IMG/VR virus record: IMGVR_UViG_3300021962_000066
Span: 19,784-83,783 of that record
From: a virus
Strand: one strand, 5' to 3'
DNA: 64,000 nt
Positions 1 to 64,000 of this stretch are shown piece after piece; the first letter of the stretch is position 1; every line of letters begins with the position of its first letter. A program made the position numbers and the translations under genes. The notes under the pieces were generated by a model, which was not told the origin of the DNA, ran no database searches, and saw only the letters and a program-made list of their open reading frames with translations.

Positions 1-12
1 AGCTACCTAGAA

Positions 13-1095
13 ATGTTAACTACAAAGAGCTACGAAGATGTAATTGCAAAGCTTGAGAAGTATTCTGGTAGACCTGCAGCGCAGATGCGGTTACCGGATG
101 TAATGTCAGGTGTAATAAACGCTTTGCAGCAAATTGCTACGTTTGAGCGAGGCAATGAGAAGAAATTAACTGCGTTGGCTCTAAAAGAGGTATTGTCTCT
201 TCCTGAATTTGAGCTCGCTAAAAAGGAAGTTGAGGAAGGTGCTCTGAAGTTCGATCTTAGTCTAGGCGCTGATAAGCCGACTCTTAAAAATGCTCAAGAG
301 GATCTTAGCGACGTTATTACGCAATTAGAAATTAATGATCAACCGGATAATCCTGACGAACTGTCTGACACTGAAAAATTAGATCAACAGATGGCGACGG
401 AAATAGACGAGCCGTTTCTTAGAAGAAAACTCGCACGGGTATTATTTCAAGGTAACGCGGTTAATAAGTTCTATCTGTTTAACATGCTAAAGACAGATCT
501 AGATGAGATTAACCCTAATTTAATAAATCTCTACGGAGTCTCTTGTGCATATATTCACGTGCTCTATTACGCAACTCCCGATAGTGTAATGCCAGATAAT
601 CCGGATGATGTACCTGAAGGCGGACTTCAGGGATCTTGCCAGGTAATTACTAATAGAGACGGCAGCAGAACGATTAAAGCTTCAGGTGCTAATCTACCCT
701 ATCTCATTCATGAGATTGTAAAGTGTATTTTTGATTATTTCTCTATGGATATTGCTCCTCAAGAAGTACTTGATAAGCAAACTCTAAGCGACGAAACGGT
801 TGAGTTTTTATCAGGTCCTCAAGCTTATCTACTATTTAAACGGTTTATACCAGCGGACGATAATAATCAAAGATTGGTACCGTTTATATTTCGTAAGTTT
901 TTACGTCTACCGATAGATGAGATTAAGGAAGTAATGGCGGCTGGCGGAGGTGCAAGTAGAATTATGGCTCGTCTGATTAGAGACAGTAATGTCGAATATA
1001 ACGATTATATACGCGGACTCAGTACGAGTGACACAGAGGGCGGAGCCGAGCCTGAAGGTGATGACTCGGGAGATGAGTGGAAGCGGGGAGAATAA
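13..1095 (+). CDS. Hypothetical phage protein, acidic (true start may lie outside the window)
   Basis: 360-aa ORF with an LPYLIHEIVK motif and acidic C-terminus; no family recognised. Confidence 0.6.
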   Translation: MLTTKSYEDVIAKLEKYSGRPAAQMRLPDVMSGVINALQQIATFERGNEKKLTALALKEVLSLPEFELAKKEVEEGALKFDLSLGADKPTLKNAQEDLSDVITQLEINDQPDNPDELSDTEKLDQQMATEIDEPFLRRKLARVLFQGNAVNKFYLFNMLKTDLDEINPNLINLYGVSCAYIHVLYYATPDSVMPDNPDDVPEGGLQGSCQVITNRDGSRTIKASGANLPYLIHEIVKCIFDYFSMDIAPQEVLDKQTLSDETVEFLSGPQAYLLFKRFIPADDNNQRLVPFIFRKFLRLPIDEIKEVMAAGGGASRIMARLIRDSNVEYNDYIRGLSTSDTEGGAEPEGDDSGDEWKRGE

Positions 1096-1156
1096 AAAGT
1101 AGGCTACAAAATACATCAGCCGTTGAAATCCTGCACCGGTATTGATAATTATTTAT

Positions 1157-1855
1157 ATGCCGACCGTACTACAGGATTTTAATACCAGTGCCCCTACTAT
1201 TGCTGCTCTACGTAATAGTATTAGCAACTTCACTCTTATTACTTCGGGTATCCGTACGGAGATTAATGAGTTTTTATCTGATACGTACGGTGCAGGTAAA
1301 ACATTAACCAGTTGGACGAATGAAATATATAACTCTACTACAGGCGGCTGGATCGCTGATAGAGCGAGATTTTTAACCGCTACAGTCACCTCTTCTCCAA
1401 TATATTATAGTGTAACAACTGCAGTGACTGGTTATGTTTCGGTAGCGCCGCCAGTCTCATCCTTTGGAATTAGGCAGAAGCTTTACGGCAATTTAAGTCA
1501 ATGGAGCATATCTCAGAGTATATCAGCCAACCCGGGTGCTAACCCGAACTTACTACCTGCAAGTGCTTTTGAGACTATTGATGTATATGCAAACGGTCCA
1601 ATGATATTATCCGCGACTCGAACTTCCCCCTCTACCCAGACTTATACCAAAGATCGATATGATTTCTATCTAAATGATCAGACCTTCCGGTTCGTCTGTA
1701 GCTATCTAAACGAAACACCTCTTAACGTTACCCTAGGAGATCATTGCAGAGGTTTAATATACAGCTTAAGCGCTCTAGAAATGGCTAATACTTCTATGAC
1801 TAACCAGATAGCTTTCGAAACAACAAAACAGACGCAGCTCTCACGGCTATTATAG
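1157..1855 (+). CDS. Hypothetical Ser/Thr-rich protein, probably virion-associated
   Basis: ORF 1142..1855; ATG at 1157 preferred because TAATTA lies just upstream. Confidence 0.55.
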   Translation: MPTVLQDFNTSAPTIAALRNSISNFTLITSGIRTEINEFLSDTYGAGKTLTSWTNEIYNSTTGGWIADRARFLTATVTSSPIYYSVTTAVTGYVSVAPPVSSFGIRQKLYGNLSQWSISQSISANPGANPNLLPASAFETIDVYANGPMILSATRTSPSTQTYTKDRYDFYLNDQTFRFVCSYLNETPLNVTLGDHCRGLIYSLSALEMANTSMTNQIAFETTKQTQLSRLL

Positions 1856-1856
1856 C

Positions 1857-2024
1857 ATGCCTAGTAATAACCAAAATAAATCAGTAATGACTATCACCGC
1901 AGATCTCATTATTGATTTGTACTTGGAAGCAAAGAAACTTCCGCCGAAGCAGAGAGAAATAGCTATAGAAAAGATTAAAATATTGAGTAAGAACTTAGGC
2001 AAGACCGCCTACGTTGATATGTAA
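1857..2024 (+). CDS. Small hypothetical protein (55 aa), not in the ORF track
   Basis: Hand translation MPSNNQNKSVMTITADLIIDLYLEAKKLPPKQREIAIEKIKILSKNLGKTAYVDM*; fills the gap, starting 1 nt after the previous stop. Confidence 0.55.
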   Translation: MPSNNQNKSVMTITADLIIDLYLEAKKLPPKQREIAIEKIKILSKNLGKTAYVDM

Positions 2025-2047
2025 TCTGATTAGTATTATTGTAATAA

Positions 2048-2503
2048 ATGCAGGCTCAATCGAAACATATTATCACTCACGAGACGTTTTTACAGTATGT
2101 AGATAAGATCTGTGAATCCGTGAGAGGCTACAAGTTTGATACTATAATTGGATTAGGTAGAGGCGGCTATGTACCTAGTGTCTATATTTCTCATAGACTA
2201 GGTGTTAGTAAAGTAATATCTCTCGTAGCCAAGTCCTATACTGACGACAACACCAGAGGCAAGCTAAATTTTCTACAGGAACCAGTACTAACAGATAAGT
2301 GTAAGAGAGTACTGATAGTTGACGACATTGTCGATTCAGGAACTACCTTCAGTTTTGTACGAGATTGGCTCACCGCTAACTACCCTACAACAGAGGCGAT
2401 CTTTGTATCTGTTGTTTATAAAAAGCAGCTAATATTTCCTGATGTAATATGCGGTTACGTAGCGCCGTCTGACCAGTGGATCGTCTTTCCTTGGGAGATC
2501 TAA
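2048..2503 (+). CDS. Type I purine phosphoribosyltransferase (xanthine/guanine PRTase-like)
   Basis: GLGRGG, PRPP-binding loop VLIVDDIVDSGTT, C-terminal WIVFPWE. Confidence 0.9.
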   Translation: MQAQSKHIITHETFLQYVDKICESVRGYKFDTIIGLGRGGYVPSVYISHRLGVSKVISLVAKSYTDDNTRGKLNFLQEPVLTDKCKRVLIVDDIVDSGTTFSFVRDWLTANYPTTEAIFVSVVYKKQLIFPDVICGYVAPSDQWIVFPWEI

Positions 2504-2581
2504 TACTTAGTTGACTGATTTTGTTATCTACAATTGATAAAAATATATACTGGCATAAGTAATTACGAATTGTAATATAAT

Positions 2582-3856
2582 ATGGCAACAAGCACATCTA
2601 CGTTCGCTCTTAATATTTCTGCCATTAGGGCATTATGCCTAGGAGTTTCGGGCATTACACCCCCCGGGCTAAAGCATGGGTATGCAGCGCCTACTGTCAC
2701 TGACGGTATATCGGGCGATTTCTTTTTTAATATAGCGTCTCTTTCATCATATCAGTTATATGGTCCGAAGACGACAACTTGGCCGACCTCGGCAATAACG
2801 CTAACAACTTTAAACTATCTCACATCCTATACGAACACTCAACTTAATGGCCTCACAGGTGGTAATACTCTGGCAATAGCGTGCTTACAGGATGGTGGAA
2901 GTTCTGGCTACGGCTTATTGAGCTCACTTAGGATATTGAATCAAGGTGGTGCTGCTGCTAATATAGGTTCACTAAGAATAAATACTAATTCAGGTCCGGG
3001 CATGCAGCTCCCGCATATCATCTGCAGTGCATTTGGTGTTGAAAATTTTATAGTCGATAGTGATGGCTCATTATCAGCTAACAATATTACGACTGATGGT
3101 ACGGTTACAGTAAACCCTAGGTACCAGACAACGGGAGGAGTAAATCGTTTATTCGGTGGCAATATATTCGGTACTAATGAGTGTTTTGTTTCTGCGGAAA
3201 AGGTTAGTATTTCTATCGGTGAGGCTACATCCGCGTACGATGCAAACTGTCTTGTAGGTGGCGGTAATTCGATTGCAACCGGTCAGTATTCATGCGCATT
3301 AGGTTGGGCTAATCAAGCAATTGGCCAGGGAACCTTTATTACCGGTCTTGAATCTAGAGCAGTAGGTAATCTGTCCATAGTACTCGGCGCCTCGGCCGTT
3401 GGTTATCATAGTGGTACTTTTGTCTGGAACGGTGGTCAAGGAGCTAATATTAGCTCGTCCGTATACCCTGTCGTATACGGACGAGCAGGTACATCAGGCC
3501 ACACTCAGGCCGTATTCTACTCTGCCTCTGGTACGCATATCGGTCGTAGACTTAGTGTTAATAATTTTCAAACAGAGACATTTAATATTACCGATCCTGT
3601 GCGTGGAACCACTGAGACTGTGATACTAACCGTTCCTATCACAGGTAGTAATGATGCCACGTTTACTGTTAATGGTACCATATCGTCGAATAACACTACA
3701 ACAGCTACAGGTTACTTCGATGGTAATAACGCACAGTTACTAACAGGCAGACAGACTGCACCGTCACCGTTAGTCGGCGGATCAACACTAAGTGATACAA
3801 TTGCAGCATTTAATTTATTACTGAGTAGTTTAACAGCTCACGGTTTAGTTAGATAA
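2582..3856 (+). CDS. Fibre/adhesin-like virion protein
   Basis: N-terminal G..GDFFFN...YGPK..W fibre module; YadA-head-like repeats (ATGQYSCALG, AIGQGTFITG, AVGNLSIVLG); C-terminal FNLLLSSLTAHGLV resembling head-fibre ends. Confidence 0.65.
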   Translation: MATSTSTFALNISAIRALCLGVSGITPPGLKHGYAAPTVTDGISGDFFFNIASLSSYQLYGPKTTTWPTSAITLTTLNYLTSYTNTQLNGLTGGNTLAIACLQDGGSSGYGLLSSLRILNQGGAAANIGSLRINTNSGPGMQLPHIICSAFGVENFIVDSDGSLSANNITTDGTVTVNPRYQTTGGVNRLFGGNIFGTNECFVSAEKVSISIGEATSAYDANCLVGGGNSIATGQYSCALGWANQAIGQGTFITGLESRAVGNLSIVLGASAVGYHSGTFVWNGGQGANISSSVYPVVYGRAGTSGHTQAVFYSASGTHIGRRLSVNNFQTETFNITDPVRGTTETVILTVPITGSNDATFTVNGTISSNNTTTATGYFDGNNAQLLTGRQTAPSPLVGGSTLSDTIAAFNLLLSSLTAHGLVR

Positions 3857-4461
3857 TGACATCGATGGCGCGATTTACCGATCGCACCCCTACCATAATG
3901 GTTCTGCAAAAATACTCCCGATACGTCAGTTACTTTTAATGGTAGCAGTACTACATCTGCAAAGTTTTTCAAATGTACGAGATCATCATCACTCGCGCAT
4001 TTTCCAATCTCGGGGTATATCTTACAGGTATCTAACCACCACAGCTGAAAGAATCCTAACGCCGTTCTGCCCTCGAATCCATGTTCTACATAATCATTAA
4101 CGCTAGTACCGTCTACTAACGTTCTACTACATCCATATAAAATATCTTTATGTAAGTTAACTAGTTTATCTCTGTAATTAACTGGTAATAAAATATCACT
4201 ATCTAACTGTAGTATCCACCCCGTGTCTTTCAGTCTTTGTATCCCCTCATTAACTGCTTTACCTTTTGCAAAGTTTGCGCCGTTATAATATATGTCTCTA
4301 GATAGAATATATTGTAGCTGATTTTTCTCACATAATTGTATTGTCTTTTTATCAGACTGATGAGTAACGATAATCCAATCGTCTAGTAGATCTCTATTAG
4401 GTAGTGTCTTCTCTAGGTAATCGCTATAGTCTATACATACGGTTACTGCTGATATTTTCAT
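3838..4461 (-). CDS. GT-A fold (GT2-like) glycosyltransferase
   Basis: KGKAVNEG and WILQLDSDI (DxD); ATG at 4461 makes an ATGA overlap with the upstream stop. Confidence 0.8.
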   Translation of the reverse strand: MKISAVTVCIDYSDYLEKTLPNRDLLDDWIIVTHQSDKKTIQLCEKNQLQYILSRDIYYNGANFAKGKAVNEGIQRLKDTGWILQLDSDILLPVNYRDKLVNLHKDILYGCSRTLVDGTSVNDYVEHGFEGRTALGFFQLWWLDTCKIYPEIGKCASDDDLVHLKNFADVVLLPLKVTDVSGVFLQNHYGRGAIGKSRHRCHYLTKP

Positions 4462-5006
4462 AGCCACTCTACAGGAATTCTCTTCTTCGAATAAAATTTT
4501 GATATACCATTGCCCTGTAGGATTCTCATATAGAGCTCATCTGCGTAATTATACGGGAAACAAAACCTATCAGGTACACTGCCTAGTTGTAGCTCAAATG
4601 TATTAATCATATTTACGGTATCCGATAGATACATACGAATCTTTTCAACCATTAATGTATTCTTCCGTAGTTGGAGATGATTATGACCATGACCACCAAT
4701 AAAACATTGAGGAGAATTATATAACGATCTAATCTGTTCCCAGTTCATATAATTACTGACATCGCCTACGCTAAAGAATCGATCATGCGCATCAGTGCAC
4801 GAAACGCAGTCAGAGTTCTGTTGGGTATCTTCTAACGCGACAATGTTAGTTGATATAAAAAAGATCTTTGGTGTGTTTATTTTTAGTAATTCGTTTCGAA
4901 ACTTATACTGAGTATACAATCCATCATCAAAGGTAAGTATATAATTCTGCAGAGGAAGTTTTAAAAACTCTTCCTTCATTTCATGAATCATTAGTACTTG
5001 TTTCAC
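4458..5006 (-). CDS. Polysaccharide deacetylase (NodB/CE4)
   Basis: LTFDDG, MNWEQIR, GHGHNH, FCFPY motifs. Confidence 0.85.
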   Translation of the reverse strand: MKQVLMIHEMKEEFLKLPLQNYILTFDDGLYTQYKFRNELLKINTPKIFFISTNIVALEDTQQNSDCVSCTDAHDRFFSVGDVSNYMNWEQIRSLYNSPQCFIGGHGHNHLQLRKNTLMVEKIRMYLSDTVNMINTFELQLGSVPDRFCFPYNYADELYMRILQGNGISKFYSKKRIPVEWL

Positions 5007-5653
5007 GAAATTGTAAATATAGGTTTAAAGCATTCTGCTTTATCGTATCCACACAGACTTCCGATATAACTGTCGCGGTGAGCAATCATGTCTATACTTA
5101 TAGGGTCAGGTGACTCTCTTAATTCTGTATCGTAGTTTTTAATACATCGAAGTTTTATATTATGTACTGATGTAATATCATTAAAGGTCGTGAACTCCTC
5201 TAATGACTTACCCCATTCGGTACTACCGGGAATCGAAAAACAGAGTAATTCCTTTATAGAGCTATTATATCTCGGTCTAGTAGTAACTCTAACAGCTTCA
5301 TATACGATTCTATGGTCTCTGTGTATATCGTACTGATAGTGCGAATAGATAACTTCAGGTTTATATGAACGTATCTCACTATCAATGTGTGACCGTATAT
5401 CAGCAAACGGGACAGTATCGAGTGAAACGTCGGAGTAATCTAATCTTATAAAATCATCTATGTTTAGTATATTACAGTTTTTTTTTGCGGCCACCTGTCT
5501 GCTTCCTGCAACATGTTCATGCCCTGGTCGATTACCTTTACAGAACGTTAGCAGTCGAATCTTATGACCTTGCTGTTTAAGCTTGGCTACAGTACCGCCC
5601 ATACCAATTTCCATATCATCCAGATGAGCTGTTATAATTAAAATATTTTTCAC
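5003..5653 (-). CDS. PIG-L/LmbE family N-deacetylase
   Basis: AHLDDMEIGMGG, HRDH and C-terminal AECF motifs. Confidence 0.9.
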   Translation of the reverse strand: MKNILIITAHLDDMEIGMGGTVAKLKQQGHKIRLLTFCKGNRPGHEHVAGSRQVAAKKNCNILNIDDFIRLDYSDVSLDTVPFADIRSHIDSEIRSYKPEVIYSHYQYDIHRDHRIVYEAVRVTTRPRYNSSIKELLCFSIPGSTEWGKSLEEFTTFNDITSVHNIKLRCIKNYDTELRESPDPISIDMIAHRDSYIGSLCGYDKAECFKPIFTIS

Positions 5654-6609
5654 GTATAGAAAGATACACCGCTGTTTATAATTTCCTGCATAGAAATTGT
5701 TGGTGTGTAATATTTTCTAAGTTCCAGAATATTAGGTATTCTGTAACCTATATCAATAAAGTCGTTTTTAAATGAATTACTCAGATCAGAATATACAATT
5801 TCTGATTTACTATTTACAGCCTTTAAAACGCTATTTGCTAATTGATTAATCGTTGTAATGTTATTGGGGTTGCCTATGTTGTATATATTCCCGTAACATG
5901 ACTCCGTACAACTAAGAATATACAATGCATTAATAGTGTCTCTAACATCGCAAAACGATCTAGACTGTTCACCGGTGCCGTATACCTCAATCGGCTTATT
6001 ACGTAGTGAGGCTTCAATAAAATTCGGTAAAACAGCGCCGCCCTTACTGCATTGACCGTACCCTGTCACATTAAATGGTCTTACTATTATAGACGGGGTA
6101 TCGTAACTCCTTAAAAGAAATTCCGATGTCAGTTTACATGACGAGTAACACCATCTACTTGTTCTGGAGGTTCCAATTGTAAGATTGTCAGACTCCACAC
6201 AATTAGTTGAACTACCATATATCTCACTCGTACTGGTGTATATAATCCTCTTATTAGACTTGGCAGCTGCCTCGAATACATTTGCATTTATATTGAGTAT
6301 GCTTTTAATTGCATGATTTGGGTTATTGTCTACAGTTCTAACTCCTACTGTTGATGCAAAGTGATATATAGTATCTTGATCTTTAAAAAAAGAATTGAGG
6401 GTTGTAGCAGACGTTTTAGACAGGTCGACTTTAATAATCTTATACCGATTACGAGCGTGGGACGTCTCCATTAATGTCTGTGATATCAACTTACTACGAT
6501 GCCCTATATTATCTAATATTGTAATATAGTCAGTACCCTCTGTCAGTAGCTTTTTGAGTAAGGAGGCGCCTATAAAACCTAATCCACCTGTTATTAGTAC
6601 TTTTTTCAT
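5650..6609 (-). CDS. NAD-dependent NDP-sugar epimerase/dehydratase/decarboxylase (extended SDR)
   Basis: TGGLGFIG, TSTSEIYG, RWCYSSCK (YxxxK), RPFNVTG, QSRSFCDV; resembles ArnA/UXS-type decarboxylase domains. Confidence 0.88.
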   Translation of the reverse strand: MKKVLITGGLGFIGASLLKKLLTEGTDYITILDNIGHRSKLISQTLMETSHARNRYKIIKVDLSKTSATTLNSFFKDQDTIYHFASTVGVRTVDNNPNHAIKSILNINANVFEAAAKSNKRIIYTSTSEIYGSSTNCVESDNLTIGTSRTSRWCYSSCKLTSEFLLRSYDTPSIIVRPFNVTGYGQCSKGGAVLPNFIEASLRNKPIEVYGTGEQSRSFCDVRDTINALYILSCTESCYGNIYNIGNPNNITTINQLANSVLKAVNSKSEIVYSDLSNSFKNDFIDIGYRIPNILELRKYYTPTISMQEIINSGVSFYT

Positions 6610-6612
6610 ATG

Positions 6613-7209
6613 TCAGCAAAATAACTCCTTTATATCTCTGATAGAGTTTGACTGCAACGATGTATAGTCTATAGTGGACTCAATACTGTGTAAACTGTTT
6701 ATTGTTTGACTAATGAAACTATCAATAGTAATATAACTTATAATATTAGACATATCACTGTCACTCACTAAATTTTGTCGTATTTTACGCATTAAACCCT
6801 TTGTTCTATGGGTACCATACACTCGCGGTATTCGTAATATCATATACTTATTGTAACGCTTTTTAATGTAAACCTCCATAGCGAACTTACACGATTCATA
6901 AAGATTTGTAATCTTATTAACTCCCTCCGTACTAGCAAATATAAATGTAGCATGATTCTCTATTGCAATATTCAATAGATTGTCTGTACCTATAACAATA
7001 GTGCTAACTGTTCGCTCTATATCTTTAAATTCAAATGTATCGCTAGGAGAGGCTAAATGCATGACCATGTCAATATTACTATATTGACGTCGATCTCTAA
7101 CATCGCCTTCATACTCCACCACGGTATAGATAGCGGAGAGTGCCGGTATAAGCGATGAGCCTAAAAAGCCTTTACTGCCTGTTATTAGTATGCGAGGTTT
7201 TCCATTCAC
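6613..7209 (-). CDS. Short NAD-dependent epimerase/reductase (SDR)
   Basis: TGSKGFLG, HLAS, YESCK, RIPRVYG; only 198 aa. Confidence 0.75.
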   Translation of the reverse strand: MNGKPRILITGSKGFLGSSLIPALSAIYTVVEYEGDVRDRRQYSNIDMVMHLASPSDTFEFKDIERTVSTIVIGTDNLLNIAIENHATFIFASTEGVNKITNLYESCKFAMEVYIKKRYNKYMILRIPRVYGTHRTKGLMRKIRQNLVSDSDMSNIISYITIDSFISQTINSLHSIESTIDYTSLQSNSIRDIKELFC

Positions 7210-7675
7210 AATTATCCCAACCGAGTCTTATGAGACTTGGTTCCTTTCCTCTGATGCAGTTAGTAAGCGTACTCAGAAATGATTGACGATCGTGAGGTTC
7301 ATGTAGAGGTATGCCCAGCGCTGCCATAAGTTGCGCGTCATCGTCTAATATATGACCCTTACCGCCGGCTTTATAACAACCGTTAGCACCTGCGTTAATA
7401 AACGTAACGCTTCTACCGAAGTTTACAACACTGAACTTTATCTGTTCGTATCCGCGGTGTATTACAAACCCTGCAACCCCATACACTATAACTGACTTAC
7501 CTTGACTAGCTAGCCCACCAGCAATGTTCACAAGGTTCGTCTCCTGCACTCCTACATTTATACAACGCTCTGGAAACCGCGACTTAAATCGCTTAAAGCT
7601 CCACATATCTGCATGTAAGAAATACAGATTCGGATTATTGTATTTACTAAGAAATTTGTCTAAGGTATTTCTCAT
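7172..7675 (-). CDS. Transketolase pyrimidine-binding subunit (no C-terminal domain)
   Basis: LHADM, FPERCINVGVQETNLVNIAGGLA, RGYEQIK. Confidence 0.85.
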   Translation of the reverse strand: MRNTLDKFLSKYNNPNLYFLHADMWSFKRFKSRFPERCINVGVQETNLVNIAGGLASQGKSVIVYGVAGFVIHRGYEQIKFSVVNFGRSVTFINAGANGCYKAGGKGHILDDDAQLMAALGIPLHEPHDRQSFLSTLTNCIRGKEPSLIRLGWDNCEWKTSHTNNRQ

Positions 7676-8360
7676 CTACTTTTTTATAATGCCAGGTTAT
7701 AGGGTCTGCTTCCATAAATGGGACACCGTACCCTTTAATAGTCTTACAAAAGAATACAGTCGGTTTACCGTATTCAGCTCTAAACTCTTTATTGAGCTTA
7801 AGGTAATCATGCCCGTCAACGACAGTAGTAGCCCACCCATTATTGCTAAAGAAGTTAATTACCGGCTCTATAGGTAGAATGTCGCACACTTTACCTGTAA
7901 CCTGTTGGTTGTTGTAATCTACAGTAACAACTATATTTGCCAATTTCTTATGACCGATATACTGTATAGCCTCTAGAGTGCTGCCCATCTGCAATGTAGC
8001 ATCAGAGAGATTGACCCACACTTTCTGAGATGTTGTCATAGCAATGCCACTTGCAACACCTAGAGCATTCCCCATCGTCTCTTCACCGAAATCAACAAAG
8101 TCTATTTCAGCGTGTTTAACTCCAGGAGATAGATTCTCTATATGCTTGATATAGTTAAGTCTTTTCCAGATTAGATAATAGGTTTGTGAACCAAATGGCT
8201 TACCTAGAACGATTTTGTGCTTATATGGTACAACATGCTTCTCTGTAAACAGAACATCCACATAAGTGAGCATAGATAGAGCTGACGGTATGTGCGTCAG
8301 CTGCTGCTTGATAGAATACTGTAAAACAGTATTTGGTAAAATAGGATCAACTATATCCAT
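7647..8360 (-). CDS. Transketolase N-terminal (ThDP-binding) subunit, divergent
   Basis: HIPSALS, MGNALGVASGIA, SDATLQMG (in place of GDGE..EG), VDYN, VDGHD, TIKGYGVPFME..WH. Confidence 0.85.
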   Translation of the reverse strand: MDIVDPILPNTVLQYSIKQQLTHIPSALSMLTYVDVLFTEKHVVPYKHKIVLGKPFGSQTYYLIWKRLNYIKHIENLSPGVKHAEIDFVDFGEETMGNALGVASGIAMTTSQKVWVNLSDATLQMGSTLEAIQYIGHKKLANIVVTVDYNNQQVTGKVCDILPIEPVINFFSNNGWATTVVDGHDYLKLNKEFRAEYGKPTVFFCKTIKGYGVPFMEADPITWHYKKVDEKYLRQIS

Positions 8361-9606
8361 AATCTTTTAACCATATAGGATATGGTGTACCCCTCAAGAC
8401 ATCAAGTTCTCGTGCTGCTATTTCTACGAGATTCCTAGGACTAGGTTCCTTTACACCTAGCCCTGTTAATAAACTATTCCAACTCCATTCATCAAATATA
8501 GCAGACTCTGAATATAAGTTAACATCCATCTGTTTATACTGATCCCAATACTCATTACTTCTTTTTGCGTATTTATAGTGTGCTAGTATAAAACTAACTA
8601 TCGAATTGTATTCCTTATTGATCGTACGGTTATATTCATCTGCTGTAATCTTCTCTTCAATATAGTCGCATAATAGCTCAATACTGAACACACTCATAAA
8701 CAGACTAGTACTTTCCATCGGCTCGACAAAGCTTGATGATAGACCTACGGCAGCAACTGGCGGCACTCCTTCAACTATATGTGTCTCACATCTACCAGTT
8801 GCGAACTTAATTTTTTTAATCTTACTCTCATCTATCTTACTGACAGTAGATTGCTCTATAAAGTCTATAAATTCCTGTCGCACGTTGAAATTATCTGAAT
8901 GCACATATCCAAATGTCATCTCGTTTCGTAAAAACAAGTTCCATATCCACCCATATTTCATAGCGGTTGCAATTGAATAGGGTCGTATTTGATTTAGGGA
9001 GTTAGTATAACGGTGTCTATAAATGTAGGCAGAGTTGTTAGGAATTAACTGCTCTATAGATACAAAGTTATTATCAGGCTCTACTGCTCTGAGAATAGTC
9101 TTTGACAGGCCTGTACAATCTACTACAAGATCTGCAGTACTCTTCACATCATTAAAGCTAACTTCCTTTTTTATAATAGAGAGATTTTTATAAACCTGCA
9201 ATTTAGATTCTATTAGAGTTGTTAGAAGGTTAACATTAAAGTGGAATCCTATATTACTCTCCGGATGTAAAACGCCAGCTGTTACACGTTGCTGTCTGCA
9301 ATGCTCATCATACGACGGAAATGCATGGAAAAACTTATCTCTTACACCGGAAAACTCATCAAATCTAAATCCAAATTTTATAGTACCGTTACAATGATCG
9401 AGAATGTCTTCTGACGATATACCTATTTTTCTTAGAAAAATATGTACGTCAGGTACAGTTGCTTCGCCTACACCTATAGGGTTATTAACCTCCGGGTATA
9501 TCCATCTGATGCTCTTATCTGGAAATGCTTTACATAAAAATGCAACCGCTAGGTAGCCTGCTGTACCAGCACCGACAACAGTTAGGTTTTTATACTCTCG
9601 GATCAT
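8347..9606 (-). CDS. Flavin-dependent tryptophan-halogenase family protein
   Basis: VVGAGTAG, IGVGEAT, GTIKFG (PrnA K79 equivalent), VDCTG, GWIWNL, FVEPMEST. Confidence 0.85.
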   Translation of the reverse strand: MIREYKNLTVVGAGTAGYLAVAFLCKAFPDKSIRWIYPEVNNPIGVGEATVPDVHIFLRKIGISSEDILDHCNGTIKFGFRFDEFSGVRDKFFHAFPSYDEHCRQQRVTAGVLHPESNIGFHFNVNLLTTLIESKLQVYKNLSIIKKEVSFNDVKSTADLVVDCTGLSKTILRAVEPDNNFVSIEQLIPNNSAYIYRHRYTNSLNQIRPYSIATAMKYGWIWNLFLRNEMTFGYVHSDNFNVRQEFIDFIEQSTVSKIDESKIKKIKFATGRCETHIVEGVPPVAAVGLSSSFVEPMESTSLFMSVFSIELLCDYIEEKITADEYNRTINKEYNSIVSFILAHYKYAKRSNEYWDQYKQMDVNLYSESAIFDEWSWNSLLTGLGVKEPSPRNLVEIAARELDVLRGTPYPIWLKDYGYS

Positions 9607-10574
9607 TTTACCTCAACTCTCTTGTACTCTAAATCAAAAACGCATTTTTTAAATGGACATATTACATCTGCAACTGTTGTAAAATAATTGTCGTAATTAT
9701 ACGGAGTATTAATGTTGAATAAAGGTTTAGCAAAAGAGAATATCTCGCTGATACATCTGTAACAATTACCATCCCAATCGATTATTATTCGATCCTTAGC
9801 TACGCTGCACTTATAACCTAAAAAGTTAGTCTTATTATTTAGCCATAGCTCAAATTTTGATACACTACTAACAGTGTATGGGTCTGTTTGGTATTTAATA
9901 GTTTTATCGAAAAAAAGGCTATGTATAGCTAATTTAGAAATGTCTTCAGTTTTTTGCAGGTAGGCTAATTCACCTACATCACTCTCAACACGGTTCACCT
10001 TGCAATCAATAAGCGGAGATATCTCACAATACTCTATACCGAGTATAGAAACAGCTGTGTTAAAGCTGCCCATAACACATTTACGACTATTGTACATAAA
10101 TGTAATCTTACCAAGGAGATTAAGATTCTTAATCATAATACACTTTCTAAGAAATAAAGGCAGCTCAGTTTGAGTGTTGTGAAAGCTGCAGGATATTTTA
10201 AAGATATTACTATACTTCGCATATCTGCTGCAAAATGAAGAGAACCAATCTTCTGATCGTGACAAGTTAGTTAGAAAATCAATGGAGATATTAATCCTAT
10301 TAGCAGTACAATAGGCTAGCACACTATCCAAGAAACTGTTTAAATGGGTGTAAAGAGTCGGCTCGCCTCCGTATATAAATAAGTAGATCGGTCTCTTAAT
10401 GACTTTAGATATTGAGCCGATCATAGAGCAGACGTTATCTGCATTCAGCTGAGTAATAGGATTCTTATTTTGATGTAGATCGGTACAGTAATAGCAGTCG
10501 TAATTACATTTAGTTGTAAGTCTAACTTCTAAATTAAAGCGTTGCTGTTCCTCTCCTAGCGATACGATCTTTAT
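9603..10574 (-). CDS. Radical SAM protein with C-terminal Cys-rich (twitch/SPASM-like) domain; probable ATA start
   Basis: Frame is open 50 codons upstream of the ATG at 10424 and there encodes CNYDCYYC; GGEPTL, CSFH, C-terminal C..C..C. Confidence 0.85.
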   Translation of the reverse strand: MKIVSLGEEQQRFNLEVRLTTKCNYDCYYCTDLHQNKNPITQLNADNVCSMIGSISKVIKRPIYLFIYGGEPTLYTHLNSFLDSVLAYCTANRINISIDFLTNLSRSEDWFSSFCSRYAKYSNIFKISCSFHNTQTELPLFLRKCIMIKNLNLLGKITFMYNSRKCVMGSFNTAVSILGIEYCEISPLIDCKVNRVESDVGELAYLQKTEDISKLAIHSLFFDKTIKYQTDPYTVSSVSKFELWLNNKTNFLGYKCSVAKDRIIIDWDGNCYRCISEIFSFAKPLFNINTPYNYDNYFTTVADVICPFKKCVFDLEYKRVEVK

Positions 10575-11488
10575 AACCTCTCCTTATAGTATGAGTATTT
10601 TATATCACAGCAGCATCCTGTTTCTACATCGCAAATAACCTGCTTATCAATATTACTTCCGAGAGGCGTCATAGGTGTATGAGTACAGTGGTTTACTATT
10701 CGACCATCTGTCTTTATATACCACATTAACGGTGTGCATCGAAAACCCTTAAAAAATCTTAAGCCATGTTTTTGTATGTCATACTCATTTAAATTAGTCA
10801 TCTTACCGTTGATATTAAACGGGATATTACCTGTAATACTTTTAGGATTTTCTGCAATTACTGTTTTAAATGTTTCAAAAAACTTGTCAGTATATTTAGG
10901 AGACCAGCCTGCTCTCGTTGGAATTAGAAAATTAAACCCAACTGCAACACCTCGCTCTTTTAAGGTATTAATGAGACTGATAGTGCCTTCCCAATGCTCC
11001 TCAGTGTCTGACAGATTTATATTAGGAAAAATAGTTATATGCTTTGCATCTTTTATAGCAATACACTTATCTATAAAGACTGGCTTAAAGTATTCGGGAT
11101 GGTAAGAGGGTGTTATTTGCAGCTTATTACACTCAGGTATATCAAATTGCTGATAATATTCTAATGATCTAGAAAAATTTGTAACAAGTTCTATCTTAAG
11201 ACAATTTTTAATTGCATTTAGTCCCTTTACAATTTCAACCAAATCTGGATGCAATGTAGGTTCCCCGCCTAGCAACTCAACGTTAAACTTAGGTATGCGG
11301 TTAAGCGACAACTGCTTTACGACCTGTTTATACGACTGCAGCTTAGTAGTATCAATCTGCTTCTTCAAAAAGTGCTCTGCACTACAATACGAGCACCTGT
11401 AATTACACACGTCAACAAGGTCCCACGAAAATGTAACCAGCTTACAATTGGGGTCGCCAGCATGCTTAACGTCGTCTATTGTCATCAC
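10571..11488 (-). CDS. Radical SAM protein (twitch/SPASM-like C-terminus)
   Basis: CNYRCSYC, GGEPTLHP, SYHPE, FKGFRC..DG..C..CCCD. Confidence 0.92.
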   Translation of the reverse strand: MMTIDDVKHAGDPNCKLVTFSWDLVDVCNYRCSYCSAEHFLKKQIDTTKLQSYKQVVKQLSLNRIPKFNVELLGGEPTLHPDLVEIVKGLNAIKNCLKIELVTNFSRSLEYYQQFDIPECNKLQITPSYHPEYFKPVFIDKCIAIKDAKHITIFPNINLSDTEEHWEGTISLINTLKERGVAVGFNFLIPTRAGWSPKYTDKFFETFKTVIAENPKSITGNIPFNINGKMTNLNEYDIQKHGLRFFKGFRCTPLMWYIKTDGRIVNHCTHTPMTPLGSNIDKQVICDVETGCCCDIKYSYYKERL

Positions 11489-11495
11489 TTATTAC

Positions 11496-12467
11496 TTATT
11501 GAGTTTCCGAGTTATTCAATAATACTACTTTTTCTTTAAAAATCTTTAACAAGCCGTCACAATTGCAGCTACCGTGTGGGCATTTGACAGGCGTAATTGC
11601 TGTAATCTTTTTAAAGTAAAACGGGTCAGTTACAAGATTAACAGGTTGATCAAAGCATACTCTATGAACGACACCATCGTATGAGATCTCGTAATTATTA
11701 TTCCAGCAACTCCATCCCTTGAACCCCGTTAGTTCACGTTTAAAGAGATTGTAGTCATTGTACATAACCTTATCGCCCTTAACATCTTCAAAGGTGAAGT
11801 AGTTAGGATATGCGTTAAATCGTTTAAACTCATTATAAAATTCTTCGCTATAGTTCTCAGGCACATGTACGTCGCCGTTAGCATATAGGAAGTGTGGGTG
11901 TATCTCGATACCGCTCATCTCTTCAAGACTATCTACAAATTTATGAATCTTAGGCCATAATTCCTTTTTTGGATTTAGCATTACATTCACCTTACATCTA
12001 AACCCCTTGTCCTTAATAACTCTAATATTGTCCAGTAACCGTTTAAAGTCTTCTCCGTATTTGGATTCGTATTCAGTATGGAAACTCCACAAGAAGTACA
12101 TGTTGTTATAGTACTTGTGCTTTCTAAAAAAATCCGTATCTTTGGATCCATTTGTAGTAATATACAATCTACCGTCCGGGTGTTTAGAAATAGCAGCATG
12201 ACAGCCTTCTATTAACTCCTCGTAGCGAGGGTGGAGAGTAGGCTCTCCGCCTAAGAGACCCAAGAACACTGGTAGGGTTGCTCTACCGATACTGTTGATG
12301 ACTAGTTGCTGCTTATCCCACCTATCTATCCTGCCCCACTCATCGCCATACTCCTTCATCGCATAACAATATGAACATTTAAAGTTACACTGGGTACTTA
12401 CATCCCAATGAATATATAGTCGTTGTACCTTATGACCGGAGTCATATTGCTTGATAAAATCTGTCAT
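11496..12467 (-). CDS. Radical SAM protein (twitch/SPASM-like C-terminus)
   Basis: CNFKCSYC, GGEPTLHP, TNGS, SFHTE, FKGWSC..DG..C..CPHGSCNCD. Confidence 0.92.
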   Translation of the reverse strand: MTDFIKQYDSGHKVQRLYIHWDVSTQCNFKCSYCYAMKEYGDEWGRIDRWDKQQLVINSIGRATLPVFLGLLGGEPTLHPRYEELIEGCHAAISKHPDGRLYITTNGSKDTDFFRKHKYYNNMYFLWSFHTEYESKYGEDFKRLLDNIRVIKDKGFRCKVNVMLNPKKELWPKIHKFVDSLEEMSGIEIHPHFLYANGDVHVPENYSEEFYNEFKRFNAYPNYFTFEDVKGDKVMYNDYNLFKRELTGFKGWSCWNNNYEISYDGVVHRVCFDQPVNLVTDPFYFKKITAITPVKCPHGSCNCDGLLKIFKEKVVLLNNSETQ

Positions 12468-13101
12468 CTTTATTATAGGTATAGAAACTTATATTATCAC
12501 CACCGCTTGTGGTCTGTACCCAGCGCTCACCAATAATATACTTAATAGTTGCCGGTTGAAGGGAATGGAAAAGCTCTATGTCGTTATTAATATTATTACC
12601 GACCGGAAACGACTTAATTAATGATTTTCTGAACAGTATCTGACCGAGTTGAAAGTCACGTGGGGTATATTCTTTCAGGAATTTCGATAAGTCAGTCACT
12701 TCAAATAAATGTCGGTTTGACTTAGTGACACGCTTATATGCACAATAAGGCCCGATCTCAGCTATCAGCGGTTCCGAGACATATTCCAGATAGTTAACAT
12801 CCGACTCGAAGTCTAAATTATCAAAGAAGTTTCTTTTTATGTAGTCATCATCTTCTAAGAAATACACGAACTCACATAGGGACTGATCAAACAGAAACCT
12901 ATATAAATTGGAAAGGTCACTATCTCGTTTGTAGTGATATGATATAGGTATTGCAGTATTATAAATTTCGTCGATATCATTAGAGTCGTTGTTTACTATG
13001 ACTTCGACACCGGGCGGCACTTTGCAGGCTAATATACTTTCAATACACCGCTTAAACAGCTTTGGTCTATTGTGGGTTAATATTAAAATGCTAAGTTTCA
13101 T
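12442..13101 (-). CDS. GT2 family glycosyltransferase
   Basis: LSILILTHNRPKLFKRCIESIL, VIVNND, YFLEDDD. Confidence 0.88.
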   Translation of the reverse strand: MKLSILILTHNRPKLFKRCIESILACKVPPGVEVIVNNDSNDIDEIYNTAIPISYHYKRDSDLSNLYRFLFDQSLCEFVYFLEDDDYIKRNFFDNLDFESDVNYLEYVSEPLIAEIGPYCAYKRVTKSNRHLFEVTDLSKFLKEYTPRDFQLGQILFRKSLIKSFPVGNNINNDIELFHSLQPATIKYIIGERWVQTTSGGDNISFYTYNKDDRFYQAI

Positions 13102-14105
13102 TTTCTATATTTTACGTGATCGAGGCCATCATAGCATGTAGTATTGATGCAAACTACATCTGACTTCAAGAATGCATTAACATCAATATCGGCTAAGTTT
13201 GCCCCGCGTATTTGTTTATTATAGTCATCATTACAGTGATAAACCTGTAAAGTATGGTCAATAACTATATTCTTTTTGCCACACTCACACCACATATGTT
13301 TAAATTTCGTATGTATTTTGCTAGCCTTTACCTCGCTGTAGTTTTTCACAGTACCATCAATATTAAAGTTCCAGCCTTCTTCGAAATATTCTTTAAAGTG
13401 TGGATATTTTCTGGTAAAGTATCTATACTCTAAACTCTTACCATTATCATCTCCTCTTAAATAGTCATCAGTTAGGTGCACCTTATAATCTGGTAAGTTG
13501 AGAAAAGTTAAATTTTCTATCTCAGTAAATTTCAGCTTTATCTTGCCGGGGAATCTACTATTTAAAAGATTAAACTCAGATAGAAATTGATCCTCTCTAC
13601 CGATTTCTGTACTAAAGAAGCACAACCCCATAGCATTGTATTTGTTGCTTAGATACAGTTTTTTTGAAAACTCATCGACCGACTGCTTACCTATATGATA
13701 GCTACTGCAAATGTCAATTTTTGCCGTACAGGTAGTAGCTGTTTGTAGAAATACCTCTAAACGGTCATAAGCAATACTTAAATTTGTCTGGGTTTGTAGG
13801 AAGAGTTCTCTATCGGAAAATATCTTTATAAGTTCAAAGTGTAAATGTTCCCAATATCTGCTTAGCGTTGGCTCTCCGCCATAGAAGTAGAAAAACAACC
13901 GCCTTTTGCTCACGGGTATTTGAGACAGTTTAGAAATTACTGCTGCACAGTCTGCCTCAGACCACTGCGTAGACGTGTTGTTATACTCATTACAGAACCA
14001 GCATGCGTGATTACACTTGAATGATGGTTTTAAAGTGACTTTCAGATCATACTCAGGGAATTGAGCAGTCTTTATTATCTCAAACTTATGTATTAAAGCA
14101 GACAT
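13098..14105 (-). CDS. Radical SAM protein (twitch/SPASM-like C-terminus)
   Basis: CNHACWFC, YGGEPTL, QTNLS, SSYH, C-terminal CECG..C..C..CYDG. Confidence 0.92.
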   Translation of the reverse strand: MSALIHKFEIIKTAQFPEYDLKVTLKPSFKCNHACWFCNEYNNTSTQWSEADCAAVISKLSQIPVSKRRLFFYFYGGEPTLSRYWEHLHFELIKIFSDRELFLQTQTNLSIAYDRLEVFLQTATTCTAKIDICSSYHIGKQSVDEFSKKLYLSNKYNAMGLCFFSTEIGREDQFLSEFNLLNSRFPGKIKLKFTEIENLTFLNLPDYKVHLTDDYLRGDDNGKSLEYRYFTRKYPHFKEYFEEGWNFNIDGTVKNYSEVKASKIHTKFKHMWCECGKKNIVIDHTLQVYHCNDDYNKQIRGANLADIDVNAFLKSDVVCINTTCYDGLDHVKYRK

Positions 14106-15045
14106 TCTGTATAATATTAATTATGCTATCATCGCTCTGAAGCGATACCGAACTAATGTCTGTGTCTATATCAAGCTTTCGATATTTTAACCCGGTGTCT
14201 ATATTTAAATATGCCTCGTCGATGTTATAATAGATAACATCTTTACCGTAATGCTTACACTCAGCAATAAATCTCGGGCTACAGTCGAACATTGTAGTCG
14301 TCGGAGTATATATGTATGTTGAAAACTTACTAAACAGATCTAAAACAGGTGCAGATAGAAAACTAACCTCAGTAATATGCTTAAACTTATCGGTGTATGC
14401 TTCAGGGAATGATGTTATAGCTATAAATTTTTTAAATTGAGGGTAAAGTTGAGACATCTGACAAAGGATTTCGTCAGATATGGCTCTACAGTTCTTAGTA
14501 CAGTATAGTAATGCAGTATCGACCTCTGCTGATACTGCAGACTTAAGCTTAGAGAAGAGTATTTTTTTCCTGTAGTCTATTGCAATATTAATATCTTTTG
14601 GCGTGCATTTATATACCCGGTTATCCTGTAATAGGGTTATATTATTATACCGCAGGTCATGAAACGTATCTAAACGTGAACACTTAAACGCCAACACGTT
14701 ATCGAATATTAGTTTTACACCGAAGTGTTGAAAGTTTCTATTTAAGCCGCCATCAACGAAGAGAATATTCTTGCCCTTTAATATTTTTGGTCTAGATGCA
14801 AAGTAAGTATTATTCCTTATATCGCTAACCTCTCTGCTTGTTACATTATACTTATCAGTAATGATTGACTCAATTTCACTCCAAGTGAAGTCTTCTCCTA
14901 TGAATATGCCAGTTTTATATCGCTGTGAAAGTATGAAGTAGTAGTCAAAAATTTCATAAATATGCCCGCATATTCCGTGATTATTGTCAGGAGGCCAGGT
15001 AACTGATAAAAATATATCATAGTTTGCATCTAATACTTTAATCAT
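14086..15045 (-). CDS. Hypothetical cluster protein, possibly a GT-B-like glycosyltransferase
   Basis: FDCSPRFIAECKHYGK resembles the GT-B 'P....EA...G' segment; overlaps both neighbours. Confidence 0.45.
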   Translation of the reverse strand: MIKVLDANYDIFLSVTWPPDNNHGICGHIYEIFDYYFILSQRYKTGIFIGEDFTWSEIESIITDKYNVTSREVSDIRNNTYFASRPKILKGKNILFVDGGLNRNFQHFGVKLIFDNVLAFKCSRLDTFHDLRYNNITLLQDNRVYKCTPKDINIAIDYRKKILFSKLKSAVSAEVDTALLYCTKNCRAISDEILCQMSQLYPQFKKFIAITSFPEAYTDKFKHITEVSFLSAPVLDLFSKFSTYIYTPTTTMFDCSPRFIAECKHYGKDVIYYNIDEAYLNIDTGLKYRKLDIDTDISSVSLQSDDSIINIIQNVCFNT

Positions 15046-16072
15046 ACATACCGGATCTATAGAAGTTAACTCGTCTTATCTTCTTGCCCGAGACGGGGTA
15101 TACCGGTGCATCTAGCTTCTTTTCAATCCCGTCACAAATATAGTAAAATTTACAGGTAATACAACTGTTAGGCTTTTTATAATCATTTGATCGATCTTTT
15201 GCAGCAACATCATGCGCTATTAAAATCTTCTCATTCTCAGTATACGCTTTAGATACATCTAGCGTACCACTATACATCTCTTTATTCCAATCATACCTAT
15301 CGTATATGTGTTGATACTGATTACATACGTACTTTTCGTAGCCAATCATATAGCAATACGGGGTATATCGGACATTAATAGTCTTTATATCGTCTTTTAT
15401 AATGTCGATACACTTCTTAATATGGGTTGTGAGGGTTAAATAGTCAGCCTGTTCAAAATTTTTATTATCCTCCCAATAGTTAAGAGTAAGAAAATTAATC
15501 TCAAGAGGCTTAATTGATAATAGAAGCTTACTGTACTCTTCCAACCCTTCGCAGTTCTTTTGATAAACTGTGCAATTTATTCTGACAATAATTTTATGTT
15601 TTTTAGCATTGTCGATTGCTTGGAGTATCTTAATATAAGAACCCTTTCTATCAGTAATCTGATCGTGTACCTGTTCGTTAAATCCATGGAGACTAAATAG
15701 TATCTCTTTTAGTCCGTGTTCTTTCGATTTCTTAAGAAAGGCTTCATTAGCAAATTTATAGCCGTTACTAAGACAGCTAATATGTTCAAATCTTTGATTA
15801 CAGTAATCTAGGAGCTCAAACCAATCTTTATGTACACTTGACTCACCACCTGAAAGATCGACCTCAGTAATACCATATCGGTGTAGATAATCGACCCTGT
15901 CCTTAATTACCGATAGTGGGGTATTTACATCAAGACGGTCCTTATAGTAGCAAAACTCGCAATTATAATTGCAGAGTGTACCTGTATCTAATTTTGCTCT
16001 GTTACACCGTTTTGTATCAAAATCTATATCTATGCCGTGAGTACTAATGACGTTAAGATTCATTGCAAACAA
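15038..16072 (-). CDS. Radical SAM protein with C-terminal CxxCxxxxxC (second subtype)
   Basis: CNYNCEFC, SGGESS, SNG, FSLHG, RYTPYCYM, CITCKFYYICDG. Confidence 0.92.
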   Translation of the reverse strand: MFAMNLNVISTHGIDIDFDTKRCNRAKLDTGTLCNYNCEFCYYKDRLDVNTPLSVIKDRVDYLHRYGITEVDLSGGESSVHKDWFELLDYCNQRFEHISCLSNGYKFANEAFLKKSKEHGLKEILFSLHGFNEQVHDQITDRKGSYIKILQAIDNAKKHKIIVRINCTVYQKNCEGLEEYSKLLLSIKPLEINFLTLNYWEDNKNFEQADYLTLTTHIKKCIDIIKDDIKTINVRYTPYCYMIGYEKYVCNQYQHIYDRYDWNKEMYSGTLDVSKAYTENEKILIAHDVAAKDRSNDYKKPNSCITCKFYYICDGIEKKLDAPVYPVSGKKIRRVNFYRSGMYD

Positions 16073-16766
16073 AATCCGGGGCAGGCAATAAAAGCGAAGG
16101 CCAGAATGAGGTTAATGCTTTAACGGTTTTGAATTGGGTTAGATCAACTTCTTGAGGCACATCTCGAAACATTTGCTTGATTATAGCTATATCAGCAATA
16201 TCGCTCGACAATGAACTAGTCAATGTCTCCTTCTCTAGGTTATCTAACTCCTGTAGATTCTTATTTCGATGCTCACGTATTAACTTCATCCAGCCTACTC
16301 GACACTGATTTAAAGTAGTCTCGTCAACTGATTCACCCTCTATATCTCGCTTATCATCTATGCCTAGATGCTTGCAGAGTATTAGCGGGGTTCTGTAAGC
16401 ATTCGGATTTGTTCCGAATATATGATTAAACGTATCAATCTGAAATAATCCGGTGTATAGCTTAGCCTCAGTATACCACCTAGTGAAGATCTGTTCGCTC
16501 TTTTCGAAAAATTCAGGGGATTGTTTAGAGTAGAATTTAGCTATGTCCTCACCGAGTAGAGGTACGGTTTGACCACATGACATAAGTATACCGATATTAT
16601 CACTATTGACCTCCACCTCACGCTGTAAAATTTCATCAAAAAATCCGTTATTTGAGTTGTTGCCCTTCTTGACGTATATAAAGCGCTCTATATGGTTAGT
16701 TCGAACACCAATGACGCAGTGGGTATTATCATTAACGCCTCTTGCCCAGTTATGAATTGTATGCAT
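16053..16766 (-). CDS. Protein with C-terminal phage tail/fibre assembly chaperone-like domain
   Basis: IREHRNKNLQELD...KQMFRDVPQ...WP follows the R..RN.LL..D / RQ.LRD.P / WP pattern of tail assembly chaperones. Confidence 0.55.
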   Translation of the reverse strand: MHTIHNWARGVNDNTHCVIGVRTNHIERFIYVKKGNNSNNGFFDEILQREVEVNSDNIGILMSCGQTVPLLGEDIAKFYSKQSPEFFEKSEQIFTRWYTEAKLYTGLFQIDTFNHIFGTNPNAYRTPLILCKHLGIDDKRDIEGESVDETTLNQCRVGWMKLIREHRNKNLQELDNLEKETLTSSLSSDIADIAIIKQMFRDVPQEVDLTQFKTVKALTSFWPSLLLPAPDFVCNES

Positions 16767-16769
16767 ATA

Positions 16770-17348
16770 CTAAGATCTTTGTGTACCGTCAATATTAACC
16801 CTCTTACCAGTCGCTCCGCCGTATGGTACCTCGATGGTAGTGGCTTCTTCCGCTCCGGTTTTATTGTCTCTAATCGTAACTGAGTAGGTACCAGCATTTA
16901 AAGCAGATTTAGTAAAGACGGTTTGTGTATCGGGGTTTATGGTAACCGCCGGATCAGATCCTACTGTGATGACGGCCAGACGTGCACTAGCAAACTGTGC
17001 AAACGAAGTTTGCGATATAGTGATTACAATCGTCCCATTATTAAGAGTTTTGTATTTCGATGGGGTTTCCGGCGTCGACGTGATCAGCGCCTTCAGTATC
17101 TGAGCGCCTTTAAACTCACCAAAACTAAACGGTTCACCCGGAGTTAAATTTTCAACTTCACCATATTGAACAAACAAATCGTTAATTTCAGAGATCTTTG
17201 AATTAGATCTATTTGTTTCCCTACTAGCGAGCGAACTTACATCGCTGCCCTGTAACGTCGCATTTAAACTACGCGTAGAGGTGGCCGCAGCACCTACGGA
17301 GATGGGTGCTGCGGCGTCATTTGGTATTGCTGTACCGGCATGTGGCAT
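16770..17348 (-). CDS. Hypothetical virion protein, beta-rich (Ig-like) C-terminal half
   Basis: Ala/Ser/Thr-rich; LNAGTYSVTIRD motif; in the tail operon. Confidence 0.5.
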   Translation of the reverse strand: MPHAGTAIPNDAAAPISVGAAATSTRSLNATLQGSDVSSLASRETNRSNSKISEINDLFVQYGEVENLTPGEPFSFGEFKGAQILKALITSTPETPSKYKTLNNGTIVITISQTSFAQFASARLAVITVGSDPAVTINPDTQTVFTKSALNAGTYSVTIRDNKTGAEEATTIEVPYGGATGKRVNIDGTQRS

Positions 17349-17374
17349 ATTTTAATTATGTATTATTATATTGA

Positions 17375-18259
17375 TTACTCACTATACTCAACTTGTATGT
17401 ATATATCGTCTGCTACATATGGCATACCCGGACCATATTGTGTAGTAATCAGAGCACCAAGACTACTGTATGTAGAGAAGAGTGTTGAGGTAGTGGATAA
17501 ATAGTTGGCTACGTTTATAACATCGCCTTCACTTAAAGTGATAGCTGATATAGGGTATGCGCTAGATGAACTCGAGGATAACCCCATATAGTAAGCACCA
17601 GATACGTTATAATCTATAGTAACGTCATACCCGTTAATATTAACGTTCTGTACTTGGAATACTTGATTACTTAAACTCGTAGTATAACCGACATAGAATC
17701 TCTCGTACGCTATCATAGCGCTATCCATCTGAACATTCAGATAGTTATTATACTTAGCCTCAGATTTATTCTTTAAGTCGACGATTATTTGACGACCAAA
17801 ATCTGTTATTCTAATTCGGGCATTCTTAATCTCTGCTGTAGCACTGTTTGGACTATATAAAGTGAACGGATGAGTAACTGTGCTAAGATTGTCGGTCTTA
17901 GTTATAAAGCTATACGCATTAGCGGGTCCTCTGAGGCATATAGTGTTAGGGTTTGCAGCGGAAGTACCGCCCGTACCGGTGGAACTTAATGAGAACTGCC
18001 CGCTAAAATCGAAGCCGATTCCTAATTGAGCATCTTTAATACCAGATACGCCCGAGACCGAGCTATAGCACATGCCTGCAGACAAAGTGTACCCGTCGGG
18101 TGCAACTCTATAATACGGTAAAAATCCCAATACAAAGCCACCGTCTATAACATTATTAGTACTATATGCCTTATAATCAATAGTTATCGTTAGATCTTTA
18201 CTGTATACGTCAAAGATCTTAGTAAAAACTATTGATTCCTGAATTGGTGTAAATGGCAT
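17375..18259 (-). CDS. L-type (legume/ConA-like) lectin-domain virion protein
   Basis: DGGFVLGF, LGIGFDFSGQF, FYVGYTTS pattern of bacterial L-lectins. Confidence 0.65.
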   Translation of the reverse strand: MPFTPIQESIVFTKIFDVYSKDLTITIDYKAYSTNNVIDGGFVLGFLPYYRVAPDGYTLSAGMCYSSVSGVSGIKDAQLGIGFDFSGQFSLSSTGTGGTSAANPNTICLRGPANAYSFITKTDNLSTVTHPFTLYSPNSATAEIKNARIRITDFGRQIIVDLKNKSEAKYNNYLNVQMDSAMIAYERFYVGYTTSLSNQVFQVQNVNINGYDVTIDYNVSGAYYMGLSSSSSSAYPISAITLSEGDVINVANYLSTTSTLFSTYSSLGALITTQYGPGMPYVADDIYIQVEYSE

Positions 18260-18268
18260 ATATATAGA

Positions 18269-21256
18269 CTAATTAAATGTTAAGAAGTCGTTAGCTACAG
18301 TAAAGCTTGCAGAGCGGCTAGGTGTTAATGTCTTGGTAAATATAATATCGCTATAAGCGCTATTACCGAAATTTTCAGAGTGTAAAAACATATCCGGCTT
18401 ATAAACGTGTGCACTTAAATTATATAAGGTTGAGCTCAGTTTAAAAGTAAACTCAACATCATAGAACATATTAGACGGATCTTTGCCAATGTACTTTAAT
18501 ATATACTTACCGGTATCGTATCCATAACTCAATACCGGTCTTTCGATGAGAGTAAAATTAATGAAAGGTATGTAGTTGCCAGGAGAATAGCTGGATAAAG
18601 ATGATAGCGAGAAGAATCCAATATCTGCAGGACCGGAGCTAAGCGGTGGGTATACTCTCTGTATACTCTCGCCAGTATACTTGTATATATCAAAGTAAAT
18701 CGCTCGTGAATTGGTCGCGCTCGCAGCAGGTAGTATATTAGTTTTTGCAACATAAAGTGAATCCTTTACTTCATCGTACCAGGTGTTCGAAAAGTGATTA
18801 TACTGGTTATTATCCCCTCTAACTAAATAATTTATCTCCCCGCCAAACGGCAGGTACTTCTCGGTGGTGATATTATACTTTAACTTATTAAAGGTTAAAT
18901 AATTCTCCGTCTCTATAATTAGAATATTATTAACCACGTCAAAGTGCTTAACCTTTACGCGAAGCTCGTTCGCCACGGCGATCGGGTACTTGGTAAAGAT
19001 ATCGTTGAGTACAGTCGACGCGTGAGCTACGATGGTATCTCCTGCATTTCTGAAGTACATGGTACCGTAGACATTATACTGATCGTGAAAGGAGATACTT
19101 GCTGATAGTTGCCCGGAGGCAGATGAGAACGTAGTAGTGGCTGAGGGAAGCGTATTATCTAAATACACGTTTTGATTAAAGTAATCTCTAGTAATAATGA
19201 TCGGCGAAGCATCTTCACCGCGGTTTAAGAAAGGACCGCAATCATTATAGCCAAATCCTGATAGAGGGAACGCGCTATAAATATATGCCCCTGATACCTG
19301 GCATTCTGTAGTATCGTTATCGATATAAGCAGAAGCATACGAGTAATCAACGAAGTTATAGGAACGTAGGGTTACTAGCGGAGTAGTTGCATTAAATAGT
19401 AAGCTATCGCTGACTACGAAAGTGAAGCTTAGATCAGCCTTACAGAATTCTAATTCAGGAAAGAATCTAGCTCCCTTTACTATATAGCTTACACTTAAGC
19501 CAGTGAAGCCGGCTGTATTCGTATCGAGCTCTATTATACCTGAAGCAGGTAGGTTCCAAGTACCGCCTGATATAGTCATGAATTCGTTACCATTTAACTC
19601 AAGACAATAAGAAGTCGGGCCTAACTCGATCTGTCTAATACTTTCAGGGTCCTTTGCCTTATATATCTCTTTATATAATCCAAAACTATTACCATGTAGA
19701 TCCTGCCTAAATTGTACCTGTGTTTGATTGTCAGTGAATAATAAGTAATCTGTTCGACTACCTATCGGCTGAAAGTTACTCGAAGTCTTGGGGAATACAT
19801 CGTTATTATCCCATATTGTTTTCTTGGGACCCGCGAAGAAATCGTAACTATCAAAAGCTCTCGATATACCGGTAGGATCGTGATTTAGTGATTCAGATCG
19901 AGATTGGTATCCCTTAAACTTGGTTATAAAATCGGTAATCGCGTTACCAAACCCGGCTGTATTAGTTATAGAGTTCTTAAATTGAGATACTATCTCAGTG
20001 TAACTGAAAGGATTATCAATTAAGGTTCTGCTTAATCCGGCAATATTGCCATACTTATTTGGATCCGGAAAAACGTATATTTTACTTTTTTCGAGATCAT
20101 TAATTGAACCTTCGATATCAAAGGCAATAAAATTTTGTATGCCCTGTTTATCTGCCTTAAAGAAGCCGCCGATACTCTGTAACGTTGCGAGTTTCTCACT
20201 TTCGATCTGTAAGATCGTTGGAAATCTTCTATTTAGATAATTACTGAATTCGTTTGCTTCAAATAGCTTACCGTAGGTAAATTGTAGTTGATCGTTAGTA
20301 GAGAGATAGTAGAAGGTAGTGCCTGAAAATGTTTCAAGCGTATCTTTCAGGATATTCAGGTTTAAATTACCGGTATCGAGATTATTAATTAGACTAGTAA
20401 AATTCTGATCCTTTAAGAACTGTAAGTCATCACTAGTAAACTTAAAGTCAATAGCAAAATTAGTACCCAACGACTCGAGTATGATCGGGTACTTCTCGAT
20501 CTCTTTGATAATACTATTATCGAAATCTAAGAATAATTCCGGGTCAAATTCGTAACTATTACCGTCAAAATATGTCTTGCGATCGCCCGTAGCATCATAG
20601 GCAGATACAGACAATGCAGGATTTATGTCATAATAGTTGGTCTCAGTATCATACAGCTCATCAAACGATACAGAGAAAGTATTCTTTATATCAGCTTTAG
20701 TTATCCCCTCTTCTTTAAAAAGCTTATTAATCTTTGGGTCGAGAAAACTACTCTCAATAGTCTCGCGAATAATTTTATCAAATGAGTAATTAGAGCTCTT
20801 AAGATTATGTCTATAAGGGGTAGACTTAATCTCATCACGTGCCGACGCATAATACAAGCATATATCTTTTATCTTGCGAACAAAGAGAGGTATAATTGCA
20901 GCTACTTGCTGTGGGTCCGTATAGTCAGCATTGGTTACAAATCGCTTTTCATCTGCAGTTAGAAAGTTAACAGCAATATTTCTAAACAGCGATACGTATA
21001 AGTCTTTTATGGTGTCGCTGTTTACTGCCTGTGTATCGATGTTAACCTTTTGCCAGTCTAAGATATACTCCTTATATTCTCGAAGAAGAGTACGAGGATC
21101 ATTCTCTATATTGACAAAGTACTGAACCCATTGTAAAAAGGCGAGAGGCGACAACTTATCAACAGCGTTAGGGTTATTCCTATCCACCACTATTGATTGT
21201 TGTACCGTTAGATCTCTAAGATCAAGATTTCCAGAGTTTGCGATGCCGACTTCCAT
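18269..21256 (-). CDS. Large baseplate/tail-associated structural protein
   Basis: 995 aa, beta-rich C-terminus, downstream of gp6 in the same operon. Confidence 0.55.
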   Translation of the reverse strand: MEVGIANSGNLDLRDLTVQQSIVVDRNNPNAVDKLSPLAFLQWVQYFVNIENDPRTLLREYKEYILDWQKVNIDTQAVNSDTIKDLYVSLFRNIAVNFLTADEKRFVTNADYTDPQQVAAIIPLFVRKIKDICLYYASARDEIKSTPYRHNLKSSNYSFDKIIRETIESSFLDPKINKLFKEEGITKADIKNTFSVSFDELYDTETNYYDINPALSVSAYDATGDRKTYFDGNSYEFDPELFLDFDNSIIKEIEKYPIILESLGTNFAIDFKFTSDDLQFLKDQNFTSLINNLDTGNLNLNILKDTLETFSGTTFYYLSTNDQLQFTYGKLFEANEFSNYLNRRFPTILQIESEKLATLQSIGGFFKADKQGIQNFIAFDIEGSINDLEKSKIYVFPDPNKYGNIAGLSRTLIDNPFSYTEIVSQFKNSITNTAGFGNAITDFITKFKGYQSRSESLNHDPTGISRAFDSYDFFAGPKKTIWDNNDVFPKTSSNFQPIGSRTDYLLFTDNQTQVQFRQDLHGNSFGLYKEIYKAKDPESIRQIELGPTSYCLELNGNEFMTISGGTWNLPASGIIELDTNTAGFTGLSVSYIVKGARFFPELEFCKADLSFTFVVSDSLLFNATTPLVTLRSYNFVDYSYASAYIDNDTTECQVSGAYIYSAFPLSGFGYNDCGPFLNRGEDASPIIITRDYFNQNVYLDNTLPSATTTFSSASGQLSASISFHDQYNVYGTMYFRNAGDTIVAHASTVLNDIFTKYPIAVANELRVKVKHFDVVNNILIIETENYLTFNKLKYNITTEKYLPFGGEINYLVRGDNNQYNHFSNTWYDEVKDSLYVAKTNILPAASATNSRAIYFDIYKYTGESIQRVYPPLSSGPADIGFFSLSSLSSYSPGNYIPFINFTLIERPVLSYGYDTGKYILKYIGKDPSNMFYDVEFTFKLSSTLYNLSAHVYKPDMFLHSENFGNSAYSDIIFTKTLTPSRSASFTVANDFLTFN

Positions 21257-21269
21257 AGTACTTTAATAC

Positions 21270-23450
21270 TTAATTGTTGTATGTTATATCAGTAGCGCTA
21301 GAGAACAATCTCAAGCCTTTTGTCAATTCGTAATTGATAATATTATCCATAATCCCATCATCTTTAGACCAATCGACATATGAGCTGGTATAGAAACTTA
21401 ATGTTGTAGTCGAATCGCTCCAGTCAATTACTGAATTTTTAATACTACCCTCAGATGTTGGAATATAGGTATAGAATCTAAAATAATCTCCGATTTGAGC
21501 TCCGGTAATAGAAGTTGCTACCGGTATTGCCCAGCCCCAGGTACTGTTAAATGTAGATAACGGTAATATATCAGTAAGATCGATACCCGACAGCTTAGCA
21601 GTATATACCAATCGATTAGCTCCGCTAAATTTCTCATATACTACTATACCCGCACTTACCGGGAAGGTGCTGGATAATATATTTAACTCGGTTCCGATAT
21701 TGACGGCGAAACTGCTACTCGTACTATTACGTCTATTAAAATCTGAGTTAAAGTTATTAATACTACCGAATAGTCCTTTGTGGTTAATACTTAAAATGTC
21801 TACTACTCGTTTTACTTGTGGTGGGTATTCATAGTTTACCGGCTCCAACAGGTGACCTACCTGGTTACTCATCGATACTAATCCTTGAACGTTGGCTGTA
21901 TCGATATTGCTGTTATTATCGGTAAAGTTTGCAATCTTCTCATATACCGTCTTACCAAATTCATACGGCTTACTCGAACCATGACCTAGACCAGCTGATA
22001 GTAGTAATAGAAAATTATCGAAGTACTTGCTACCGTACTGATACTCCGCATATCTCTGATTACCGAGAAAGTTACCGAAATCGAACCCTTCGTTTACTTT
22101 AGCAATACCGTACTTACCACTAAACGGGAATACATCGAATAGATTGCTTTCTCCGGTAACTGTCCGTACTATAGCTGAAACATTAAAACCGGATACACTG
22201 TAATATAGGGGATCATTTACTCGAGTATTAGCGACAATTTTTACGTTGACTGCTGTCGCTGAGGGCACAAAATACCCCCTAAAATATCCGCCCACGTCTG
22301 TAGGCGCTGCGGAGGTAAAATCAGAGTAAAATGTGCCAGGCAGTATGGCGTTACTGGCAATTGCAGATAGCGATATGATATAATCCGAACCAAATGTACC
22401 TGCTGTTAGAGTAGGGTAGAACTTCGTAGAGAAATTATCACTGTCTTCGAGTTTTACAATAAAAGGAATTTTAGTATTCTGCCAGCTTATTGCCGGTATA
22501 TTAAAGGTAGAAAGTATAGCATCTCCCTGAGTGTCAATACCGTTAGTTGAAAACGATAGTTTTGTTGCAGGATTATACCTGATTCTAGTATCAGCTATAA
22601 CTGCAGGAGAAGAATTAAAGTAATTGGTACCGGTAAAGTTTGATAAATCCCTATCTAGAGTAATATCGTCAACTATCTTACGATTATCTAGAGTGGTGAA
22701 TATAATAACTGGTGAACTACCACTCGATAAGTAATTTTTAGGTTTATCGCTAGTAAAGTATGGGGTTGCATAGCCGGTGCTACCAGCAATTACTGCATCA
22801 GTATCTGTAGATAGACATTGAATATATTCGCCCGCAGCGTTCTGATTAACGTATATAAGTGTAGAAGTAGTAGCTATAGATGTTATCGGTATATATTCAT
22901 AGGAATACCCCGCTACTACCTTCTCTAAGAACTTACTATTTTGAATTAGATGCGACCATTGACTCGAATTATAACTATCAATATTTATAAAAGGATCGAG
23001 GGTACCTGATACGTACAGGTTAACAGTATAATCGCTACTGTTATTGGCGGGCACAGTTCTCCAGGAACTCTGTCTCAGTATATCGAAGCTTTCAAAGTGA
23101 CCTGCTTTTACTTCAAATGTCGAGGGGGCATCGTTAATGAGATTATCGTATATAAAATCGTGTGCGGTTAATCCGGGGATGTAGCTACCTACAATCGCTT
23201 CGCCTTGGCGATTATATACGATAAGACGTACCCCATAGACTCCGGGAAACTTATAATTATGTACTCCAGTTAACCCATCTGAAGTAGTACCGTCACCGAA
23301 ATCCCACAGCACTTGCTTACTAGATACTACAATATCTACCTCATCAAGATTGGGTATAAAGGTGAAATTGCAACCCGGCAGAGTGTAACCGGAGAGAGAT
23401 GCTTCCCCTCGGTAGTTTAGGGTCTGTATATCTACATAAATATCACTCAT
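21270..23450 (-). CDS. PKD-domain baseplate protein (gp7-like position)
   Basis: WDFGDG...HNYKFPGVYGVRLIVYN PKD motif; follows gp6 with a 4-nt overlap. Confidence 0.65.
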   Translation of the reverse strand: MSDIYVDIQTLNYRGEASLSGYTLPGCNFTFIPNLDEVDIVVSSKQVLWDFGDGTTSDGLTGVHNYKFPGVYGVRLIVYNRQGEAIVGSYIPGLTAHDFIYDNLINDAPSTFEVKAGHFESFDILRQSSWRTVPANNSSDYTVNLYVSGTLDPFINIDSYNSSQWSHLIQNSKFLEKVVAGYSYEYIPITSIATTSTLIYVNQNAAGEYIQCLSTDTDAVIAGSTGYATPYFTSDKPKNYLSSGSSPVIIFTTLDNRKIVDDITLDRDLSNFTGTNYFNSSPAVIADTRIRYNPATKLSFSTNGIDTQGDAILSTFNIPAISWQNTKIPFIVKLEDSDNFSTKFYPTLTAGTFGSDYIISLSAIASNAILPGTFYSDFTSAAPTDVGGYFRGYFVPSATAVNVKIVANTRVNDPLYYSVSGFNVSAIVRTVTGESNLFDVFPFSGKYGIAKVNEGFDFGNFLGNQRYAEYQYGSKYFDNFLLLLSAGLGHGSSKPYEFGKTVYEKIANFTDNNSNIDTANVQGLVSMSNQVGHLLEPVNYEYPPQVKRVVDILSINHKGLFGSINNFNSDFNRRNSTSSSFAVNIGTELNILSSTFPVSAGIVVYEKFSGANRLVYTAKLSGIDLTDILPLSTFNSTWGWAIPVATSITGAQIGDYFRFYTYIPTSEGSIKNSVIDWSDSTTTLSFYTSSYVDWSKDDGIMDNIINYELTKGLRLFSSATDITYNN

Positions 23451-25270
23451 TCTGATGCAAGAACAATCTTATTAATAAAGTCGATTGAATTACTTAAGTA
23501 TGGAAATTTAAAGTAGGGCAGAGTCAGATTTTGCTGCACTACTGCTATATCAGTTTCTGGATATACTGGGTTAAAGATTAACAAGCTAATACCGGGAAAC
23601 TGTATCCTACCGCCACTACTAGTTCTTACTGTTCTAAAGTTGCTCACCCCTTCAATATTAATTATCTTAGATGATAGGTCAGTTAAATTAATGAGTACCC
23701 CTAAATTATCGTTAGTAGTCTTAAAGAAGTCGGTAAGGATTTTCGCTACTTGTGCCTGAATCGAACTAAAATTTCGTCTGAGGGCACCATTAACTATAAC
23801 CTCTAGGGTCGTCTCATCAGCTATACTCGGTGTAAGTGCTTCGCCAACATTACCGAGACCGAAGCCTACCTCTACGTAAACTGGATCTACCGGAACTATT
23901 TCAGATGTACTGATCTTATACGGGTTTAGTTTATCGATGATAAATTGCTTTTGTGCGCCATTTAAATAGTTAACCCGCGTAGTAAGAGAGGTAACTAGAT
24001 CAATTTTTGGTACAGCGTAGACGTAGGTATTATTAAAGTTGCAGCTAGAGCTAAACTTAACCTGATTAAACATTAATCTACTCGCTATCGACGGTCTTTC
24101 TACCCCTAGATCGAAATAATATTTTAAATGGCCGCTGATATAATCTGCATTATTCACTACTCGAGAGCTACTAATAATATTGCCGAAATTCTTCTTTACA
24201 TAGGTCTCTACGTCTCCAGTAGTCGATAGCCGATATTGTGCTCTATAGGTATTTAGTGCATTTTCCTTAATACTAGCTACCCCCTCTGCTTCTGAGGATT
24301 TAGTAGATGGTGATATATTTATAAATTGTAATGAACCTGCTTCTTCTGATGTAACAACTACAAGATTCTGCGCGAGCGTATCTGTCAGAATATTTTGAAA
24401 CTGCTCGGAGTTGTATAATACCAGCTGTCTATCATCAATTCCGCCAGCCGGTATTTCTCCAGTCGGACCGTCTGTCTTTAAAAAATAAATCGCGATCTCA
24501 TCACCTTGATTAAGCTGCTTACCAAAGGTACCGTTACCGAACTTAATATCATATCTACCGTTCTCATTGAGTCTAATTTGATATACGAGACTATCGGATT
24601 GCTCTAGGAATAATGATTCAGTAGGCCGGTACTGAGTATATACCGGATTGAGTACGGAGTTATCTCTTACATATACATCAATGTTGAAGTGGTCGATCTG
24701 TACGTTATTAATACCATCTACAGATGTTATCGTCAGCAGTTCGTAAGGCTCACCAGTAGCTACTGCTACTGGGTATTCGACGTAGGTACCTTGATATAAT
24801 AGATTGTTATCTGAAAACTCAGTTAGATTCTCCGCAGCAGTCAATGTTTTAGTAAAGGTTGCATCTTTAGTAAAGGCGTACTGTATACCGTTAGTAACAA
24901 AGTATGAATATCTAGGTATAGTATAGCTATTAGCAGCCAGATTATCAGGAGCAGTAACATTAAAATTAAGAGTAGCAGACTGAACACCAATCGGATTATA
25001 GTTAAGTAATTTAACTATTTTATTAATATTCTCATTGAGTGTTGCTTGCGAATACAGGCTCTCGCTAGAGGTTTGATTGAGGTAGAATAGTAGCGTATGA
25101 TACGAATATGATATAATATCTAGTACCTGATTAATATTACTGCCTTCAAAATTTTGATCTGTAAATACGCCCGAGTTGTTGAGTCGGTCAATAATAAGAG
25201 TTTTTAGGCTAGTCGCATCGAAAGCCGCGTAACTATTATTATCTATCTTAAATGTATTGTCGTTAGCCAT
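23447..25270 (-). CDS. gp6: Baseplate wedge subunit (T4 gp6-like)
   Basis: FTDQNFEGSN..LDIISY, ESLYSQA..LNYNP, IKFGNG.FGK, YFLKTDG. Confidence 0.88.
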   Translation of the reverse strand: MANDNTFKIDNNSYAAFDATSLKTLIIDRLNNSGVFTDQNFEGSNINQVLDIISYSYHTLLFYLNQTSSESLYSQATLNENINKIVKLLNYNPIGVQSATLNFNVTAPDNLAANSYTIPRYSYFVTNGIQYAFTKDATFTKTLTAAENLTEFSDNNLLYQGTYVEYPVAVATGEPYELLTITSVDGINNVQIDHFNIDVYVRDNSVLNPVYTQYRPTESLFLEQSDSLVYQIRLNENGRYDIKFGNGTFGKQLNQGDEIAIYFLKTDGPTGEIPAGGIDDRQLVLYNSEQFQNILTDTLAQNLVVVTSEEAGSLQFINISPSTKSSEAEGVASIKENALNTYRAQYRLSTTGDVETYVKKNFGNIISSSRVVNNADYISGHLKYYFDLGVERPSIASRLMFNQVKFSSSCNFNNTYVYAVPKIDLVTSLTTRVNYLNGAQKQFIIDKLNPYKISTSEIVPVDPVYVEVGFGLGNVGEALTPSIADETTLEVIVNGALRRNFSSIQAQVAKILTDFFKTTNDNLGVLINLTDLSSKIINIEGVSNFRTVRTSSGGRIQFPGISLLIFNPVYPETDIAVVQQNLTLPYFKFPYLSNSIDFINKIVLASE

Positions 25271-25746
25271 TATATAAATGTAAAGCCTGAATTATTTAAG
25301 CTACCTACTAATAGTATCATGTTATTTTTAAGTGCCGGTACATTTAAAATGATGTCAATTTCGTATCGGTTGTTGTCTTCGTCTTTATACACGGTTACCT
25401 TATCTGGTATAACTCGTGGTTCGTATCGTCTGATACCATCTATAACTGCGTCACCTAATAGTTCACCATTATCATTACTTACAGGTAAAAATAAGAATCT
25501 TTGTAAACCGGAGCCGTACTCAGGATTTAATATTTTCTGACCTTTTGTAGTGTTAAATAGAGTTATAAGAGAATTTCTAATAGCTTGCTCATCAAAATCA
25601 GCAAGCGCATCACTACTTACGTTGTCGTCAAAATACGCTATACCTCTGGGTATACCAAATTGTAGGTCTAAATGTAGATCTTTAAATACTTTGCCAGTAT
25701 CGACATTTTTTACCTGACTTAGAGATGTTAGCGTGATATTAGCCAT
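25270..25746 (-). CDS. gp25: Baseplate wedge/sheath initiator (gp25-like)
   Basis: AIRNSLITLFNTTKGQKILNPEYGS..LF, RYEPRV. Confidence 0.9.
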   Translation of the reverse strand: MANITLTSLSQVKNVDTGKVFKDLHLDLQFGIPRGIAYFDDNVSSDALADFDEQAIRNSLITLFNTTKGQKILNPEYGSGLQRFLFLPVSNDNGELLGDAVIDGIRRYEPRVIPDKVTVYKDEDNNRYEIDIILNVPALKNNMILLVGSLNNSGFTFI

Positions 25747-25795
25747 TATTAAGTATTTATTGTGTAAAATTGAAACCTAGAGGATAAATAATTCT

Positions 25796-26308
25796 GTGAA
25801 GAAAAGGTTTATACGGTTATACGAAAATAACATCGATCGCTTTACTAATGGTGGATTTTTAGTCGGCGATGTCGTCAAAATTAAACCAGGTTCCTATAAC
25901 CATAAAGCTTTCGAAGGCCGAGAGGAGATAAAAGCTCAGATCAAGTCTCTTATAGACTCCGATCTCAATATTCGCATTATAAACATTAAAAACAAATATC
26001 CTGGGGTGATGGGCGCGAATAACACCGACTATATTAACCCATTTAATCGAACAGTAGATATAGGCCAAGAAATAATGCCGGGTAGATATTACAACACTAC
26101 GAGTGTTCCCGGCGAAATACTCGAACGTGTACCTACTTATCCCAACCTACCGCCGATTCCTGACTCAATGAAGCGAGCAGATAAGTCTCACATTGATACT
26201 AAAGAGGTTGAAAATACCGACAAAAATAGAAGTCTTCATAATACAAATATAAAGATACCTTCTGTTGATGCAAAGCCTACTACGGCAATGTATTTGCCGA
26301 AGAAGTAG
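25796..26308 (+). CDS. Hypothetical late protein
   Basis: 170-aa ORF; TAAATA 5 nt before the GTG start. Confidence 0.6.
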   Translation: MKKRFIRLYENNIDRFTNGGFLVGDVVKIKPGSYNHKAFEGREEIKAQIKSLIDSDLNIRIINIKNKYPGVMGANNTDYINPFNRTVDIGQEIMPGRYYNTTSVPGEILERVPTYPNLPPIPDSMKRADKSHIDTKEVENTDKNRSLHNTNIKIPSVDAKPTTAMYLPKK

Positions 26309-27221
26309 CATTCTGCGTTAAACAGATAAAGCAAGCATAGCTATTGATCTCCTGATCAACTACAAATGCCGATCGGTAGAGATACTCAGAGATTATAAGC
26401 AGATATACTTTCTTTGTCTCTATATTCGTCTCCACCCTATCTACATATTTGAAGGTCTCTCTCAGCAAGTTTACATAATCGCTATTAAACTTTATCTCAT
26501 TATTAATCAAGTAACGCCGTAGTTCAGTTATATTCTTTTTAACTACAAATTCGTACAGCTCTGGAATTACACTCTGTACCGTGCAGGTATCTAGTACTAG
26601 TTCACCGTTGATCGAATTTTTTTGCAGCTCGTTAATACAGCGTCTAACATCTGGGTAGATTCCTCTAACAAACTGTACAAATTGCTTAGGATCAGTCACC
26701 TTAATACCCTCGCTCTTAATAATTTTAAAACATCTCTTTACGACTGCATCGAGCGGTGGGGTCAAGTCAAGAGTCTGACAGCGACTAATTAGTGCAGGTA
26801 TGATCTTGTATTTGTAGTTACCGGTAAGAATGAATCGGGTATAACCTGAATATTCTTCCATGGTATTACGTAGAGCTCGCTGTGCATCTACAGATAATGC
26901 ATCAGCCTCGTCAAGGATGATTACCTTAATCTTACCGTCAAAACTCTTTGTCTTCGAAAAGGTAATTACTTTGTTTCTAATAGTATCAATACCATTTTCG
27001 TCAGATGCATTAATATACATATACTGACAATTCAATACATCAGTAACTAGAACTTTTGATAGGGTACTCTTACCGATGCCCGGGCTACCTATTAAAAGTA
27101 GATTAGGTATCTCTTTCTTTTTATTGAACTCTTCAATAATAGATAAGTTATTAGGCGATAGAATAATATCCGCCAGTACCCTTGGTCGATATTTCTCGAC
27201 GTATAGATTATCGAAGTTCAT
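26280..27221 (-). CDS. gp44: Clamp loader AAA+ subunit (gp44/RFC small-subunit-like)
   Basis: VEKYRP, GSPGIGKST, INASDE, ILDEAD, SRC. Confidence 0.93.
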   Translation of the reverse strand: MNFDNLYVEKYRPRVLADIILSPNNLSIIEEFNKKKEIPNLLLIGSPGIGKSTLSKVLVTDVLNCQYMYINASDENGIDTIRNKVITFSKTKSFDGKIKVIILDEADALSVDAQRALRNTMEEYSGYTRFILTGNYKYKIIPALISRCQTLDLTPPLDAVVKRCFKIIKSEGIKVTDPKQFVQFVRGIYPDVRRCINELQKNSINGELVLDTCTVQSVIPELYEFVVKKNITELRRYLINNEIKFNSDYVNLLRETFKYVDRVETNIETKKVYLLIISEYLYRSAFVVDQEINSYACFICLTQNATSSANTLP

Positions 27222-27643
27222 TTGCCTGAAGATCCGAGTCCTTTATCACCGCGAGCAGTTTTTTCAGCGGTGCCCCACTCAACTTCAATATCGAGATTTA
27301 GATAAAAAGTAATCTGAGCACAACGATCACCAACATTAACGGTATAGTCTACATCAGAGAAGTTATATAATTTAACTGCACAGTCGCCGCGGTACTCGCT
27401 GTCTACAATGCCAGGGTGGGTCATAAGACTATGTTTAAAACCTAGACCTGATCTGGATTCAATTTTAAACCAGTAGCCCTTTGGAATGTAACCGACTGTT
27501 ATACCGACAGGTACTATAGCAGAACCTTTCGCCGGAATTAATACCGACTCTGTTGAATATAGGTCGAATCCGGTATCAGTAGCGTTATTTTTTGTAGGTA
27601 ACTTAGCGTTTTCAGCTACTTTTACAAATTTAACCTTAGGCAT
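27218..27643 (-). CDS. dut: Trimeric dUTPase
   Basis: GFDL, SRSGLG, GIVDSEYRG, GDRCAQ, RGDKGLGSSG; start MPKVK preferred. Confidence 0.95.
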   Translation of the reverse strand: MPKVKFVKVAENAKLPTKNNATDTGFDLYSTESVLIPAKGSAIVPVGITVGYIPKGYWFKIESRSGLGFKHSLMTHPGIVDSEYRGDCAVKLYNFSDVDYTVNVGDRCAQITFYLNLDIEVEWGTAEKTARGDKGLGSSGK

Positions 27644-27743
27644 ATAATTTAAATTGCTTATGTTTTCCATATAGTAAATATATGTTAAACTCATTATTGA
27701 TCAACTTATATTGATTTGACCGAATAAATAGATAAGTATTGAC

Positions 27744-28223
27744 ATGGATGATGATATAGATCCTGAAATCGGATCCTTGATAGATCAGTTAAGAAATAAC
27801 AGTATAGCTATTAAAGCAGTACAGCGTGAACCTGACCTGCTTAAAAAGGAAGACATAGAGATGTTTGTAATTCAAAAAGCTGGTGCACTCGTTGAAGACT
27901 CTCTCGAGATGATTCGCACAGTTAAAGATTATATTATATCAGCGCCTGATCCAAAAGGTGTTGAATCACTAGCCGGATTAATAACTGCAACCTCATCTGC
28001 CATCGAAACTCTTAATAAATTAATTGTAACTGATAAAAAAACTGCAGCTATGTTTAGGCTAAAAGAGATGGATGCAGATCTCAAGCGGCAGCTAATTGAG
28101 GATCAAACAAATTCTAAAATTAAACTTACCCGGGAGGAGATGCTGAGGCATATAGCGATAGCAGTACAGGAGAAGCAAGTTACCAGCATCGATATTACTT
28201 CTGCACCGGTAAAGGAATCCTAA
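27744..28223 (+). CDS. Putative small terminase subunit (gp16-like)
   Basis: DPKGVESLAGLITATSSAIETLNKL resembles the helical core of T4-like gp16; late-type hexamer upstream. Confidence 0.5.
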   Translation: MDDDIDPEIGSLIDQLRNNSIAIKAVQREPDLLKKEDIEMFVIQKAGALVEDSLEMIRTVKDYIISAPDPKGVESLAGLITATSSAIETLNKLIVTDKKTAAMFRLKEMDADLKRQLIEDQTNSKIKLTREEMLRHIAIAVQEKQVTSIDITSAPVKES

Positions 28224-37541: not shown

Positions 37542-38449
37542 AATATTCCTCTAATATCGAGGTTTTTGCTGAGAGGAGCTAGTATACTTGGTAGGGTGCC
37601 TTTAGAAATTCTATCTATTATGCTTACTAGAGGAAAGTAGAAATTTGTTTCTAATGTATAGTGTGAGTATACCCACTTAGTAGACATTAATCCGCGCCCC
37701 TCAGTTAATGATGATGCATCATCATACCCCATACTACGACTACCTATCTCAATCGGGCAGCAATTATAAAATCTCCATATCTTTCGAGGTATCATTGCAA
37801 TGCCTCGAAAGGTACGAGTAAATTGTAAGATAGTTACGTTCGCTTTTACATTCTTAATTGATTCACTACGGTTAGCAGGATCCCGTGCAACAAACCCAAA
37901 ATGTGATGCTGCTATTACCCACGGTCTAAGTACAAAATCGGTAAAGGAGGTATTAGTTTCTAGAAACTGCATGGTGAGCTGATTAGGGTATACTCGATCA
38001 CCTGCTATCGGAGCAGGAGTATAGCCTGCATGGTTTTGTATGTTAACCGAACCAACAGTTAAGCTATCAGTCGGTATATCTACCCCCTGCGCGAAGATGC
38101 ATCCTGTTATGTTTTGAAGGGGGTATGATGTTAGGATACTCACCGCGCGGTTAATATCAAATCCCTTCTTATCGCCGTCAACTCGCTCTAGACCCTGTAA
38201 AATAGCTGTATTAATACATTTTGGATACTTATCTATTATTACTATCCACTGCGTATTAATAGGAATAGAAGTATTCCAAGACTCCATTTGCGTTAGAAAG
38301 TAATCTCGTGCACTTACGATAGGTACACCGGGGAGATTGAAGCCGAATAAATTAGCAAGCTGCGGCGCAAATAGAGGATTTTCGCCGCCTGCAATCTTAC
38401 TTATATTTTGTCCGATCGACCTAATCGCACTAGTAAACGGGTCGTTCAT
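37538..38449 (-). CDS. Tail-tube-fold paralog (gp19/gp54-like)
   Basis: LTMQFLETN..LRPW..WRFYNCCPIEIG; adjacent to the tube gene. Confidence 0.65.
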   Translation of the reverse strand: MNDPFTSAIRSIGQNISKIAGGENPLFAPQLANLFGFNLPGVPIVSARDYFLTQMESWNTSIPINTQWIVIIDKYPKCINTAILQGLERVDGDKKGFDINRAVSILTSYPLQNITGCIFAQGVDIPTDSLTVGSVNIQNHAGYTPAPIAGDRVYPNQLTMQFLETNTSFTDFVLRPWVIAASHFGFVARDPANRSESIKNVKANVTILQFTRTFRGIAMIPRKIWRFYNCCPIEIGSRSMGYDDASSLTEGRGLMSTKWVYSHYTLETNFYFPLVSIIDRISKGTLPSILAPLSKNLDIRGIF

Positions 38450-38464
38450 TATACCATTACTTAT

Positions 38465-38499
38465 AAAAATAGCCTGCTATTTGCATAGCAGGCTATTTT
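38465..38499. terminator. Intrinsic terminator after the tail tube gene (bidirectional form)
   Basis: AAAATAGCCTGCTAT-TTGC-ATAGCAGGCTATTTT perfect hairpin. Confidence 0.88.
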
Positions 38500-38515
38500 G
38501 TGTATAGTTTTAATA

Positions 38516-39058
38516 CTAGCTGCGTGTCCAGTAATGGTAAGATACTGTTGCATCAAACTCTATCGCACTACCCCCACCGGTCATATCGTAACCAAGGGCG
38601 CCACAGGTAATAATACTAACACCAACTAATTTATATTGTGCGATTTTCGTAAGCTGATTGTCTAGCTGAACCATGTTAATAGTTGACGTTGCGCGCGGAG
38701 TAAAGTAATTACCGGTGCTGTTTGCATCATCAAAAACGTCACGCGACCACTGCTCGAACTTCTGCCGAATCTTGGACTGAGCATCAGCATAGAATTTAAG
38801 AGAATACGCCGCACTACCCGGGTAAGTAGCACCACCTGGTACGTTAAACGTTAATCCCATGTACGGTATTGGTACGTTTGTAATGTCACGCGCAGGTAAA
38901 GTAGCTGACTTTAGATATACTAAATCATCCTCATCATATGTTGCAGAAGTTGCGCCGCCTGTGTCGATTGAGAGTAGTCTAAAGTTAAAATCACGCGCAA
39001 AGTCGCGATTCTGCGCTACTCGGTAGAAATCTGTGATTGATTGTTTTACGTCAGCCAT
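38516..39058 (-). CDS. gp19: Tail tube protein
   Basis: KSATLP..PYMG..PG..IRQKFEQW..QLD..FDATVSYHYW; follows the sheath gene. Confidence 0.88.
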   Translation of the reverse strand: MADVKQSITDFYRVAQNRDFARDFNFRLLSIDTGGATSATYDEDDLVYLKSATLPARDITNVPIPYMGLTFNVPGGATYPGSAAYSLKFYADAQSKIRQKFEQWSRDVFDDANSTGNYFTPRATSTINMVQLDNQLTKIAQYKLVGVSIITCGALGYDMTGGGSAIEFDATVSYHYWTRS

Positions 39059-39063
39059 GTAAT

Positions 39064-39071
39064 TATTTATA
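39064..39071 (-). promoter_or_regulatory. T4-type late promoter TATAAATA
   Basis: Exact TATAAATA 5 nt before the tube ATG. Confidence 0.8.
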
Positions 39072-39129
39072 GCTAGCAGCTAATCTTCTTAGGAATTAGA
39101 TTGCAGATTTTTATATTAAAATAGAATAA

Positions 39130-41472
39130 CTAACCAACTATCTCTTGAAAGTCAACGCTGGTTCTAGTTGCATAGAAGTTACAGAGAATAAACTCTGCAG
39201 TTCTAACCGGCTTAAGGTAAATATCGACTACCAATTCATTAGCGTCGATTATATCAGGGGTATTATTTCTCTCATCGCAGATGATCAAGTAATCATAAAC
39301 GCCTTCGGTATTCTTAGCATTTTCGAAGATTGGTGTTAAAGTATTAATAACCCGAGTCCTGGTAAGTAGGGTGTTTGGTTCAAATACGAAGAATTTGAGA
39401 GTTTCTTTCGTGACCTTTTCTAGTGCAATAAACAATCTACGAACATTAATTCTATCGAACGCAGACGGCTTCTTGAGTAGTGTCTTTTGACCGTATATAA
39501 CGAATCCTTCGTTCGGAAAGAATGCAACCGGGTTAAAGGAACTCTTGTATAAAGTATCACGATCCTTCTGTCTCGGGTATATCGCAATATCGAGTGCATT
39601 ACCTACAATCCCTCGGGTAAACCCGGCAGGAGCATACCACGGTTGGAAGTTGGCGTCCGTATTTGCCATAATACTCGCAGCATAACCAGAGAACGGCACC
39701 CACGTAAACATACCGGACGACGGGTCGCTTACCTTTACACAGGTTGCATATGTAGTAATATAGCTCGTATTATATGAAGCATATAGATTCCTGAGCGGAT
39801 AGTAGATATCCTTACTAATAGTTGCACTTTCCTTATTAATATTTTTAAATGTGCCGCCTTGTATAAAGATGTTAATAATAGGATCTGCGATTATAATAAA
39901 ATCTTTTCTAGAAACATCGTCTACTAGTGCCTGGAATGTATTGAGCACAGCCCTATAGTTACTAGTACTGGGATCAGTACTATCAGGCTGACTTTGTTTA
40001 TATAACTTAGTAGCTGCACCAGTTGAGGAAGCTGCGGAGCCTATATCGAAATATGTAAAGTCATCAAACGACCCGTCGTTAGCACAGGCCGCGGCAAATA
40101 TAGTACCAAGACCAGCCTCGACAGCTATATCAAACGGAAATACATCTGAATTCTTAAAAGTATCGAAAATTTTAGTTAACTTAGTAGGAACATTACCAAT
40201 TATTTTAACGCTGAGATCGACCGGATTATATACGCCAGCCGGGTATAGGGCATCGGCTGGGCCAATTGCTGCGACTGCGTCTTGAATACTAGCGGTACCG
40301 GATAACCCAATAAAATCGCATCTATTTTGCGCGTTAGCCGCACTAGTAAACTGATTTATAGTATCTAGATTAGGACTATCGGTCAACCCGGGGCTAGCTA
40401 TTCTTATCTTGACAGTTGGTAAACCGTTGTTACCGAGATACGTATTCCCTTGAATTATTCTACTGAGATACGGATTCGTCTTAACAATTATATTAGGAGA
40501 CTTTGATGCGATAGTATCTATAAAGTAGCTCGTAGCAGGTCCTCCTTGATCGCTGTTTTGCTGCCTATGAGAATCAAGGGAACCTTGATATACTTCGTTT
40601 AAGTTTACACTTAATTGAATACTATTCTTACTGAAAACAGATTGGCTCAGTTTAAATACACAAATTGATAATATATCATCATACGATCTATCCTGAGTCA
40701 GATCAAACGACGATGCTCCGGATTCGATTATCTGTGATACACTGCCTTCTTCCGTATCACCACCAGTTAGCGCGGACCCGATTCGGTCGGTGCTTAAAAT
40801 TTCAAAACTATCTTCACTAGATAGAGTATATATTCTACGAATTGATTTATTCTCGAGCCCCGGAGATAAGGTTGTATTATCTACAATACCGATGTAGTAC
40901 CCCTCCTTTTGAGAGCTTACATCTGATTGAGACTGATTTGCAATTATTAGTGCAGCATGCTTTAGAGAGGAGATGTTACTGTTTAACGTGCTTTGACCGC
41001 ATGCTGTACTGTAGGCAAATAGACTGCCCTGTAACCAGCTGTCATACTGTGGCCGAGTTAGAGTATAATGCGTAGGTGCACCGAGCATATAAACACCGCT
41101 TGTTTGAATATAGTGCTGTGCTGTTAAGGCCGCGACGCCACCGGTACAATCACCAGCAGACAGATATATTGCAGGAAAACCTAAGACGCTATAATTATCG
41201 ACAGCAGTACCATAAGGTAGTCTAGTAACTAATACATCTGCAGGACTCTGAAGAGCTGCATAGACAGTGTGATAGAAATATCTTTCTGCACCGTTTGTCG
41301 GCTTACCGTAAATTTGTTCAAATTCAGATATGCTGGCGATCTTAATAGCGTCATCTGTCGGTCCCTTCTGAGCAAAACCAGGAATGAAGATAGTAGTCGC
41401 AGCAGATCGTATTGGACGTAACGAAAGATCAACTTCGTTAATCGATACCCCAGGAGATTCAAGTCGTGCCAT
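39130..41472 (-). CDS. gp18: Tail sheath protein
   Basis: SPGVSINEVDLS, GFAQKGP, PWYAPAGFTRG, YGQKTL, FDRINVRRLF, FVFEPN, CDERNN, KPVRTAEFI. Confidence 0.96.
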   Translation of the reverse strand: MARLESPGVSINEVDLSLRPIRSAATTIFIPGFAQKGPTDDAIKIASISEFEQIYGKPTNGAERYFYHTVYAALQSPADVLVTRLPYGTAVDNYSVLGFPAIYLSAGDCTGGVAALTAQHYIQTSGVYMLGAPTHYTLTRPQYDSWLQGSLFAYSTACGQSTLNSNISSLKHAALIIANQSQSDVSSQKEGYYIGIVDNTTLSPGLENKSIRRIYTLSSEDSFEILSTDRIGSALTGGDTEEGSVSQIIESGASSFDLTQDRSYDDILSICVFKLSQSVFSKNSIQLSVNLNEVYQGSLDSHRQQNSDQGGPATSYFIDTIASKSPNIIVKTNPYLSRIIQGNTYLGNNGLPTVKIRIASPGLTDSPNLDTINQFTSAANAQNRCDFIGLSGTASIQDAVAAIGPADALYPAGVYNPVDLSVKIIGNVPTKLTKIFDTFKNSDVFPFDIAVEAGLGTIFAAACANDGSFDDFTYFDIGSAASSTGAATKLYKQSQPDSTDPSTSNYRAVLNTFQALVDDVSRKDFIIIADPIINIFIQGGTFKNINKESATISKDIYYPLRNLYASYNTSYITTYATCVKVSDPSSGMFTWVPFSGYAASIMANTDANFQPWYAPAGFTRGIVGNALDIAIYPRQKDRDTLYKSSFNPVAFFPNEGFVIYGQKTLLKKPSAFDRINVRRLFIALEKVTKETLKFFVFEPNTLLTRTRVINTLTPIFENAKNTEGVYDYLIICDERNNTPDIIDANELVVDIYLKPVRTAEFILCNFYATRTSVDFQEIVG

Positions 41473-41479
41473 ATATAAT

Positions 41480-41487
41480 TATTTATA
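41480..41487 (-). promoter_or_regulatory. T4-type late promoter TATAAATA
   Basis: Exact TATAAATA 7 nt before the sheath ATG. Confidence 0.8.
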
Positions 41488-41521
41488 GTTGCAAAAAATA
41501 TTTTTCATCATTATTCACTTA

Positions 41522-42163
41522 TTATATAGAATCAACTTGCTCTATTAAAGAAACAGCAAATTGACTATATTCAAATTCCGCTGTTATATCGATTTCGCTG
41601 CCATCTCTATAAGATAGATCAATTCCTCCTAAAGTACTCGGGAAAGCCCCAGTATAAACGAACTCTGCTACCCTTTTTTCGTATTCGTCTAAAGCGAATA
41701 TTGATATATCAGTCGAGTAGTATTGCAGTTGCTTACTATATGTACCTACATGAACATCGGCACCATTTACCAATTTACTCGGCAAATTAGTTACATCGAC
41801 AATATCATTGCTGTCGTATATTGATTTTTTATCGTCGTTTAATATATCTAACCACTTATATATGAACCAGTAATTATTAAATCTGTTATCAACTGTAAAG
41901 TTAACAGTTAAGGTCGGATACGTTAAACGACTATGGCTTGAAACTTTTACGGATTGTCCTGCATATTTATTATCAATAGAGGGGACTTTAATAGCCGGGG
42001 CTATCACCCCATACACCGACATGGTAAATGTATCAGGGTCTGCATATAAATCATTATGTGCAAATTTACGAATCATTCCTTTAAGCCCTTTAGGGACTGG
42101 TATGACCATTATAAACTTATCCTTACGTACTTTATTGAACGGCGATTGAATATAATCACTCAT
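41522..42163 (-). CDS. gp3: Tail tube terminator/completion protein (gp3-like)
   Basis: LTVNFTVDNRFNNYWFIYKWL, AFPSTLGGI, AEFEY. Confidence 0.75.
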   Translation of the reverse strand: MSDYIQSPFNKVRKDKFIMVIPVPKGLKGMIRKFAHNDLYADPDTFTMSVYGVIAPAIKVPSIDNKYAGQSVKVSSHSRLTYPTLTVNFTVDNRFNNYWFIYKWLDILNDDKKSIYDSNDIVDVTNLPSKLVNGADVHVGTYSKQLQYYSTDISIFALDEYEKRVAEFVYTGAFPSTLGGIDLSYRDGSEIDITAEFEYSQFAVSLIEQVDSI

Positions 42164-44969
42164 AGCGACTATTAGTATTTAATGTTCTCCATCCCGAATC
42201 ATGGGGCTCATCGGGCATTCTCCAACCATCACTGCGTAATTGTTCTATATCTACATCGTATGGTGAGGTATAATTATCACCACTTATGAGTATAGGTAGA
42301 TCCAACTCCGTTTTCGTTTTCAAATTTATTAATGTTTGCGTAGGATCTATAAACTCTCTTATACCGTAATCAAACCGCTTTATTAATAGTGGTCGTTCGT
42401 TTGCATCTTTATCTATTATTTCGAAGTACTTGTCGGCTAATTCATTTTCTAAAATTATGAGTGCCCATATTAAACTCATCACTCTATCATCCCAGCTATC
42501 AGAACCTGCAGCAGCACCCCACGTACCATTAGCACTTCTTACAAAGTTTCTAAGTTCTGTAAGCGTACGAATATCTCGTATCTTAACGGCCCTAAGTTCG
42601 TTTAAATAATATCTCATATTCATAACACCCTTATATTTGGTGTTAGTATGAGCTAATATACCTAGACGGGCATAGACGTTACTCCCAATCTTTGGTCCGT
42701 ATGATACTATGTTTTGATAACTGTGTTGAGCTCTCAGTTGATCTACTACCTGCGAACCGCAGTTGTTTCTCTCTATGCACGCAGGTGGGTTGCCCCAGTT
42801 TTGAAACACCTCTAAACACTTGGCTATAAATTGTATAGGATTAATAGTGTTGTTGTGATATACAGCAACTTGCTCGATATTTTTAAGATCTGTTATATCG
42901 AAAATTTGAATAACTGACGCAGCTTGACCTACGCCTTCGCTTACATCTACTCCTGCAACATAGATTTTATCCTGAGACGGCGGCTCCCACACCAGATAAT
43001 GACCATCATCAAATATAAACGCAGGCTCTTTAATATCCTCTTTAAGCTTCTCGAAAAGTGATTCATCAACTACGCTCTCACCTGTTTTTAGAAATACATT
43101 ACAAAACTCTTGCGAAAATGCTTCTGAACTTCCTAGAGATTTTATAGTATTGGCCTTCCAATCCTCATCTCTACCCGGGACTTCCCACCAATCGACGCGC
43201 TCACCGGTCCAGCCGTTATTATTTTTTTCAGCGCCTTTATATAAATCATAAAATAAATTGTCTGATCCGTTCGGTGTTGATGCTATAAAGATCTTCGACT
43301 TCTGTGAAGACGAAATAATGGGGTATACGGATCGCCAAAACTCAGTTACCATGTGGTTATCGATAAAAGCAAGCTCGTCCAAAATCAAAACATTACACGA
43401 ATCACCACGGCCAGCGTCACTTGATGTAGTTGAGATACCTATACTAGAGCCGTTAGCAAGAGTCATGGAAGTCTTGCCATATTCAATAACACCCGGTTTT
43501 AGGTAGTTAGGTAACTGTTCATACGCCATTCGAATACGCTTAAAGATATTAATTGCAGTTAGCTCTTTATTAGCAACAACAAGAATACGCTGATCTTCCT
43601 GGAAGCATGCTATCCATAAAGCGTATATCGTCATAATTGTAGTATTGTGGGTCGGAATGTATTGATTTCCACATAGATACAGATTACCCGGGCTATCGAC
43701 AGTTATACACCTTACAGGTACGGACTCTACTTTCTTAACGCTTTTAATATAATGCCATTGCGACCTGAGACTGGTGTCATTGATAAATTCTCTGCACTTA
43801 ATTCTGTTCCGCTTGAACGCAAGCTTGCATACATACTCAATCGGCTTGAAGCATAATACACCTGACTCCTTGCATTCAACACCATTGAGTTTAGGAATAT
43901 AGGTTTTATATGTGACCTTATAACCGAGACTCTCTACTAGTTTTTTTGTTTGTAAAACAAGACCTTGATTAGTGTTATAGAAATTCGCATTACCTCTATC
44001 ATCGATATAACCGTCACTATCGATTAATCCTCTGAGTAATTCTAGTCTCTGCTCCCTACTAGCTAATAGGTACTCAGGTGGTATGTGTTTATTACCTAAT
44101 AGGTTAGTACTACGCAGTAGGGTGTTAAGACTATTAGATTTAACCTTTTCTTTTACAGTAATCCTCAAGCTATATACCCCGTCCTTATATTCATGTAGGA
44201 CGAGCTTATCAAACTGCTTACATTGTGTCTTTAGAATATCAATTAAATCATTAACATCTCGCTTACCGACAGTAATCGTTGAAGTATCAGCACAACCATC
44301 TCCTAGCCACATACCTAAGACATACGGATCTATAGGTAAATCTCTATGTTCGCCTGTGACTCCTGATATAACAGTCGGTATCCTATGATTAGGCTCCTCT
44401 CTCTTACCTCCAGCGTTCAGGGTGTCCTTAATTTCGACGGTGCTCCGAACTGAGCCGTCACTACCTGCAATGCGGTCACGTCTTGTTTGTGTAAACCATA
44501 AATGCTCACCGTCAGCCACGATCTTCTCACCGTTATCGAATTCGACTTCATAGCAGTCCCGGTTATGCATTATGTCATGTACCTGGACGACAGCGCAAGG
44601 TCGCCCGTGCATGTCATAAACAATATCACCGTCTTTGAGATCACCCATCGTTCTCCAGCCGGTTGGAGAAGGTATAGGTGTATCGAGCGCTAGAGCTTTA
44701 CCGCTCTGTCTACTCGACAACATAATAACAAACCTATTATCTCTTAAAGTTTTTAGTATTCTTTTTTGATATTTGTGTAACTCAATTAACATCTTACCCT
44801 TATCGAGATTGATAATAAAGAAGAAATTCTCTGCAAAATATAGGATATTGCTCCTACATTTGTTAAGATTCTGTATCCAGTTAGGGTTATCGCTATAATC
44901 GAATTCCGCGTGCTGAGTAGGTAGGTTTTTATTTCCGAGATAAAACTCTTTTTTTACTTCACGTGGCAT
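42156..44969 (-). CDS. gp17: Large terminase subunit with intein
   Basis: YQ adenine motif, Walker A SRQSGK/TT split by the intein, ILDELAF, ASTPNG, WWEVPGRD, nuclease GVDVSEG, IERNN, DDRVM. Confidence 0.95.
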   Translation of the reverse strand: MPREVKKEFYLGNKNLPTQHAEFDYSDNPNWIQNLNKCRSNILYFAENFFFIINLDKGKMLIELHKYQKRILKTLRDNRFVIMLSSRQSGKALALDTPIPSPTGWRTMGDLKDGDIVYDMHGRPCAVVQVHDIMHNRDCYEVEFDNGEKIVADGEHLWFTQTRRDRIAGSDGSVRSTVEIKDTLNAGGKREEPNHRIPTVISGVTGEHRDLPIDPYVLGMWLGDGCADTSTITVGKRDVNDLIDILKTQCKQFDKLVLHEYKDGVYSLRITVKEKVKSNSLNTLLRSTNLLGNKHIPPEYLLASREQRLELLRGLIDSDGYIDDRGNANFYNTNQGLVLQTKKLVESLGYKVTYKTYIPKLNGVECKESGVLCFKPIEYVCKLAFKRNRIKCREFINDTSLRSQWHYIKSVKKVESVPVRCITVDSPGNLYLCGNQYIPTHNTTIMTIYALWIACFQEDQRILVVANKELTAINIFKRIRMAYEQLPNYLKPGVIEYGKTSMTLANGSSIGISTTSSDAGRGDSCNVLILDELAFIDNHMVTEFWRSVYPIISSSQKSKIFIASTPNGSDNLFYDLYKGAEKNNNGWTGERVDWWEVPGRDEDWKANTIKSLGSSEAFSQEFCNVFLKTGESVVDESLFEKLKEDIKEPAFIFDDGHYLVWEPPSQDKIYVAGVDVSEGVGQAASVIQIFDITDLKNIEQVAVYHNNTINPIQFIAKCLEVFQNWGNPPACIERNNCGSQVVDQLRAQHSYQNIVSYGPKIGSNVYARLGILAHTNTKYKGVMNMRYYLNELRAVKIRDIRTLTELRNFVRSANGTWGAAAGSDSWDDRVMSLIWALIILENELADKYFEIIDKDANERPLLIKRFDYGIREFIDPTQTLINLKTKTELDLPILISGDNYTSPYDVDIEQLRSDGWRMPDEPHDSGWRTLNTNSRYE
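43644..44696 (-). mobile_element. Class 3 intein (351 aa) with LAGLIDADG homing endonuclease
   Basis: Starts at Ala (ALALDTPIP), ends THN|T; WCT signature (HLW, VRCITV, THN); LAGLIDADG blocks LGMWLGDG and LRGLIDSDG. Confidence 0.93.
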
Positions 44970-44987
44970 ATAAGTATATTTACGTAC

Positions 44988-45878
44988 ATGAATAGTAAAA
45001 ACGACCTCACACTTATCAGTAATCTATACAGCGCTACTCTAAACGAGGCCGCGAAGCATAGTATTCCAAAGGATACCTTTAAGATTGCAACCGATAAAAA
45101 CCCCAAGATAGCCAAGGCTTTCGATAAAGCATTCGTTAAAGGTACTGGCCCCGAAAATGCAAGCGGCGTCGACAAAAACATTATAGACCCAAAAACTATG
45201 TCAAAGGGTAAGATGAAAAAAAATTTACAAGAACCTGCAAGATTCTCGCAAAAAAATGAATCAAAGGAAATAAATACTTACATGAGCAAGAAATTTGATG
45301 ATTTATTTAAAGATGTAATCAACGACAAGCTACGCCTCGAAGATCACGATATTGAAGCTGTTGAAGATATTGCCGCCATGCCTGAGGTGGACGGCGCTGG
45401 TGTCGATGATATCGATGCTGATGCAGATGCTGATTTTAAATCCGATATGTCTCCTAACGACATGCTTGACCAAATTCAGGATCTTCTCGACGATCTACGC
45501 GCCAAAATCGGCGACGAAGAGGGTATCGAAGATAAAAATGAAGGAGGCTTTGAAGATGACGACGCCAGTCTCGAAGAAGGCGAAGAAGACTACGCTAGTG
45601 CCGAAGAAGGCGAAGAAGGTGGTTGCGCGACGACCGCCGCTGCAATGAAGGAAGAGATCGAGATGAAAGAGGTTAAAAATTCTGAAGGCGAGAAACTCCA
45701 GCATAAGAATAACAAGGTAGGCGGTGTAGCCGGTAAGGTCGCCGGCGGTAAGGCTCAGAACGTTAGTGACTATAAAGTAGGTTATAACCAGGGCGAAGCT
45801 AAGGAGTCGGATCTACATGACCCTAAGAAGCGAGTAGTTCAGTCTACAGTTAAAGCCGGCAGACAGATCGGACACTAA
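44988..45878 (+). CDS. Acidic late protein, possible prohead core/internal protein
   Basis: Asp/Glu-rich centre; TAAGTA upstream; terminator downstream. Confidence 0.6.
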   Translation: MNSKNDLTLISNLYSATLNEAAKHSIPKDTFKIATDKNPKIAKAFDKAFVKGTGPENASGVDKNIIDPKTMSKGKMKKNLQEPARFSQKNESKEINTYMSKKFDDLFKDVINDKLRLEDHDIEAVEDIAAMPEVDGAGVDDIDADADADFKSDMSPNDMLDQIQDLLDDLRAKIGDEEGIEDKNEGGFEDDDASLEEGEEDYASAEEGEEGGCATTAAAMKEEIEMKEVKNSEGEKLQHKNNKVGGVAGKVAGGKAQNVSDYKVGYNQGEAKESDLHDPKKRVVQSTVKAGRQIGH

Positions 45879-45903
45879 TTCAATAGTAGTGCGATGCAGT
45901 TTT

Positions 45904-45939
45904 AAAGCCCCTTGTTGTTAAACCAGCAAGGGGCTTTTT
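45904..45939 (+). terminator. Intrinsic terminator
   Basis: AAAGCCCCTTG...CAAGGGGCTTT followed by T run. Confidence 0.88.
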
Positions 45940-45952
45940 ATTAAATATTTGT

Positions 45953-46270
45953 ATGCAGAGTTTTAATGATTTTTTTAAAGCAGGTAAAACCCCTACTTCA
46001 AAGCCGAGACATATGAAAGCTTTTGATTATCAGCCTATAAATAGAAAATCTACTGACTTTGTACCGAAGTCACATCAAGTTAAGCATGATAATGTTAAGT
46101 ATCTGAATGTTAAGGATGGTAGATCAAGGTTTGAAATTTTGCTGCCTAAGGATATGAGCGAATTAAGGAAAAAATTTGGATTTAAGTCGCATATCGACAA
46201 GATCGTAAAATTAGGCAATACGGGGTTAAGACTACAAAGAAGAGGCAACCGTTTTATACTATTTAGATAA
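45953..46270 (+). CDS. Small basic late protein
   Basis: 105 aa; MQSFNDFF start; TAAATA 5 nt upstream. Confidence 0.6.
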   Translation: MQSFNDFFKAGKTPTSKPRHMKAFDYQPINRKSTDFVPKSHQVKHDNVKYLNVKDGRSRFEILLPKDMSELRKKFGFKSHIDKIVKLGNTGLRLQRRGNRFILFR

Positions 46271-46995
46271 TGTCTAATAATTATTATAAAGGCTCAACCG
46301 AGCTAAAGTATTACCCGATATCTAACCCGGTAAATAGTTGCTTTAGATTCACAGACAAGCAATCGATTGATTGTGATATCAGTCTGTTTAATAATTATTG
46401 GAGAGAGCATATTCAACTATACGGCCAGCAGGTTAACTACTATGTTAGTACGTTTAACTTAGCTTCTGCAGATGCCCTTTACGGTGAACAGCCTGCCAGT
46501 ATATACCAGGCACCATCATCGATTATCTTCGGCATTAATCTTAATGAAAATGCATTATTGTTAAGTAAATACGGTCTTGTAAGTGATGACGAGATAACCG
46601 CATTTGTTCATATGGAGTCTTATCGCGAGATATTTGGTGCTAATGCTGAACCTAAATCAGGAGATATTTTTAGTTTATATGAATATGGCGACGATAGACC
46701 CGGCGATAGAGGGCCAAATTTCTACGAAGTTACCCAACGGCAGGATCAAGATATTGCACAGATTAACCCGCTCGCGGGTCATTACGTATGGTTATTAAAA
46801 GGTAAGAGATATGAATATAGTTTTGAGCTGGGACTAAGTGGCGAGACAGGTAACGATCAAGTATTTGATGATACAGTTGCACCAGGAGTATCTGGTGCTG
46901 AGAAACCATACGCCTATGATGTTAATACAGAAGGTCAAGCTATATTCAACTACAGCCAATCTCCAGGATTCGACAGCGTGTATGGCGGTTACTGA
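46270..46995 (+). CDS. gp14: Neck/head-closure protein (gp14-like)
   Basis: LYGQQVNYY, DALYGE, SKYGL..DEIT, PKSGDI, FYEVT. Confidence 0.72.
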   Translation: MSNNYYKGSTELKYYPISNPVNSCFRFTDKQSIDCDISLFNNYWREHIQLYGQQVNYYVSTFNLASADALYGEQPASIYQAPSSIIFGINLNENALLLSKYGLVSDDEITAFVHMESYREIFGANAEPKSGDIFSLYEYGDDRPGDRGPNFYEVTQRQDQDIAQINPLAGHYVWLLKGKRYEYSFELGLSGETGNDQVFDDTVAPGVSGAEKPYAYDVNTEGQAIFNYSQSPGFDSVYGGY

Positions 46996-47249
46996 TCGAA
47001 CTGTATTTTATTACCTAATATAAAGTTCGCGCGCGCAGATGGAAATACTTCATCGATATATCGTTTAATATTGCTTGATTTTCTCGATACGTATTTATCT
47101 GCGTCTACATTAAGCGATAACGCCTTATTAGATATAACGTTAACAGCATCACACAGGCACAGCCATCTTATATATTCATCAACACCCCTGTCTATCTGCT
47201 GACTTTGAGTACTAGGTTGTAATATATTCTTTTGAGAGATTATCGACAT
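46989..47249 (-). CDS. Hypothetical protein
   Basis: Compact ORF; IKRYIDE motif. Confidence 0.5.
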   Translation of the reverse strand: MSIISQKNILQPSTQSQQIDRGVDEYIRWLCLCDAVNVISNKALSLNVDADKYVSRKSSNIKRYIDEVFPSARANFILGNKIQFDQ

Positions 47250-47559
47250 ATCCAATTAGAAAAAATACGAAATCGTTATTATTACTGTGCTGACTTCCGG
47301 TGGAAAGACACGAACATACATTATCAAATAAATTTGTAACAAGTTGAAGTTTCTGTAACTCAAATGATCGGATCTCTTCGGATACATTAGCGGTACGTAT
47401 TTGTTGAGAAGCAAATACATTATAACTCTTCATTATAGATCGAAGTACTTCCTCGTTATTTGTATGCTTACCCCGAGCAAAGGTACTCCCTAAAAACCAA
47501 GCATTATATTGCTCTTTCGAAGCATATCGCTTAAAGTAAGTTTCAATTTGATCGTTCAT
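47212..47559 (-). CDS. Hypothetical protein
   Basis: 115-aa ORF in an operon-like run. Confidence 0.55.
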   Translation of the reverse strand: MNDQIETYFKRYASKEQYNAWFLGSTFARGKHTNNEEVLRSIMKSYNVFASQQIRTANVSEEIRSFELQKLQLVTNLFDNVCSCLSTGSQHSNNNDFVFFLIGYVDNLSKEYITT

Positions 47560-47991
47560 CTAATTAACGGTTCCATCCGTCTGGATATTAAAATTAGTTA
47601 TTATCCCCGCATCTACGGGTTGCGTTTTTAGGGTAGTACTAACTTTAATGTTAGCGTTTATAATCTTATTACACTTAATGCATTTATAACTATTTTCTCT
47701 ACCCATTACTATATTAACAGTCTCAACGTTAGCGACTCCACAAGGACAGGTCAGATTCGCCGTCGTTAATGCACTTGCAATAGCTAGTTCAATTTCTTGT
47801 TGACGTACTCTTTTTAAGGCAGAAAGCTCAACTGCGTAGGTTACGCTAAAGTGTAATATTACTTGACTGAGAAAAAATAATAAAAACCATTTCGCAAAAT
47901 TTTGCGCTGTTTGACCGTCAAAGCAAAGATATGCTAACACTGCTGATATTGAGCAGAGGATTGATATAGATACGGATACCTTTTTAACCAT
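47560..47991 (-). CDS. Membrane protein with two TM helices and a Cys-pair zinc-ribbon-like domain
   Basis: Two hydrophobic stretches; CPCG and CIKC. Confidence 0.6.
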   Translation of the reverse strand: MVKKVSVSISILCSISAVLAYLCFDGQTAQNFAKWFLLFFLSQVILHFSVTYAVELSALKRVRQQEIELAIASALTTANLTCPCGVANVETVNIVMGRENSYKCIKCNKIINANIKVSTTLKTQPVDAGIITNFNIQTDGTVN

Positions 47992-47996
47992 ATATC

Positions 47997-48024
47997 ATAA
48001 TATGGTCTAATCCGATAAAAACAA
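47997..48024 (-). promoter_or_regulatory. Sigma70-like promoter
   Basis: TTGTTT-16 nt-TATTAT, 5 nt before the ATG. Confidence 0.5.
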
Positions 48025-48396
48025 CTAGATATCGCCGATTATTCGTGTGGCGAATTTGAGGTGATTAGTGGTTGCGGTAATTTGTCGACGAGCTCTAATT
48101 AATTTGTTTTTATCTTCCTCAGATCTAGCTAAATTTGACCTAAGAGCATTATCTAGGCTATGTCTAATGTTAGCTAATGATAGTATTGCATCACCTATCG
48201 ACGCAGGTACGCTGACGAGCAGAGGGTGTAGAGATTTTGTCTGCTTTACATTATTAGGAAATTGGTCTGTTTCGCCAGATACGCCAAGTAATTTACCTAG
48301 GCTAGTAGGCATCGCGCTCTGACTGCTAAATCCTGGGCCTTCCACCCATCTACTGGTAGCCATTGTTGCATCTTCGAAAACAATACTCTTTTTCAC
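48025..48396 (-). CDS. Hypothetical late protein
   Basis: TAAGTA 5 nt before GTG; divergent from 48442. Confidence 0.55.
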   Translation of the reverse strand: MKKSIVFEDATMATSRWVEGPGFSSQSAMPTSLGKLLGVSGETDQFPNNVKQTKSLHPLLVSVPASIGDAILSLANIRHSLDNALRSNLARSEEDKNKLIRARRQITATTNHLKFATRIIGDI

Positions 48397-48441
48397 ATAA
48401 TTACTTATTCTTCGAATATAAAAGAATAAGTAATTAAAATT

Positions 48442-48852
48442 ATGAGATTCCGAAACCGATTTGTTACGTTACTCGAGCAGGAAAATGAGCCAACTCCTAA
48501 CCCGATCGTTGACGCATCTCCTGAAGATGAACGTGCTGCAATGGCTAGCACGTTAGACAAAGGTGCTACACCAACCGACTACGATGTTCCTGCACCTGCG
48601 CCCAGAGCTGACGTCGAAAAGCAACAGCAGGTACAAGAACTTAAGAATTGGATATCTCAGATTGATAATTTTATTGAAATGCTAAACGCGCCTAAGCCTA
48701 CATCTATGCAGAGCAAGTTGCACTCCGCGCAATGCGATACGATGTTTGACGATATTGCACGAAGTGAGAAAAAGAAAATATCTAGATTGGCTGCAGAACT
48801 TAGCGCTCTATCCGAGTCGCTAAAGGGTTATCTCATTTCTTCGAACACTTAA
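48442..48852 (+). CDS. Hypothetical late protein
   Basis: TAAGTA upstream; MRFRNRFVTLLEQE. Confidence 0.6.
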   Translation: MRFRNRFVTLLEQENEPTPNPIVDASPEDERAAMASTLDKGATPTDYDVPAPAPRADVEKQQQVQELKNWISQIDNFIEMLNAPKPTSMQSKLHSAQCDTMFDDIARSEKKKISRLAAELSALSESLKGYLISSNT

Positions 48853-49864
48853 TATTGCCTAAAAGCATCTTAGCTTTTAGCCCTGAGCTGGTATTAGAAA
48901 GGACGAAATCAATTTCAATTTCGTTCTTTTTTTGATCTATAATTATATCGTTAAAGTCTTTATATTTTTCGCCAAACTCTCTAGGCCATATAAAGACCTG
49001 CTCTCCTTGATTTATAAGAATACTCGTTTTAGTATTAGAGGCTTTATCAAGCCACTGAGAATCTAGTACCCATATCCTCTTATGTAGGGGGAATGCTCTT
49101 AGCTGCTCGGTTTGAAGTGCTGTTAAGTGTTCGTGACTATTTTCCTGAATACCGCAAACAGCTACTCCGTTTTTGGTAAAAAAGGAATTAATAGGTCCCT
49201 CGAAGATTAAGATATTATCAGTATTACTGTCTATTGAATCGATACCGTACAGTGACTTAGGGCAATTAACCTTTCCAAGATATTTCGGCTTAGTATCGTC
49301 GGGGTATATCGACCGTGTCTGATAAAAAATAATCTCCTTGTTTCTATTATAGAATGGAATTACTAAACGGTTTTTATGTACAAAATCCGTGAGACTCAAC
49401 CACAAACTTCGCGGGCGATTCACCGCATGTATTATCCTTCTCTTACTAATTATTTTTAAAGCATCTATAACCGATTGCTCTTTAATATAAAATTCTACCT
49501 GCTTTTTATCGAGTAGATTTATACTATCCTTAGGGAGTATTTCTATGTTTACTCGCTTTTGGGGTTCCTCTGTCTTAAACGAGGCAGGCAGCTTATCATG
49601 CTCATTCGAGTCAATTAGCAATTCCTTAAATGTTTTACCGGTAACTTCAATTAACCAGTTGGTGCTTGATCCCCGCCAGCCGCAATTATGGCAGCATATG
49701 TAGTTCTTTTCAACGAGGTAGTAGCAACGCTTTTTCTTTAACCAGGAGAGGCCTTCTTTACAAATATAACACGAGCCCTGATAGTTATTCAAGTAACGAG
49801 AGTACTTGACTCCGCCATTGAATTCATAAAATTTTTCTACGGTGTAGTCAACCGGTATCACCAA
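48833..49864 (-). CDS. gp61: DNA primase (gp61-like)
   Basis: Zn ribbon CYIC...CHNCG, RLVIPF..FYQTR..KY, Toprim EGPINS, KDFND. Confidence 0.88.
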   Translation of the reverse strand: MVIPVDYTVEKFYEFNGGVKYSRYLNNYQGSCYICKEGLSWLKKKRCYYLVEKNYICCHNCGWRGSSTNWLIEVTGKTFKELLIDSNEHDKLPASFKTEEPQKRVNIEILPKDSINLLDKKQVEFYIKEQSVIDALKIISKRRIIHAVNRPRSLWLSLTDFVHKNRLVIPFYNRNKEIIFYQTRSIYPDDTKPKYLGKVNCPKSLYGIDSIDSNTDNILIFEGPINSFFTKNGVAVCGIQENSHEHLTALQTEQLRAFPLHKRIWVLDSQWLDKASNTKTSILINQGEQVFIWPREFGEKYKDFNDIIIDQKKNEIEIDFVLSNTSSGLKAKMLLGNIKCSKK

Positions 49865-49878
49865 TTAAGATAGGTGAT

Positions 49879-50076
49879 TTAGATACTGGTATCAACCATT
49901 TGACCGGTCTTGAGATCTTTTACCGAAATGATACCTTTTCTAATAAAGGCACCTGATGCGGGATCAATGTAGTGTGCTTCAGTAATCTCTTTATTACCAG
50001 TGATATATGATTTTATCAGCGGTTTTACCGGTTGGCCGCTAATCGGCGATGTGATGATCTTTGGGGACGTATACAT
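49879..50076 (-). CDS. Small hypothetical protein
   Basis: 65 aa; TAAGTA 6 nt before the ATG. Confidence 0.55.
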   Translation of the reverse strand: MYTSPKIITSPISGQPVKPLIKSYITGNKEITEAHYIDPASGAFIRKGIISVKDLKTGQMVDTSI

Positions 50077-50081
50077 TTTAA

Positions 50082-50336
50082 TTACTTAATCTCCGTACAA
50101 TTCCTTTTAAACTGTAAAATTACCGTTTTATAGACATCGGCAGGTATTACCTCGACAAATTCAATTATACCGTTCTGCCACCCTGATTCGAATTTATCAG
50201 TAGGTATATATCTATTTTTCATTACCGGTATACTTAGAAAAGTATACTGGTAATTTGTTTTTTCTATAAAAATCATTATCTCACCAGCATACCTACCACG
50301 CTTTACCGCAAAAGATTGTCGTAATTGAGGTATCAT
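50082..50336 (-). CDS. Hypothetical protein
   Basis: 84 aa; ATGA overlap with the rmlA stop. Confidence 0.55.
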   Translation of the reverse strand: MIPQLRQSFAVKRGRYAGEIMIFIEKTNYQYTFLSIPVMKNRYIPTDKFESGWQNGIIEFVEVIPADVYKTVILQFKRNCTEIK

Positions 50337-51127
50337 TTAAACTCCTTATTTGCAGTAGACCTGGATGGGTCACATACACTGACACCTGTTCTACGCTGCA
50401 TTACCCTCACAAACTCTGCTGCATCTAATAAACTATCTGCAGTCCCGGTATCCAGCCATGCGGTACCGGGGTCAAGTAGCCTAACCTCTAACTTACCCTC
50501 TTTTATATATAGATTGTTTATATCTGTAATTTCGAGTTCACCGCGCGGTGAGGGAGTTAAGGATTTCGCTTTGTTAATACACGAGTTATCGTAAAAATAT
50601 AGCCCCGGTACTGCATACATCGATACAAACTCAGTTGGCTTTTCGACAATACGCTTTACTTTTAGTTTGCTGTCAAACTCTACAACGCCATACTCAGACG
50701 GGTTACCTACCTGGTAGCCAAATATAAGATTCAGACTATCTTTGGATTCATGAATAGATGTTAGCTGATTTTTGAACGCGGTACCATGAAATATATTATC
50801 ACCTAGAGCTAGCACTACATCACTCTTGCCTAGCCATTTTTCAGTAATGATAAACGCCTCTGCGATCCCCCGAGGTGCACTCTGTATGAAGTATGTGAAC
50901 TGTAAGCCCCACTGTGAGCCGTCACCAAGAACTTTCTTAAATCTCTCAGTCTCTCCCTTAGCGACAATTATTGCAATCTCGGTAATACCACAATCTATGA
51001 GAGTAGATATAGGGTAATAAATTAATGGTTTATCATAAACTGGCAAAAGCTGTTTACTAGTTCCTCTAGTTAGAGGATAAAGACGTTTACCTCTGCCGCC
51101 TGCAAGAATAATACCTTTTCTATTCAT
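50333..51127 (-). CDS. rmlA: Glucose-1-phosphate thymidylyltransferase
   Basis: GIILAGGRGKRLYPLT, SKQLLPVYDKPLIYYP, LGDNIF, EKP, RGELEITD, WLDTGT. Confidence 0.95.
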   Translation of the reverse strand: MNRKGIILAGGRGKRLYPLTRGTSKQLLPVYDKPLIYYPISTLIDCGITEIAIIVAKGETERFKKVLGDGSQWGLQFTYFIQSAPRGIAEAFIITEKWLGKSDVVLALGDNIFHGTAFKNQLTSIHESKDSLNLIFGYQVGNPSEYGVVEFDSKLKVKRIVEKPTEFVSMYAVPGLYFYDNSCINKAKSLTPSPRGELEITDINNLYIKEGKLEVRLLDPGTAWLDTGTADSLLDAAEFVRVMQRRTGVSVCDPSRSTANKEFK

Positions 51128-52016
51128 TGCGATAGACACGCTGATCACGTATACAGGCTTGAATTGACCCCATTACTTCAGGTAGCTGAAATCCAATAGA
51201 TCTAATCTTATCCGTACTTATAACAGTATTAGACCTATTAGCTGTCATTTTCAACTCGGTGTCGTCGACAAATAACCACTTACTATCTATACCATATTTC
51301 TTAAAGATTGTTATAATCACCTTATTCGTTACAATACCTTCGTTTACGACGTTATAGATATCAAAGGGCTTTACAAAATAATTATTAGCAATAAATTTAC
51401 CAATAAATACCGTTAAGTCGTGTACACTAGTCATTGAATTCTCATGAGAGATGAGACGAGTATACTTCGCTAATTTAAACAGAGTGTTCCTTACGTTACT
51501 TAGATCGCTACAAAACGGCATTCTAATTCTAAAAATTACACCGTAATCTATAGCCTTTATACTCTCTTCTGCAGCATGCTTAGATTTTGAGTAGAAGCTG
51601 CTCTTATTACTATAGAGCCCGAAGTTAGGTACATCTTCTTCAGTGTAACATTTATCGTAGCTATCGTAAATGCATCCACTAGAAATATGAATAAATTTAC
51701 AGTCTGCACGTTTAGCAGTAAGAGCTAACTTAGCCGGTAATATTGCATTTAAGTTCCAACAATCTGGCTTATTTTCATCTCTCTCGCATGCATCTACGTT
51801 AGGTTTACCGGTATATCCTACGCAATTTATAATCACCACCTCGTCGTGAGACATCTTTAGCTCTGTAAGTCTTTTAAAAAGGTGGTCTTGATCAGTGTAG
51901 TCAAATTTTAACTTATTAACTATTTGTACAGTCTCTATAGAGCAGAGAGTAGATAGGTAACTCTGAAGATGGTTACCGATGTAACCTTTACCAAGAATAA
52001 GACAAGCAATAGACAT
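51120..52016 (-). CDS. dTDP-4-keto-6-deoxyhexose reductase, NRS/ER (bifunctional 3,5-epimerase/4-reductase)-type RmlD family
   Basis: GKGYIG, GYTGKPNVDACE, HISSGCIY, SFYSKSK, RIRMP. Confidence 0.82.
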   Translation of the reverse strand: MSIACLILGKGYIGNHLQSYLSTLCSIETVQIVNKLKFDYTDQDHLFKRLTELKMSHDEVVIINCVGYTGKPNVDACERDENKPDCWNLNAILPAKLALTAKRADCKFIHISSGCIYDSYDKCYTEEDVPNFGLYSNKSSFYSKSKHAAEESIKAIDYGVIFRIRMPFCSDLSNVRNTLFKLAKYTRLISHENSMTSVHDLTVFIGKFIANNYFVKPFDIYNVVNEGIVTNKVIITIFKKYGIDSKWLFVDDTELKMTANRSNTVISTDKIRSIGFQLPEVMGSIQACIRDQRVYRNE

Positions 52017-52022
52017 TACTAC

Positions 52023-52050
52023 AATTTAGCGATATATCTACCTGATTCAA
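52023..52050 (-). promoter_or_regulatory. Sigma70-like promoter
   Basis: TTGAAT-16 nt-TAAATT, 6 nt before the ATG. Confidence 0.5.
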
Positions 52051-52403
52051 CTCTCATCATCACTGTTAATATTACTACCACCCGTCGGCATTGCAGCATT
52101 GGTAAGAAGAGTGGTTAGACCGTCGGCACTCTGCTGGTTTCTAGCTAAGCATATACGAATTGCATTACCGTCCATATCATATCCTAGTAAAATATATGAT
52201 TCTAGGTACTCCGACATCACGCTCGCTAAACGATGCAAATCGTCCTCTGTATTAATCTGCTTCGTAGGTCTCGATCTCTTTTCGGTCTGAACCTCTTTGA
52301 TGAGCTTCCGTATCTCCGCCTGCTGCTTCTTGTGAGCCGACTTGCTCATTAACGGATCCGTGTTGCCACCCGCCGGCTGCTGGTTGTCTCGATTGGTATC
52401 CAT
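52047..52403 (-). CDS. Hypothetical protein
   Basis: SEYLESYILLGYDMDG; TAAGTA 6 nt upstream. Confidence 0.6.
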   Translation of the reverse strand: MDTNRDNQQPAGGNTDPLMSKSAHKKQQAEIRKLIKEVQTEKRSRPTKQINTEDDLHRLASVMSEYLESYILLGYDMDGNAIRICLARNQQSADGLTTLLTNAAMPTGGSNINSDDES

Positions 52404-52764
52404 TTAAATTACTTAAGCCGGGCCGTATAAATTTACCCTTAAGCGCCCAATTATCCTTATTAGATATCCCATTATTGACAAGATACTCTGTAATGACTTC
52501 AATCGAATCTGTTTTAATAAAAAAGTTCTTTGGTATATTAAACCCACCGTCATTCAGTTCGAACTCGATATCCTTATTATTCTCTCTATTAAAGTAACAA
52601 GTTATATATACAGACGCTCCACCAGGATTAACGAGTATAGTCCAAGCACGTGAATCGTGCTTGGCATACTCTCTAAAAATTTTTAACACAACAAATCCGC
52701 TATCCCTCATCCGTTTTACAAAATAACCAGGAGTGCGGATCTTATTTTTACATCTACTGCTCAT
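52252..52764 (-). CDS. Hypothetical protein
   Basis: Start MSSRCK preferred; 3' end overlaps the next gene. Confidence 0.55.
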   Translation of the reverse strand: MSSRCKNKIRTPGYFVKRMRDSGFVVLKIFREYAKHDSRAWTILVNPGGASVYITCYFNRENNKDIEFELNDGGFNIPKNFFIKTDSIEVITEYLVNNGISNKDNWALKGKFIRPGLSNLNGYQSRQPAAGGWQHGSVNEQVGSQEAAGGDTEAHQRGSDRKEIETYEAD

Positions 52765-52765
52765 A

Positions 52766-53506
52766 TTAGTTAATAAGTCCTGAGACAATATACTTCATAT
52801 GTAAGTTAGTCTGCTTAATATCAAAAGTCAAGATACTTAGATTTTTTGAATATCGTACAAGGAGGTTCTCGTATGAGACTGCAGTTAATAGTCTCAGAAT
52901 CTCAATGTTAATAGGCACTGATCGGGTAATAAGCTCACCAATAACCTCAGCGTTATTGCATAATAACTTCGTATAGGAGTCTACGTTATGTCTTGACTTA
53001 TCCGTGATTTCGCCGTGAACTCTAGTATCTGTAAAGTTAAAGTAGACCTTGGTAATGTCGGGAAGTAAAAAGCTACTCTTCATTAACCATCTTATATCTT
53101 CGGTTAACACATGAAATTTATAATCGAAGGGTATACTATTAATTTTACCTATATTTAGTGCAGGTGAACTGATGATACCCTCTTCGTATAGATGAAACTT
53201 AAATCGAGTACCCTCTGAGTTATACCCGATACTATTACTATCAATATTTAAAACAAAATTACTTGGTAATATTGACAGCAATTTCTGTAATTTCTTGAAA
53301 TCAGGTATATTGAGTGTTAGATTCAACCCCTCGGGTATAGTATCGTCTATATACTCGCTATTTACAACTATCGTATTATCTGAAGTCGCGGTAATGCAGC
53401 TAAACTTCTTATTAGATAATTTGATAATTCCTGTATCACTTATCCTAGCTAAACCGCCTATAAATCCGTTTACAAACTCGGAGCTATTTGTAATGTTTAA
53501 TTCCAT
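52766..53506 (-). CDS. gp45: Sliding clamp (gp45/PCNA-like)
   Basis: 246-aa two-domain alpha/beta pattern (LNIPDFKKLQKLLS); replication context. Confidence 0.6.
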   Translation of the reverse strand: MELNITNSSEFVNGFIGGLARISDTGIIKLSNKKFSCITATSDNTIVVNSEYIDDTIPEGLNLTLNIPDFKKLQKLLSILPSNFVLNIDSNSIGYNSEGTRFKFHLYEEGIISSPALNIGKINSIPFDYKFHVLTEDIRWLMKSSFLLPDITKVYFNFTDTRVHGEITDKSRHNVDSYTKLLCNNAEVIGELITRSVPINIEILRLLTAVSYENLLVRYSKNLSILTFDIKQTNLHMKYIVSGLIN

Positions 53507-53534
53507 TAACTTAGTGCATTAATCAGTCGCTGTA

Positions 53535-53972
53535 TCAGGTTTTTTTTTGCGGATTTACAGATTTGCCGTCAGCTACATATCTTTCAATCGCGTTAAGAGT
53601 CGCTTCAAACTTATCAAAGCGTGCATTTAGCCTATTAAGTTGCTCAGCTATGTCCTTAGCTACATCGTATCTAAAATCAAATTCGAGTTGATCTTTAGAT
53701 ACTAAAGGTACCACATGCGGTTGCATCGTAACAACTTGAATCGTAGGTAGTTCAACTTCTGTTGCGGGTACAGATTCAGATAAAATACCCGGCGACGGTC
53801 CACCGGGTATTTTATCTATAATATCTTGCGCGTTTATTGCGAACCCTTGTAGTGTATTAGTTTTATTGATAATATAACTATCTAGTTGACGGAGCTCTGA
53901 CATATTTTGTCCCAGAAACTGGATCATTGCCATCTTAGCCTCGTCACCTGTTACGTCTACAATAGGGTCCAT
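53535..53972 (-). CDS. Hypothetical protein
   Basis: QLEFDF followed by a coiled coil. Confidence 0.55.
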   Translation of the reverse strand: MDPIVDVTGDEAKMAMIQFLGQNMSELRQLDSYIINKTNTLQGFAINAQDIIDKIPGGPSPGILSESVPATEVELPTIQVVTMQPHVVPLVSKDQLEFDFRYDVAKDIAEQLNRLNARFDKFEATLNAIERYVADGKSVNPQKKT

Positions 53973-53973
53973 A

Positions 53974-54810
53974 TTAATTCAGTTCGTTTAGTAGATCTTG
54001 AATTACTTTATCATTATCTTCTTCTGCAACTATTGCGGCTGCCGGTTTAGGTGTTGCAGGAGACTCGCTAACGATTTTAGCAGGCTTATCGTTATCGGCA
54101 TTCTTGCAATGATAAGCTTCGTCGAGGATCTTCTTGAGCTCGTCGTACGACTTGCTCACGACGTAGGTGGAAAGATCTAGCGTAGATTTATATACCTTCT
54201 CGATCTTCTCCGGTGACATATCTTCTAAAGCTTTTGGCATCTTAAACTTAGACGATACATAGGTAGGGTAGTCACCCTGCTTCTCGACCTTAATCATAAG
54301 ACTGCAACCATCGGCGCCCATATCAAATACGCGAGGGCCAAAATCCTCAGCACCTTCTCCTTCAATCGCATCAAAGATAATCTTACCGAGCTGTTTACCG
54401 AAACGAAGTACCTTAACAGTCCCGTTATTCTCAGGCGACTTACTATCGCTAACAACGAATACGTTAACCAACCAGTTTTCACTGCGACGAACCGCTTTAA
54501 TTTTATCCTTCTCGGCCTCAGTCCCGGTGTTATACACACGATACCGCTCTTCAGCGATAGGGTCAGGTTGATCCCACGTTTGAAGTGAGGTTACGTTGAT
54601 ATTCTTACCATCAAGAAAGCTCTTCCAACCAAAATTATAATAATGGAAGAACGTCTTAGCAGGATCAGTAAGATTAGGTAGAAGTCTAACTACGTAGGTA
54701 TTACCTACGTCAGGTCGAAGAAAATCTTTAAGACGCTCTCCAATTTTGTTATCGTTCTTAGCAAGAGCATCGCGGATGCTCTCGAACATTTTTGTATTGT
54801 ATGTAGCCAT
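53974..54810 (-). CDS. gp32: Single-stranded DNA-binding protein (gp32-like)
   Basis: VRLLP, DPIAE, NVFVVSD..PENNGTVKVLRFGKQL, YVSSKF, acidic tail. Confidence 0.88.
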   Translation of the reverse strand: MATYNTKMFESIRDALAKNDNKIGERLKDFLRPDVGNTYVVRLLPNLTDPAKTFFHYYNFGWKSFLDGKNINVTSLQTWDQPDPIAEERYRVYNTGTEAEKDKIKAVRRSENWLVNVFVVSDSKSPENNGTVKVLRFGKQLGKIIFDAIEGEGAEDFGPRVFDMGADGCSLMIKVEKQGDYPTYVSSKFKMPKALEDMSPEKIEKVYKSTLDLSTYVVSKSYDELKKILDEAYHCKNADNDKPAKIVSESPATPKPAAAIVAEEDNDKVIQDLLNELN

Positions 54811-54815
54811 ATATG

Positions 54816-55454
54816 TTATGTGTTTGTTTGTTTTTTATACGCGAGCTCTGCTAATGTCTTACATTTCTTTGACTCTAGATATTTGTTTCTAAAGCAGTAA
54901 AAACGGTCAACATACTCGTCGCTTAATATGAACTTTAATATGTTTTTATCAGAAGTCCACAAATTCTTCTCGAAATTAACAAATGGAAACAATGCGTATA
55001 CACTTACGTTAAAGTCTTTTAAGTGAACGATATAGTCATTAACCACCCCCGTAGTATAGTCACAATAATTAATTATATCTATCTGCTCCTTTGTACAAAA
55101 ATCCTTTATAAATTTGTATGACTCTATTACAAATTTAAGCTGATTGTCTTCATCGGGATTCTCGTATTTTAGTTTATTAATATAAATACTATAAGCTTTA
55201 ATAGCTTTTTGAGATATATAGTAGTCTAGATAATACTGCGATGAAATAGGGTATATCTTATACGGAGCTGCGAAGAATAGATCTACTTTTATATGCTTAT
55301 GTTTAATAAAGAGATTAGATAGATATCTAATTGCTGCTTCTACTTCGGTTCCTTCTATCTTCGAAAAATCTACTCTAAGCTTGTATGGCTTATTAAAGCT
55401 TTGCCGACTTATACGTAAGTAGGTATTATATATAAATCTTTCATACTCTATCAT
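54816..55454 (-). CDS. Hypothetical replication-region protein (gp59-like position and size)
   Basis: 212 aa, Tyr/Lys-rich, directly upstream of gp32 as gp59 is in T4. Confidence 0.4.
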   Translation of the reverse strand: MIEYERFIYNTYLRISRQSFNKPYKLRVDFSKIEGTEVEAAIRYLSNLFIKHKHIKVDLFFAAPYKIYPISSQYYLDYYISQKAIKAYSIYINKLKYENPDEDNQLKFVIESYKFIKDFCTKEQIDIINYCDYTTGVVNDYIVHLKDFNVSVYALFPFVNFEKNLWTSDKNILKFILSDEYVDRFYCFRNKYLESKKCKTLAELAYKKQTNT

Positions 55455-55463
55455 ACTATGACT

Positions 55464-55754
55464 CTATTGTAGAATCTTTGCACTACTAGTATTATTTAAA
55501 TATTTCATAATATACTTGCTCTTATATATTGATGGGTCAAACTTTAAGAATAACTGAATACATTCAAAATCTGAATCGACTTCAAATTGTTTCTTAAATA
55601 TCTTACGTAATTGCTTATTCTTCAAAAAATGCAAAAAAACATTTGCAGTATTGAGCTTCTTACCATTCACGAGAGTAACGTAGGTGCAGAGCTTTGCAAA
55701 CAGACAGTATAGTTCTTCATCTTCCATATTCCCTGAAGGAGAGTCAATTTTCAT
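55464..55754 (-). CDS. Hypothetical protein
   Basis: 96-aa ORF. Confidence 0.55.
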   Translation of the reverse strand: MKIDSPSGNMEDEELYCLFAKLCTYVTLVNGKKLNTANVFLHFLKNKQLRKIFKKQFEVDSDFECIQLFLKFDPSIYKSKYIMKYLNNTSSAKILQ

Positions 55755-56583
55755 GCTGTTTAAATAGACTAGAAAATCTCAAAAATTTATCAGTTAATTT
55801 ACCTGCGGCTGTTTTCTCCCTGCCGCCGCCATCACATAATTTAACAGCTAGTTTAGATACATCGTAGTCACACGTCTTATTAGCTCTAAAAGATACTCTC
55901 TTCATCGGAGCATTAACAATTATTGCTATATCAGCTCCGCAGTCTTTAAATAGGAAGTCTGCTATATCATTTACGCCGTAATCACTAAAACAGCATACTA
56001 CTTTATACTTCTTAGTTATAGTAGTACTATAACATTCGAGATTATCAATTATATCCTTAACTCTGAGAGTATGATACTTTAGTGTAGCTTTATGTATAAG
56101 GCTAAATCCGGTATAACCTTGACTGAACTCTTTACAAAATTGAGCTACCCTATCGCCGCTCATACTATAGAATAGCGTATTTAAATCGTAGGATGTCTTT
56201 GTCTTTAGTTGATAACTGTCGAAGTCGCTAATTAACTTGACGAGTATTTTCTGATTATCTGTTAAGGATTTAGATGCCTGACTCGAAAAATACCTGTAAA
56301 TTAGCTCTGTGCAGCTACATATCTCACTACGCTCGAATGCTGTCACCTTATTATTGTCAAGCAAACGAAGGATCTCATCAGTACGGCTTATATTACACAG
56401 AAATACTTTATCGTATTTGTCTATGTGATGCTTTATAAAGGCGTTGATATCCTCCTTCAGAGATGTTTCTGAAGTTACTTTATGGGTGATAGAGCTGCCA
56501 CTAAATAGCTGATTTAATATCCATACACAGCCTGCACCGTCCAGGTTGGCGCCGGTAAAGATAAAAATACTCTGTTTCGACAT
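55744..56583 (-). CDS. Degenerate DHH/DHHA1-family protein
   Basis: NLDGAGC, RVSFR, GGGREKTAAG; no DHH triad. Confidence 0.65.
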   Translation of the reverse strand: MSKQSIFIFTGANLDGAGCVWILNQLFSGSSITHKVTSETSLKEDINAFIKHHIDKYDKVFLCNISRTDEILRLLDNNKVTAFERSEICSCTELIYRYFSSQASKSLTDNQKILVKLISDFDSYQLKTKTSYDLNTLFYSMSGDRVAQFCKEFSQGYTGFSLIHKATLKYHTLRVKDIIDNLECYSTTITKKYKVVCCFSDYGVNDIADFLFKDCGADIAIIVNAPMKRVSFRANKTCDYDVSKLAVKLCDGGGREKTAAGKLTDKFLRFSSLFKQHEN

Positions 56584-56600
56584 TATTATAATTTATAGCC

Positions 56601-57938
56601 CTAGTCATTAGAGTCCATATCTAACGTTCTAAGTAAATTAATCGATGACTGGCCTAACTCTGTATTATTAGCAGTTTTATCCTCCACGATGGTTAATGTA
56701 CTATAATCAATACGCATTGAATGTGAGCCCGAATTAACCCCAAAACGGTTCTTCATCATACCGAAGCTAATAATATTCTCCTGATTGTCGGGATCTGGTC
56801 TATAGATACTGCATATAACGTCAGCAGTAGCAGCAAGCCCCATGCTCTCTGAAATAGTATTTAGACCTGGCTCGTTTGCATCATAACCCGATCGATTCAA
56901 CTGCGTTGCTGTTATGACCGGGCAGTTAAATTCATACGATAAGGCTCTTAACTGCTCTGTGCAGTATTTTACGCGTTCATAGCTATTATTACCTATCGTT
57001 GAATGTAGAAGATTGACATAATCTATCACTATGGCATCGAGCCTAACCCCCTTAGAGGTTAGCTTCTTTATATATGCCTTTAAATGGTTACCTGTTATGG
57101 TACTCGGAGGAAATTCCTTAATAAGAATCTTACCATTAGGGTTCTTTTGATCGTGGGTACCGATATGCTCCTTGAGCTTATCCATTGATCCTCTTAGGCT
57201 ACTAATAGGTATTTTTGAGAGGTTCGAATATAGTCTTTTTGCATACATGAACTCTGACATTTCGAGAGTAACTATTAGTACGGTCTTATTTTGCTTCGCT
57301 AAAGCTACAGCGGTATTACCAAGCACTATACTCTTACCTACATTAGTTTCACCGGCAAAAACATAAAGAGCTCTACCATCTCTTAAATAACCGCCACTGA
57401 GTCTACCGTCTAGCCACTGCCACCCTGTACTGACACACGGCATATCCTGCTCTATATGTTGCTTGGCGATATTAAAATCTCTAGATAAATCTATACCCAT
57501 TTCCTGCGTTAGGGATATATTACAAGCCTTTTCAAACTTCAACAGAATATCTGACGTATCAACTTTATCATTACCGATATCTTCCACCGTCTCCATCATT
57601 GTTGTGTATACTGCTCGTTCCTTTAGAAATTGTTCGGTATTACTGTATAATTCTTCCGTGTTAAGCTTAGAGCTAATATCGTCAAATAGCTTTACTACTG
57701 CTTTGAAGCTAGTCTTTAATTCAGAAGTAGTGAGATAAGACTTTATCTCTGCTATCGTGGGAGAGGTATTCCTCTTTATATAAAAGCCTGAGATTATACC
57801 AAAGATACTTCTTACATCCTTATTATTAAAGTATTTCGGGTCTACATAATCTACAATTGAAGCCAGGTACGTGCTGTCGGTCAGACTCTTATAGGCTATA
57901 ATAACCTCGAAATAATCAAGATCAAGCTTTAACATCAC
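56601..57938 (-). CDS. gp41: Replicative DnaB-like helicase (gp41)
   Basis: AGETNVGKS, TLEMSE, IKEFPP, IDYVNLL, TATQLNR, SES, KNRFG. Confidence 0.94.
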   Translation of the reverse strand: MMLKLDLDYFEVIIAYKSLTDSTYLASIVDYVDPKYFNNKDVRSIFGIISGFYIKRNTSPTIAEIKSYLTTSELKTSFKAVVKLFDDISSKLNTEELYSNTEQFLKERAVYTTMMETVEDIGNDKVDTSDILLKFEKACNISLTQEMGIDLSRDFNIAKQHIEQDMPCVSTGWQWLDGRLSGGYLRDGRALYVFAGETNVGKSIVLGNTAVALAKQNKTVLIVTLEMSEFMYAKRLYSNLSKIPISSLRGSMDKLKEHIGTHDQKNPNGKILIKEFPPSTITGNHLKAYIKKLTSKGVRLDAIVIDYVNLLHSTIGNNSYERVKYCTEQLRALSYEFNCPVITATQLNRSGYDANEPGLNTISESMGLAATADVICSIYRPDPDNQENIISFGMMKNRFGVNSGSHSMRIDYSTLTIVEDKTANNTELGQSSINLLRTLDMDSND

Positions 57939-57944
57939 TTAATA

Positions 57945-58613
57945 TTATAGCTGATATTCGCTTAAAAACCTACGTTGATTCTCTACAAATGTTGCGTCAT
58001 TAATGTTACTTAACCCCGGAGATTTATGAACGATATGAATCGGTAATACCCCGCAAACAAGACCTTTTCTAGTTGCATCAAGGGTGGATGATACATCATA
58101 ATGATGAAAAGTATAGTTTTCATTAAACTTCCAACCAGCTTTTAAAGTCTTAGACCGGTTAACAGCTAAGAATACTCCGTCTAATATCGTAACTACCGCA
58201 GGCATAGGACCAAAACTTGTTACTCCTATCTGCATCACATTAGGAATAAAATGAGCAACTGCACCTCTCCAGTTCTCCCTCTTTGTCATTAGATGCCATA
58301 AAGCTGGAGCTTTAATAACAGGATCGAGAGCGCCTGCTACTCCTATAATATCATATTCTTGGAAGCCGTCTTTAATCTTATCGAAAATGTAGGCATCATC
58401 AATGTATACGTCATCGTGCACAAAGACTATACAGTCGTAATTCGTCAGCTCATTAATAGCTCGATTATACACCTGGCTTAGCCCTTGAGTATTCTGTGTG
58501 TAGAAGTGTGCGGAAAATTTTACACCTTTCTCTTTTAGTGATTTAAGACTTTCATATAGTAGAGTTTTTGCGGGATCTGTCTCTCTGGTAACTGATACAA
58601 CGATGGATTTCAT
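57945..58613 (-). CDS. GT-A glycosyltransferase-like protein
   Basis: LSQVYN, VFVHDDV, IIGVAG, LDGVFLA, FHHYD, HKSPG. Confidence 0.8.
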   Translation of the reverse strand: MKSIVVSVTRETDPAKTLLYESLKSLKEKGVKFSAHFYTQNTQGLSQVYNRAINELTNYDCIVFVHDDVYIDDAYIFDKIKDGFQEYDIIGVAGALDPVIKAPALWHLMTKRENWRGAVAHFIPNVMQIGVTSFGPMPAVVTILDGVFLAVNRSKTLKAGWKFNENYTFHHYDVSSTLDATRKGLVCGVLPIHIVHKSPGLSNINDATFVENQRRFLSEYQL

Positions 58614-59251
58614 AGAATAAAGAACGGTGAATTATTTTTAAATCTGCCTACCACTTTAAAGTTGTTATCTACGAGTTCTAGCAAGGATCCCTCAGCGACC
58701 TCACTGCAACCCTCAAACACTGAAGAACTGTAGTCATTTTTATTTACATATAAAGTACTACCGCAGCGAGCTAAAAACAATCTATTATACATCTTATTAT
58801 AAAGAGATGTGGTGTGAGTACCTTCGATCTGTGAAAGTACCCTCTTAATACCCTCTACTAGCGTATAATCATTACACTCTATCGACAACATAACAGGTAT
58901 TATAGAGCTGTCAACTACATTTACAGCATTTACTATTAAAGACTTTTGAAGCTTCTTGTAGTTTGTTATAATACCATTATGACAAACTACCCAGTCGTTG
59001 TATATGAACGGGTGCGAAGTATCCTCATTAAATCTCTGCGCTGTCGACGTCGGTGCCTGGGTATGACCGGTAAAGTACGTTATAGATTCGGTATTTTGAC
59101 TAAAATCATATATACCTGGTACCTTAATAATGTCACCTCCACGACTTCGACCAATAAATACCCCACCAAATGCAAAGTCACCTCTATGCATATTGGCCGC
59201 ATACAGAGACTTAAATGTACTCAGCTTACTCGAACCAAATATAGCACACAT
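58610..59251 (-). CDS. Class II (Ntn) glutamine amidotransferase
   Basis: N-terminal MCAIFG (Cys nucleophile) from ATG 59251; GHTQAPT, HPF, HNGII.NY, VDS. Confidence 0.85.
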   Translation of the reverse strand: MCAIFGSSKLSTFKSLYAANMHRGDFAFGGVFIGRSRGGDIIKVPGIYDFSQNTESITYFTGHTQAPTSTAQRFNEDTSHPFIYNDWVVCHNGIITNYKKLQKSLIVNAVNVVDSSIIPVMLSIECNDYTLVEGIKRVLSQIEGTHTTSLYNKMYNRLFLARCGSTLYVNKNDYSSSVFEGCSEVAEGSLLELVDNNFKVVGRFKNNSPFFIL

Positions 59252-59294
59252 CAGGATAAATATATTGCTAAAGCATAAATATTTCAAGAATAAT

Positions 59295-60218
59295 ATGATT
59301 GATAATAATCTGATATTTGAAACCTATCTTCGCAGTTTAAACGAAGCTACACCGTTTGCGGGGCCTGAGGATGGATTTGGTGCACCGGAAAAAATTCGTC
59401 ATCATAGAGCCCAGAAGGGCACTGTTGATGCTAGTGGGTACAGAATCGGTGATTACTCTCGCGATACCGGCAGAGATATCGTCGAGATTACTGACAATAT
59501 CGTAGTTGCTATAAAAAATGAGATATTTACTCGCGATCCTCGTGTTGTCGGCGGTGTACAGTATCAACTATACTTCGCTGGTACTAAAGACGAATTACAA
59601 GATAGAGTTACAGGTATAATTCATAGGAAACTAGGAGGCAGTAAAGCTGATTCGGGATATGCCGCGAGAATAGTTGTTAACTATATACTTAAACTCGCAG
59701 ACGTCGATAAGGGTAGAGTTGTTACAAAAGATTTTGAAGGCCAGGTTGCAGATGCTGCGCCTGTAATACAAGCTATACAGCAGGTAGTTGACCCGGCTGC
59801 TGTTAATAATCCTGCAGTACCCCGGGCACCAGCTCCGCCTGCTGAGCGAGAGTATACGCATATTTCCGTCACTTCTAAATATAAATTATCGGAAGGCCGG
59901 TCTAGAAATCCGTATGTAAATGAGATGTATGAAATACTGCGTCTAGAAATAGGGGAGGGTGAGGAAGTAACCGGAGCGAAGTTAGTAGAAATACTCGAGA
60001 GCGAAGCGGTATTACAATCTGAAATAAAAGCAGTTCTTTCAGAAATGCTTCAGGCAGGTATGATCGAAAAGATTACAGATAATGCAGATCCCGCGATAAT
60101 TTTAGACCCTGATGACGGTGATGAGGACTATAACTTAGATGCAATGAGTAGAGAGCTCACGAATATGAGACGAAATATTGCGCAAGGCAGAACCGAAGTT
60201 CCTGACACTGACGAATAA
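59295..60218 (+). CDS. Hypothetical late protein (putative head-internal)
   Basis: Start MIDNNLIFETY follows CATAAATA; the ORF-track start at 59130 overlaps the GATase gene. Confidence 0.6.
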   Translation: MIDNNLIFETYLRSLNEATPFAGPEDGFGAPEKIRHHRAQKGTVDASGYRIGDYSRDTGRDIVEITDNIVVAIKNEIFTRDPRVVGGVQYQLYFAGTKDELQDRVTGIIHRKLGGSKADSGYAARIVVNYILKLADVDKGRVVTKDFEGQVADAAPVIQAIQQVVDPAAVNNPAVPRAPAPPAEREYTHISVTSKYKLSEGRSRNPYVNEMYEILRLEIGEGEEVTGAKLVEILESEAVLQSEIKAVLSEMLQAGMIEKITDNADPAIILDPDDGDEDYNLDAMSRELTNMRRNIAQGRTEVPDTDE

Positions 60219-60220
60219 TT

Positions 60221-60895
60221 ATGAATAACTACGATTTAGAGCAATTATATATACATAAAATTGCAGGAGCTAAGATAATTTCTGAAGCTAATAACCCTTT
60301 TGGAACTTCCCCCTACGGTGTAGGTTCAAGAATTAAAAGAGCTCTTACTCCCTTCATGAGTAAGACTGCGCAACGATCTGAAGCTAAAAGTCAGCAAGAT
60401 ATTAACGACATGTACAATAAGTTCGTTGCTGAGTTAGCTAAAGTCGGTAAGCGAGAGGGGGACGCAAAATACGGTGACCTAACAGCCTATCTTAGTAAGC
60501 TTAATGGGATTAACGCTAGCGCTACGACTTCTACAACCTGGGATCAACTAAATGTAAATCCTACACAAACATTTAAAACGTTTGGTGCACTTAGCCTAGG
60601 TAACGCCTTTAAGAAAGTTGTAGAAGAGGTTAATCAATCAAGTCTCACAGCACCTACTCCGCCTGCTGCACCTGCTGCACCTGCTGCACCTGGACCTACT
60701 CCGCCTGGACCTACTCCGCCTGGACCTAGGCGCCGTCAGGCTGCGAGGAAGAAGACAATAGATATTACTAAAGCAAACTTCTTAAATCTCCTGCTTGCTA
60801 GAGGTTATAGAAACCCGGTAGAGCGGGGCCAAATAGTCGATATGCTTGAATCGCCAGAGGTTGGCGTTAGATTTAAGATACCTCCTACCCCTTGA
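60221..60895 (+). CDS. Hypothetical late protein with Pro/Ala linker
   Basis: 224 aa; PAAPAAP and GPTPP repeats. Confidence 0.6.
   Translation: MNNYDLEQLYIHKIAGAKIISEANNPFGTSPYGVGSRIKRALTPFMSKTAQRSEAKSQQDINDMYNKFVAELAKVGKREGDAKYGDLTAYLSKLNGINASATTSTTWDQLNVNPTQTFKTFGALSLGNAFKKVVEEVNQSSLTAPTPPAAPAAPAAPGPTPPGPTPPGPRRRQAARKKTIDITKANFLNLLLARGYRNPVERGQIVDMLESPEVGVRFKIPPTP
60651..60727 (+). repeat. Coding short tandem repeats (9 bp x3, 15 bp x2+)
   Basis: CCTGCTGCA and CCTGGACCTACTCCG units. Confidence 0.85.
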
Positions 60896-61583
60896 CCATA
60901 AGCGCATCCCACGGGATATGCTTAACATATGGGATAGGATCTTGAATTTTAGCATCAATAAAACCCTTCAAACGTAAAGAGCAAGCCGGGCAGGTACCGC
61001 ATGACAGCTCCGCTCCTTCATAGCAGGTCCAAGTCTTTTCAAACGGTACACCGAGTTCCGTACCCCACCTAATAATATCAGCCTTACTCTTTTCAATGAG
61101 AGGTGCTTCAATTTTAATTTTAGAACGACGATTTAATATCGTAACTTCATTGATAGAGTTGAGAAATTCCGCGCTGCCGTCCCAGTAGCCCGCAACAGAG
61201 TCTGCTTGTGCAGCGCCATACTGAACACTTGTGGCATCAATGCTCTCTGCTGCTGCACAAGCAATTGAGAGGACCATCATGTTTCTGAAAGGAACATAAT
61301 TTACGGTCTGAGGGTCTCCCATTACATCACGAGCCTTTGCAACAGCGATATCGGGATTAGTTAATGCGGATTTACTTGCTATATCTTTGAAGAATGATAC
61401 ATCAATAATCCTATGAATTACATTAGTATGTAATTTTGCAATCTCTGTAGCACATGCTAACTCCTTATTATGTCGCTGACCGTAAAAAAACGATAAAGCG
61501 AGTACCTGATCAAACGTACGGATAGCACTGTAGAGTAGTACAGTGCTATCCATTCCGCCTGAGAAGCAAACAACACTTTTCAC
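60885..61583 (-). CDS. queC: 7-cyano-7-deazaguanine synthase
   Basis: FSGGMDST, YGQRH..EL, YVPFRN, TWTCY, CGTCPAC..R. Confidence 0.93.
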   Translation of the reverse strand: MKSVVCFSGGMDSTVLLYSAIRTFDQVLALSFFYGQRHNKELACATEIAKLHTNVIHRIIDVSFFKDIASKSALTNPDIAVAKARDVMGDPQTVNYVPFRNMMVLSIACAAAESIDATSVQYGAAQADSVAGYWDGSAEFLNSINEVTILNRRSKIKIEAPLIEKSKADIIRWGTELGVPFEKTWTCYEGAELSCGTCPACSLRLKGFIDAKIQDPIPYVKHIPWDALMVKG

Positions 61584-61759
61584 GGCTTAGCAATCTCGTG
61601 AGTAAGCTTGCTAAACATCTCCCAGATAAATCTCTTAACTTCGGCTTCACCTTTAGTCTTAACTAGAGTATTAAGGGATTCAAGCGGCACCTTAGTTTTG
61701 AGAAGAGTCTTACCGTCGGTGTCTGCTACAATTGACATTTCTAATGATACTTTGTTCAT
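61580..61759 (-). CDS. Small hypothetical protein (59 aa), not in the ORF track
   Basis: MNKVSLEMSIVADTDGK...HEIAKP*; GTGA overlap with queC; promoter upstream. Confidence 0.6.
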   Translation of the reverse strand: MNKVSLEMSIVADTDGKTLLKTKVPLESLNTLVKTKGEAEVKRFIWEMFSKLTHEIAKP

Positions 61760-61766
61760 ATAAAAG

Positions 61767-61794
61767 ATAATATATTATTATTATGCATTATCAA
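61767..61794 (-). promoter_or_regulatory. Sigma70-like promoter
   Basis: TTGATA-16 nt-TATTAT, 7 nt before the ATG. Confidence 0.55.
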
Positions 61795-62911
61795 CTATTG
61801 ACTTAAGATTAGATGTACCAGCAATATCCTCACTTTCATCAGGCATAACTTCCTCGACAGCACTACCATAAGCCCACTTCTCGCCAATAGCTTTCTCAAT
61901 ACCAGGTAAAATTTGCTTCCAGATATCTTCATTCTTACGCCAATTTTTATAGAATCCTATCTTCTCACCGTTAGCCAAGGTATATGTAGACCCTGTTTGA
62001 ATTACGATTCCAAAGCCTACAGCGAGATCCAATAAGCCATAGTGCTTATCGAGACCTGACCTAAAACTAAGATACATTTCTGTTTGAAGGTATTGTTGAA
62101 TAAATCTGTTTTTTACCGTAAGAGCTCGTAGAATTACACCCGGGTAATTCCGCTGACCAACAGTTAGCTCACCGTCCGTAGTCTTGCCCTCGTCAGTCTT
62201 TTCCGGTTTACGTGCAAGCTGCACTGTCACTGACGGCAGGTAAGTTACGCTCTTACCTCCAGGTTGAATCTTAATAATAGATTCATACATTGCACTAGGA
62301 TCATCGTAGGTATGATTGGTACAGATAAATGTTGTTTGAGTATAGGCTGCAAGCTGAGTACAGGTACGTAAAAGAGATTTAATCGACCGTGCGCGGGTAC
62401 CCATATCCATGGACGTACTCTCCTTCTCCATTCGATTAAAACTAAGTTCATTCTCTAAATTGCCGAGAGAGTCAATAGCTACAATAAACTTGCCTGTTAT
62501 TCCTACTTCCTTAGCCTTGGTTAAGAACTTATAGATAGAATTTCTCGTTTGTTCAATACTAAAACACGGTACATACTTTACTTTGGAAGTATCTAGGCCA
62601 AGATTCTGCGCAGATTCTTTATCAATAGCATTCTCTGTATCAAAAATTACAACTGTATAACCGAGTTTTTGCGCATTGGCGAGAGTTCGCATAACGATAT
62701 ACGTCTTACCGGTCATCGACTCACCACATATCATAGTAAGACGGTTCTTAGGAATTCCGCCGTATAGAGAGCCGCTAATAATTGCGTTGAGTGGCATTGA
62801 TCCGGTATCAATCCACTCGTTAACTGTCGAGAGTGTACTCTTATCAAGAAACGTAGCGTAAGGGCTAATAGTATCAATTTCTGCTAGAACTTTTTGAATG
62901 TCTTTATCCAT
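61781..62911 (-). CDS. uvsX: RecA/UvsX recombinase
   Basis: IDTGS..LNAIISG, GESMTGKT, FDTE, IDSLG, TNH, GG, KNR. Confidence 0.93.
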   Translation of the reverse strand: MDKDIQKVLAEIDTISPYATFLDKSTLSTVNEWIDTGSMPLNAIISGSLYGGIPKNRLTMICGESMTGKTYIVMRTLANAQKLGYTVVIFDTENAIDKESAQNLGLDTSKVKYVPCFSIEQTRNSIYKFLTKAKEVGITGKFIVAIDSLGNLENELSFNRMEKESTSMDMGTRARSIKSLLRTCTQLAAYTQTTFICTNHTYDDPSAMYESIIKIQPGGKSVTYLPSVTVQLARKPEKTDEGKTTDGELTVGQRNYPGVILRALTVKNRFIQQYLQTEMYLSFRSGLDKHYGLLDLAVGFGIVIQTGSTYTLANGEKIGFYKNWRKNEDIWKQILPGIEKAIGEKWAYGSAVEEVMPDESEDIAGTSNLKSIVDNA

Positions 62912-62917
62912 ATATGA

Positions 62918-62945
62918 AGTATAACGTATAATTATATTAAATCAA
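62918..62945 (-). promoter_or_regulatory. Sigma70-like promoter for uvsX
   Basis: TTGATT-16 nt-TATACT, 6 nt before the ATG. Confidence 0.6.
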
Positions 62946-62976
62946 AAAAAAAGAGAAGCCTTGTGGCTTCTCTTTT
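62944..62976 (-). terminator. Intrinsic terminator
   Basis: AAAAGAGAAGCC-TTGT-GGCTTCTCTTTT hairpin with a U9 tail on the minus strand. Confidence 0.88.
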
Positions 62977-63018
62977 AACAATCTTTAAAGTTAAGAATAT
63001 TAACTACACCCGAAGAGC

Positions 63019-63363
63019 TCAGTCTTCGAATAGCTTGATAACCTTAGCTTCCGTAGCAGGCTGGACTGCTGGTTTAGTCAGGATGTTTTGATACTGCACA
63101 ATAAGCCGATCGTCTAGCTCGAGATTAGGGCTAGTAGTAATATTAGCCTTATTAAAGGTCCAAACAACAGGATCTACATTTTTAACGAATTCCTTAAAGA
63201 ACAAAGGAATACTCTGTACATTCAGTTGTCCGTTTTGAGTCGGCTGTACGTAGATTTGCGCAGGATCAGATACAGATAGATGTGTATCAGTCTCACTCAC
63301 GTACGCGCCGTGAATAATTCTGCCGGTGTTGTCGAGAAATGTTACAATTTTGGTTTGTGCCAT
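63019..63363 (-). CDS. Small Sm-like-fold hypothetical protein
   Basis: G..IHGAYVSETDTHLSVSDP beta-strand pattern; start MAQTK. Confidence 0.5.
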   Translation of the reverse strand: MAQTKIVTFLDNTGRIIHGAYVSETDTHLSVSDPAQIYVQPTQNGQLNVQSIPLFFKEFVKNVDPVVWTFNKANITTSPNLELDDRLIVQYQNILTKPAVQPATEAKVIKLFED

Positions 63364-63423
63364 GTAAATATATACATTAATTTGGTATAAGTTCAACTAT
63401 TGAGCATAAATATTTATACAAAT

Positions 63424-64000
63424 ATGTCTAGTCAATATAAAGGTAATGATACAAGGTGTTTAACTGAGGCGTACTCTCAGGTTAGAGAAGGCGCTTGGGA
63501 TCGACTAAAGGCACGGGGATCACAAGCTCTCGGAGCACTTGGAGGACTCGGTGACCGAGCTGCAGGTACTGTTCGCGGTGCAATGGCTGGCGCTACAGGC
63601 AATGTAGCCGGCGTTAACGCCGCGACACAACAAAGAGCTGCGGGCGCCACGGCGGGTGATATCGCAAAATTACAGTCATATCGACAATCAGTTGCTGCCA
63701 AGGTTAAATCTTTGCGTAATGAAATTGACTCAGACTTGAAGGGGCTGGGTATAAATGCTTCAATAGATACTGCCCAGCTTACTAACGGACTTGATTCAAT
63801 TGATACCGGATTTAAAACAGCTATTAATAAGTTAGCTACACCAGCACCTGTCGCTAACCCGTTTGCAGCTAAACCGCCTACTGAGCCTACAACTGCAACC
63901 GCACCTGCAACTGCACCTGCAACTGCACCTGCAACTGCACCTGCAACTGCACCTGCAACTGCACCTGCACCTGCAACTGCAACTGCACCTGCACCTGCAA
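63424..64000 (+). CDS. Partial late protein (runs off the window), Ala/Gly-rich with PATA repeats
   Basis: MSSQYKGNDTRCLTEAYSQVREGAWDRLK...; open to the window end; CATAAATA upstream. Confidence 0.7.
   Translation, partial: MSSQYKGNDTRCLTEAYSQVREGAWDRLKARGSQALGALGGLGDRAAGTVRGAMAGATGNVAGVNAATQQRAAGATAGDIAKLQSYRQSVAAKVKSLRNEIDSDLKGLGINASIDTAQLTNGLDSIDTGFKTAINKLATPAPVANPFAAKPPTEPTTATAPATAPATAPATAPATAPATAPAPATATAPAPA
63889..64000 (+). repeat. 12-bp coding tandem repeat GCACCTGCAACT (APAT)n
   Basis: Five exact copies at 63901-63960 with degenerate flanks. Confidence 0.92.

Follow-up and report, generated by a model that had tools for sequence, protein, structure and literature searches.

What is the function of a dense block of radical SAM, sugar-nucleotide and glycosyltransferase genes lying downstream of baseplate genes in a phage? 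The question is raised by a window of 64,000 nt (positions 19,784 to 83,783 of the IMG/VR virus record IMGVR_UViG_3300021962_000066, which represents about 40 % of a genome), for which a late-expressed pathway decorating virion proteins, possibly with a halogenated modification, had been proposed.

Extent and gene content of the cassette

The cassette comprises 17 minus-strand genes, running from 17348 down to 3838. The original prediction had delimited the unit at 3838–16766, and the ORF listing confirmed the 16 co-directional genes of that block, all on the minus strand; its content held, although the unit begins one gene earlier, with p192. The genes, preceded by the structural run upstream of them, are as follows.

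17375–25746, minus strand: co-directional structural run (context only) encoding gp25-like, gp6-like, PKD, 995-aa and 294-aa proteins
16770–17348, minus strand: p192, small Cys-free Ser/Thr/Ala-rich protein of the f24 family (hhalign), at the cassette head
16053–16766, minus strand: hypB, f23 family, with an N-terminal part without assignment, a conserved acidic helix and WPxLLLPxP (phrog_20196)
15038–16072, minus strand: rS1, best-conserved radical SAM (PF04055, 1e-21; CNYNCEFC at residue 34); 47 % identity to CP220 gp163
14086–15045, minus strand: hypA, predicted GT-B fold glycosyltransferase (AF2 pLDDT 94.5; Foldseek), constant partner of rS1
13098–14105, minus strand: rS2, radical SAM (PF04055, 30.1 bits, cut-off 29.5; CNHACWFC at residue 31)
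12442–13101, minus strand: GT2b, GT-A (family 2) glycosyltransferase (PF00535, 25.5 bits, cut-off 23.3)
11496–12467, minus strand: rS3, radical SAM with twitch-type matches (PF04055, 5e-13; CNFKCSYC at residue 27)
10571–11488, minus strand: rS4, radical SAM (PF04055, 1e-10; CNYRCSYC at residue 28)
9603–10574, minus strand: rS5, radical SAM (CNYDCYYC; weak NCBIfam radical SAM C-terminal matches)
8347–9606, minus strand: compact (419 aa) halogenase-family flavin-dependent protein (PF04820, Trp_halogenase, 3e-56); 37 % identity to CP21_168
7647–8360, minus strand: TKn, ThDP-binding half of a split transketolase-like enzyme (PF00456, Transketolase_N, 46.8 bits); 31 % identity to CP220 gp072
7172–7675, minus strand: TKpyr, pyrimidine-binding half, without the C-terminal transketolase domain (PF02779, Transket_pyr, 27.6 bits, cut-off 27); 33 % identity to CP220 gp141
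6613–7209, minus strand: SDR2s, short (198 aa) extended-SDR Rossmann protein (PF01370, 4e-10); 29 % identity to CP220 gp012
5650–6609, minus strand: SDR1, UDP-glucuronate decarboxylase/4-epimerase/ArnA-like SDR (PF01370, 6e-38)
5003–5653, minus strand: PIG-L/LmbE family de-N-acetylase, BshB1-like (PF02585, 92.7 bits; BshB1 1e-20, below cut-off)
4458–5006, minus strand: NodB-type polysaccharide deacetylase (PF01522, 25.5 bits, cut-off 23.1); 28 % identity to CP220 gp156
3838–4467, minus strand: GT2a, putative GT-A glycosyltransferase, final operon gene (PF00535, 21.3 bits, below the 23.3 cut-off)

Overlaps account for 13 of the 15 junctions inside the 16-ORF block; at the other two the genes are separated by 3 and 7 nt. 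The GTGA/ATGA stop/start overlaps reported at 5006, 5653, 9606 and 13101 were all recovered; at 4461 the TGA of the preceding gene shares letters with an ATG, and this ATG, rather than GTG 4467, is the probable start of GT2a. As had been noted, the gene 5' of the first radical SAM gene overlaps it (hypB and rS1 share 20 nt) and no evident terminator hairpin interrupts the run, terminator-like sites numbering 10 against 9.1 expected, with none in the intergenic gaps of the run. Upstream, the gp25-like and gp6-like proteins match PHROGs (baseplate wedge) and the PKD protein matches Pfam; the 995-, 294- and 192-aa proteins are without any family match. TAAGTA does lie 7 nt before ATG 11485, which, with ATAAGTA just 5', is probably the start of rS4, and ATAAGTA is position-enriched (8 of 21 copies lie within 40 nt upstream of a start, against 0.5 expected); its description as a late-type signal is nevertheless unsupported. 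The T4-type TATAAATA occurs at four starts, one being that of the sheath gene, and all four lie outside the cluster and do not adjoin it.

The predicted enzyme inventory, namely five radical SAM proteins, a halogenase-family flavoprotein, a split transketolase, two SDRs, PIG-L and NodB, was confirmed. The earlier estimate of two to three glycosyltransferases stands for the two GT2 genes and is extended by hypA, which had been missed: this protein has no Pfam or NCBIfam match, and its Foldseek PDB matches are GT-B enzymes (BshA, MshA, PimA, HepE, PglA and OGT). GT2a, probably a GT-A glycosyltransferase, has one clear homolog (47 %), in L020. SDR1 matches the NCBIfam UDP-4-keto-pentose/UDP-xylose synthase model at 3e-31 (below cut-off) and, in the PDB, 8vr2, UXS1 and ArnA. 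The halogenase-family protein matches Trp halogenases (3e-38) and VirX1 (1e-28) in the PDB and retains the Lys of TIKFG as well as FVEPMEST, while WxWxIP is altered to WIWNLF; a halogenated product is unsupported, as its sole basis is the family membership of a compact enzyme with this altered motif.

A script search for CxxxCxxC returned the five radical SAM proteins, four of which pass PF04055. In rS5 the motif sits 5' of the first ATG, in a frame that has no ATG, GTG or TTG ahead of it, and an ATA following AAGGAG overlaps the preceding TAA (ATAA); judging by these letters, the start is probably this non-canonical ATA. The C-terminal CxxCxxxxxC of rS1 is SPASM-like, and C304, C307 and C313 are invariant in 19 sequences. 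The closest solved relatives of the radical SAM proteins, SkfB in the case of rS1, match in the common core only and indicate no substrate; the rS3 matches to HpnH, viperin and N_Twi_rSAM are each far under their own cut-offs. CxxxCxxC begins at residues 23–34 in the five proteins, which leaves too little space ahead of it for an N-terminal RRE domain.

Conservation and genomic setting

The cassette is conserved and probably mobile; it is not unique to this phage and is not contaminating host DNA. Relatives of rS1 number 553 at E<=1e-10, and 60 viral contigs combine rS1 with the partners seen here, in a comparable order. Within flanks of up to 10 kb, and with near-duplicates counted, these 60 loci include hypA (58, adjoining rS1), GT2b (41), rS3 (38), TKn (38) and TKpyr (33), and more rarely SDR2s (25), the halogenase-family gene (24), SDR1 (18), PIG-L (14) and NodB (11). 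The concern that the block might be chimeric host DNA is excluded by these syntenic loci and by independent runs that tile the stretch without joints. It occurs in phages of marine, estuarine and lake origin, as well as in Campylobacter phages and in predatory bacteria. Bdellovibrio-like predators carry a chromosomal variant, which in Peredibacter adjoins respiratory genes; in Campylobacter Firehammervirus phages the homologs are dispersed across the genomes. In the window's record 18 ORFs match CP220, 10 of them inside the cluster, and rS1 is more conserved than every core gene. Relatives also encode a DegT aminotransferase and a second GT-B paralog; UDP-glucose dehydrogenase (f9) is present in 21 of 33 Type B loci.

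The proposed attachment to the baseplate operon proved frequent in relatives but not constant. Of the 12 Type A loci, 5 have a fibre-type gene immediately upstream and 6 have non-structural upstream genes; among the 13 Type B loci examined, a fibre-type gene takes this position in 12. The cassette is ~58 kb away from gp25/gp6 in a relative that is 88 % complete, and in G001 it does not adjoin structural genes. Scattered homologs, envisaged as an argument against the structural link, thus occur in Campylobacter phages, but most relatives examined are fibre-linked. This adjacency may reflect inherited synteny or the hypervariable fibre region known in T4-like phages (relevant sections of PMC7029224), and the counted loci are therefore not independent.

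Small non-enzymatic proteins

Every version of the cassette includes a small non-enzymatic protein, which is p192/f24 here and a Cys-repeat fibre-like protein with S74 elsewhere. The f24 alignment matches p192 in hhalign with a probability of 96.2 % (E 2e-9, 130 columns), against 0.05 % for the control p294, and 10 of 12 Type A loci have f24 ahead of their hypB-like gene. p192/f24 has zero cysteines and p192 no recognised virion-protein family in PHROGs; its AF2 model is poor (pLDDT 56), with a beta-sandwich only at residues 83–188 (pLDDT 70–85). hypB, always immediately 5' of rS1 in Type A cassettes, matches f23 members and the L019/L021 equivalents over residues 150–233 (blastp).

In 20 of 33 Type B loci the fibre-like f11 is embedded among the radical SAM genes, with (CTCNCNY)x4 or (CxCNxx)x4 immediately ahead of an S74 chaperone domain; 25 of 25 such Cys-repeat proteins hold 10–33 Cys. 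CP220 gp140, adjoining the TKpyr homolog, carries f11-type heptads, and an f11-like gene lies within the Peredibacter cassette. The heptad repeat was not found in the window's record or in five Type A records, nor a Cys-dense stretch in the window's record or G001; the window's record, at about 40 % of the genome, also yielded no Cys-repeat protein, Ugd or aminotransferase.

Possible targets of the pathway

The explanation that we tentatively prefer, with somewhat less than an even chance of being correct, is that the cassette proteins work in the cytoplasm to build and tailor a glycan on a dedicated fibre-like protein, p192 being the candidate acceptor here. The presence of a fibre-like or S/T-rich small protein in the cassettes fits a virion-protein target, and the proposal of a phage-borne pathway decorating virion proteins survives in that the set is coherent, conserved and rich in sugar-nucleotide and glycosyl-transfer enzymes, although late timing and halogenation are unsupported. 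We infer each of the chemical steps, the acceptor and the timing. SDR1 would process a UDP-uronic or UDP-hexose precursor; the split ThDP enzyme may then move a two-carbon unit onto a keto-sugar, the halogenase-family flavoenzyme, whose gene lies beside or between the transketolase halves, possibly working on the same intermediate. hypA would form a GlcNAc-type glycoside for de-N-acetylation by the PIG-L enzyme, following the logic of BshA/BshB, MshA/MshB or BtrM/BtrD, and NodB might strip a second acyl group. The GT2 enzymes would extend the glycan, and the five radical SAM enzymes, whose short N-termini and C-terminal cysteine clusters resemble BtrN/anSME, could oxidise, epimerise or cross-link the sugar or acceptor, with hypB as a putative non-enzymatic adaptor.

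The pairing of a GT-B enzyme with a PIG-L de-N-acetylase is that of BshA/BshB, MshA/MshB and BtrM/BtrD, and its presence, together with the twitch/BtrN-like layout, the DegT aminotransferase and amidinotransferase-like genes of Type B cassettes and CP220, and the solubility of every cassette protein, is what a free small-molecule pathway would predict. Its product, an amino-sugar or pseudo-oligosaccharide-like metabolite (aminoglycoside-, nucleoside-antibiotic- or low-molecular-weight-thiol-like), would hit host physiology or competitors, the small proteins being bystanders, and three such genes are termed 'antibiotic synthesis genes' in the relevant passage of PMC12801897. This is rather unlikely, as the 16 proteins yielded no match to a cyclitol/inosose synthase, Cys ligase or exporter, the cassette is often linked to fibre genes, and three to four glycosyltransferases and a conserved fibre-like non-enzyme would be left unexplained. 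Host nucleotide sugars could instead be diverted or altered, changing LPS, capsule or flagellar glycans, for example in a superinfection block. SDR1 is ArnA/UXS-like and NodB presumably belongs to the ArnD fold family, and the reading matches that of glycosyltransferases in a pelagimyophage host-recognition cluster, where the relevant sections of PMC7029224 describe cassettes of glycosyltransferases, UDP-glucose dehydrogenase and radical SAM in a fibre-containing hypervariable region and propose O-chain modification. Envelope remodelling is nonetheless unlikely: no membrane-bound transferase, flippase, polymerase or ligase was seen, TM-like segments number 0 in 16 cassette proteins (the families are nearly TM-free), the Cys-repeat and f24 proteins lack a role, and the range of phages and predatory bacteria disfavours dependence on a single-host envelope pathway.

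Maturation of a RiPP-like kind, in which the main activity is that of the radical SAM enzymes, cross-linking a Cys-rich fibre protein through thioether or carbon–carbon bonds while the sugar enzymes play a minor part, would account for the Cys-repeat S74 proteins amid radical SAM genes (including CP220 gp140 and Peredibacter), the SPASM-like cysteines of rS1 and its relation to SkfB. It appears unlikely, since the weak NCBIfam matches to PapB, AlbA and HxsC are far under cut-offs, p192/f24 is Cys-free, the heptads and Cys-dense stretches are missing as described, and space for an RRE domain is lacking. Phage glycosyltransferases are reportedly able to decorate DNA with diverse glycans, and hypermodification of phage DNA, with sugars placed on modified bases, would fit the CP220 SDR/PIG-L/NodB trio adjoining ThyX, the rS1 homolog adjoining thymidine kinase, and the QueC, amidotransferase and further glycosyltransferase encoded in the window. 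It is very improbable: QueC occurs in 2 of 10 long cassette-bearing records and 0 of 3 that are 100 % complete, so that the cassette is independent of 7-deazaguanine genes, a TGT/DpdA Pfam match was not found in the window's record, the cassette lies near fibre and not replication genes here and in most relatives, and neither the small dedicated protein nor the S74 fibre-like protein has a role in DNA modification.

Literature searches agree with the initial statement that no characterised pathway has such a composition. Papers of 2010, 2020 and 2025 saw parts of the cassette and none defined it; homologous gene sets had already been printed for CP220/CPt10 (PMC2853527) and are noted for pelagimyophages in the relevant sections of PMC7029224.

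Operon layout and integrity of the assembly

The source record (83.8 kb, linear, an IMG/VR virus with an estimated completeness of 40 %) is that of a T4-like myovirus, with recognisable genes that include a clamp loader and a dUTPase as well as the structural genes listed here with the main features of the cassette.

3838–16766, minus strand, cluster of 16 genes
9603–10574, minus strand, radical SAM gene rS5
14086–15045, minus strand, hypA, predicted GT-B fold
15038–16072, minus strand, radical SAM gene rS1
16053–16766, minus strand, hypB
16770–17348, minus strand, p192, small protein
23447–25746, gp6-like and gp25-like wedge proteins
33032–34624, tape-measure-like protein
39130–41472, tail sheath
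42156–44969, large terminase

The original prediction of a co-directional cluster of 16 genes was borne out by the ORF listing, Pfam, NCBIfam and a motif script: all 16 ORFs lie on the minus strand, neighbouring ORFs overlap at 13 of the 15 junctions, and no gap exceeds 7 nt. The cluster was also extended, since p192, the gene before hypB, is a homologue of f24, an ORF family of related cassettes (hhalign 96.2 %, E 2e-9, compared with 0.05 % for the control p294, a 294-aa neighbour); 17348 and 3838 are therefore the limits of the conserved unit, which gains one gene over the first description. Within positions 2048–3856, a xanthine/hypoxanthine phosphoribosyltransferase-like gene is found at 2048–2503, and the Campylobacter phage CP220 also has a phosphoribosyltransferase. 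Convergent with the cassette is the gene for a 424-aa protein with a weak YadA-like match; it shares 19 nt with the last cassette gene. The 937-aa terminase matches its PHROG in two separated blocks, and an insertion is possible because the CP220 terminase carries an intein.

Megablast of the cluster against deposited phages returned no match, and no relative was found when viral contigs were queried with the halogenase sequence alone. DNA of the cluster is present in 22 sequencing runs from 12 studies labelled marine, estuary, aquatic, freshwater or lake, with at least half of the sampled cluster words occurring in seven runs, three of which may be the source. Contigs of the runs X4, X5 and X6, all shorter than 1 kb, cover positions 2500–22000 at 99 % or better; no joints appear, and the loose ends are of adapter type only. 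The X4 and X5 pieces are identical and probably represent one duplicated data set. At this length, neither the p192/hypB junction nor the cluster-end junctions are spanned by at least 31 letters on each side. The tiling contigs, which do not amount to long-range proof, show no sign of the chimerism with host DNA that would have undermined the prediction, and the 60 syntenic loci described below are the stronger argument.

The motif ATAAGTA occurs within 40 nt upstream of eight starts in the window (sites at 2555, 11493, 27732, 35392, 38458, 44970, 48402 and 48426), against 0.5 expected, and ranks second in positional enrichment among 60 6-mers of the same composition. As a simple over-represented word it was rejected (21 copies against 28.8 expected), the enrichment being in position only. 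The label of a late-type promoter initially given to it was dropped. The T4-late-like TATAAATA instead precedes the sheath gene and three others; the two motifs may mark two promoter classes. Scans for sigma-70-like and terminator-like elements gave counts no higher than in shuffled sequences.

Enzymes of the cassette

The CxxxCxxC motif is present in five cluster proteins (rS1–rS5), where the script located it at residues 23–34, and four of the five pass PF04055, as expected of members of the radical SAM superfamily. The remaining protein, rS5, carries the motif, yet its ATG-truncated form has no Pfam match; the motif lies upstream of any ATG, GTG or TTG, and to judge from the sequence the most likely start is an ATA that comes after AAGGAG and shares letters with the upstream stop TAA, in an ATAA stop-start overlap. 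Three SPASM-like cysteines of rS1 (C304, C307 and C313) are invariant in an alignment with 18 relatives, while PF13186 is matched by no window protein and the N_Twi_rSAM matches of window proteins reach 16–36 bits against a cut-off of 170. The closest solved proteins, namely SkfB, viperin-like enzymes, BlsE, MoaA and PqqE, share the common core only.

Although hypA matches no sequence family in Pfam or NCBIfam, it is a GT-B glycosyltransferase by predicted fold. Its model (pLDDT 94.5) adopts the GT-B fold, and almost every one of the 50 best Foldseek matches in the PDB is a GT-B enzyme (E 6e-5 to 2e-3; TM 0.31–0.55, two non-GT matches excepted), examples being BshA, MshA, PimA, HepE, PglA and OGT. 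The two family-2 glycosyltransferase genes lie one above and one below the family cut-off. The two SDRs comprise a short protein of 198 aa and the full-length SDR1, which is closest to UDP-glucuronate decarboxylase/ArnA (108.6 bits in NCBIfam against a cut-off of 294) and has 8vr2, UXS1, a UDP-GlcA 4-epimerase and ArnA as its nearest solved relatives. PIG-L belongs to PF02585 (92.7 bits against a cut-off of 28.2) and is closest to BshB1 without being an equivalog (74 against 182.5 bits), and the NodB deacetylase was confirmed in Pfam and NCBIfam.

The flavoprotein Hal is a member of the Trp-halogenase family (PF04820, 191.6 bits, 3e-56) and, when aligned with solved enzymes, keeps the catalytic Lys (TIKFG) and the Glu motif FVEPMEST, with WIWNLF in place of WxWxIP. 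It is approximately 100 aa shorter, its alignment ending near residue 360, and the C-terminal substrate module is absent. The transketolase halves TKn and TKpyr are separate genes that both exceed their Pfam cut-offs, the Pyr half barely (27.6 against 27), and Pfam finds no C-terminal transketolase domain in the pair. Where the Hal gene is present (24 loci), it mostly lies between TKn and TKpyr; in the window it stands just before both.

Conservation, architectures and neighbourhood

The best-conserved gene is rS1, with 553 relatives at E≤1e-10; among the matches listed, one is 89 % identical and the other 119 are 56–65 % identical. An alignment of rS1 and 18 relatives retrieved 60 viral loci, across which the cassette gene order is similar. 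By local tblastn (E≤1e-6, 10-kb flanks, near-duplicates included), the partners found in these 60 loci are hypA (58), GT2b (41), rS3 (38), TKn (38), rS4-like (34), TKpyr (33), the short SDR (25), halogenase-like (24), SDR1 (18), PIG-L (14) and NodB (11), and none of the window's structural proteins appears in the same flanks at the same threshold. The cassette is real, widespread and conserved rather than accidental. Clustering of the ORFs of 45 loci, 15 near-duplicates having been removed, distinguishes two architectures, Type A in 12 loci and Type B in 33.

Gene order in the two cassette architectures (f-numbers are ORF families)
Type A (window-like): f24, f23, rS1, hypA, more radical SAM genes, GT2b, radical SAM genes, TKn, TKpyr, SDR, PIG-L, NodB
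Type B, start: short UDP-glucose dehydrogenase f9; two radical SAM genes f6 and small protein f16 or f29
Type B, next: radical SAM gene f14 and small protein f20; f11; f3; f13/f19
Type B, then: hypA, rS1, GT2b, more radical SAM genes
Type B, end: TKn, halogenase-like gene, TKpyr; SDRs, PIG-L, NodB

Certain Type B variants add three SPASM-type radical SAM genes, a DegT aminotransferase and an amidinotransferase-like protein, and the number of radical SAM genes per locus ranges from 1 to 10 (median 7). The family f13/f19 is a distant hypA paralogue and a second GT-B (92.6 %, E 4e-7). The window's record, which covers about 40 % of the genome, contains no Ugd, DegT, amidinotransferase, f11 or other Type B families.

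In hypB, which belongs to no family, an acidic helix followed by WPxLLLPxP is the sole conserved feature; its last 80 residues match f23 and the equivalent genes in two further loci (L019 and L021), and profile comparison of hypB/f23 with f3 revealed no relation. Small size, a lack of cysteine and a richness in Gly, Ser, Thr and Asn characterise the p192/f24 proteins. The p192 model (pLDDT 56) is too poor for a fold search, and the complex prediction for p192 with hypB (score 0.01, mark 0.32) is neutral either way. The non-enzymatic Type B counterpart f11, present in 20 of the 33 loci, has 170–308 aa and 10–33 cysteines, with repeats of the form (CTCNCNY)x4 in 17 of 25 members and (CxCNxx)x4 in eight. 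Repeats of both types immediately precede SDxRLK, with which a Peptidase_S74 intramolecular chaperone domain begins; such a domain is typical of phage fibres and spikes. A pattern search detected the Cys heptad in none of five Type A records, and Cys-dense stretches are absent from the window's record and from G001, a relative record that is 88 % complete. Of the new leads, the most useful is the connection of the cassette with a fibre-like protein of its own.

A tail fibre gene is found upstream of the cassette in five of the 12 Type A loci (E down to 6e-40), directly upstream of f24/f23 in L012, L014 and L018 and shortly before the hypB-like gene in L019 and L021; six loci have a non-structural upstream set (UvsY-like, homing-endonuclease-like, a cytidylyltransferase fusion and unknowns), and one is at an edge. 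Among the 13 Type B loci examined, 12 have immediately before the cassette a protein of variable length ending in a phrog_22593 domain, and ten of these 12 proteins also match phrog_19602, named tail fibre protein. In G001, whose gp6 is 44 % identical, the cassette lies approximately 58 kb from gp25/gp6/PKD. Fibre linkage is frequent, not constant, and the counts do not represent independent events because the loci share descent. T4-like marine phages are described, in the available part of the source, as gathering accessory genes in the fibre region (PMC7029224). A cytidylyltransferase fusion of the G001-type loci (f36; L010 4696–6693), located upstream of the cassette, is a 665-aa protein that joins the domain to phrog_455; it could activate a sugar or polyol, and CP220 gp026 has a similar nucleotidyltransferase domain.

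Among deposited phages, tblastn places rS1 homologues almost exclusively in Campylobacter group II phages, which account for 15 of the 18 records (46–50 % identity), and the best halogenase match is CP21_168 (about 36 %). At 1e-5, 18 ORFs of the window's record match the CP220 genome, of which ten are cluster genes, and the identity of rS1 to its CP220 homologue (47 %) exceeds that of the sheath C-terminus (42 %) and of every replication gene. In CP220, SDR, PIG-L and NodB adjoin ThyX, the rS1 homologue adjoins thymidine kinase, the transketolase halves are approximately 94 kb apart, and a block at 70.7–79.3 kb comprises five to six radical SAM genes, an amidinotransferase and two glycosyltransferases. 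Adjoining the TKpyr homologue is gp140 (160932–162536; L008 10932–12536), annotated only as hypothetical with a 21-bp 'repetitive region x.1-x.6', which contains six to seven C[TL]C[DN]CNY heptads, the heptad seen also in f11 proteins of uncultured phages, and further CxC[ND] motifs.

The Type B cassette also resides in full in the chromosomes of Peredibacter sp. HCB2-198, two Halobacteriovorax and one Bdellovibrionales MAG (L080–L083). In Peredibacter (L080 4460–21020) it adjoins cytochrome genes, not phage genes, and includes a Cys-rich, f11-like protein with SDKRLK at its end. Among MAGs, two short contigs with the labels archaeon and Neomarinimicrobiota resemble Type A phage contigs. Looser tandem arrays of rS1-like genes with 20–33 % identity were also observed: arrays of up to ten genes in Parcubacteria, Saccharibacteria, Micrarchaeia and Myxococcota contigs, and arrays of five to ten genes in L086, L087, L092, L096 and other genome contigs, from Micrarchaeia, a Pseudomonadales MAG, Parcubacteria and Saccharibacteria.

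Candidate functions and known systems

What the analysis provides is gene content, folds, conservation and linkage, from which we infer the chemistry, the acceptor and the timing. The reading to which we give most weight, plausible if somewhat short of an even chance, is a cytoplasmic glycan-building and tailoring system that acts on the cassette's own small protein. The SDRs would process a UDP-sugar, joined by Ugd in relatives, and the split ThDP enzyme would move a two-carbon unit in a step coupled to the flavoenzyme. The GT-B enzyme would add a GlcNAc-type sugar, followed by de-N-acetylation by PIG-L, while NodB would deacylate, the GT2 enzymes would extend, and the radical SAM enzymes would tailor the sugar or the acceptor. 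The decoration system originally proposed is partly supported, the cassette being real and conserved; the late-type label was dropped. A more specific and rather doubtful version is a fibre-maturation machine common to phages and predatory bacteria, in which a small, fibre-like trimeric protein would be remodelled chemically by the radical SAM enzymes and glycosyltransferases, through cross-linking and through attachment of an unusual branched, possibly halogenated amino sugar; most lineages would offer the Cys-heptad S74 protein as the target, the window the Cys-free p192/f24.

The release of a free small molecule seems unlikely as the purpose of the cassette. GT-B and PIG-L enzymes are paired in bacillithiol (BshA/BshB), mycothiol (MshA/MshB) and butirosin (BtrM/BtrD, with BtrN) biosynthesis, which the window resembles in the hypA fold (close to BshA, MshA and PimA), in the BshB1-like PIG-L and in the twitch-like radical SAM layout. 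These pathways differ from the window in having a Cys ligase or an inositol or 2-deoxy-scyllo-inosose synthase, and the window scores fall far under the equivalog cut-offs; of a BtrM/BtrD/BtrN-type pathway, GT-B, PIG-L and twitch-like radical SAM components are present, but neither Pfam nor NCBIfam finds a cyclitol-forming enzyme (2-deoxy-scyllo-inosose or inositol-phosphate synthase) among the 16 proteins. Remodelling of the host envelope is less probable still. It corresponds to the interpretation of the host recognition cluster of pelagimyophages and cyanomyophages as a means of host O-chain modification (Zaragoza-Solas 2020, PMC7029224, in its available part). As none of the 16 cluster proteins has a TM-like segment, the present pathway appears to be soluble; the cassette families in relatives are almost all TM-free, and the predicted proteins include neither the membrane steps of O-antigen or capsule assembly nor an exporter. 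Either product would still make the cassette a large, conserved, uncharacterised auxiliary pathway.

RiPP-like cross-linking as the main activity, to which the SPASM-like cysteines and the Cys repeats of f11 are relevant, is improbable: the proteins do not fall among maturases of the sacti- or ranthipeptide type, there being no room for an RRE (PqqD-like) domain, because the cluster motif already lies at residues 23–34, and no Cys-rich ORF in the window's record. Hypermodification of DNA is the least credible alternative. CP220 DNA is fully ADG-modified, and the available part of that report gives its other radical SAM enzymes no role (10.1101/2023.04.13.536721). QueC is present in the window, and a tie of the cassette to 7-deazaguanine modification was dropped with QueC in two of ten long cassette-bearing records and in none of the three complete ones. 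At 57945–61583, QueC itself (Pfam 9e-62; 32 % identical to CP220 QueC) stands beside a class-II glutamine amidotransferase (58610–59287) and a Glyco_tranf_2_5 protein (57945–58613), which suggests a 7-deazaguanine DNA modification pathway like that of CP220; the TGT/DpdA Pfam model has no match in the source record.

If fibres are decorated by the cassette, an uncharacterised chemistry would underlie host recognition by many aquatic myophages and Campylobacter biocontrol phages, perhaps also by Bdellovibrio-like predators, and approximately ten uncharacterised radical SAM types would become available to enzymologists in a tractable context. Were fibre maturation true, the specificity of receptor-binding or adhesive tips would be set by enzymatic chemistry in addition to sequence, and the cassette would be the first instance of radical SAM enzymes maturing a virion protein after translation.

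The occurrence of radical SAM genes in phages has been a puzzle ever since the CP220 and CPt10 genomes of 2010. In the parts of these papers available, the 11–12 radical SAM genes of both phages were called highly unusual, and a five-gene radical SAM module with an amidinotransferase was presumed to give general, non-essential metabolic help (Timms 2010, PMC2853527); radical SAM and carbohydrate enzymes were again remarked as unusual (Carvalho 2012, PMC3322345), and three such genes have been termed antibiotic synthesis genes (PMC12801897). No paper was found, supplements excepted, that defines the cassette, its function, its GT-B partner, the Cys-heptad protein or the occurrence in predatory bacteria. 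The hypervariable region of pelagimyophages and cyanomyophages similarly combines tail fibres, glycosyltransferases, UDP-glucose dehydrogenase and 'cassettes related to radical SAM proteins', but the available part of that paper does not define the cassette, its gene order or its GT-B, transketolase, halogenase and small-protein parts (PMC7029224).

Mycobacteriophage virion glycosylation parallels the proposed system in that glycosyltransferases encoded by a phage act, in the cytoplasm, on structural proteins of that phage; those systems, as described in the accessible text, target the C-termini of capsid and tail-tube proteins and use one or two glycosyltransferases, without radical SAM, transketolase, halogenase or deacetylase genes (Freeman et al. 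2023, PMC12619734). The cyanophage flavin-dependent halogenase VirX1 (PDB 6qgm) is likewise encoded by a phage and belongs to the Trp-halogenase family (E 1e-28), but it has 531 aa against 419 in Hal, which is without the C-terminal substrate module, reads WIWNLF at the WxWxIP position and, unlike VirX1, is embedded between or next to transketolase halves. Mosaic adhesive trimer (MAT) fibres are phage-fibre-like trimeric adhesins of Bdellovibrio-like predators (PMC10769870, PMC13147790), the bacterial group in which the Type B cassette, together with a Cys-rich protein of S74 type, is chromosomal; the available parts of the literature were not found to link MAT proteins to radical SAM or sugar enzymes.

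The nearest named counterparts are the Firehammervirus phages of Campylobacter group II (CP220, CPt10, CP21 and IBB_35), in which, at 27–47 % identity, CP220 has homologues of rS1, hypA, the transketolase halves, both SDRs, PIG-L, NodB and other radical SAM genes, and CP21 has one of the halogenase; the order SDR, PIG-L, NodB recurs there, and a Cys-heptad protein (gp140) is present. They are only distant relatives, with core genes 25–42 % identical, and their genes are dispersed over approximately 150 kb among replication and structural genes, whereas the window joins the radical SAM genes and their sugar-enzyme partners in a single operon. A scattered gene list thereby becomes a defined and widely distributed cassette: rS1 and the GT-B enzyme form its core, accessory modules add to this, and one protein is a candidate for its substrate.
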